DNA of 26,061 nucleotides from Candidatus Zhuqueibacterota bacterium 4484_188 (lineage in GTDB: Bacteria > Calditrichota > Calditrichia > RBG-13-44-9). Shown piece after piece: positions 1 through 26,061 of the stretch (position 1 is its first letter; every line of letters begins with the position of its first letter). Where the stretch lies: assembly GCA_002049825.1 (NCBI GenBank), contig MVCZ01000001.1, positions 1-26,061 of the forward strand, written 5' to 3'. A model generated the notes under the pieces. It was not told the origin of the DNA and searched no databases. It saw only the letters and a list, made by a program, of their open reading frames with translations. Made by a program: the position numbers and the translations under genes.

Positions 1-461
1 ATGGTAGAAAGCTCCGAATCCCACATGCGCCGACCGGTTTCCCAGTTCAGGAAATGGTAATAAAATCCGCGGTAGCCGGTTGCATCGGAATTTTCACTCT
101 GTTCTGATCCGAGAAAAAACTTGAGCAGGGTCAGCGTGCGCTCAGAGGCCTGTAATCTACGAACCCAGCCGTTTTCCGCTCCGGTTGCCCAGGCTACCAG
201 CCCAAAACCGGTAGTGGCAATGCTCGCCGGCGATTCCTCGGTAGAGCGGTCCCTCACCAGACCATTTTCCGGATTGGCTTCGTTCCAAAAATACCAGAAC
301 GTTTTCTCTTCCAAGTGGTGAAGAAACGCCGTGGGATTTTTGAGCGTACTGTCGGGAATCCAAGCAGAACCAGAACCAGGGGGTGACTGACTTTCCCGGG
401 AAGAGCAAGTTGAATTTGCCAGCAGCAACAAAAAAACAACCGGCAGCCAGTAAAACTTCAT
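1..461 (-). CDS. GH144-like 'glucoamylase family' protein (beta-1,2-glucanase-like), exported; N-terminal ~153 aa only, continues off the left edge
   Basis: Not in the ORF track because there is no stop inside the window. Hand translation from ATG 461: MKFYWLPVVFLLLLANSTCSSRESQSPPGSGSAWIPDSTLKNPTAFLHHLEEKTFWYFWNEANPENGLVRDRSTEESPASIATTGFGLVAWATGAENGWVRRLQASERTLTLLKFFLGSEQSENSDATGYRGFYYHFLNWETGRRMWDSELST. The motifs TFxYFW...NPxNGLVxDR, SIAxxGFGL, GxRGFYYHF and ELST match the GH144/DUF3131 N-terminus as I recall it. Hydrophobic signal peptide, possible lipid-modified Cys19. ATGA overlap with the GH94 stop (458-461). Confidence 0.85.
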   Translation of the reverse strand, partial: MKFYWLPVVFLLLLANSTCSSRESQSPPGSGSAWIPDSTLKNPTAFLHHLEEKTFWYFWNEANPENGLVRDRSTEESPASIATTGFGLVAWATGAENGWVRRLQASERTLTLLKFFLGSEQSENSDATGYRGFYYHFLNWETGRRMWDSELST

Positions 462-1924
462 AACCTGCGATTTCCTTCCCTGCCGGTTAGTGTTACTTCC
501 ACTGCGTAGCTTCCCGCTGGTTGCTGTGGAATGACATTGCCACTGATTGTTTTCCCGTTCAGGCGAATTTCCTTCACTCCACCGCATTGCTTTTCCGGAT
601 TTTTAATGGTAATGTGATATTCTGCCCCGCGAAATTTTCGCAGTATTTTGACCTGCGGCCATTCGGACAGAATGCAAGGGTCAATTTTCAGTCCTTCCTG
701 CACCGGCTTCAAACCTGCAATAGATTCGTACGCAATGGTCAGCAGCCAGGCGGCGGAACCGGTGTACCAGGTCCAGCCTGCCCGCCCGTAATAGGGTGAA
801 TCTTTCCCGTCGATGTTGCCCGGCAGCACATAGGGTTCCGCCACGTAACGATTGGCATCTTTGTGTACCTGAAGAATGGGATTCAGTTTGCGGAAATGTC
901 GCATGGCGTCCGCAGCCAGACCCATCTCTGCTAATGCCATTACTCCCCAGGTGGCGGCATGGGTGTACACCCCGCCGTTTTCCCGCAAACCGGGCGCATA
1001 ACGGGTAATGTAGCCCACGTTTTCGTCCGGTGTCTGGAATGCCGGATAAAGCAGTAGAAAGCCGTTATCGCCTTCCAGATGTTCAAGCATCGCCTGCACT
1101 ACCTGCTGCCGTCGCTCACCTACAGCCACGCCGGACAGAATAGCCCAGGTTTGTGCCATCAGGTAAATTTTGCATTCTTTAGCAGAAGGGTCGCCAATCG
1201 GTTTCCCGTCGTCTCGCGTGGCACCGGTGTACCACTGACCATTCCATGCCTCGCGGTTCAACGCTGCTTTCAACTTTTCGGCAGCATCGCAATATTTTTC
1301 TGCCAAATCGGGCTTTTGCTCCGGGCTGTGCCGGGACAACAATTCAGCCCAATCCAGCAAAATTCGGTACAAAAACATGCCCAGCCAAATGCTCTCCCCT
1401 TTCCAGTCCAGCCCCAGTGCGCTGAAACCGTCGCACCAGTCACCCTCGCCAATCAGGGGCAGCCCGCGGTCGCTGAACCGTTGCAGTGTCACCTCAATAG
1501 CTTTCAAGGCGTGCTCCTGCAGGGTTGCTTCTCCCCCATCATAAAAGGGGATTGTTTCGCTGAGTGCGGCAAAATTGGCAGTCTCTTGCAAATAGCGGTT
1601 TAACATAAATGGCAGCCACAGCAAATCATCGGACATGTTGGTGGCCAGCCCCTGCTCGGTAATCGGATGCCACCAGTGCAGCACGGTTCCTTTGCGAAAC
1701 TGGTGCCGGGCGTTAAACCGGATGTGCTCCAGCATTTTCTCCGGTGCGTGCAGCAGCCAAGCCTGGCTGGTTTGCAACTGGTCGCGGAAACCAAAGGCGC
1801 CGGACTGCTGGTAGTAGCCGCTGCGTGCCCACAGGTGCCCGGAATAGACCTGGTATTTCAACCAGATATTGGTCAGTAAATCAAATGCATCGTCCGGGGT
1901 TTCAATCACGCTTTGCCGGGTCAT
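458..1924 (-). CDS. GH94 C-terminal (alpha/alpha)6 catalytic fragment; homologous sequence extends upstream to about 1960
   Basis: 488-aa ORF with SGAFGFRDQLQ, GDWCDG (catalytic Asp region) and RENGGVYTH. In-frame upstream codons read SELQQVKDFWREM, so the ATG at 1924 is probably internal. Confidence 0.7.
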   Translation of the reverse strand: MTRQSVIETPDDAFDLLTNIWLKYQVYSGHLWARSGYYQQSGAFGFRDQLQTSQAWLLHAPEKMLEHIRFNARHQFRKGTVLHWWHPITEQGLATNMSDDLLWLPFMLNRYLQETANFAALSETIPFYDGGEATLQEHALKAIEVTLQRFSDRGLPLIGEGDWCDGFSALGLDWKGESIWLGMFLYRILLDWAELLSRHSPEQKPDLAEKYCDAAEKLKAALNREAWNGQWYTGATRDDGKPIGDPSAKECKIYLMAQTWAILSGVAVGERRQQVVQAMLEHLEGDNGFLLLYPAFQTPDENVGYITRYAPGLRENGGVYTHAATWGVMALAEMGLAADAMRHFRKLNPILQVHKDANRYVAEPYVLPGNIDGKDSPYYGRAGWTWYTGSAAWLLTIAYESIAGLKPVQEGLKIDPCILSEWPQVKILRKFRGAEYHITIKNPEKQCGGVKEIRLNGKTISGNVIPQQPAGSYAVEVTLTGREGNRRL

Positions 1925-2000
1925 CTCCCTCCAGAAATCTTTTACCTGCTGCAGTTCGCTCGGTATTTTTCGATGTACTGTTGAATTTTGCCGGTCATTT

Positions 2001-2840
2001 TCAGGCGACTGTTTTTTTCTGCCATGCCCAGGAGAAAAACCACTTGGTCCGGGAAAAAGTGCCGGTTTTAATACCGGCAGGATTGTGAAAACCGCCGTTG
2101 CGACCTATCAGAACATCCTTGCTGGTGTCCCAGCCGCTGACCGGTGTGCTGACCGCGTGGAAGGCAATAAACGGCCAGTCGGTGTTCCAGTGACCCCGTT
2201 TAGCTGGCACTTCCCAAAGGGTTTTGGTTGCCAGCAGGGTTTGCAAGGACTGGTGGTAGCTGGTTTCGATGAACAGTTTATGAAATTCACGGGTGTTGTC
2301 CGGGCCGGCGCCTAAGTTCCACTCGAAATAGGAAGCAAGCTGCAATCGGCGTGGTGTGTTGCCACTGTTTTTCAGTGTCACCAGCCAGATTTCCAGCGGT
2401 GCCTCCTTTGCGGGAAAAAGAATCCATTCACTGCTCAAACCGGAAAACTGCTGGACAAACGTGCTGTAGCCCAACCCGTGGTGCACCCGGTACACATCGT
2501 ACGCCACCTGCATGGGCTGGAACGCCAGCGACCGCAATTCACCGGAATCGAGGTCGCGCAGGTAGAGCCACTTGCCCCAGTCGTCTCGAATCAGGTCCTG
2601 GTTCCAGCGGGTCAGGCGGTTCAGGTTGACATCGGTTTTCCAGGAGAATCCACCTCCCGCCTGGGTAACCACTAAACCGTAATCACCGTTAGAAATAATA
2701 TTCGCCCAGGGGCGCGGTGTATCCGGCCTGGTCACAATAAATTCATAACCGTCGTCAGAAAAATGTCCGTACTTGTTTGTAAAAGAATCGTAGCGCGCCT
2801 TGTTCATCGGTGTGTATTTTTCCTTTCTGCTAAAATCCAA
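2001..2840 (-). CDS. GH94 N-terminal beta-sandwich fragment
   Basis: 279-aa ORF, GH94-like up to ...HNPAGIKTGTFSRT, then an out-of-frame tail (KWFFSWAWQKKTVA*). The start could alternatively be the ATG at 2807. Confidence 0.7.
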   Translation of the reverse strand: MDFSRKEKYTPMNKARYDSFTNKYGHFSDDGYEFIVTRPDTPRPWANIISNGDYGLVVTQAGGGFSWKTDVNLNRLTRWNQDLIRDDWGKWLYLRDLDSGELRSLAFQPMQVAYDVYRVHHGLGYSTFVQQFSGLSSEWILFPAKEAPLEIWLVTLKNSGNTPRRLQLASYFEWNLGAGPDNTREFHKLFIETSYHQSLQTLLATKTLWEVPAKRGHWNTDWPFIAFHAVSTPVSGWDTSKDVLIGRNGGFHNPAGIKTGTFSRTKWFFSWAWQKKTVA

Positions 2841-3840
2841 ATCCTAATGAAAACCGCTGTGTTTGCTCTAAAATTCCGTAGTCAGCCCATGCATAGTCAA
2901 AATGCAGAGAATAACCGGAGAGGTGGAAGCGCAGGCCAGCGCCCAGCACCAATCCGCCCTCGGCATCCTGCAAAAACATGTTTCGGTATCCGCTGCGCAG
3001 AGCAATATTGTCAAACAAAAGCCACTCGGCACCTATGTTCAGGCTTTCGCCGTTATCATTCGGGTGAATCGCATCTAATACCATAAGAAATTGGTTGGAT
3101 TCACTGAATTTGAGCGGAACGGAAAAACCGACCCTGAACATGGTGGGAAGCGGAAAAAACTCGGTGCGCAACTGCGCCGGTAACTGGTCATTGTCGCCAT
3201 GTTTTGCCTGATTAAAATCGTAATCGATGTACAAATCCCTTCCGTCATAGGCTGCCTGGGGACCAAAATTGGAGATACTGGCACCCATGGTGGGTCCCTG
3301 CGGTGACAATTGGTACTGCACCCCAAGATTCAGTGAAACGTCGGTCAGGCTGCTATGCCAGATGGATTCGCGCAGGTAGTTCAATTGCATTCCTACTGAA
3401 ATGCGATCGGTGAGCATGCGTCCGATGCCCAATCCCATGGAAAAAGCGGTAACGGTGTAGCGTTCCCCGGTGCCCAGCGGCTGGGATACCGTTCGCACAT
3501 CAATCTCGCCGGAATTTAGTGCAGTCACCTGCATGAGCAGCGTTCCCAGAGATGGTACCCTGATTGCCGCACTACCGAAATTGTACTGAATATCCGCCAG
3601 CCATTTGCTGTAGGTAAACTGCACCGACGATTTTTTCAGACGACCCAGACTGGCCGGGTTAAAAAAAGCGGTAGCCGCGGCACCACTCAGCGATGCGCCG
3701 GCGTTTCCTAATGCCGCCGTCCGGGCGTCCGGTTCTATTTTCAGCACCTGCCCGATGGTGGTGCCGGTTTTGCTTTGTCCCAATGCCAGTGTCACCATAT
3801 AAAGAAGGAGTATCAAAAAAATGAAAAAAGGGTTTCGCAT
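2830..3840 (-). CDS. PorV/PorQ-family (UPF0164-like) outer-membrane beta-barrel, cassette copy 2
   Basis: 336 aa with signal peptide. N-terminal GQVLKIEPDARTAALGNAG...AFFNPASL resembles the PorV family signature, followed by amphipathic beta-strands and a C-terminal RFSLGFGF with terminal Phe. Confidence 0.85.
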   Translation of the reverse strand: MRNPFFIFLILLLYMVTLALGQSKTGTTIGQVLKIEPDARTAALGNAGASLSGAAATAFFNPASLGRLKKSSVQFTYSKWLADIQYNFGSAAIRVPSLGTLLMQVTALNSGEIDVRTVSQPLGTGERYTVTAFSMGLGIGRMLTDRISVGMQLNYLRESIWHSSLTDVSLNLGVQYQLSPQGPTMGASISNFGPQAAYDGRDLYIDYDFNQAKHGDNDQLPAQLRTEFFPLPTMFRVGFSVPLKFSESNQFLMVLDAIHPNDNGESLNIGAEWLLFDNIALRSGYRNMFLQDAEGGLVLGAGLRFHLSGYSLHFDYAWADYGILEQTQRFSLGFGF

Positions 3841-4096
3841 TGTCTCTTCCGTAAAAATTGATTTTACATACCTTGTTTCATTCTTAACCGAATGAATAGG
3901 ATTTGCAAGAGAATTTGGATCAGCTTTCTAAGTTTCAGGTTCCCGGTTGGAAATTGTCAAATTCATTCAACACAGATATTAATTTTAACCCTGAACCTTT
4001 GAACCTTAAAACTCTGTAGTTTAAAAATCATTTTCATCCTGCCACGTCAGTGGCCCCTTCGGGGTTCTCCTGTCGAAAAAAAATCTTCTAAAAATA

Positions 4097-7000
4097 CTAC
4101 TTAATAATGGCAAATTTGCCAATATAGGTACCCACCTCCTTGCTATCCACATGGTAGAGATACAAACCGGGCGCCACCTCCAGGTTATCTTTGGTTCGCA
4201 AATCCCAGGCAACAAAGCCCTGGTTTGTTGAACCGTTTTGGTGAAGCGTCTGCACTAATTCGCCGTTAATGGTAAAAATCCGAATAGTGCACTGGCGGGG
4301 TAAATTGCGAAATTCAATCCGCCGTTCGCCCCTGCCGGAAACAGCAAACCGCTGCGGTTCGAAACTGGCAGCGCCGACGTAGGGATTGGGCACCACGTAC
4401 GGCTTTTCTAAAAACGCTGATTTTGCCTTTTGCGGATCCACAAATTGCCCGGTAGTTTTGAAGGAAAAAATATCTTTCCGGCCCAGCGGCACCTGCAGTT
4501 TCAGATGATACTCATCGCCATCTGCCGGCGGCTGAATGAGAATACCCATCATGCCGGTTGTGTCCAAGCTGATATTCCAGGTGGAACGCGGTACAGTCGG
4601 TTTGTCGCGCGTGTAGGTCAGCACCTCGATGTAATCTCCCGGCTGGCTGAGGGTGCCGGAAGTGTCGGTGTCCAGAAAACGGAAATCCAGTTGCAAATTG
4701 CCGGAATCTCCTTTGGCAATAATTTTGAATTTTGCCGGTTTGGCGTACAGCGGACCGATTCCGGCAATAGAGGTGTCCAACGGCTGATTGCTGAAAATAA
4801 TTTGCAGGTTTGCCGGAAAACCGGGCCGCCGCAGGTTGGTGGGCAGCGCCCTGGCATAGCGCACTTTCAGCCGGGCGTTGGTCGGGCTGCCGGCAGTAAA
4901 ACCGGAAATGAGCGTGTCGATTGAGACGACCTCAGGTGTAAAAATGTTGGGCAGAAGCCCCAGCCCCACAGGTCCGCCGCCAGAGCCGTCAAAAACCCGG
5001 CCGGTGGTAAACAGTGTGTCAGCCGTAGTAACATCGTACAATCCGTAGCTGGAAGCGCGCACGCTGTCTTCTAGGCTCTCAAAATGAATCTCAAAAGTGT
5101 GGTGGTCAGGCACCAGCTCCGGGTTTATTACCTCTACTTCCACGGTGCCAGTGCCGCTTCCGGCAATGTGTTCCACCGCGCTTGCCTGCGCCGGCACATA
5201 GCCCAATACCGGTCGGTTTGGGCGCACTTCCACTGCATTTTTGGGAAAAATAATACCGCCGCGCAGGGTCCGGCTGACCGCAATAGCATTTTCTGAAGGG
5301 TAAATTTCCAGTGAGTCCGAACCTTTGTCGTAAGCGGTGACCGCGTAATAGTAGAGCTGGCCGTTAGTGGCTGTGGTGTCTTTGAAAGTGTGCACAATGC
5401 CGGTATTTTCTCCCAGGAAGTAGGCAACGCCCTCCACGGTGGTTTGCGAAAAACCTTCGATATCGTCAATTAAGTCAAACTGGGCCAGCGGTCGCCCGTG
5501 TCCGATGGGTCCCGAGCCGGTGCCGGTGGTAATGACCTGCGGGTCGAGAAAAGTCGGGTCGGTACTGCGGTAAATGCGATAGCCTTCGAAATCGTTGGTG
5601 CTGGTCACCGGGTCAAAGGCGCGTTCGGCACGGTCGTCCCAGCTCAGGGTCACATAACCGTCACCCGTTGAAGCCTGCAGAGTGGGCATGGGCGGCGGGA
5701 CGGCAAACTGGTAATTAGCTTTATAAATTTGCTGAACCACCTTGGTGGTGTTGCGCAGTTCGCGCAAATCTTTTCCAAACCCCAGTGCCAGGCTAAAGCG
5801 CTCGGTGCGACCAGCCTCCAGTTTAAAGGGACCGGAGGCAAAAAAGAATCCGATATTGTAATTTTGCACCAGCGGCGGATCGAATGCCGAATCCTGGGAG
5901 GTGAATTTTTCGTACAGGCGCCGGGGCCACTGCCGACCGTCGTCAAAAAATACGATGTCATCAATGGCTGTGGAAGGCGAACCGGCACCGGCTCGAATAC
6001 GATTCATCTTAAAACCGGTCAGCCCAATCTGGTCGGATTCGTCCACATCCGTTTTATCGAAATTGGGTTCACCGCGGGTCGGCTTGCCGTCTTTCTCGCC
6101 GCTGTCTTTCTGATTCTCTTTTGAAGCAAAAACGCCATCGGCACCGGTGTCGTTAAATTCCGCCACCCAATCCATGTCTTCGTCACCGGTCCACCAGGAG
6201 CCGGCACGGTAAGCCGGGCGACGTTCCAACGGTCCAAAGAAATTTTTAAATTTCTGCATGTCGTAATGGGATTCCACGTAGGTGCGAATGGCATCCTGCC
6301 CATCGATGAGTTGCCCCGGACCGCTATCCCGCCGTTCATCGGTTACCCCGTTTTCATCGTTATCAATACCGTCAAAGGGATTGCCGGGGGTTTCAATGTA
6401 GGAATAACCTAAATAACCTGTGGGTCCCTGCACGCCATTTCCGTTTTTGTCCCAGGTGTACACCAGGTTCAGCCCGGCTTCTTTATCGAAAAAAGCATTG
6501 TCGTCGTCCGATTCCGGGATGCCATCCATCCCAATCGCCGAACCGCCAACGCCGGAATCCATGTAGAGTCCGAAAATAATGTTGTCGTCGTAAGTAGTGG
6601 TTCCTTCGTTGGTAATATCGTAGTGCCAGAAAATCACGTTTCCGGCCTGCGGATTTGCCCACTGGAAACCACGCTGTTCAATGCGCAGCCCAAGACCGTG
6701 CCGGGTGCTGTCACGGTAGTCGGAATGAAACAGCCAAGCGTCGTAAAAATCGTCGTCATACACAATAAAACTTTCCTGGTCAGCGCCAGGCGCTTTCCCG
6801 AAATAGCCATTCCAGGAACCGCTCCAGCCAGGGTCATCGGGATCGTTCAGTTTATCAATCCACTGGTCGGGCCAGGTGCGCGGGTCGTTGCTCATGGCAA
6901 CCGAACGTCCCTGGTTAATGACTGGGTCGGGCTGAAAATATCCCGGCCGCGGTTCAAAACGCATCACCCGGTTGTAGAAGGGGCTTATGCCCTGGCGCTC

Positions 7001-7357
7001 CCGGTAGCCGGTTTCCATAATGTAAGCGGGTGTACCGTCTTCCTGGATAATTTTTACCAGCACGAATGGAGTAATGCCGTCGCTGTAGTTCTCGCCGGAG
7101 CCCTTGGGCACTTCTACCGAGTGAAACACGCTGAAATCAACGCGCAGCGGGTCCGGCGGATAATCGCCCACCATGCCGTAATTGTAAAAAACGGTGCGGA
7201 TGCGGTTGGCGTCGTGCATGCCTTCCCGTTCAGCATCTACCCGCCCGCGAAGTTCCGGGGGAACCACCGGCTGCAGGTCCTGTGTCCAGCCATCGGCTGT
7301 TAAAACCAGTGCAAGTGCAACTGCCAGAAAAATATTTTTCAGATAAACAAATCGCAT
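4097..7357 (-). CDS. Uncharacterised ~1086-aa secreted protein (Asp-rich DxDxNG motif, FN3-like domain, atypical T9SS/FlgD-Ig-like CTD), cassette copy 2
   Basis: The ORF track starts at TTG 7372; ATG 7357 (MRFVYLKNIFLAVALALVLTADGWTQ) gives a cleaner signal peptide. Contains GIDNDENGVTDE, an FN3-like segment PPPMPTL..GDGYVTLSWD..FEGYRIYRS..YYYAVTAYD, and a C-terminal VVPNPY..RIEFRNLP..TIRIFTINGELVQTL..WDLRTKDNLEVAPGLYLYHV..GKFAIIK. Alignable by eye with 13409..16549. Confidence 0.9.
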   Translation of the reverse strand: MRFVYLKNIFLAVALALVLTADGWTQDLQPVVPPELRGRVDAEREGMHDANRIRTVFYNYGMVGDYPPDPLRVDFSVFHSVEVPKGSGENYSDGITPFVLVKIIQEDGTPAYIMETGYRERQGISPFYNRVMRFEPRPGYFQPDPVINQGRSVAMSNDPRTWPDQWIDKLNDPDDPGWSGSWNGYFGKAPGADQESFIVYDDDFYDAWLFHSDYRDSTRHGLGLRIEQRGFQWANPQAGNVIFWHYDITNEGTTTYDDNIIFGLYMDSGVGGSAIGMDGIPESDDDNAFFDKEAGLNLVYTWDKNGNGVQGPTGYLGYSYIETPGNPFDGIDNDENGVTDERRDSGPGQLIDGQDAIRTYVESHYDMQKFKNFFGPLERRPAYRAGSWWTGDEDMDWVAEFNDTGADGVFASKENQKDSGEKDGKPTRGEPNFDKTDVDESDQIGLTGFKMNRIRAGAGSPSTAIDDIVFFDDGRQWPRRLYEKFTSQDSAFDPPLVQNYNIGFFFASGPFKLEAGRTERFSLALGFGKDLRELRNTTKVVQQIYKANYQFAVPPPMPTLQASTGDGYVTLSWDDRAERAFDPVTSTNDFEGYRIYRSTDPTFLDPQVITTGTGSGPIGHGRPLAQFDLIDDIEGFSQTTVEGVAYFLGENTGIVHTFKDTTATNGQLYYYAVTAYDKGSDSLEIYPSENAIAVSRTLRGGIIFPKNAVEVRPNRPVLGYVPAQASAVEHIAGSGTGTVEVEVINPELVPDHHTFEIHFESLEDSVRASSYGLYDVTTADTLFTTGRVFDGSGGGPVGLGLLPNIFTPEVVSIDTLISGFTAGSPTNARLKVRYARALPTNLRRPGFPANLQIIFSNQPLDTSIAGIGPLYAKPAKFKIIAKGDSGNLQLDFRFLDTDTSGTLSQPGDYIEVLTYTRDKPTVPRSTWNISLDTTGMMGILIQPPADGDEYHLKLQVPLGRKDIFSFKTTGQFVDPQKAKSAFLEKPYVVPNPYVGAASFEPQRFAVSGRGERRIEFRNLPRQCTIRIFTINGELVQTLHQNGSTNQGFVAWDLRTKDNLEVAPGLYLYHVDSKEVGTYIGKFAIIK

Positions 7358-7421
7358 TTTAAAACATTCCAATTCTTCTCTTACATTTTATCATTTATCA
7401 AACGGTAGCTTTTTCTGTCAT

Positions 7422-10082
7422 TTATTTCTTTTCTACCGTGAATCCGATTTCGATCCGGCGCGGTTCATAAAATCGTGCCGGGTTCAGCAGTTGTACCCGG
7501 TCGGTGGCGGGAAACTGGGAATAATCGGGACTTCCGGTAGTGGCGAACACAAATCCGTTCACAAAATGGGTATTTAACAGGTTGAACACCCGCAGGTACA
7601 GGCCGCCTTTCAGCGGTCCCCATGCCACATATTTTTCCGCCCGGACATCCAACAGGGCGTAGGACGATTTGAGCCCTGAATTGGTTTCCAGGTCTGCGCC
7701 ATAGCCGGAACCGATTTGCGGCGTGTAGGGCTGTCCGCTTCCCAGCCGGAAGATAGCGCTGAGAGTGTAATTGTTGGCAACTGCGAAAATGGCAGTAGCG
7801 TTCAGGGTGTGCCGCTGATCCCAGTTAAAGGGAATGTCACGCGGGCGGGGGTCTTTGCCACTGGCAGCGCGGATGGCAGTTTCGCGTGGATCGCTGGAGT
7901 TGCCGCGGGCAAACTGCAGGGTGTAATCCAGCGTGGTGCTGATCGGTCCGATGGCCCGCTGGTCGAAGGCAATGGTGGTGCCGTACACACTGCCGAAATC
8001 TACATTGGTAAAGCGGGCATATTCGGCAGCCGCGTAGGTGGTGACAAATTCGGTTCCCAGCAAATCCCGGATATCTTTGTAGAAGAAGGACAGGTCTAAC
8101 CCCAGGAAACTGGTCAGCGCCTGTTTCAAACCGAATTCATACTGGATGGTGCGTTCCGGTTTCAGGTCCGGGTTGCCCATGACGCCGTAACTTATGCCCC
8201 CCTCCTGCAACTGGTCGAGCACCGAATAGTCGGCATTGTTGTACAGCAGTCCCAAACCGGGCATCTGGTAGAAATGCCCGTAGGAAAAGTAGAGCGATGC
8301 CGCGGCAGACAGCGGGAAACTAAAGCCGAGACGCGGTGCCAGCGCTGATTTAATGATGGTTTTTCGCAGCACTGATTTTGGGGCACCGGCAATGGCATTC
8401 GCCGGATTTTGCAAATCGTCGGGCACCCGCGCATTGGCGTCAAAATATTCCAGACGCACACCGGCACGCAGCACCAGGTCTTTCCACTCCACCCGGTTCT
8501 GCAAATAGGCATTAAACTGACGCGGGTAATAGGTCTGCACGCCCGGCTGCCGCGGAAGGTTCTGCCTCGGCTGAAGAATTTGCACGCCGCCTACTGTTGT
8601 GGGCACAATGAAACCTGGGCTGCCAAAGGATATCTCCGACGCCTGAAATTCAACCCCGCTCTCCACCAGGTTCGAACGGTTCACCTGCCAGGTCGCTGCC
8701 CCTTTCACAATGCCGTTGTTGGATTTCTGGATGAACCGGCTTAAATCCACCCCCTGCACCACTGATCCATGTTCGTAATTCGGATCGCCCAACGGCTGTC
8801 CGGCTTCCAAATAACGCGGATCAAATAAATCCTCGTAGGCATAATCCGAGTAGTCAAAATAGTTTTGGCGCAGGTTTAATTTGTAAAACAATGTACGGGA
8901 AATGGTATGCGTTATGTCCAGCCCATGGGATACCGAAAATGTTTTTTGTTTAGTAATTCCCTGCGGGTTCAGCCGAAACGCATGGTTGTAGCGGGTTTGG
9001 CGTACATCATTAAGCAACGCCTGATAACTGAGCTGAACTTTTTCCAGCGATTGGTTGCTCAGTTTAAACTGCCCGCTCCACTCCCGCCACGTTTGCATGG
9101 TCACCAGTTTTCCATCGCCGGTAGGACGAAATTCCCTTGTTTCGAAATCGCTGGAATCGGTGGGCAGGAAGCGCCGTTCACCGAAAAGGTAGCCGTCGTT
9201 CAGATAGCGCCTGGCGCTGAGAAAATAGGTGGTGTTGGGAATAAACAGCGGTCCGCTGAGCATAAGCTGGTAATTCCGGATGGCAGCAGGATTGAAAGAA
9301 TTGTTGTGCGGGTAGCGTTTGGAATCTGTGGTATAAAAGTCTCCGCTGTACACTTCGCTGCGCCAGTCAAATCTATCAGAACCGCTGCGTAACACCGCAT
9401 TCACTACCCCGGACATCGCCTGCCCGTATTTGGCGTCAAAAGTGCCGCTGATAACCTGCACTTCTTCTAAAACCGAGCGATCCAGTTGCAGGGTAGAAGA
9501 ATTGTCGTAAGGGTTGTTCACCGTGACACCATCGACCTGATATTGAACCTCGCCGATTCGTCCTCCCCGGAAATGACCATCGATCACCCCGGCTTGCAGG
9601 TTGACAATCTCGGTTAAATTCTGTACCGGCAGCACTTCAATTTCTTCTTTCCCGACTGTGGAAACCGAACTGGTCTGGTTAAATTCCACAATGGGACGGC
9701 TTGCGGTTACCACCACGGTTTCGCCCTCAATCGCTGCGCTTTTCAGCCTCACATTCAGATTGGTGGTGCGGTCAGCATTTACCCGAAATTTTTCGACCAC
9801 CTGTGTCCGGTAACCGACGTAGGAAAACCGCACTGTGTAAACTCCGGCGCGAACATTCAGGATCAGATAAAATCCGTCCGTATCGGTGGCGGCGCCCAGG
9901 TTGGTTCCCTCCAACTCGATGTTTACCCCAATTAAGGGATCGCCATCGGTGGAAGTGACCACGCCGGCCAGCTTTCCGGTGGACTGGCTTCTGCCGGTGG
10001 TTACCAGAAGCACCAGAAACAGCAGTGCCGGAAACCAATATTTCCGGTAAATAGTAGAAATTTGTGACCACACACTTTGCAT
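7422..10082 (-). CDS. TonB-dependent receptor with N-terminal carboxypeptidase-regulatory-like domain, cassette copy 2
   Basis: 886 aa with signal peptide. TGKLAGVVT..DGDPLIGVNI..GAATDTDGFYLILNV..GVYTVRFSYVGY N-domain; plug GHFRGGRIGEVQYQVDG and VISGTFDAKYGQAMSGVVN; barrel motifs PRLGFSFP, YFSYGHFYQ, GNPDLKPERT, VFNLLN. Confidence 0.9.
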   Translation of the reverse strand: MQSVWSQISTIYRKYWFPALLFLVLLVTTGRSQSTGKLAGVVTSTDGDPLIGVNIELEGTNLGAATDTDGFYLILNVRAGVYTVRFSYVGYRTQVVEKFRVNADRTTNLNVRLKSAAIEGETVVVTASRPIVEFNQTSSVSTVGKEEIEVLPVQNLTEIVNLQAGVIDGHFRGGRIGEVQYQVDGVTVNNPYDNSSTLQLDRSVLEEVQVISGTFDAKYGQAMSGVVNAVLRSGSDRFDWRSEVYSGDFYTTDSKRYPHNNSFNPAAIRNYQLMLSGPLFIPNTTYFLSARRYLNDGYLFGERRFLPTDSSDFETREFRPTGDGKLVTMQTWREWSGQFKLSNQSLEKVQLSYQALLNDVRQTRYNHAFRLNPQGITKQKTFSVSHGLDITHTISRTLFYKLNLRQNYFDYSDYAYEDLFDPRYLEAGQPLGDPNYEHGSVVQGVDLSRFIQKSNNGIVKGAATWQVNRSNLVESGVEFQASEISFGSPGFIVPTTVGGVQILQPRQNLPRQPGVQTYYPRQFNAYLQNRVEWKDLVLRAGVRLEYFDANARVPDDLQNPANAIAGAPKSVLRKTIIKSALAPRLGFSFPLSAAASLYFSYGHFYQMPGLGLLYNNADYSVLDQLQEGGISYGVMGNPDLKPERTIQYEFGLKQALTSFLGLDLSFFYKDIRDLLGTEFVTTYAAAEYARFTNVDFGSVYGTTIAFDQRAIGPISTTLDYTLQFARGNSSDPRETAIRAASGKDPRPRDIPFNWDQRHTLNATAIFAVANNYTLSAIFRLGSGQPYTPQIGSGYGADLETNSGLKSSYALLDVRAEKYVAWGPLKGGLYLRVFNLLNTHFVNGFVFATTGSPDYSQFPATDRVQLLNPARFYEPRRIEIGFTVEKK

Positions 10083-10140
10083 TTTTTAAGCACCTGTGAA
10101 TTGGTAAAAACAGTTCAACACATCCGCTTTTGACGGAACA

Positions 10141-10177
10141 GGCGGGAGACTCTTACACCACTGCTTGCCCACCCGCC
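10141..10177 (-). terminator. GC-rich intercistronic stem-loop just downstream of the CBM9-like gene (mRNA stabiliser or partial terminator)
   Basis: GGCGGG (10141-10146) and CCCGCC (10172-10177) are perfect inverted repeats, extendable by G-U pairs on the minus-strand RNA. No U-tract follows. Confidence 0.4.
10150..10161. repeat. 12-bp direct repeat CTCTTACACCAC, copy 1
   Basis: Identical to 12347-12358; both copies are intergenic and flank the 10187..12082 gene. Confidence 0.7.
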
Positions 10178-10186
10178 GGAACCGTT

Positions 10187-12082
10187 TTATTTTACCAGAA
10201 GCATTTTTGCGGTCTGGCTCTTTACTATGCTGCCGGTTGCCCGGTTCAGCAAATGAATTCTGTAGTAATAGATGCCGGAACTTAACACTGACCCATCGAA
10301 AGCAATTTGCCGAACACCCATTCTCTGGGTTCCGGCTGATTGCCTGGCGACCTGCCGCCCCAGCACGTCAAACACCTGCAATTCCACTTCCCCGGTTGCC
10401 GGAAGCGAGTATTGCAAAGTAGTAGTAGGATTAAAGGGGTTGGGATAATTTCCCAGCAATTCCACTGTTTTCGGTAGAACAATGGCTTGCTGTTCTTCAA
10501 TCCCGACTGAAACATTGGGATCCATTACCGCCCAGGGTGTTGCCGGTCCGCCGCCGTTTTCCCGGAACCACCAGGTCCGCGTTCCGTAGTTCTGCAACGG
10601 ATCGTCAAATGAATCGCCATCAGCCAGCATCACACCCATGAAAATTAATTTATCACCCAGATCCGGCGGGTAACCGATATAAGTCAGATCAACTTTCATT
10701 TCAATGATAAATCCTTCGTCAATATCGGTATTCACATTGATGGTAGTATTTCCTTTCAGGGAAACGCCGAATTCGGTGTCGCTGGAATCCACCATTTCCG
10801 GCAGAAAATCAAAACCCATTTCCTGACCAGTGCCGTTAAAATTCACCCGCAATTGCTTGAAAATCATTTTATGGTCCAGGTCCAGGTCAGTACGGTCGCC
10901 CAGAATCAGCATGATGCCATCGATGGCATCGTAACTGTTCGATCCCTGCACCAATTGGTCGTTAATATCTGCCGAAAAATAGAGATAGTGACCGCGGAAG
11001 AATATCCTGATGGTCGCTTCAGCCGGATCGAGCACCGGCGGCAAGGGCGGCGGTAATCCAAGCGACGGCTGGAATTGTCCGCTTCGGTAGGGTCCCACCC
11101 CAGGATAGGTCATCCGCAGGGCATTGTCATCCCAGCGGATTTTAAAACTATCCACTTCCGACCAAACCGCTTCGCTCAACTGTCCGTCGATGGCGGGTGC
11201 AGGCAAAGCGGCACCGTTCTGTAAAATCACTTCCGGTGGGATGTCCGGAAGCACACCGGAACTGACCGTGACATCCGGGCGGGCGAATACCCGTCCCACA
11301 TTGCTGTTGTTCCCGTTCCAGAAACTTTGCCAGGAAGTGCGGGTGGAATACACCTTCAGAGGATCATTTTCGTAAAAGTAGTCGGCATCCCAGATGGAAA
11401 AATTCAACTGGATAATTTCGCCTTCCGGTTTGGTGGCATCGTAGCCCAGCGAATCCAGTGCAACACGCATCTCAAAAACATACCCCTTGTCCCGCAGCGG
11501 GTCGTTGGCAATTCCATCTACAAAAATTCCGGCATCCCACGCCGCTTTTTGCTTAGCGGTTCTTTCACTGGGGTATCCGCCGCCAAACTTTCCGTTAAAC
11601 CGCGGTGGCGCTCCCACCGAATCGGTTGTTTCCCACCAGGTTAAAAAATATTCCCAGGGAGAGGTGAGCACACTGCCGGTATTGATTGATTTAATGGACA
11701 TTAGCACACCGTCGTAAATAGGCCAGGCTGCTCCGCAAACCGAAGTATCGGGCACAGTAAAAGCCAGATACAACTGATTGTCCGGCGAAACCAAAAATTT
11801 TACCGTAGCATCGGTCGCATTTGTCACGGCACCGTTTCCCCCGCCGGGGTCTTTGATCCACCCGCTGGTGGGCAAACCGGCGCTCTGCCCGTACACAATT
11901 TTAAGCGACTCTGCCTGCGACCAGACCGACTCGTTCAAAACACCATCCAGGGTGATGGTTGCACCTTCTGTCGAGCGCGCCCAGATGGCGTCTTTCCGGG
12001 GTGCATACTGAGCAAACACAGCGGTCATCAGGAGCGATATCACTCCCAGACCTGCTATTAGATATTTTACGCCTCCTGTCAT
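10187..12082 (-). CDS. T9SS type-A sorting-domain protein with two CBM9/DOMON-like sugar-binding modules, cassette copy 2
   Basis: 631 aa with signal peptide (..AVFA/Q). Two modules start ITLDGVLNESVW and PAIDGQLSEAVW, with GYVFEMRVAL and GFIIEMKVDL strands. C-terminus NYPNPFNPTT..VFDVLGRQV..SSGIYYYRI..KMLLVK. No recognisable catalytic domain. Confidence 0.85.
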   Translation of the reverse strand: MTGGVKYLIAGLGVISLLMTAVFAQYAPRKDAIWARSTEGATITLDGVLNESVWSQAESLKIVYGQSAGLPTSGWIKDPGGGNGAVTNATDATVKFLVSPDNQLYLAFTVPDTSVCGAAWPIYDGVLMSIKSINTGSVLTSPWEYFLTWWETTDSVGAPPRFNGKFGGGYPSERTAKQKAAWDAGIFVDGIANDPLRDKGYVFEMRVALDSLGYDATKPEGEIIQLNFSIWDADYFYENDPLKVYSTRTSWQSFWNGNNSNVGRVFARPDVTVSSGVLPDIPPEVILQNGAALPAPAIDGQLSEAVWSEVDSFKIRWDDNALRMTYPGVGPYRSGQFQPSLGLPPPLPPVLDPAEATIRIFFRGHYLYFSADINDQLVQGSNSYDAIDGIMLILGDRTDLDLDHKMIFKQLRVNFNGTGQEMGFDFLPEMVDSSDTEFGVSLKGNTTINVNTDIDEGFIIEMKVDLTYIGYPPDLGDKLIFMGVMLADGDSFDDPLQNYGTRTWWFRENGGGPATPWAVMDPNVSVGIEEQQAIVLPKTVELLGNYPNPFNPTTTLQYSLPATGEVELQVFDVLGRQVARQSAGTQRMGVRQIAFDGSVLSSGIYYYRIHLLNRATGSIVKSQTAKMLLVK

Positions 12083-12346
12083 TTTTCTTCTCCCTATACT
12101 TCTTTTAAGATTTTAAAATGGTAATTCTATACCCGATTTATTTTTTTGTTTCAAAAAGATCAAGTTATAGAAAATTCCCGGAATGAGCCCGCCACGATAA
12201 AATACTCATTTTCCAAATTCGAATTATGCCAAATGTTTGTTGAAAAAATGAAGCAGGTAATCCTCTACTCCGTTTCAGCACCTCAACATTTTGTTTCTCT
12301 GTAATCGGTCACTTCTCCGGAACTCTGTTTGTTGCCACGCCGACCG

Positions 12347-12358
12347 CTCTTACACCAC
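12347..12358. repeat. 12-bp direct repeat CTCTTACACCAC, copy 2
   Basis: Identical to 10150-10161; begins a few bp past the PorV-family stop codon at 12364. Confidence 0.7.
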
Positions 12359-12363
12359 ACTAC

Positions 12364-13398
12364 CTAAAAATGAATCTCCAGCGAAAACCGGTGGGTATTG
12401 GTTAAGCGCCCCCAGTCGGCATAAGCATAATCAATAAAAAAAGGCATCCGGGCGGTCAGGTAATAAACAAAACCGGCGCCCAGGGTTAGTCCCTTCTCGG
12501 ACTGGTCCTCGAACAACGCCTGGTAGCCACTTCGCAGGAAGAACCGCTTTCTGAAGCCATACTCTAAACCAAAACTCAGGTTTTCGGTATTATCGTTGGG
12601 ATGCCGGGCTTCTACCGTGGCAGTAATCTGGGTCATCTCCCCTTGCACCAGGTTTGCCGCCGCGCCAAAACGGAAGAGCAAGGGCAAATCCCAGCGGTCG
12701 GTTTGCAGGTTGGCAAAAATGTTTTCGTTGTCCCCCCACTGGTTGGGATCAAAATCGTAGTTTACAAAAATGTCCTTGCCGGCATATTGCAATTTCGGTC
12801 CGAAATTGGAAATGCTCATCCCCAGCACCAGCCAATCGAAATCGGTTTTGAATAGAATACCGACATCGAAGGCGATGGTGGAAGCAGTCATGTGCCAGAT
12901 TTGTTGCCGCACATATTTTGCCGTAAGCCCCAGGGCAAAGCGGTCGGTCAGAGCGCGGGCAAAACTAAGACCGAGCGACATATCCATTGCACTGAAAAAT
13001 TCCCCGGTGCCTTCCGGTTCTAATTCAGAACGAACCTTCATATCCGGCATGGAAAGGGAAGTAAAAGAAAAACCAAATGTGCCAACGCTTCCGGTACGGA
13101 TCACCGCCGCAGCAAAGTCGAAATTAGTGCCTGCCAACCAATTGGTGTGCACGAAACTCACCGCGCCGGTCGGCTGAATATGGGTTAAGCCGGCCGGATT
13201 CCAATACAGCGAAGTAGCATCGTTAGCCGCAGCGACACAGGCGCCCCCCATACCGATAGCGCGTGAACCAACCGGTATTTTCAGGAACTGTGCTGCGGTA
13301 GTGCCGCTTTTGGTTAATCCACTGAAAATTCCGGCAACTACGGAACAACTCAACAGAACAAGTAGAATCAAAGTAGACTGTATGGTAACACCTTTCAT
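12364..13398 (-). CDS. PorV/PorQ-family (UPF0164-like) outer-membrane beta-barrel, cassette copy 1
   Basis: 344 aa with signal peptide; AAQFLKIPVGSRAIGMGGA..ANDATSLYWNPAGL signature; ends RFSLEIHF. Starts 10 bp after the stop of the upstream large protein. Confidence 0.9.
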   Translation of the reverse strand: MKGVTIQSTLILLVLLSCSVVAGIFSGLTKSGTTAAQFLKIPVGSRAIGMGGACVAAANDATSLYWNPAGLTHIQPTGAVSFVHTNWLAGTNFDFAAAVIRTGSVGTFGFSFTSLSMPDMKVRSELEPEGTGEFFSAMDMSLGLSFARALTDRFALGLTAKYVRQQIWHMTASTIAFDVGILFKTDFDWLVLGMSISNFGPKLQYAGKDIFVNYDFDPNQWGDNENIFANLQTDRWDLPLLFRFGAAANLVQGEMTQITATVEARHPNDNTENLSFGLEYGFRKRFFLRSGYQALFEDQSEKGLTLGAGFVYYLTARMPFFIDYAYADWGRLTNTHRFSLEIHF

Positions 13399-13408
13399 AG
13401 CAAACTTC

Positions 13409-16400
13409 TCATTTAATCAGTGCGAACCGTCCGATTTTTTCGCCAATATCCGGGGCATCGACGTGGAAGATGTAAACACCCGGCGCAATATCGAGTCTGT
13501 CTTTGGTGGTTAAATCCCAGGATTCCGAACCGTCCAGCATGTCGGAATTGTGTTCCAGGGTTTTCACATGATCGCCGCTGATAGTAAAAATGCGAATAGT
13601 ACAGCGCTGCGGCAGGTGAATAAAAAAGATTCTCCGCTCTCCTCTACCGGTAGAAAGCAACCGTCGTGGTTCCCAGCGTGCCGCCACCACGTAGGGGTTG
13701 GGTACCACCGCAATTTTGTCCAGATCGGTTTTTGCTACCTGGCGGTCTATTTTTGCCGCCCGGCTGGTGAGGCGATAGACATCAGCACTACGGAAAGGGG
13801 TTTTTATCTGGATGTGCAACACATCACCGTCTTTTGGTAGCACGGGTGTCGCTCCGCCATAAGGCTCTAAAAAATGCACCCGCCAGACTTCCCGCGGAAA
13901 ATTGCCATCCATAACCAGAATACGAATGTATTCGGTTGAGTCATTTAATGGAGCCGAGATGGTACTGTCGCGGGTCGATTCTCGCGGTTCCTCAAATGCA
14001 AAGCGCGCTTTTTTGTTTTCATAGAGGTCCCACACCGTAAAGTTCACCACAAATCCCTGACTGAAAAAGCGGCTGGTGTCTGGCTCACCAAAACGAATTT
14101 CGTAACTGGAAGGATAGCCCGGACGCCGGTGAGGAAAATGGTAGCGGTGCTCGACCTTAATGGGCAAATTGGCATCGCCTTTAGTCCAGCCGGAATTTTG
14201 CCCGTCCCAATCGATACTGTCGGTAAAAACCAGCAGTCGCATGCCGTCGAACACCGGGTTGGTGTCTTCGCCGCGCACACTGAAAGAATTGCGTACAATG
14301 GTGTCCGGCTGCGAGGGATCAGTCACATCTGCCATGTGATACATAATGGTATCCGGATGGGTGGTGTCATCAAAACTGACCTCGAAGATGCGGTTTTCCT
14401 GCACCTGCAACGGATCCAACACATCAATCCACAGGTTGCCGGTAGCAAATCCGGAAATATGCTCAATGGAATCCTTTACCCCGGCTTGGCGGAATCCCGC
14501 TGCCGGCGCCTGTGGGGTAACTGCCACAGTGTTTTTGTCCAGCCGTAAATTGCCATTGATGTCCTGCACAATTACCCGGCTGCACTCCGAGGGATACATG
14601 CTGGAATCCGGATCGCCCCGGTCGTAGGAAACCACCGCGTAATAGTAGGTTTTTCCGTTCATCACATCGGTGTCAGTCCAGGAGTGTTTTAAGCCTTTGT
14701 TGTCGCCCATGTAAATTTTCAGTCCCTGGAAATCCAGCGGGAAAAAGCCTTCCACATTATTCCGCAGATCAAACTGGGCAGCCGGCTTCAGGAAAGTTGG
14801 TTCGCCAAACGCATTGGTTACAATGCGGGCATCCAAAAATCCCGGATCGCTGCTTTTGTAAATTTTATAGCCCTCAAAATCGTAGGGTGGATTGGAGAAA
14901 GGATCGTAGCTGCTTTCTGCCACATCGTCCCAGTAGATGGTCACTTTTTTATCGCCGGGGACCGCCCACACTTTGGATTTCTCCGGTGGTCGGGCAAAAT
15001 TATAATTGTTATTGTAAATTTTCTGAACTGTTTTTTTGTTGCGCCGGATGTCCGCCAGGTTATCGCCGAACACCAGGCAAACTGAGAAACGTTCCGTTTG
15101 CAGTGTTTTCAGGGGAAAAAGTCCGGAACCATAGAGAAAGGCAATATTATCGTTGCCAAGCTGATCGTCGAAATGGCTGTAGGAAACACGATCCCAGATG
15201 TCTTTATCCCGGCGGAATTCAACACCGGAACCGATACTAAAAACATCGAAAGCAGTTAAACCAATTTGATCGGATTCATCCTTGTCAGTCGCGTCAAAAT
15301 TGGGTTCACCGGGGGTGGGCACACCGTCGCCTTCGCCCATGTCTCCGGTGCCGGCAAGCCCGTCGGCGCCAACATCGTCACGTTCCGGGTCCCAATCCAG
15401 GTCGTTGTCAATCAAATCGCTGCGGTCTTCATCAATCATTTCGTCAATGCGACCATCGCCATTATTATCCTGTCCGTCGGCATATTTGAAACCAATGTGA
15501 AAGGCTGCCTCGTCAATCAGGCCGTTTCCATTATCATCAATCCCATTCTCCGGCAGTTCACCCAGAATCATGTTCGCGGTAATCACCGGGCTTCCGCTTT
15601 CGCCGTCCTCGTCATCGTCAATACCGTTAAAGGGATTTCCCGGGCTCTCCAGAAAAGCGTAGCCGCACCAACCGGTTGGTCCCCAACCGCCCTGCCCCAA
15701 ACCATTTGTGTCCCATGAATAGGTAATATCATTTCCCAGGTCAAAGGAAGCGTTATCGTCATTGGAATCGTGCTGACCGCCAACACCCACATCTACATAC
15801 ATGCCGAAAATCATTTTGGGGTAATTGGTAGTGCTCTCGTTTGTAATATCGTAGTGCCAGAAAATCAAGTCTTCAGATTGCACATTAGACCACTGAAATC
15901 CCCGCACGCCAACTTTCAGCCCTAACCCCCTTCTGCTATGGTCTGTGGAATCGGGATAAAAATCCTGCCCATCATCTGAATCGTCGTCCATGACGAAGTA
16001 GCTTTCCTGGTCGGCATTGGTGCGCCTTCCGAAGTAACCGTTCCAGAAACCGTTCCAGCTGGCATCCTTATCTGCCCATGAACCAGGCCAGGAAATCGGG
16101 TCGTCGTTCAGGGCAATCTTATCGGCGTTTGGATTGGCATAGCCCGGGCGCGGCTGCCATCCGCGTTCCACACCTTCGGGCGAAACATCCATGCGCTCCC
16201 GGTAACCAGCTTCGCAAATATATAGAGTATCCCCATTATGATTGACTGTCTGTGTAACCACAATCGGGGTGATTCCGTCCATGTAAGAATGACCGGATCC
16301 CCGTGGCCACACGCCGGAAGGCTCGCGTCCCCACCAGGCAACTTCACCGAAATTGTAAAACAGGGTTTCCACCAGGTTGCCGTTATGAATGCCCACTTTG

Positions 16401-16549
16401 CGGTATTTTCGGTTGCCGCGCATCTCTTTGGGCACATACACCTGTGGGATTACGTTGCTTGCAAAAAGAATCAGCGCCAGGAGAATGAGCCATTTTCTGA
16501 CCGGTAGCTTGGTGAAAAGTGTAAATTTTTTTGCTTCTGAATCTGACAT
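13409..16549 (-). CDS. Uncharacterised 1046-aa secreted protein (several Asp-rich DxNxNG/DxDxDG repeats, FN3-like domain, atypical T9SS/FlgD-Ig-like CTD), cassette copy 1
   Basis: Signal peptide; repeats GIDDDEDGE, GIDDNGNGLIDE, GQDNNGDGRIDE; FN3-like VWAVPGDKKVTIYWD..FEGYKIYKS..YYYAVVSYD; C-terminal VVPNPY..LPQRCTIRIFTISGDHVKTL..WDLTTKDRLDIAPGVYIFHV..GRFALIK. Confidence 0.9.
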   Translation of the reverse strand: MSDSEAKKFTLFTKLPVRKWLILLALILFASNVIPQVYVPKEMRGNRKYRKVGIHNGNLVETLFYNFGEVAWWGREPSGVWPRGSGHSYMDGITPIVVTQTVNHNGDTLYICEAGYRERMDVSPEGVERGWQPRPGYANPNADKIALNDDPISWPGSWADKDASWNGFWNGYFGRRTNADQESYFVMDDDSDDGQDFYPDSTDHSRRGLGLKVGVRGFQWSNVQSEDLIFWHYDITNESTTNYPKMIFGMYVDVGVGGQHDSNDDNASFDLGNDITYSWDTNGLGQGGWGPTGWCGYAFLESPGNPFNGIDDDEDGESGSPVITANMILGELPENGIDDNGNGLIDEAAFHIGFKYADGQDNNGDGRIDEMIDEDRSDLIDNDLDWDPERDDVGADGLAGTGDMGEGDGVPTPGEPNFDATDKDESDQIGLTAFDVFSIGSGVEFRRDKDIWDRVSYSHFDDQLGNDNIAFLYGSGLFPLKTLQTERFSVCLVFGDNLADIRRNKKTVQKIYNNNYNFARPPEKSKVWAVPGDKKVTIYWDDVAESSYDPFSNPPYDFEGYKIYKSSDPGFLDARIVTNAFGEPTFLKPAAQFDLRNNVEGFFPLDFQGLKIYMGDNKGLKHSWTDTDVMNGKTYYYAVVSYDRGDPDSSMYPSECSRVIVQDINGNLRLDKNTVAVTPQAPAAGFRQAGVKDSIEHISGFATGNLWIDVLDPLQVQENRIFEVSFDDTTHPDTIMYHMADVTDPSQPDTIVRNSFSVRGEDTNPVFDGMRLLVFTDSIDWDGQNSGWTKGDANLPIKVEHRYHFPHRRPGYPSSYEIRFGEPDTSRFFSQGFVVNFTVWDLYENKKARFAFEEPRESTRDSTISAPLNDSTEYIRILVMDGNFPREVWRVHFLEPYGGATPVLPKDGDVLHIQIKTPFRSADVYRLTSRAAKIDRQVAKTDLDKIAVVPNPYVVAARWEPRRLLSTGRGERRIFFIHLPQRCTIRIFTISGDHVKTLEHNSDMLDGSESWDLTTKDRLDIAPGVYIFHVDAPDIGEKIGRFALIK

Positions 16550-16591
16550 CGCTAAAATCTTGCCTTTTTGATTTCGGTAAAAGAAAATTGC

Positions 16592-19240
16592 TTACAAATC
16601 CAGGCGGAGGCCGAAAAGCACTTTCCGCGGTTCGGAATAGAATTCCGGGCGTTGCAGCCACTCTCCCAAGGTGTTGACATGAGCGTTTCGTTCCCCGGTG
16701 TAATGGCTGACCAAGGAATACCCAGCGCGACCGGTATCCTGGTACACATCCAGTTCATTGCGCCGGTCGAACAGATTATACACTTTCAGGAAGAGTTCAA
16801 ACCGTTGTCCCCAGAGCGGGAGAATTTTTGACAGGCGTAAATCCACGTTGTAATTAAACGGTTTGCGTCCGCTGTTTTCGAAAGTCGTTTCCAGACTCTG
16901 GATGGCCGGGGTATAAGGCAAACCGCTCTGGAACTGCCCGATTATTCCGGCAGTCAGAATTTTGGGATGACTGTAGGAAAGCGATAAATTGACAGTATGG
17001 GTTTGATCCCAGTTTAAAGGGACAACCTGGATATTGCTTTTCTTGGGCGGTTCGGATTGTTGGTTGTAAAATTCCTGATTGGGATCGGAAGCATTGCCCT
17101 CCGCTACCTGGAAGGTGTAATCGAAAGAAACGGTCACGTGGTCCGACGCTGTAGGTCGTTTATTGAGCGAGAAGGTGATCCCGCGAATATTTCCGTAATC
17201 GCGGTTCTCATAACGGGCATAGCGGTCGCCGCCGCCGGCATTGTATATTTTGGTACCTAACAGATTCCGCGCGTCTTTGTAAAAACCGGTTACGTCAATC
17301 CCCACCTGTGGGAAAATTACCTGCTGAATGCCGAATTCGTAAATGATGGTTGTTTGCGGTTTCAAATCGGCATTGCCCAACAAAGTACTCAGTCCGCCAG
17401 GATTGACCGCAAAACGGGGATTTTGGTAGAGAAACTCATAAGGCGGTATCTGGAAAAAATGTCCGTAGGAAGTGTGGATGACCCCGGCTGAGGAAATTGG
17501 AAATGCCAGACCGATGCGCGGGCTGAACTGATGTTTTACCGAAGCTTGGTTAAAAGCGCTGTCGGGATCGTTCAGAAAGCGGGGCACCACACCGCGGGAA
17601 TCGAAGTAATCGTAGCGCAAACCGATGTTAACGGTCATGTTATTTAACTCAATTTTGTCCTGCAGGTAAGCAGACGCCTCCACCGCATTGTGATGATATT
17701 TACCGCTGTTTAAAAAAGAAAATGTCGAGAAAATACCTCCGTTAGGAATCCCGTGGTAATTTGCCTCAAAATTATTTTCTTCAATCCGGGTGTGCTTGAT
17801 TTCAATTCCGGATTTTAATTGATGGATTTTGCTCACTTGCGAGGTAATGTCGAATTTCCCATTGTTCACTGTGGAGGATCGATTCTCATGAATCATGTTG
17901 CTGCCACCGGTTAAAAAACTAAAAGCATCCTCACGGGTCATCAATAGTTCCGGGTTCACATACCGGGGATCATTGGGGTCTTCGTACAAATAGGATTTAA
18001 ACTGGTAGTCGAAATGCGACAGCTTGAGGGTATAAAACGTCCTGGGCGACAGAGTGTGATTCAGGTTCAACATATTGCTGATGCCGTAGTTATAATTGGT
18101 TTTATCACCGTCCGGGTTCAGGTGGAAAAGATGGTTGTAAAACCGCCTGGAAAAATTGTTCCCCAACAGGCTGTAACTGAGCTTTGCGGTATTAGAAAGC
18201 TTGAAGACCAATTTCAGGTTTCCGTAATACTCCCGGCTGAAATTCATGGGCACCGGTTGATTATCGCCGGTCTGTTCGATATAGACACCATCCTGTTCAA
18301 AATGTGCTGAATCCGAAGGATTGTATCTGCGCACGCCGTAGAGCCAGCCGTCGTTATAAAAGTTGCGCAGGGAGAGATAATAACCCACCCCTTTTTTTAT
18401 AAGAGGCAGCGGGCCGGTAATATAAAACTGAAGATTATAAATATCTACCGGTTTTACGGTGTTTATATTAAAGAATAAAGAAGATTGGGAACTCAGGTAA
18501 TCCCCGGAATAAACCGTTAGCCCAGTTCTGGTCTGATCTTCCGGGTCTTTGGTCACAACTTCCACAATGCCGGACATTACCTGCCCATATTCCGCATTGA
18601 AGGTACCACTGATTACTTTCAGTTCCTGAATGTTATTCTGGTCGATATCGATGGCTTTTTTTCCCGAAAATGGATCGGTCACCGAAACGCCATCCACCAG
18701 GTAAGCGATTTCGCTGGAGCGTCCGCCGCGGATGTGCAGCTCACCGTTTTTATCTGCCACCACCCCGGCTTGCAAAACCAGCAGGTCCTGCAGGTTCTCC
18801 ACCGGGATATTTTCAATTTCGTCCGACGAAACCGAAGATGCGGTTGCGGTAAGGTCTTTCTGAATAATCGGGCGTTCAGCTTCCACGGTAATGATTTCTC
18901 CCAGCTCCAGCGAAGCCGGTTGCAGGTGGAAATCCACCCGGGTGCTGCGGTCAGCTTGAACGGCGACTTGTGTCATCCGCACATCCTGGTAACCCAACAT
19001 GCTGGCGGTAAGGATGTAGGTGCCTGGCGGAAGATTCAGGATTAAAAAATCGCCATCGACATCGGAAGCCGCACCAAGATTCGTGCCTTCGATAATCACA
19101 TTGGCACCGGGCAGTGGTTCACCCGAAGAAGAATCAGTTATCTTACCGGCTATCTTTCCGGTCTGACCGGCAAATACCCATCCCGAGCAGAGGAAAACAA
19201 TGAGAAAAAGTATGTCAAAAAATCTGAGACTATTTTTCAT
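16592..19240 (-). CDS. TonB-dependent receptor with N-terminal carboxypeptidase-regulatory-like domain, cassette copy 1
   Basis: 882 aa with signal peptide. GQTGKIAGKITD..GEPLPGANV..GAASDVDG..PGTY..SMLGY; plug LHIRGGRSSEIAYLVDG and VISGTFNAEYGQVMSGIV; barrel motifs FSPRIGLAFP, SYGHFFQIP, GNADLKPQTT, VYNLFD. Confidence 0.92.
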   Translation of the reverse strand: MKNSLRFFDILFLIVFLCSGWVFAGQTGKIAGKITDSSSGEPLPGANVIIEGTNLGAASDVDGDFLILNLPPGTYILTASMLGYQDVRMTQVAVQADRSTRVDFHLQPASLELGEIITVEAERPIIQKDLTATASSVSSDEIENIPVENLQDLLVLQAGVVADKNGELHIRGGRSSEIAYLVDGVSVTDPFSGKKAIDIDQNNIQELKVISGTFNAEYGQVMSGIVEVVTKDPEDQTRTGLTVYSGDYLSSQSSLFFNINTVKPVDIYNLQFYITGPLPLIKKGVGYYLSLRNFYNDGWLYGVRRYNPSDSAHFEQDGVYIEQTGDNQPVPMNFSREYYGNLKLVFKLSNTAKLSYSLLGNNFSRRFYNHLFHLNPDGDKTNYNYGISNMLNLNHTLSPRTFYTLKLSHFDYQFKSYLYEDPNDPRYVNPELLMTREDAFSFLTGGSNMIHENRSSTVNNGKFDITSQVSKIHQLKSGIEIKHTRIEENNFEANYHGIPNGGIFSTFSFLNSGKYHHNAVEASAYLQDKIELNNMTVNIGLRYDYFDSRGVVPRFLNDPDSAFNQASVKHQFSPRIGLAFPISSAGVIHTSYGHFFQIPPYEFLYQNPRFAVNPGGLSTLLGNADLKPQTTIIYEFGIQQVIFPQVGIDVTGFYKDARNLLGTKIYNAGGGDRYARYENRDYGNIRGITFSLNKRPTASDHVTVSFDYTFQVAEGNASDPNQEFYNQQSEPPKKSNIQVVPLNWDQTHTVNLSLSYSHPKILTAGIIGQFQSGLPYTPAIQSLETTFENSGRKPFNYNVDLRLSKILPLWGQRFELFLKVYNLFDRRNELDVYQDTGRAGYSLVSHYTGERNAHVNTLGEWLQRPEFYSEPRKVLFGLRLDL

Positions 19241-19279
19241 GAATTTTCAGTGCACAACACTTATTTGGAAATTATAATG

Positions 19280-19310
19280 AAGGAGGACATCTTTAGAAAA
19301 TATCCCCCTT
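19280..19310 (-). terminator. Intercistronic stem-loop downstream of the CBM9-like gene (mRNA stabiliser or partial terminator)
   Basis: Minus-strand RNA AAGGGGGAUAU-UUUCUAAAG-AUGUCCUCCUU forms an 11-bp stem with two G-U pairs. Those pairs form only on the transcribed strand. No U-tract follows. Confidence 0.55.
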
Positions 19311-19337
19311 GAACAGAACTAACCTCATGACCGGTTC

Positions 19338-21107
19338 TTACCGCATCAGCATCATTTTCCTGGTTTTGCTGAAATTGGGAGTGGTCATTTTGTAGAAATA
19401 TAACCCACTGGCAACCTGGTTACCATGCTTATCCATTCCGTTCCAGGTGATGGTATGGCTGCCGGCCTGTTGTTTCCCATCGAAGAGCGTCGCAATTTTG
19501 CTACCCAAAATATTGTAAATTTCAATCGTGACCGGAGATACGGTTGGTAACGCATACTGAATAGAAGTAGTCGGGTTGAATGGATTTGGGTAGTTTTGCG
19601 CCAGCTCGAAATGATCGATAACGCCGGCGTTGTTCCCGGAGCCGATATCGGTCGTTTGGCTGGAAAGCACCACCTCGCGATACATGTAGTATTTTTCGAA
19701 GTTCAGGTCCGCCCATTGTGTTCCCCACCATTGCGGGGCATAATCTGAGACATGCAGCTGGAATGTGTCTGCAGAACTATAATCAAGATCCCAGATCACC
19801 GCGCTGAGCTTCACCGTGTCGCCATTGCTGTAACCGAACATATCGGTGTGGACCAACACTTCCAGCGAATAACCGGCATCTGGACCGCCGGTTTCGGTAT
19901 GCGTCACGGTTCCTGGTGGTTCGTAAGACGCACCTTCTGCCCCGCCAGTGGGTACATTACTATTTAACTGGAATTCAGCACCGGCGCCAACCGTATTGCC
20001 AAAATACATATTTTTTATTTCCATCCGATCTCCCGGACCCGGTATCACTCCTTTTAAAGTCATCCAGAGGAACAGACCGTCGGCTTCCCATCCCGGAGAC
20101 CACTCACAAACCGAAGAATCGTTGGACGTAACACCGATATAGAGATCGGTTCCATTATGGGCAAATTTAACTGTGGCAACACTTTGGTCGGTGTATTCAT
20201 TCAGTGTGTCTCCCCACTGCATGTAAAATCCGCCGGAACTGGTAGTCGAATTCTTATAAATCTGGACATAATCCGCATCGCTCCAGAAACTTTCGTTTAA
20301 TTGCCCATCGAGGGTGAAAGCCTCAGTTGTTTTAATGGCAATTTTGGTGGGCGGATCAGCCAGCCGTAAAATGCGCATATCGGGTCCCCATTCGCTGCCC
20401 CACCAGGCTTTGTAGTAGGCACCAACCGCTCCCCAGGGATCCATATTATCCACATATCCGTCGGGGTCGAAAATATTCATCAGCACCGGAATATCGGTGT
20501 CATTTTCGGTGTAGCCCAAATGATCCAGGTGAATGACCATTTCTGCTGTGTAGCCGGAATCCACTTGGGAAGTATCGTTCACAATGGTGGCAGGGTGTTT
20601 CCAGGCGGCTCCCTGACCGGACCCCGGGTACAGTGCCGGTTCTTCATAATGAATATCGGGATTCACTCCAGAGAGATTAAAATAGAGCTTATACTCCACA
20701 TCAATACCATTGGCGTCCTTGATCTTCATGAACAGCCCATCGCCTTCCCAGCTCGAACCAAATTTACCTACCGATTGGTCATCAGACTGCAATGAGATAT
20801 AGAGATCCATTCCATAATGCAGAATCCGGACAATCGTAGTGGTTGTGTCGGTGTAAGTTGGTTTTACTTCGATTCCCTGAGTCACATCATATTCCACATC
20901 ACCAGGCTTGAAATTCGCCCGATACACCAGGTGGTCGAAACGCCGCTGCCAATCGGTTTCGGTGAGTGCACCATCAATGGTAATGGGATTTTCCGCTGAC
21001 TGGATTTGCAGTAACGGGGAGTCAACATGGCTGTTGCCGCTGATTCCATTACCAGTAAATGTCAGCACCAATACTATTGCTGCCATTACAGTAATTAGTT
21101 GCTTCAT
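19338..21107 (-). CDS. T9SS type-A/FlgD-Ig sorting-domain protein with two CBM9/DOMON-like sugar-binding modules, cassette copy 1
   Basis: 589 aa, strong SD (AAGGAGG), signal peptide. Modules ITIDGALTETDW..SGYTAEMVIHL and FTLDGQLNESFW..GYSLEVLVH. C-terminus QNYPNPFNPTT..IYNILGSKIATL..TWNGMDKHGNQVASGLYFYKM..RKMMLMR. Confidence 0.85.
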   Translation of the reverse strand: MKQLITVMAAIVLVLTFTGNGISGNSHVDSPLLQIQSAENPITIDGALTETDWQRRFDHLVYRANFKPGDVEYDVTQGIEVKPTYTDTTTTIVRILHYGMDLYISLQSDDQSVGKFGSSWEGDGLFMKIKDANGIDVEYKLYFNLSGVNPDIHYEEPALYPGSGQGAAWKHPATIVNDTSQVDSGYTAEMVIHLDHLGYTENDTDIPVLMNIFDPDGYVDNMDPWGAVGAYYKAWWGSEWGPDMRILRLADPPTKIAIKTTEAFTLDGQLNESFWSDADYVQIYKNSTTSSGGFYMQWGDTLNEYTDQSVATVKFAHNGTDLYIGVTSNDSSVCEWSPGWEADGLFLWMTLKGVIPGPGDRMEIKNMYFGNTVGAGAEFQLNSNVPTGGAEGASYEPPGTVTHTETGGPDAGYSLEVLVHTDMFGYSNGDTVKLSAVIWDLDYSSADTFQLHVSDYAPQWWGTQWADLNFEKYYMYREVVLSSQTTDIGSGNNAGVIDHFELAQNYPNPFNPTTSIQYALPTVSPVTIEIYNILGSKIATLFDGKQQAGSHTITWNGMDKHGNQVASGLYFYKMTTPNFSKTRKMMLMR

Positions 21108-21144
21108 GACTAAGTCCTCCTTTTAATGAATTAGGTGAAATGAA

Positions 21145-22182
21145 TTAGAAAAAATTGTGCTGACTGTTGTTATTATCACACCCGCATGATCGTCCGATCA
21201 TCAGACCGGTAGTTAAATCTTCGCGATACGGTTTTTTGAATGTCTCTGGGTCCTCGATCATTTTAAACAGATAACGAATAGCTTTGCTTCCCAATTCAAA
21301 AATCGGTACATGCATGGTGGTGAGCCGGGGAGTGAGCAGTTTGCTCAGGTAAATATCGTCAAAGCCCACCACAGCCACATCATGAGGGATACTCAGATTA
21401 ACTTCACGCGCCGCCTGGTAAATCCCAACAGCCATCATATCGTTAGCAGCAAAAATTGCTTCGGGTTTTTCTTTCTGACTCATCAGTCGCCCAAAACCGT
21501 AATAACCGGATTGGGCGGTAAAGCTCCCCTGTACAATCAGATTTTCTTTCAACGGAATACTATACTGGGCCAAGGCATCGCGAAATCCGCGATACCGTTC
21601 GGCGGCATCCCAGTTGCCTTCCGGGCCAAGAATCATGCCAATGTTTTTATACCCATGTTTTTGAATCAGGTGTTCTACTATCGTGAAAGCGCCCTGATAA
21701 TTATCAATATTAAAACTCACTACGTTCTCTATGTTCCGACTGATATTCATCAAAACAACCGGTCGTTTGCTGTTACGAATAAGTTCAGCAACCTCGTTTT
21801 GAAGCTGCGGAACCATCAGGATCATGCCATCCACCCTTCCACTTCCCATAAATTCGACCAGTGTTTCGATAATATCACGGCGACTGTGAGAACTGGAAAT
21901 CATCACGTATTTGTTAGCACGATATGCTTCTTCATCCACCCCATGAATAATATCCATAAAGAATTCATCATTGAGTTCAGGTAAAATGACACCGATTGTA
22001 TCCGTTTTTCTTTTGGACAACCCCCGGGCAAAGGGATGCGGTCTATAATGGTATTCCCGGGCTAATTCCTGAATCCGGCGGCGCGTTTCTGGTTTCACCG
22101 ACCCACTGGAATTCAGTGCCCGCGAGACAGTGGCGATAGAGACACCGGCTTTTTTGGCTATTTCATTGATATTAATTTTCAT
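21145..22182 (-). CDS. LacI-family transcriptional regulator
   Basis: 345 aa; HTH INEIAKKAGVSIATVSRALN, hinge ARGL, sugar-binding domain motifs AIFAANDMMAVG, VAVVGFDD, LTTMH; C-terminal RSCGC. Confidence 0.97.
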   Translation of the reverse strand: MKININEIAKKAGVSIATVSRALNSSGSVKPETRRRIQELAREYHYRPHPFARGLSKRKTDTIGVILPELNDEFFMDIIHGVDEEAYRANKYVMISSSHSRRDIIETLVEFMGSGRVDGMILMVPQLQNEVAELIRNSKRPVVLMNISRNIENVVSFNIDNYQGAFTIVEHLIQKHGYKNIGMILGPEGNWDAAERYRGFRDALAQYSIPLKENLIVQGSFTAQSGYYGFGRLMSQKEKPEAIFAANDMMAVGIYQAAREVNLSIPHDVAVVGFDDIYLSKLLTPRLTTMHVPIFELGSKAIRYLFKMIEDPETFKKPYREDLTTGLMIGRSCGCDNNNSQHNFF

Positions 22183-22194
22183 TTAAAAATTATT

Positions 22195-22212
22195 TTTGTA
22201 AACGTTTTATCT
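22195..22212. promoter_or_regulatory. Possible auxiliary LacI operator (degenerate)
   Basis: TTTGTAAACGTTTTATCT shares the TGTAAACG half-site with the main operators (11/18 matches by hand) and lies just upstream of the lacI-family ATG. Confidence 0.35.
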
Positions 22213-22250
22213 TCATTTAGACAATATATTCAAGCAATTATTAAGCTATT

Positions 22251-22268
22251 AATGTAAACGCTTCCATT
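22251..22268. promoter_or_regulatory. LacI-family operator
   Basis: AATGTAAACGCTTCCATT is a CG-centred pseudo-palindrome with 17/18 identity to 25484-25501, located just downstream of the predicted -10. Confidence 0.8.
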
Positions 22269-22276
22269 TTGAAATA

Positions 22277-22305
22277 AATATATGCTGCTAAAATCTTTTT
22301 GTCAA
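22277..22305 (-). promoter_or_regulatory. Sigma70-type promoter for lacI and the downstream cassettes
   Basis: Minus strand TTGACA (22305-22300), 17-bp spacer, TATATT (22282-22277). Confidence 0.75.
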
Positions 22306-22447
22306 GAACTTTTTTGCGATTTTTCATTTTTTTGAATTCGATTGTTGATGTGGGTATTTCACCCTATTCCTTAAACACACAAGACATTTAATATCTCTGC
22401 CGGGAAGGGAAAAGCCATTTCTCTGATTTGCACCGGAAGTAAAACAC

Positions 22448-23260
22448 TCATCCTTTTACGCTGCCCATCATTATGCCTCTGATGTAATATTTCTGCAGAG
22501 CCAAAAATACAATTACTACCGGTAGAATTGTAATCACCGATCCCGCCATCATCAGTTCAGGGTCTTTGGTGTGCTCTCCCATCAGATTTGCCAACGCCAC
22601 CGGCAGGGTGTACATGGAATTATCGGTTAACGCAATAAGTGGCCAGAGGAAATCGTTCCAGGTGCTCATAAAAGTGAAGATGGCCAATGTGACCAGGATG
22701 GGCAGGCAGAGCGGTAAAATGATACGCCGGTAAATCTGAAAATCCGAGGCACCATCAATGCGCGCCGCTTCAATCAGGCTGTCGGGAATGGAAAGGGCGT
22801 ACTGCCGAATCAGGAAAATCCCAAATATATTTGCCATTCCAGGAATAATAATCGCCAGGTAAGTATTTATCAGTCCCAGGGATTTCAGCATCAAAAACAG
22901 CGGCAACATAGTCACCTGGGCTGGAATAATCATTGAACTTAATAACAGGTTAAACAGAAAATTTTTTCCCCTGAAGCGATATTTAGCAAAGGCGTATCCC
23001 GCCATGGAATTAAAGAACAGCGAGATGAGAGTGACCAATGTAGACAATAAAAAACTGTTCAGGAAATTTCTACCGATGGAAAGATGGGAAAAGAGGTGCT
23101 GAAATTGCACCAGGGTCACCTGGTCGGGGAAAAATCGTGGCGGAAATACGCTGGCATGGCCATCCTGCATGAATGCGGCAGACAACATCCAAATGAAAGG
23201 TATAAGGGTGAATAAACCCCCAATTAGTAAAAGAATATGCATTAGCCATTTTTTAGTCAT
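22448..23260 (-). CDS. Carbohydrate ABC transporter permease (MalG-type)
   Basis: 270 aa; EAA motif IPDSLIEAARIDGASDFQIYRRIILP, WNDFLWPL; overlaps the upstream permease by 8 bp. Confidence 0.97.
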   Translation of the reverse strand: MTKKWLMHILLLIGGLFTLIPFIWMLSAAFMQDGHASVFPPRFFPDQVTLVQFQHLFSHLSIGRNFLNSFLLSTLVTLISLFFNSMAGYAFAKYRFRGKNFLFNLLLSSMIIPAQVTMLPLFLMLKSLGLINTYLAIIIPGMANIFGIFLIRQYALSIPDSLIEAARIDGASDFQIYRRIILPLCLPILVTLAIFTFMSTWNDFLWPLIALTDNSMYTLPVALANLMGEHTKDPELMMAGSVITILPVVIVFLALQKYYIRGIMMGSVKG

Positions 23261-24131
23261 CGGTTCCTCTCTGCACCTTTAATTGAATAAGGGTTCCGAT
23301 AAATATTATGACGAATAAGACAAAGGCAATTGAAGCCGAATATCCCATATTCCACCAGCGAAATCCCGCGCGGTACATGTATTGGACAACGCTGAGGGTG
23401 CTGTTTAACGGTCCCCCCTGGGTCATGATATAGGGCTCGGCGAATAATTGGAAAAACCCAATGACCGTGATGATGCTGACAAAAAGCGTAGTGGGAGCCA
23501 GCATAGGCAAGGTGATCGCCCGGAATTGCTGCCACCGGGTTGCCCCTTCAATGACCGCGGCTTCATACAGATATTCAGGGATATTCTGCAAACCGGCGAT
23601 GAAAATGATCATGTTGTAGCCGAAATTTTTCCAAACCGACATGAGGATAATTGCCGGCATTGCCCAGTGGGGATCGCCCAGCCAGTCAATGGGGCGAATT
23701 CCAATAAAGCCAAGCAAATAATTCAGCACTCCAAACCGGGGGTGGTAAATAAAACGCCAGACAATGGCTACCGCTACCAGGGTGGTGACCACTGGTAAAA
23801 AATAGATCAGCCGAAACAGGCTTTTCAATCGCACCAGTTTTGAATTCAACACCAGAGCAGCCGAGAGGGAAATAGCTACCGATAGCGGACCGGCAACCAA
23901 AACAAAATAAAAGGTATTTTTGAGCGCTTTCCAGAAAAGCGGGTCTTTCAGTAAACTGAAGTAATTATGAAACCCGATAAAACGGGAATTGGCCCAATTT
24001 CCCAGGGCGTAGATATCAAAATCGGTAAAGCTGATGACCAGCGCAGCGAGAACCGGCACAAAAAAGAAGACAAAGATTGCGCTCAAAGCCGGTGTCAGAA
24101 AAAAATACGCAGCGGAAGTACGGGGTTTCAT
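23253..24131 (-). CDS. Carbohydrate ABC transporter permease (MalF-type)
   Basis: 292 aa; FIGFHNY, WKNFGYNMIIFIAGLQNIPEYLYEAAVIEGA, TQGGP. Confidence 0.97.
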   Translation of the reverse strand: MKPRTSAAYFFLTPALSAIFVFFFVPVLAALVISFTDFDIYALGNWANSRFIGFHNYFSLLKDPLFWKALKNTFYFVLVAGPLSVAISLSAALVLNSKLVRLKSLFRLIYFLPVVTTLVAVAIVWRFIYHPRFGVLNYLLGFIGIRPIDWLGDPHWAMPAIILMSVWKNFGYNMIIFIAGLQNIPEYLYEAAVIEGATRWQQFRAITLPMLAPTTLFVSIITVIGFFQLFAEPYIMTQGGPLNSTLSVVQYMYRAGFRWWNMGYSASIAFVLFVIIFIGTLIQLKVQRGTDD

Positions 24132-24159
24132 TTTCGGATATTCCTCTCAGGAAACCGGG

Positions 24160-25455
24160 TTACTGTTTGTGTAGCAGCCATCGCCTCTTTTCTAAAATCC
24201 GATCGACATCTGTATCTAATCGCCGGAGCGCTTCATCAACCGTCAGCACTCCCCGGGCAGCCATTTCGGCATATTGCTGGATTTTTGAAAAGGCGATCTG
24301 CTCCCATTCGGCAATCTTTGGTGTTGCCACCACATGGTGGAACTGTTCGTAAAAGGCTTTCATGTAAGGGTCATTTTGCAACAGGGTGTCCTGCCAGGCA
24401 GAACGGACCGCCGGTAAATCACTGGATAATCGGAAAAATTTGATTTGCACGGTGGGATCGGACAAATATTCGAAAAATTTCCACACCGCTTTTTTGTGGC
24501 GGGATTTCTGTGACATAACCAGGCTGGAACCACCGGCAAGCGATACGCCCGGATAGTGTTCATCCGGTGCCGGTAACGGCGCGGTCATCCATTCGTCCGC
24601 AAGCGTGTCTTTCATCCAGCGCTTAAATTCTTTCACATTCCATGGTCCGGAGATGTACATGGCAAAATAGCCGTCGGCAAATGCCTGGTAAACGTTGGAT
24701 ACCTGGCTAATGCCGATGGGTGCCAGCTTTTCCCGATGAAACCGGATGAGAAAACGAAATGCCTTTTTGAATTCCGGAGAATTGAAATTTCCGTAGCAAT
24801 TATCTTCTTTCAGTAATTGGGCGCCGGCTTGCAGACTAAAGATGACAAAGGTTGCCCATTCATTTGTCGGGAGGTAGATGGCATATTCATCTCTATCCCC
24901 TTGGAGAATTCGTATCTGCTTGGACAAACGGTATAACTCATCCCAGGTCTTCGGGGGAACCTGAAAATTTGCCTTTTTCAAAATATCTGTTCGGTAAAAC
25001 AAAACTCTGGTATCGATATACCAGGGAATGCCGTAAAGCGATTGGTTGATAATATTGGTGTTCCAAATGCCCGAAAAATAATTATTCGGGTGTATTGTCC
25101 GGCTCTGGGCAATTCGGCCGTCCAGTTTTTCAATCGCATTAAGTGCAACAAACTGCGGTATCCAGGTGTTTCCCAACTGAAAAGCATCCGGCAAATTTTC
25201 GCTGGCATAGGCCGTGATCAGTTTTTCTTGCGCTGCCGTCCACGGTATCATTTGAACTTTGACCCGAATGCCCGGATTTTGCTGTTCAAACTCAGGTAAA
25301 AGCGTTTGTACTACCTCGCCCTCCGAGCCCATTCCCCAAAAAGTAATTTCCGTAGACCGTTGAGTAGACGATTTACAGGTGAGGAAAAGAACGGCGGAAA
25401 TCAGGAAAAAAATCCAGGTAAATTTAATTCTCAGGTGCATGTAATAACAGATCAT
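24160..25455 (-). CDS. Sugar ABC transporter solute-binding protein (family 1), probable lipoprotein
   Basis: 431 aa, start possibly at ATG 25440. Signal peptide ending LFLT-C; ITFWGMG, PDAFQLGNTW, YGIPWYIDTRVLFYRTD, PKTWDEL, MYISGPW, LAGGSSL. Confidence 0.95.
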   Translation of the reverse strand: MICYYMHLRIKFTWIFFLISAVLFLTCKSSTQRSTEITFWGMGSEGEVVQTLLPEFEQQNPGIRVKVQMIPWTAAQEKLITAYASENLPDAFQLGNTWIPQFVALNAIEKLDGRIAQSRTIHPNNYFSGIWNTNIINQSLYGIPWYIDTRVLFYRTDILKKANFQVPPKTWDELYRLSKQIRILQGDRDEYAIYLPTNEWATFVIFSLQAGAQLLKEDNCYGNFNSPEFKKAFRFLIRFHREKLAPIGISQVSNVYQAFADGYFAMYISGPWNVKEFKRWMKDTLADEWMTAPLPAPDEHYPGVSLAGGSSLVMSQKSRHKKAVWKFFEYLSDPTVQIKFFRLSSDLPAVRSAWQDTLLQNDPYMKAFYEQFHHVVATPKIAEWEQIAFSKIQQYAEMAARGVLTVDEALRRLDTDVDRILEKRRWLLHKQ

Positions 25456-25483
25456 AATCTTATCTTATAAGAAAAGAAACACT

Positions 25484-25501
25484 AATGTAAACGCTTACAT
25501 T
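25484..25501. promoter_or_regulatory. LacI-family operator
   Basis: AATGTAAACGCTTACATT is a near-perfect palindrome (AATGTAA/TTACATT arms around ACGC), immediately downstream of the predicted -10 of the ABC operon. Confidence 0.85.
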
Positions 25502-25505
25502 TTTC

Positions 25506-25534
25506 AATTTAGTAGACAAAATATTTTTAGTCAA
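25506..25534 (-). promoter_or_regulatory. Sigma70-type promoter for the ABC operon
   Basis: Minus strand TTGACT (25534-25529), 17-bp spacer, TAAATT (25511-25506); same promoter-then-operator layout as upstream of lacI. Confidence 0.65.
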
Positions 25535-25556
25535 GTAAATTTCCAAGAAAATTGTT

Positions 25557-25966
25557 AAACTTCACTGACGGGTGGATGTTAAATTGTCATTTCGAGGAGC
25601 CTGCGACGAGAAAACTTTTATTTTTTATAGTTTAAAGATTTTCTACGAATCGTAGATCTCACTTCGTTCGAAATGACAATGAATTTCGTCTTTTCCATCC
25701 ATCAGTATGGTTTAACAGAAAATTGGATAACTTCACAGGCAGGCGGTCGTAATTCATTCCGGTCATACCTGAGTTCATACATTTTTATGTATAACCTCAC
25801 TGACGGATTGAACTTCCATAGAATGTCATTCCCGTCCCGGCTTTCCGGGATTATCGGGAATCTAATTATGCAATATAGTGGATTCCCTGCCTGCAGCAGG
25901 CAGGCCGCTAAATACGTGCGGGAATGACAGTATTGCCCACCCGTCAGTGAGTTTATACATTTTTAT
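25557..25966. repeat. Mosaic of REP/MITE-like palindromic elements
   Basis: Outer perfect 14-bp IR TCACTGACGGGTGG (25562-25575) / CCACCCGTCAGTGA (25937-25950), with a third TCACTGACGG at 25797. Element A: ATTGTCATTTCGA (25583-25595) ... TCGAAATGACAAT (25668-25680). Element B: TGTCATTCCCG (25824-25834) ... CGGGAATGACA (25919-25929). Confidence 0.85.
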
Positions 25967-26061
25967 CACGATTCTACTTTGTTTCAATTCACTTATTAGT
26001 TAAATTTGATGGGTTTTGGTGGGGGAGGAGAAAAAACCGGATACCGTGAGCGAAGAAACAA

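Follow-up and report, generated by a model that had tools for sequence, protein, structure and literature searches.

The window, that is, the whole stretch of 26,061 nt that was analysed (contig MVCZ01000001.1, positions 1-26,061; assembly GCA_002049825.1, Candidatus Zhuqueibacterota bacterium 4484_188), carries two copies, A and B, of a four-gene cassette with all eight ORFs on the minus strand. The genes encode, in this order, a protein of tandem CBM9 fold that ends in a type-A T9SS tail, a TonB-dependent receptor, a large protein of ~1050 aa and a barrel of the PorV/PorQ family (Table 1). We favour, with moderate confidence, the reading that each cassette is an outer-membrane unit for glycan capture and import that is placed by the T9SS and not as lipoproteins, with the large protein in a SusD- or SGBP-like role. 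The cassette would probably fulfil the function of SusC/SusD with other components. The module is widespread among relatives of Bacteroidota, and it appears to be undescribed; a literature search found no publication describing it.

An ORF check and BLASTP comparisons bore out two statements of the first-pass annotation, namely that the same four-gene order occurs twice and that the copies are too diverged for a recent duplication. Over approximately their full length, the CBM9-type lead proteins of A and B share 26% identity (E 6e-26), the receptors 36% (E 5e-159), the large proteins 38% (E 0) and the barrels 37% (E 7e-77). DNA likeness between the copies, ~9.2 kb apart, is reduced to stretches of 30-65 nt with ~70% identity. 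Since all four genes co-diverge, the duplication was not recent, and judged from these alignments A and B are real, old paralogues. The tandem arrangement does not reflect a local duplication: A and B represent two ancient lineages, each of which is found singly elsewhere.

Table 1. Genes of the window (positions in the window; all on the minus strand)
Feature	Position	Strand	Description
GH144-type (PF10091) protein, N-terminal 153 aa	3..461	-	cut at window edge
GH94 phosphorylase	458..2840	-	two ORFs: 2840-2001 supersandwich (PF06165, E 4.6e-62); 1924-458 catalytic (PF17167, E 2.4e-99)
Cassette B gene 4	2830..3840	-	336 aa; PorV/PorQ-family barrel
Cassette B gene 3	4097..7372	-	1091 aa from TTG 7372; large-protein paralogue, B-type clade
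Cassette B gene 2	7422..10082	-	886 aa; PF13715, PF07715, PF00593
Cassette B gene 1	10187..12082	-	631 aa; tandem CBM9-like protein with type-A CTD
Cassette A gene 4	12364..13398	-	344 aa; PorV/PorQ-family outer-membrane barrel, predicted holder of the gene 3 CTD
Cassette A gene 3	13409..16549	-	1046 aa; unannotated, signal peptide, putative surface protein
Cassette A gene 2	16592..19240	-	882 aa; CarboxypepD_reg N-terminal domain, plug, barrel (PF13715, PF07715, PF00593)
Cassette A gene 1	19338..21107	-	589 aa; two CBM9-fold modules and type-A T9SS C-terminal domain, secreted
LacI-family regulator	21145..22182	-	PF00356, PF13377; directly upstream of cassette A
Sugar ABC importer	22448..25455	-	solute-binding protein 25455-24160 (PF13416/PF01547); permeases 24131-23253 and 23260-22448 (PF00528)

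Domain matches confirmed the flanks described earlier, a sugar ABC/LacI block on one side and GH94/GH144 enzymes on the other, and Pfam and NCBIfam scans likewise agreed with the earlier domain calls for the cassette proteins. The GH94 reading frame changes near 1930-2050. A Calditrichia protein that carries PF10091 in its C-terminal part (E 1.5e-71) is 49% identical at its N-terminus to the GH144-type fragment (E 2e-44). A PPIase gene is absent from the window. T9SS substrates need SprA/Sov and PorKLMN for their export. Elsewhere in the same genome we detected the PorU sortase (548 bits, with neighbours in frame) and about 30 type-A tails; searches for SprA_N and GldM gave no match in this genome, which is 62% complete, and none in the control genomes either.

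The survey covered 83 related loci from at least 8 phylum-level groups, and the order is conserved in Calditrichota, Ignavibacteriota, Marinimicrobia/Fidelibacterota, Stahlbacteria, Kryptoniota, Krumholzibacteria and Rhodothermota. In 78 of 84 cases the gene immediately upstream of the large gene is that of the receptor, in 72 of 83 the next gene downstream belongs to the PorV family, and in 55 of 70 a CTD-bearing protein is encoded two genes upstream; the intergenic gaps have medians of 12 and 14 bp. A LacI gene was found in 31 of the 83 loci, and the remaining neighbours vary (GH94/GH144, GH3, GH16, GH2, GH9, GH5, GH13, GH81, CBM20/6/35, sodium:solute symporters (SSF), ABC transporters). This survey, proposed in the first-pass annotation as a check, thus upheld both the receptor-large protein-barrel order and the linkage to CAZymes. 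One clade (support 98) holds 25 of the 26 large proteins linked to GH94/GH144, and this label requires 5 changes on the tree; shuffled labels require 22.6, and none of 500 shuffles got down to 5. Moreover, the four cassette genes split concordantly into an A-type and a B-type in 26 loci. Each of the lineages A and B is old and associated with beta-1,2-glucan loci.

The lead proteins A and B both scored above the cut-off of the type-A sorting model TIGR04183 (45.6 and 34.2 bits; cut-off 23). Lead protein B matched CBM9_1 (PF06452, 26.7 bits; cut-off 23.4) as well as PF18962, and the Pfam scan of lead protein A gave no CBM9 match. In the AF2 model of lead protein A (pLDDT 66), residues 253-483 resemble the CBM9 of Thermotoga Xyn10A (1i82; Z 17.0, 179 of 189 residues) and residues 29-250 resemble 4jpq (Z 13.8); its neighbours in the ESM Atlas are CBM9_1 clusters. 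Both can thus be assigned to CBM9, B by Pfam and A by its predicted fold, with sugar binding as a putative function. Among 51 lead genes of related loci, 42 encode a Por_Secre_tail and 20 a CBM9_1 domain, and their commonest families include no catalytic domain.

Defining a TonB-dependent receptor by a plug (PF07715) and a 22-strand barrel (PF00593), both gene 2 products belong to this class (plug, E 6.7e-12 and 4.2e-8; barrel, E 4.4e-29 and 9.9e-31). Both fell short of the SusC/RagA model TIGR04056 (75.5 and 88.0 bits; cut-off 368), and an assignment to SusC/RagA was rejected on this score. The alignment was limited to model positions 2-191, which comprise the N-terminal extension and the start of the plug, and spanned only residues 29-219 of receptor A. 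The earlier description of receptors that lack the SusC plug signature stands as far as the model score is concerned, but it missed that a CarboxypepD_reg extension of the SusC type is present and that the start of the plug aligns to the SusC model. Absence of SusD from the cassette, also claimed earlier, was corroborated: none of the eight cassette proteins matched a SusD family in the Pfam scan, and the large protein does not have a SusD fold. PF07980 (SusD) found no match in the 62% complete genome and one in a complete 6.3-Mb Calditrichia chromosome. Measured against a strict polysaccharide utilisation locus (adjacent susC-susD plus CAZymes), the window falls short: besides CAZymes and a regulator it has a TonB-dependent receptor that by model is not a SusC, and susD is missing.

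Neither large protein matched any Pfam or NCBIfam family, enzyme models included. The AF2 model of large protein A (pLDDT 80.5) is almost all beta strand. Residues ~40-300 together with ~430-520 form a galactose-mutarotase-like supersandwich, similar to the N-domains of GH15/GH94/GH65 enzymes (VIA Z 19.6) and interrupted at ~300-430 by an Asp-rich insert that probably binds Ca. An FN3-like region (~520-650), variable beta domains (~700-930) and a PorZ-like CTD (936-1046) follow. The tail superimposes on the PorZ CTD 5m11 with Z 12.6 and an rmsd of 2.0 over 92 residues at 26% identity, and the C-terminus of large protein B gave weak matches to the C-termini of PorZ and PorU in the NCBIfam scan. 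No match to the type-A sorting domains TIGR04183 or PF18962 was obtained for either protein, and by model the tail is not CHU_C/type B. Despite the missing type-A match, structural modelling thus assigns the tail to the sandwich fold of T9SS CTDs, closest to PorZ. The candidate assignment of the large protein to the SusD fold was rejected, given its all-beta supersandwich, where SusD is helical, and its lack of a SusD match. These results agree with the earlier view that it is neither a known enzyme nor a SusD fold. In the conservation profile the N-domain, the FN3-like region and the tail are kept and residues 700-900 are variable; invariant residues include E182, D189, R206, R216, Q219, W220 and H622. 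Loci for different glycans share the most conserved part, so that this part is not the specificity determinant, a point against the favoured reading.

Both barrels exceeded the cut-off of 90 bits of the PorV/PorQ family model NF033709 (A, 244.3 bits, residues 33-344; B, 185.7 bits, residues 28-336). They stayed below the equivalog cut-offs for PorV (NF033710, 250 bits; A 100.9, B 64.9), PorQ (NF033711, 220 bits; A 94.8, B 89.2) and PorV2 (NF052325, 325 bits; A 97.3, B 21.4), and Pfam and NCBIfam scans found no PorP/SprF match at E <= 0.01. By these model scores, the cassette barrels are a separate branch of the PorV/PorQ family. In the own genome, 6 of 7 PorV-family genes above the cut-off lie directly 3' of a gene with a large-protein-type tail, and the complete 6.3-Mb Calditrichia chromosome encodes 19 such tails, 16 of them with a PorV-family gene directly 3'.

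The earlier suggestion that the large protein is held on a dedicated PorV-like barrel gained support from structure prediction. The complex of residues 930-1046 of large protein A with barrel A scored 0.93, compared to 0.00 for the best control. The score of 0.93 may stem from solved PorV-tail complexes that the model has memorised (e.g. 8glk, 8gl6), and it does not discriminate which family member binds. The docking mark was attained by 55 of 80 solved complexes and by 3 of 110 mismatched pairs. The accompanying statement that PorV is normally encoded apart from its cargo overlooks the established pairs PorQ-PorZ and PorV-PorU, each with a dedicated barrel that keeps an uncleaved tail (PMC10202324): the PorZ tail is retained and bound by PorQ, and that of PorU is bound by PorV (PMC10202324, PMC5562754).

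We read the observed gene content, folds, conserved order, CAZyme linkage and four-gene co-divergence as follows. The tandem CBM9 protein would leave the cell via its type-A tail and bind glycan at the surface, and the TonB-dependent receptor would import oligosaccharides. The ~1050-aa protein would be exported via its uncleaved PorZ-like tail, which is predicted to remain in the private PorV/PorQ-type barrel encoded directly downstream, so that the protein is kept at the surface beside the receptor. There it would bind glycan and, through a putative contact, pass it to the receptor, a SusD-like or SGBP-like role with an unrelated fold. Both cassettes of the window would serve beta-1,2-glucan use: secreted GH144-type enzymes may cleave the polymer into oligomers, which the cassettes would import, the ABC system would carry on into the cytoplasm and GH94 would phosphorolyse.

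A narrower version, that of the first-pass annotation, makes the large protein a true SusD-like lid that lies right over the receptor barrel and, like a pedal bin, would open and close around the ligand, with the PorV-like barrel as hinge or anchor in place of the lipid tail. We regard this as possible but rather doubtful. The large gene does occupy the SusD position right after the receptor gene (78/84), often with overlapping or nearly overlapping stop and start codons; its N-terminal supersandwich is conserved whatever the substrate, as expected of a receptor-docking face; SusD is absent or nearly so from the carrier genomes; and non-SusD lids have been proposed for non-SusC receptors in Bacteroides (bioRxiv 10.1101/2023.03.17.533168). 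However, the protein is all-beta, consists of several domains and is roughly double the size of SusD, which brings it closer to surface glycan-binding proteins or utilisome enzymes, and the alternate lids known so far are lipoproteins. Furthermore, a receptor is accompanied by two large genes at some loci (L078, and contig C13 of the own genome with two short versions), so that the ratio is not strictly 1:1, which also counts against the favoured reading.

It is unlikely that the large protein and its barrel capture no ligand and form a locus-specific attachment or assembly platform of the PorZ-PorQ or BamG-anchored surface dome type, which would install or tether the T9SS cargo of the locus (CBM9 proteins, CTD-bearing glycosidases) or aid receptor assembly. 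The PorZ-like tail and the abundance of type-A CTD enzymes requiring surface attachment would fit such a function, as would a SurA-like PPIase gene right after the barrel gene in many related loci (11 of 89 neighbours scanned); surface proteins of the Bacteroidota BAM, PPIases among them, have a FadL-like barrel as their platform (PMC12578637). Yet the large protein lacks PorZ-like beta-propellers and has an N-domain of the carbohydrate-enzyme type, a single PorU is encoded elsewhere in the genome, and the window has no PPIase. Its phylogeny moreover follows the CAZyme set of the locus, which suggests substrate specialisation. Very improbable, in our estimate, is an undescribed surface enzyme (lyase, mutarotase-like or glycan-remodelling) whose only link to the receptor is a common operon. 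Supersandwiches of the galactose-mutarotase type can act catalytically, aldose 1-epimerases are among the matches (Z 12-13), and many acidic, aromatic and His residues are invariant; but the best matches are non-catalytic N-domains of GH15, GH65 and GH94, the (alpha/alpha)6 catalytic domain is missing and no Pfam or NCBIfam enzyme model matched. The same residues are conserved in beta-1,2-glucan loci and in loci of laminarin, cellulose or starch type (by their enzymes), making a single chemistry unlikely.

Among known systems, the cassette resembles the SusC/SusD (RagA/RagB) loci and utilisomes of Bacteroidota in having a CarboxypepD_reg-extended receptor followed directly by the gene for a surface partner, a regulated CAZyme setting, extra non-catalytic binding proteins and a partner phylogeny that follows the CAZyme set. 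It differs in that its receptor scores too low for SusC/RagA, a ~1050-aa all-beta protein replaces the TPR-rich SusD lipoprotein as partner, the surface parts bear T9SS tails instead of lipid anchors, a third gene, for a PorV/PorQ-type barrel, is obligatory, and the module occurs mainly outside class Bacteroidia. With PorQ-PorZ and PorV-PorU of the Porphyromonas gingivalis T9SS attachment complex it would share a retained CTD bound by a surface-anchoring 14-strand PorV/PorQ-family barrel, as predicted here, and its tail is structurally closest to that of PorZ. Its passenger, in contrast, is unrelated to PorZ or PorU. A genome contains many such pairs, one barrel per passenger, and they are encoded in nutrient-uptake loci beside a receptor, not as secretion machinery. 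In another known arrangement, a type-B CTD cargo gene is followed by a gene for its own PorP/SprF-like barrel, which is needed for that cargo (e.g. SprB-SprF of Flavobacterium johnsoniae). The cassette barrel belongs instead to the PorV/PorQ family, models place the tail in neither type A nor CHU_C/type B, and the cargo goes with a TonB-dependent receptor rather than with gliding adhesins. The alternate lipoprotein lids of Bacteroides (Price et al., bioRxiv 10.1101/2023.03.17.533168) are likewise non-SusD partners beside non-SusC receptors and proposed caps, but none has a T9SS tail or a private barrel. Finally, the Ignavibacterium album SGL cluster IALB_1177-1187 (GH94, GH144 homologues, GH35 transferase, ABC system, TonB-dependent transporter), of which the enzymes only were characterised (PMC8861115), is of the same locus type as the window, and in an I. 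album MAG (locus L057) a B-type cassette lies between GH94 and GH144, followed by GH35.

All genes of the window lie on the minus strand, and the two cassettes A and B repeat the order of lead protein, TonB-dependent receptor, large protein and PorV-family barrel. This repetition with matching gene sizes, claimed in the first-pass annotation, was confirmed by the ORF coordinates and full-length pairwise alignments, all four protein pairs being collinear over nearly their full length. At the DNA level, just short stretches of about 70% identity are left, with a spacing of about 9.2 kb. Gene content on both sides also confirmed that the cassettes are flanked by a sugar ABC/LacI block and by GH94/GH144 genes. 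The GH144-type fragment at the window edge shares 49% identity with a Calditrichia PF10091 protein, and there the homologue directly follows GH94.

Genes of the two cassettes and their flanks in the window
Feature	Coordinates	Strand	Length	Remarks
LacI, two ABC permeases, solute-binding protein				high-coordinate flank
Lead protein with CTD, cassette A	21107-19338	-	589 aa	
TonB-dependent receptor, cassette A	19240-16592	-	882 aa	
Large protein, cassette A	16549-13409	-	1046 aa	
PorV-family barrel, cassette A	13398-12364	-	344 aa	
Lead protein with CTD, cassette B	12082-10187	-	631 aa	26% identical to A (E 6e-26)
TonB-dependent receptor, cassette B	10082-7422	-	886 aa	36% identical to A (E 5e-159)
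Large protein, cassette B	7372-4097	-	1091 aa	38% identical to A (E 0)
PorV-family barrel, cassette B	3840-2830	-	336 aa	37% identical to A (E 7e-77)
GH94, read as two ORFs	2840-2001 and 1924-458	-		low-coordinate flank
GH144-type protein	461-3	-	first 153 residues	cut at window edge

Scans of the cassette region for promoters, terminators and repeats gave counts at background level and revealed neither a shared operator nor a mobile-element repeat flanking the copies. In cassette A, the CBM9 and receptor genes are 97 bp apart, and this gap contains a hairpin of 14 pairs with a T-rich tail behind it (19280-19310, minus strand), found in a scan that as a whole stayed at background level; it may be an attenuator allowing surplus binding protein. 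The gap between the large gene and the barrel gene spans 256 bp in cassette B (3841-4096); cassette A has 10 bp there, and the median over 72 loci is 14 bp. A search of these 256 bp detected no ORF and no repeat. The GH94 sequence between its two ORFs (1900-2060, minus strand) runs through three frames within about 100 bp. On contig C154 of the same MAG, receptor, large protein and barrel are likewise each split into two adjacent ORFs, which makes assembly indel errors no less likely than a true GH94 pseudogene.

Both lead proteins carry a type-A T9SS sorting domain (TIGR04183, 45.6 bits in A and 34.2 bits in B, cut-off 23). Lead protein B passed the Pfam CBM9_1 cut-off (26.7 versus 23.4 bits), which lead protein A did not reach. 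The AF2 model of lead protein A (pLDDT 66) contains two CBM9-type modules: residues 253-483 resemble the CBM9 of Thermotoga Xyn10A (1i82, Z 17.0, 179/189 residues) and residues 29-250 the putative carbohydrate-binding protein 4jpq (Z 13.8). The lead proteins are devoid of a catalytic domain, and a sequence search of the CBM9-like protein against the PDB returned nothing usable. The previous designation of the first gene as CBM9-T9SS cargo is thereby upheld, by the sorting domain in both copies and by Pfam in B and the modelled fold in A. The receptors combine CarbopepD_reg, Plug and TonB barrel domains. On the SusC/RagA model they scored 75-88 bits, far below its cut-off of 368, and the part that aligned was the N-terminal extension plus the start of the plug, which implies that both share a SusC-type N-terminal domain, yet fall outside the SusC family by this model. 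The earlier statement that the receptors lack the SusC plug signature agrees with the family assignment and has to be amended for the N-terminal domain and the alignable plug start. The barrels are members of the PorV/PorQ family (NF033709, 244 bits in A and 186 bits in B, cut-off 90) that remained under the equivalog cut-offs of PorV, PorQ and PorV2, and Pfam and NCBIfam scans gave no PorP/SprF match.

No Pfam or NCBIfam family was assigned to the large proteins, except that the final ~70 residues of copy B weakly matched the PorZ and PorU C-termini. An AF2 model of large protein A, built from a 41-sequence alignment, reached pLDDT 80.5 and pTM 0.69. Since full-length Foldseek searches returned low-TM (0.05-0.2) Ig/FN3 chains, domain-level VIA alignment was used instead. 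Structure comparison of the model identified the N-terminal domain (~40-300, resuming at 430-520) as a galactose-mutarotase-like beta-supersandwich that matches GH15 glucoamylase and glucodextranase in their non-catalytic N-domains (Z 19-20) and GH94 and GH65 phosphorylases (Z 16-18). The insert at ~300-430 was modelled with low confidence; it is Asp-rich with DxDxDG-like motifs and, on this sequence basis, probably Ca-binding. FN3-like and further beta domains follow, and the C-terminal domain (936-1046) superimposes on that of PorZ (5m11) with Z 12.6, rmsd 2.0 Å and 26% identity. Matching fold clusters in the AlphaFold DB are all uncharacterised or merely labelled 'T9SS sorting domain-containing protein'. 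Lack of family matches and a different fold rule out SusD, a known enzyme or a full-length PorZ/PorU homologue; the first-pass annotation had named a known enzyme or SusD fold as refuting its proposal, and the searches showed neither.

Among 90%-identity clusters, more than 4400 members of the large-protein family were counted, without exception annotated as hypothetical; they originate from KSB1, Calditrichia, Delongbacteria, Ignavibacteria, Marinimicrobia and others. When 1.84 billion representatives were searched with a profile, 1661 matched with E <= 1e-30 and 5054 with E <= 1e-10. Of 85 loci retrieved, two were near-duplicates and were dropped, so that 83 entered the analysis. A TonB-dependent receptor gene was located directly upstream of the large gene in 78/84 evaluable cases, a PorV-family gene directly downstream in 72/83, and a gene for a CTD-bearing protein two genes upstream in 55/70, with median intergenic gaps of 12 and 14 bp. 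Lead genes of these loci encode Por_Secre_tail in 42/51 cases, detectable CBM9_1 in 20/51 and CBM_4_9 in 4/51, and no glycosidase domain was among the commonest families of these 51 genes. These counts indicate that the whole four-gene unit is general, beyond the trio of receptor, large protein and barrel. GH94 was present in just 23/83 loci; other neighbours were GH3 (14), T9SS-tailed GH16 (11), GH2 (9) and GH5, GH13, GH81, CBM20/6/35, sodium:solute symporters and ABC systems besides GH9 (5). As the order is kept and CAZymes adjoin, the expected order of receptor, large protein and PorV with CAZyme linkage holds across the 83 loci, and the proposal is not refuted on either count. In many non-GH94 loci (L026, L028, L038, L044, L046, L052, L067-L069, L075 and others) a gene for a SurA-like PPIase (~510-545 aa, Rotamase_2) comes right after the barrel gene, often with an ABC importer next; the window is without this PPIase.

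In a tree of large proteins (n=88), 25 of the 26 from GH94/GH144 loci fell into one clade of 28 (support 98), whose remaining three members lie on 4-6 kb contigs. The GH94 label required 5 changes on the tree, compared to 22.6 for shuffled labels, and 0/500 shuffles were as low. This clade is deeply split into A-type (13 rows) and B-type (15 rows) lineages: copy A groups with Calditrichota A-type loci, and copy B with B-type loci of Calditrichia and Ignavibacterium. In 26/26 loci every evaluable cassette gene, whether lead, receptor, large or barrel, was nearer to its same-type counterpart in the window, and this concordant typing of all four genes implies that the cassette evolves as one unit. 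A recent tandem duplication is ruled out, as already judged from the divergence of the copies, since these are 26-38% identical and each belongs to a different ancient lineage that occurs singly elsewhere. The window joins both beta-1,2-glucan lineages, each single in the sampled genomes, and the A+B pairing recurred in 0/83 sampled loci. It is speculation that both copies are kept for different chain lengths, or for linear versus cyclic glucans.

The window's MAG (1.74 Mb, 62% complete) contains at least 7 modules, on contigs C121 (two), C154, C170, C26, C28 and C13, and 6/7 of its over-cut-off PorV-family genes lie directly downstream of a gene ending in a PorZ-like tail. The module on C13 (L086, 3042-10583) is a variant with one receptor (914 aa) followed by two short tailed proteins (613 and 602 aa) and then one PorV-family barrel; its short proteins have only the FN3-like part and the PorZ-like tail in common with the large family. 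The single PorV-family gene of the MAG without a preceding PorZ-like tail (C117; L090, 3020-4921) encodes a 633-aa protein with an N-terminal PorV/PorQ-family barrel (121 bits) and C-terminal TPR repeats; an unannotated 1027-aa protein is encoded upstream of it. A complete Calditrichia chromosome (6.3 Mb, the genome of loci L045 and L036) encodes 19 proteins with PorZ-like tail and 25 over-cut-off PorV-family proteins, 16 of the 19 tailed proteins being directly followed on the same strand by a PorV-family gene, and gave a single SusD_RagB match. It harbours about 7 full-length modules and a dozen shorter tail-and-barrel pairs. With about a dozen tailed proteins outside the large family, the tail-plus-barrel device is found with other passengers too. 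SprA_N and GldM gave no match in the 62% complete MAG, nor in control genomes.

PorZ and PorU are known to retain their tails, bound to PorQ and PorV, respectively (PMC10202324, PMC5562754). Complex prediction for barrel A (27-344) and the tail (930-1046) of large protein A gave a score of 0.93 over three runs; of three controls, the best scored 0.00. By the tool's calibration, 55/80 solved complexes and 3/110 mismatched pairs attain this level. As solved PorV-tail complexes exist, the pass may partly reflect model memory, and the docking score is silent on which PorV-family member binds the tail.

Altogether, we consider it probable, though well short of assured, that the cassette is a T9SS-assembled, lipoprotein-free unit for glycan capture and import. 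The CBM9 protein and the large protein would be exported by the T9SS, and the latter would be anchored beside the receptor through its uncleaved PorZ-like tail in a private barrel. The conserved supersandwich, FN3-like region and tail would provide the scaffold and docking parts, glycan would be recognised by the variable region (~700-900) of the large protein together with the CBM9 protein, and the receptor would import oligosaccharides. At the window locus, GH144-type enzymes, the ABC system and GH94 would complete beta-1,2-glucan use.

Within this scheme, a large protein positioned beside the receptor might cap it like SusD, which we regard as rather unlikely; the alternative is a tethered binder. 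Less likely, and in our estimate improbable, is a private attachment or assembly platform formed by large protein and barrel. The most improbable reading is an undescribed enzyme; large protein A lacks the (alpha/alpha)6 catalytic domain that the matched enzymes have. Extending the capture-and-import unit beyond the window, receptor, supersandwich protein, private PorV/PorQ-type barrel and CBM9 protein may tentatively be seen as a stable T9SS-assembled, lipoprotein-free 'utilisome', the main glycan importer of Ignavibacteriota, Calditrichota, Marinimicrobia and allied phyla and parallel to SusCD. In this picture, the receptor would be capped by the large protein, substrate specificity would be determined by the latter's variable domains, and surface anchoring by a retained tail in a private barrel would be a principle of general use in these phyla; we hold this joint reading to be possible, with the balance against it.

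SusC/SusD is the textbook model of polysaccharide capture in Bacteroidota and relatives. To our knowledge, SusD is almost lacking from sister groups that are large and important ecologically, among them SAR406/Marinimicrobia (ocean) and Ignavibacteria and Calditrichota (sediments, hot springs, bioreactors). An abundant CAZyme-tied module would explain glycan import in such SusD-poor groups, and its recognition gives a marker by which their glycan-utilisation loci can be predicted. The role of PorV/PorQ-type barrels would widen from parts of a secretion machine to general gene-linked surface anchors. Moreover, the cassette would supply the missing outer-membrane step of the beta-1,2-glucan pathway whose enzymes have already been studied in Ignavibacterium album.

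In locus L057, of B-type and from an I. album MAG, GH94 and the cassette are accompanied by GH144 homologues and by a GH35 whose second domain is GLMA-like; this set corresponds to the beta-1,2-glucan cluster published for I. album (PMC8861115). That paper depicts the transporter as speculative and does not comment on the large protein or the barrel. The xylan locus of the cultured Rhodothermus marinus (Rmar_1067-1073), as tabulated, comprises LacI, two CTD-bearing xylan enzymes, the TonB receptor Rmar_1070 and then the 'hypothetical' Rmar_1071 and Rmar_1072, one with a Por tail, listed without interpretation (Table 1 in PMC6987092); as annotated, its order resembles the cassette. The architecture itself is not described in the full-text literature searched, whose open-access coverage does not imply absence elsewhere. 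The nearest published ideas are the lipoprotein 'alternate lids' in Bacteroides (bioRxiv 10.1101/2023.03.17.533168) and PorQ-PorZ, with its anchoring principle of barrel and retained tail. The cassette joins the logic of TonB-dependent glycan uptake with anchoring of the PorQ-PorZ type in a combination not yet described.

Follow-up and report, generated by a model that had tools for sequence, protein, structure and literature searches.

Among the C-terminal domains (tails) of T9SS, the type IX secretion system, those of type A (TIGR04183 / PF18962) are said all to use PorV, and private carriers have been assigned only to type B (PMC12618676, 2025). In the type B system of Flavobacterium johnsoniae, exemplified by SprB-SprF, a variant tail is encoded beside its own carrier and anchor barrel of the PorP/SprF type, many such pairs occur in one genome, and the tail is probably uncleaved (PMC12618676, PMC9143113). 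The attachment complex of Porphyromonas gingivalis (PDB 5m11 and 6za2; PMC10947112, PMC5562754) combines a large surface protein, a seven-strand C-terminal sandwich that acts as a T9SS signal, and a 14-strand PorV-family barrel. Its PorU and PorZ tails are uncleaved and stay on PorV and PorQ, respectively, and it has been suggested that PorQ picks PorZ up at Sov (PMC10947112). In addition, a 2023 review hypothesized that cognate PorV-like barrels guard tails against cleavage (PMC10202324).

The locus described here contains the same elements as the PorZ-PorQ and PorU-PorV pairs, and the retention that is known for PorZ and PorU is here proposed by analogy. Several features set it apart. Each of those pairs is a single housekeeping component, whereas the present module occurs in 7–27 copies per genome. 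The present barrels belong to neither the PorV nor the PorQ equivalogs, the cargo is unrelated, unannotated, and encoded after a TonB-dependent receptor, and PorZ lacks the extra conserved loop of the present tail. The arrangement of a variant tail beside its own barrel, in many pairs per genome, is shared with type B, but the partner belongs to the PorV/PorQ family (NF033709) instead of PorP/SprF and the tail has no match to TIGR04131. With type A, the tail shares the fold, a PNP motif at strand 1, a basic C-terminal residue, and cross-matches of the core; in contrast to type A, it falls below both family cut-offs, carries an insert of 18–25 residues, shows much stronger conservation, and is linked to a private barrel.

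Organization of the duplicated cassette

The window, i.e., the whole 26,061-nucleotide stretch of DNA that was analyzed, corresponds to contig C121 of a 1.74 Mb genome (62% complete) from a Candidatus Zhuqueibacterota bacterium. All feature genes are located on the minus strand. A four-gene cassette is present twice, 3′ of a LacI-type regulator, and each copy codes for a CBM9 protein ending in a classic type A tail, together with a TonB-dependent receptor, a large protein, and a barrel. In one copy, TonB-dependent receptor 1 (positions 16592–19240, 882 residues; Pfam domains CarboxypepD_reg, Plug, and TonB_dep_Rec_b-barrel) is encoded 42 nt upstream of large secreted protein 1 (13409–16549, 1046 residues), and the gene of barrel 1 (12364–13398, 344 residues) starts 10 nt past the stop codon of protein 1. 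The other copy comprises TonB-dependent receptor 2 (7422–10082, 886 residues, also assigned by Pfam), large secreted protein 2 (4097–7372, 1091 residues when counted from a TTG codon, with an ATG a few codons downstream), and barrel 2 (2830–3840, 336 residues). A plus-strand reading of 13409–13723 and 4097–4411 was dropped, as it yields nonsense with stop codons.

Large protein 1 has a Sec signal without a lipobox. Pfam and NCBIfam searches with the whole large proteins and with nine paralogs from the closed relative G012 named no family. The AlphaFold2 (AF2) model of protein 1 has a pLDDT of 81.6, and the full-length Foldseek search was set aside as a clue to the function of the body: the matches consist largely of FN3-domain strings, along with poor overlaps with the N-domain of GH94, and are therefore uninformative. 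PorZ ranked second in this search, but its TM-scores of 0.10 and 0.13 are very low. In 90% clusters, the family counts more than 2231 homologs, every one of them named hypothetical, and its hosts include KSB1, Calditrichia, Ignavibacteria, Marinimicrobia, Delongbacteria, and others.

The gene order is reminiscent of SusC/SusD (RagA/RagB), since the gene of the large protein directly follows that of a SusC-like TonB-dependent receptor in a sugar-utilization context, i.e., the LacI-type regulator and the CBM9 proteins. Unlike SusD, the large protein has neither a SusD fold nor a lipoprotein signal, and its attachment is proposed to be achieved by the tail and the barrel rather than by a lipid anchor.

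A PorV paralog with a common long loop had been noted after each large protein, and the searches bear this out. Barrels 1 and 2 matched NF033709 with 244.3 and 185.7 bits, respectively (cut-off 90), and remained far below the equivalog cut-offs of PorV (NF033710; 100.9 and 64.9 bits, cut-off 250), PorQ (NF033711; 94.8 and 89.2 bits, cut-off 220), and PorV2. The identity between the two barrels is 37%, and the long loop is present in both at approximately residues 205–232. The kinship extends to solved structures, with a barrel profile matching F. johnsoniae PorV at an E-value of 1.8 × 10−27. In G012, one separate gene reaches the PorV equivalog level (252 bits versus the cut-off of 250), indicating that the partner barrels are additional paralogs and not the housekeeping carrier.

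Sequence and fold of the extended tail

Translation places the tail of protein 1 at 13409–13723 (minus strand; residues 943–1046 and the stop codon) and that of protein 2 at 4097–4411 (minus strand; residues 988–1091). The two tails align without gaps, and an exact count gives 59 identities over 104 positions, the number originally put forward. The hallmarks seen at first reading are also present, namely PNP, the GRGERR insert, TIRIFTI, WDL, APGxY, and the terminal lysine. This lysine, Lys1046 in protein 1, is invariant in one alignment (A2), and the position is occupied by Lys or Arg throughout another, which consists of 25 diverse tails (A1). In solved complexes, the conserved basic C-terminal residue of the type A tail contacts loops of PorV (PMC10994853).

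The original observation also held that the tail is better conserved than the region just upstream. Indeed, only 22 of the 104 residues preceding the tails are identical, as are 62 of 242 over residues 701–942, and the full-length identity is 38%. Averaged over 50 homologs, pairwise column identity amounts to 0.62 in the tail, compared with 0.36 for residues 800–942. The conservation of the tail thus equals that of the best-conserved N-terminal parts and is far above that of the preceding domain. In the two CBM9 paralogs, taken for comparison, the ordinary tails are identical at 33 of 80 positions, and the bodies at 140 of 465.

The insert was located in alignment A1 at approximately residues 955–972 of protein 1 (13634–13687, minus strand; WEPxR..GRGER), between strand 1 (VVPNP) and strand 2 (RIFF). 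It is the best-conserved stretch of the tail (0.67 in the 50 homologs); its size is 18–25 residues and differs among paralogs. Its absence from the CBM9 tails of the same window, noted at first reading, is reflected in the spacing between PNP and LP, which is about 26 residues in the extended tails versus about 12 in the CBM9 tails. Moreover, when 118 tails of the family were combined into a profile, eight proteins of this genome matched the entire profile, whereas the matches of ordinary tails are confined to positions ~44–103, corresponding to the sandwich core.

Comparison with curated models gave a consistent picture. The two copies scored 12.7 and 19.1 bits against the type A model TIGR04183 (cut-off 23), the higher score being that of the 4097–4411 copy; one of them had no match to PF18962, and the other reached 15.4 bits (cut-off 27). 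In the same window, the CBM9 proteins exceed the type A cut-off with 34.2 and 45.6 bits. The type B model TIGR04131 produced no match to the tails, even at E-values up to 10, and FlgD_ig remained below its threshold. The best NCBIfam matches of the tail are instead the tail parts of the PorZ and PorU models, with 27.7 and 21.0 bits, respectively, for the 4097–4411 copy. When the 25-tail profile was compared with all PDB sequences, the only T9SS proteins retrieved were PorZ (PDB 5m11, E = 0.012) and PorU (PDB 6za2, E = 0.015), a sequence similarity that is weak (E about 0.01).

AF2 predicts a seven-strand β-sandwich for the tail both in the full protein and in isolation (pLDDT 80.9 for the isolated tail), and both models show the insert as a loop of low confidence (pLDDT below 50). 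In a Foldseek search with the tail model, PorZ ranked first (E = 1.2 × 10−4, TMq 0.66) and PorU second and third, while the cleaved cargo tails solved in the translocon, RemZ and NucA, ranked 15th and 24th. The tail is a T9SS-type sandwich, and among solved structures the tails of PorZ and PorU come closest to it. The proposal of a further tail class with a cognate PorV-family receptor therefore stands in part. The sub-threshold type A scores, the linked barrel, and the predicted cognate complex described below support it, but the label of a further class applies only partially, because the core is a type-A-like sandwich with PorZ and PorU kinship. Likewise, given these nearest relatives, a tail retained on a PorV-family barrel is a principle that already exists: it has precedents in PorZ-PorQ, PorU-PorV, and type B with PorP. 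What is new is the distinct tail subclass, the distinct barrel subfamily, the many pairs per genome, the link to TonB-dependent receptors, and the wide spread across phyla; a description of the module was not found in the literature on PorV- and PorQ-like paralogs and on T9SS in Ignavibacteria.

FlgD-like and other Ig-like folds are also among the Foldseek matches of the tail, and the curated thresholds of both type A and type B are missed, as would be the case if the sandwich were a generic Ig- or FlgD-like docking domain of a protein that reaches the surface by a route other than T9SS. This explanation is regarded as very improbable. The best matches are T9SS tails, and in the representative profile matches the domain invariably occupies the extreme C-terminus, where it ends in a conserved Lys or Arg. 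A 14-strand barrel of the FadL/PorV type is too small for the export of a 1000-residue protein. Furthermore, the translocon protein SprA is found in all eight module-carrying genomes examined. These include five of five distant carriers (WOR-3, Stahlbacteria, and metagenome-assembled genomes labeled Caldisericaceae, Acidobacteriota, and Lentisphaeria). SprA and PorU are full length in the closed relatives G012 and G018; in the present genome, SprA is represented by a fragment on contig C89, and PorU, on contig C155, exceeds its cut-off with 548 bits when neighboring pieces in frame are included. The GldM model TIGR03517 had no match in any genome, controls included, and is thus uninformative.

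Association of the tail with a PorV-family barrel

Extended tails had been expected to lie preferentially beside PorV-family genes, and they do so in this genome, in its closed relatives, and across species. In this genome, a PorV-family gene is directly downstream of six of the eight extended tails versus none of the 16 ordinary tails; of the two exceptions, one is a tail-bearing gene followed by a second one in tandem, and the other lies at a contig edge. In G012 and G018, a barrel adjoins 27 of 31 extended tails versus 2 of ~121 ordinary tails (Fisher p = 2 × 10−23), where the ordinary tails were counted by hand from a listing and the genomes, being related, are not independent. When one genome per species was scanned, 571 loci were confirmed. 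Among the best 80 of these, from 80 species, the barrel is directly downstream in 76 and directly upstream in two, one locus has no room, and one has no barrel. A barrel thus adjoins the tail-bearing gene at 78 of the 79 loci that are informative, each from a different species. Of the 68 loci that leave enough room, 63 have the C-terminus of a TonB-dependent receptor upstream. In Bacteroidota, porU and porV show the same order as the present module, a tail-bearing gene followed by a barrel.

The module is also highly repeated, with 10–25 pairings per genome in many phyla related to Bacteroidota. The genomes of 25 relatives contain 7–27 extended tails and 18–37 PorV-family matches each. In G012, at least eight loci have the full order of receptor, tail-bearing protein, and barrel, with middle proteins of 640 to 1177 residues. 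The tail profile retrieves 244 representative clusters at E ≤ 10−30 and 4281 at E ≤ 10−10. The tail-bearing proteins all belong to one superfamily of TonB-receptor-linked proteins, so that tail and cargo are confounded.

In an alternative account, the large proteins would be ordinary type A cargo delivered via housekeeping PorV, and the FadL-like barrel would never touch the tail but would serve the TonB-dependent receptor, e.g., as a channel or assembly factor. PorV-family proteins are homologs of FadL, and BamG has a role outside T9SS (PMC12578637). One protein, P0004, shows a weak match to BamG (25.9 bits), and at one G012 locus (L121) the barrel directly follows the receptor rather than the tail-bearing gene, an order that fits a barrel serving the receptor just as well. 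Still, we consider this account improbable: barrels are nearly absent beside ordinary tails in the counts given above, and in 76 of 79 loci it is the tail-bearing gene, rather than the receptor, to which the barrel is tied. The predicted complex and the correlated divergence of tail and barrel, presented below, also speak against it.

Complex prediction was carried out with barrel 1 without its signal peptide and the 108-residue tail. The ipSAE value was 0.90 in three runs, versus 0.00 for the best of three controls, among which there was neither a non-cognate pair nor an ordinary tail. A value of 0.90 was attained by 58 of 80 solved complexes and by 2 of 110 mismatched pairs, a calibration that is only rough because the alignments were self-made. 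Solved PorV-tail complexes exist (PDB 8gl8 and related entries), so the score may partly be a memory of them. The confident part of the predicted interface comprises strand 1, a face of the sandwich, and the C-terminal residues of the tail, and the insert lies outside it. The cognate complex that had been suggested as a check is thus predicted, and the model supports binding of the tail to barrel 1.

Co-divergence of tail and PorV-family barrel, the other relation originally suggested, was detected as well. When distances of the protein body were controlled for, tail distances correlated with barrel distances over 63 pairs (partial r = 0.34, p = 0.001), an effect beyond that of the body that gives weak support, since adjacent genes share their history. 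Genes that duplicate together as neighbors acquire parallel trees even without binding.

A putative private carrier and anchor

We consider it fairly probable that the barrel is both a private carrier and an anchor, i.e., that it collects the tail at SprA and that the uncleaved tail stays docked beside the TonB-dependent receptor. According to this model, each large protein would be exported by Sec and brought to the type IX translocon (SprA) by its seven-strand sandwich. There, it would be picked up by the directly downstream barrel instead of the housekeeping PorV, and the PorU sortase would leave the tail uncut. The tail would remain on the extracellular face of the barrel, as do the tails of PorZ and PorU on PorQ and PorV, respectively, which would pin the large protein to the outer membrane next to the co-encoded TonB-dependent receptor. 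The large protein would then probably be the surface capture partner of the receptor. For the insert, candidate roles are protection from PorU, choice of the carrier, and contact with a third partner.

The early steps of this model would be the same if the private barrel were a dedicated shuttle only, which replaces PorV at the translocon in a manner parallel to the PorP/SprF carriers of type B cargo. PorU would then cleave the tail, and the protein would be linked to lipopolysaccharide (LPS) or released. The presence of PorU above its cut-off would fit such a process, as would the weak matches of the tail core to type A models and the conserved basic end residue, and the predicted binding of tail and barrel is as compatible with a transient shuttle as with an anchor. 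This possibility nevertheless appears unlikely. The closest relatives of the tail are the two retained tails, PorZ and PorU, not the cleaved ones, and conservation of the whole tail (0.62 versus 0.36 in the preceding domain) is beyond the needs of a disposable signal. It is also hard to justify so many separate shuttles, 10–25 per genome, for one LPS-anchored end state.

If the carrier-and-anchor model is correct, the module represents a third and very large set of cognate tails and carriers, with the 244 clusters at E ≤ 10−30 and the 7–27 pairs per genome noted above. The oddity of PorZ-PorQ would become a general principle of anchoring, with a testable answer to the question of how tails escape the sortase, and more than 2000 proteins now called hypothetical would receive a family name. 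The model would also account for the surface partner of TonB-dependent importers in abundant environmental lineages mostly without SusD (Calditrichota, KSB1, Ignavibacteria, Marinimicrobia, and others). As a broader and more tentative proposal, which we hold to be somewhat less than an even chance, TonB-receptor surface complexes of the FCB group outside Bacteroidia may be built without lipoproteins, from a T9SS-delivered partner whose PorZ-like uncleaved tail sits on a private barrel. Tail and barrel would then form a third cognate tail-carrier family, in which the insert either picks the carrier or shields the tail from the sortase. No usable proteomics of a cultured carrier turned up in the literature; the cultured carriers Melioribacter roseus, Caldithrix abyssi, and Ignavibacterium album make direct testing feasible.

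The length of the tail insert was also considered as a feature co-varying with the long barrel loop (~205–232 in P0003), and this relation was rejected. The barrels that accompany long-insert tails on contig C13 do not have the long loop, and the short-insert tails on contigs C26 and C28 pair with loop-bearing barrels. The long barrel loop follows the type of protein body.

The long loop of the barrels

Both PorV/PorQ-family barrels of the window (12364–13398 and 2830–3840) carry a long extracellular-type loop at about residues 205–232. It is found only in barrels that partner large-family proteins, i.e., the 1046- and 1091-residue window proteins and their homologues; the true PorV lacks it, as do the barrels partnering cargo types of about 600–720 residues. 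Since the loop is limited in this way, it may contact the body of the cargo rather than its tail.

Further sets in the source genome

A third triad of receptor, large protein, and barrel is present in the source genome at positions 857–7664 of locus L022 (contig C154). Every gene is split there into two frames, of 273 + 639, 441 + 577, and 232 + 91 residues, respectively, reflecting either pseudogenes or assembly frameshifts. Locus L021 (contig C13, 3045–10592, minus strand) holds, in this order, a TonB receptor, a tandem pair of paralogues of about 610 residues, and one PorV-family barrel. Both paralogues end in the extended tail, i.e., the insert-bearing C-terminal domain, with a longer and different insert. 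As the short barrel (a 261-residue frame) is the only one for two tail-bearing genes, it may be shared between two cargo proteins.

At locus L026 (contig C117, 7019–12621, minus strand), a 1234-residue protein, for which there is no NCBIfam family, precedes a 633-residue protein in which a PorV/PorQ-family barrel (120.6 bits) is fused to TPR repeats at the C-terminus. A parallel occurs in G018, a closed genome of a relative, where a 5390-residue frame with the core of the ordinary tail (the type A domain without the insert) is followed by a 647-residue PorV-family frame (452409–453639).

Variant order and candidate pairs in relatives

In G012, the other closed genome, the order at locus L121 (2471100–2487500) is a 748-residue extended-tail protein, whose tail is broken up by a further insertion, a protein with an ordinary tail and, separated from it by about 3.6 kb, a TonB receptor directly followed by a PorV-family barrel. 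This arrangement also occurs in G018 (1455671/1463327).

At 134–3193 on the minus strand of locus L123 (G012 12300–22000), a putative HExxH metalloprotease of the MXAN_6640 family with a near-ordinary tail is directly followed by a 448-residue barrel. The top match of this barrel is PorQ, at 182.7 bits, under the equivalog cut-off of 220. The two may be a further cognate pair, one of a different type.

Finally, both G018 (4646165–4651575) and G012 (2011910–2014309) carry a second PorU-like gene that is divergent and scores 229–256 bits, under the cut-off. It is followed in G018 by a weak PorV-family frame, with which it may form a second sortase-barrel pair.
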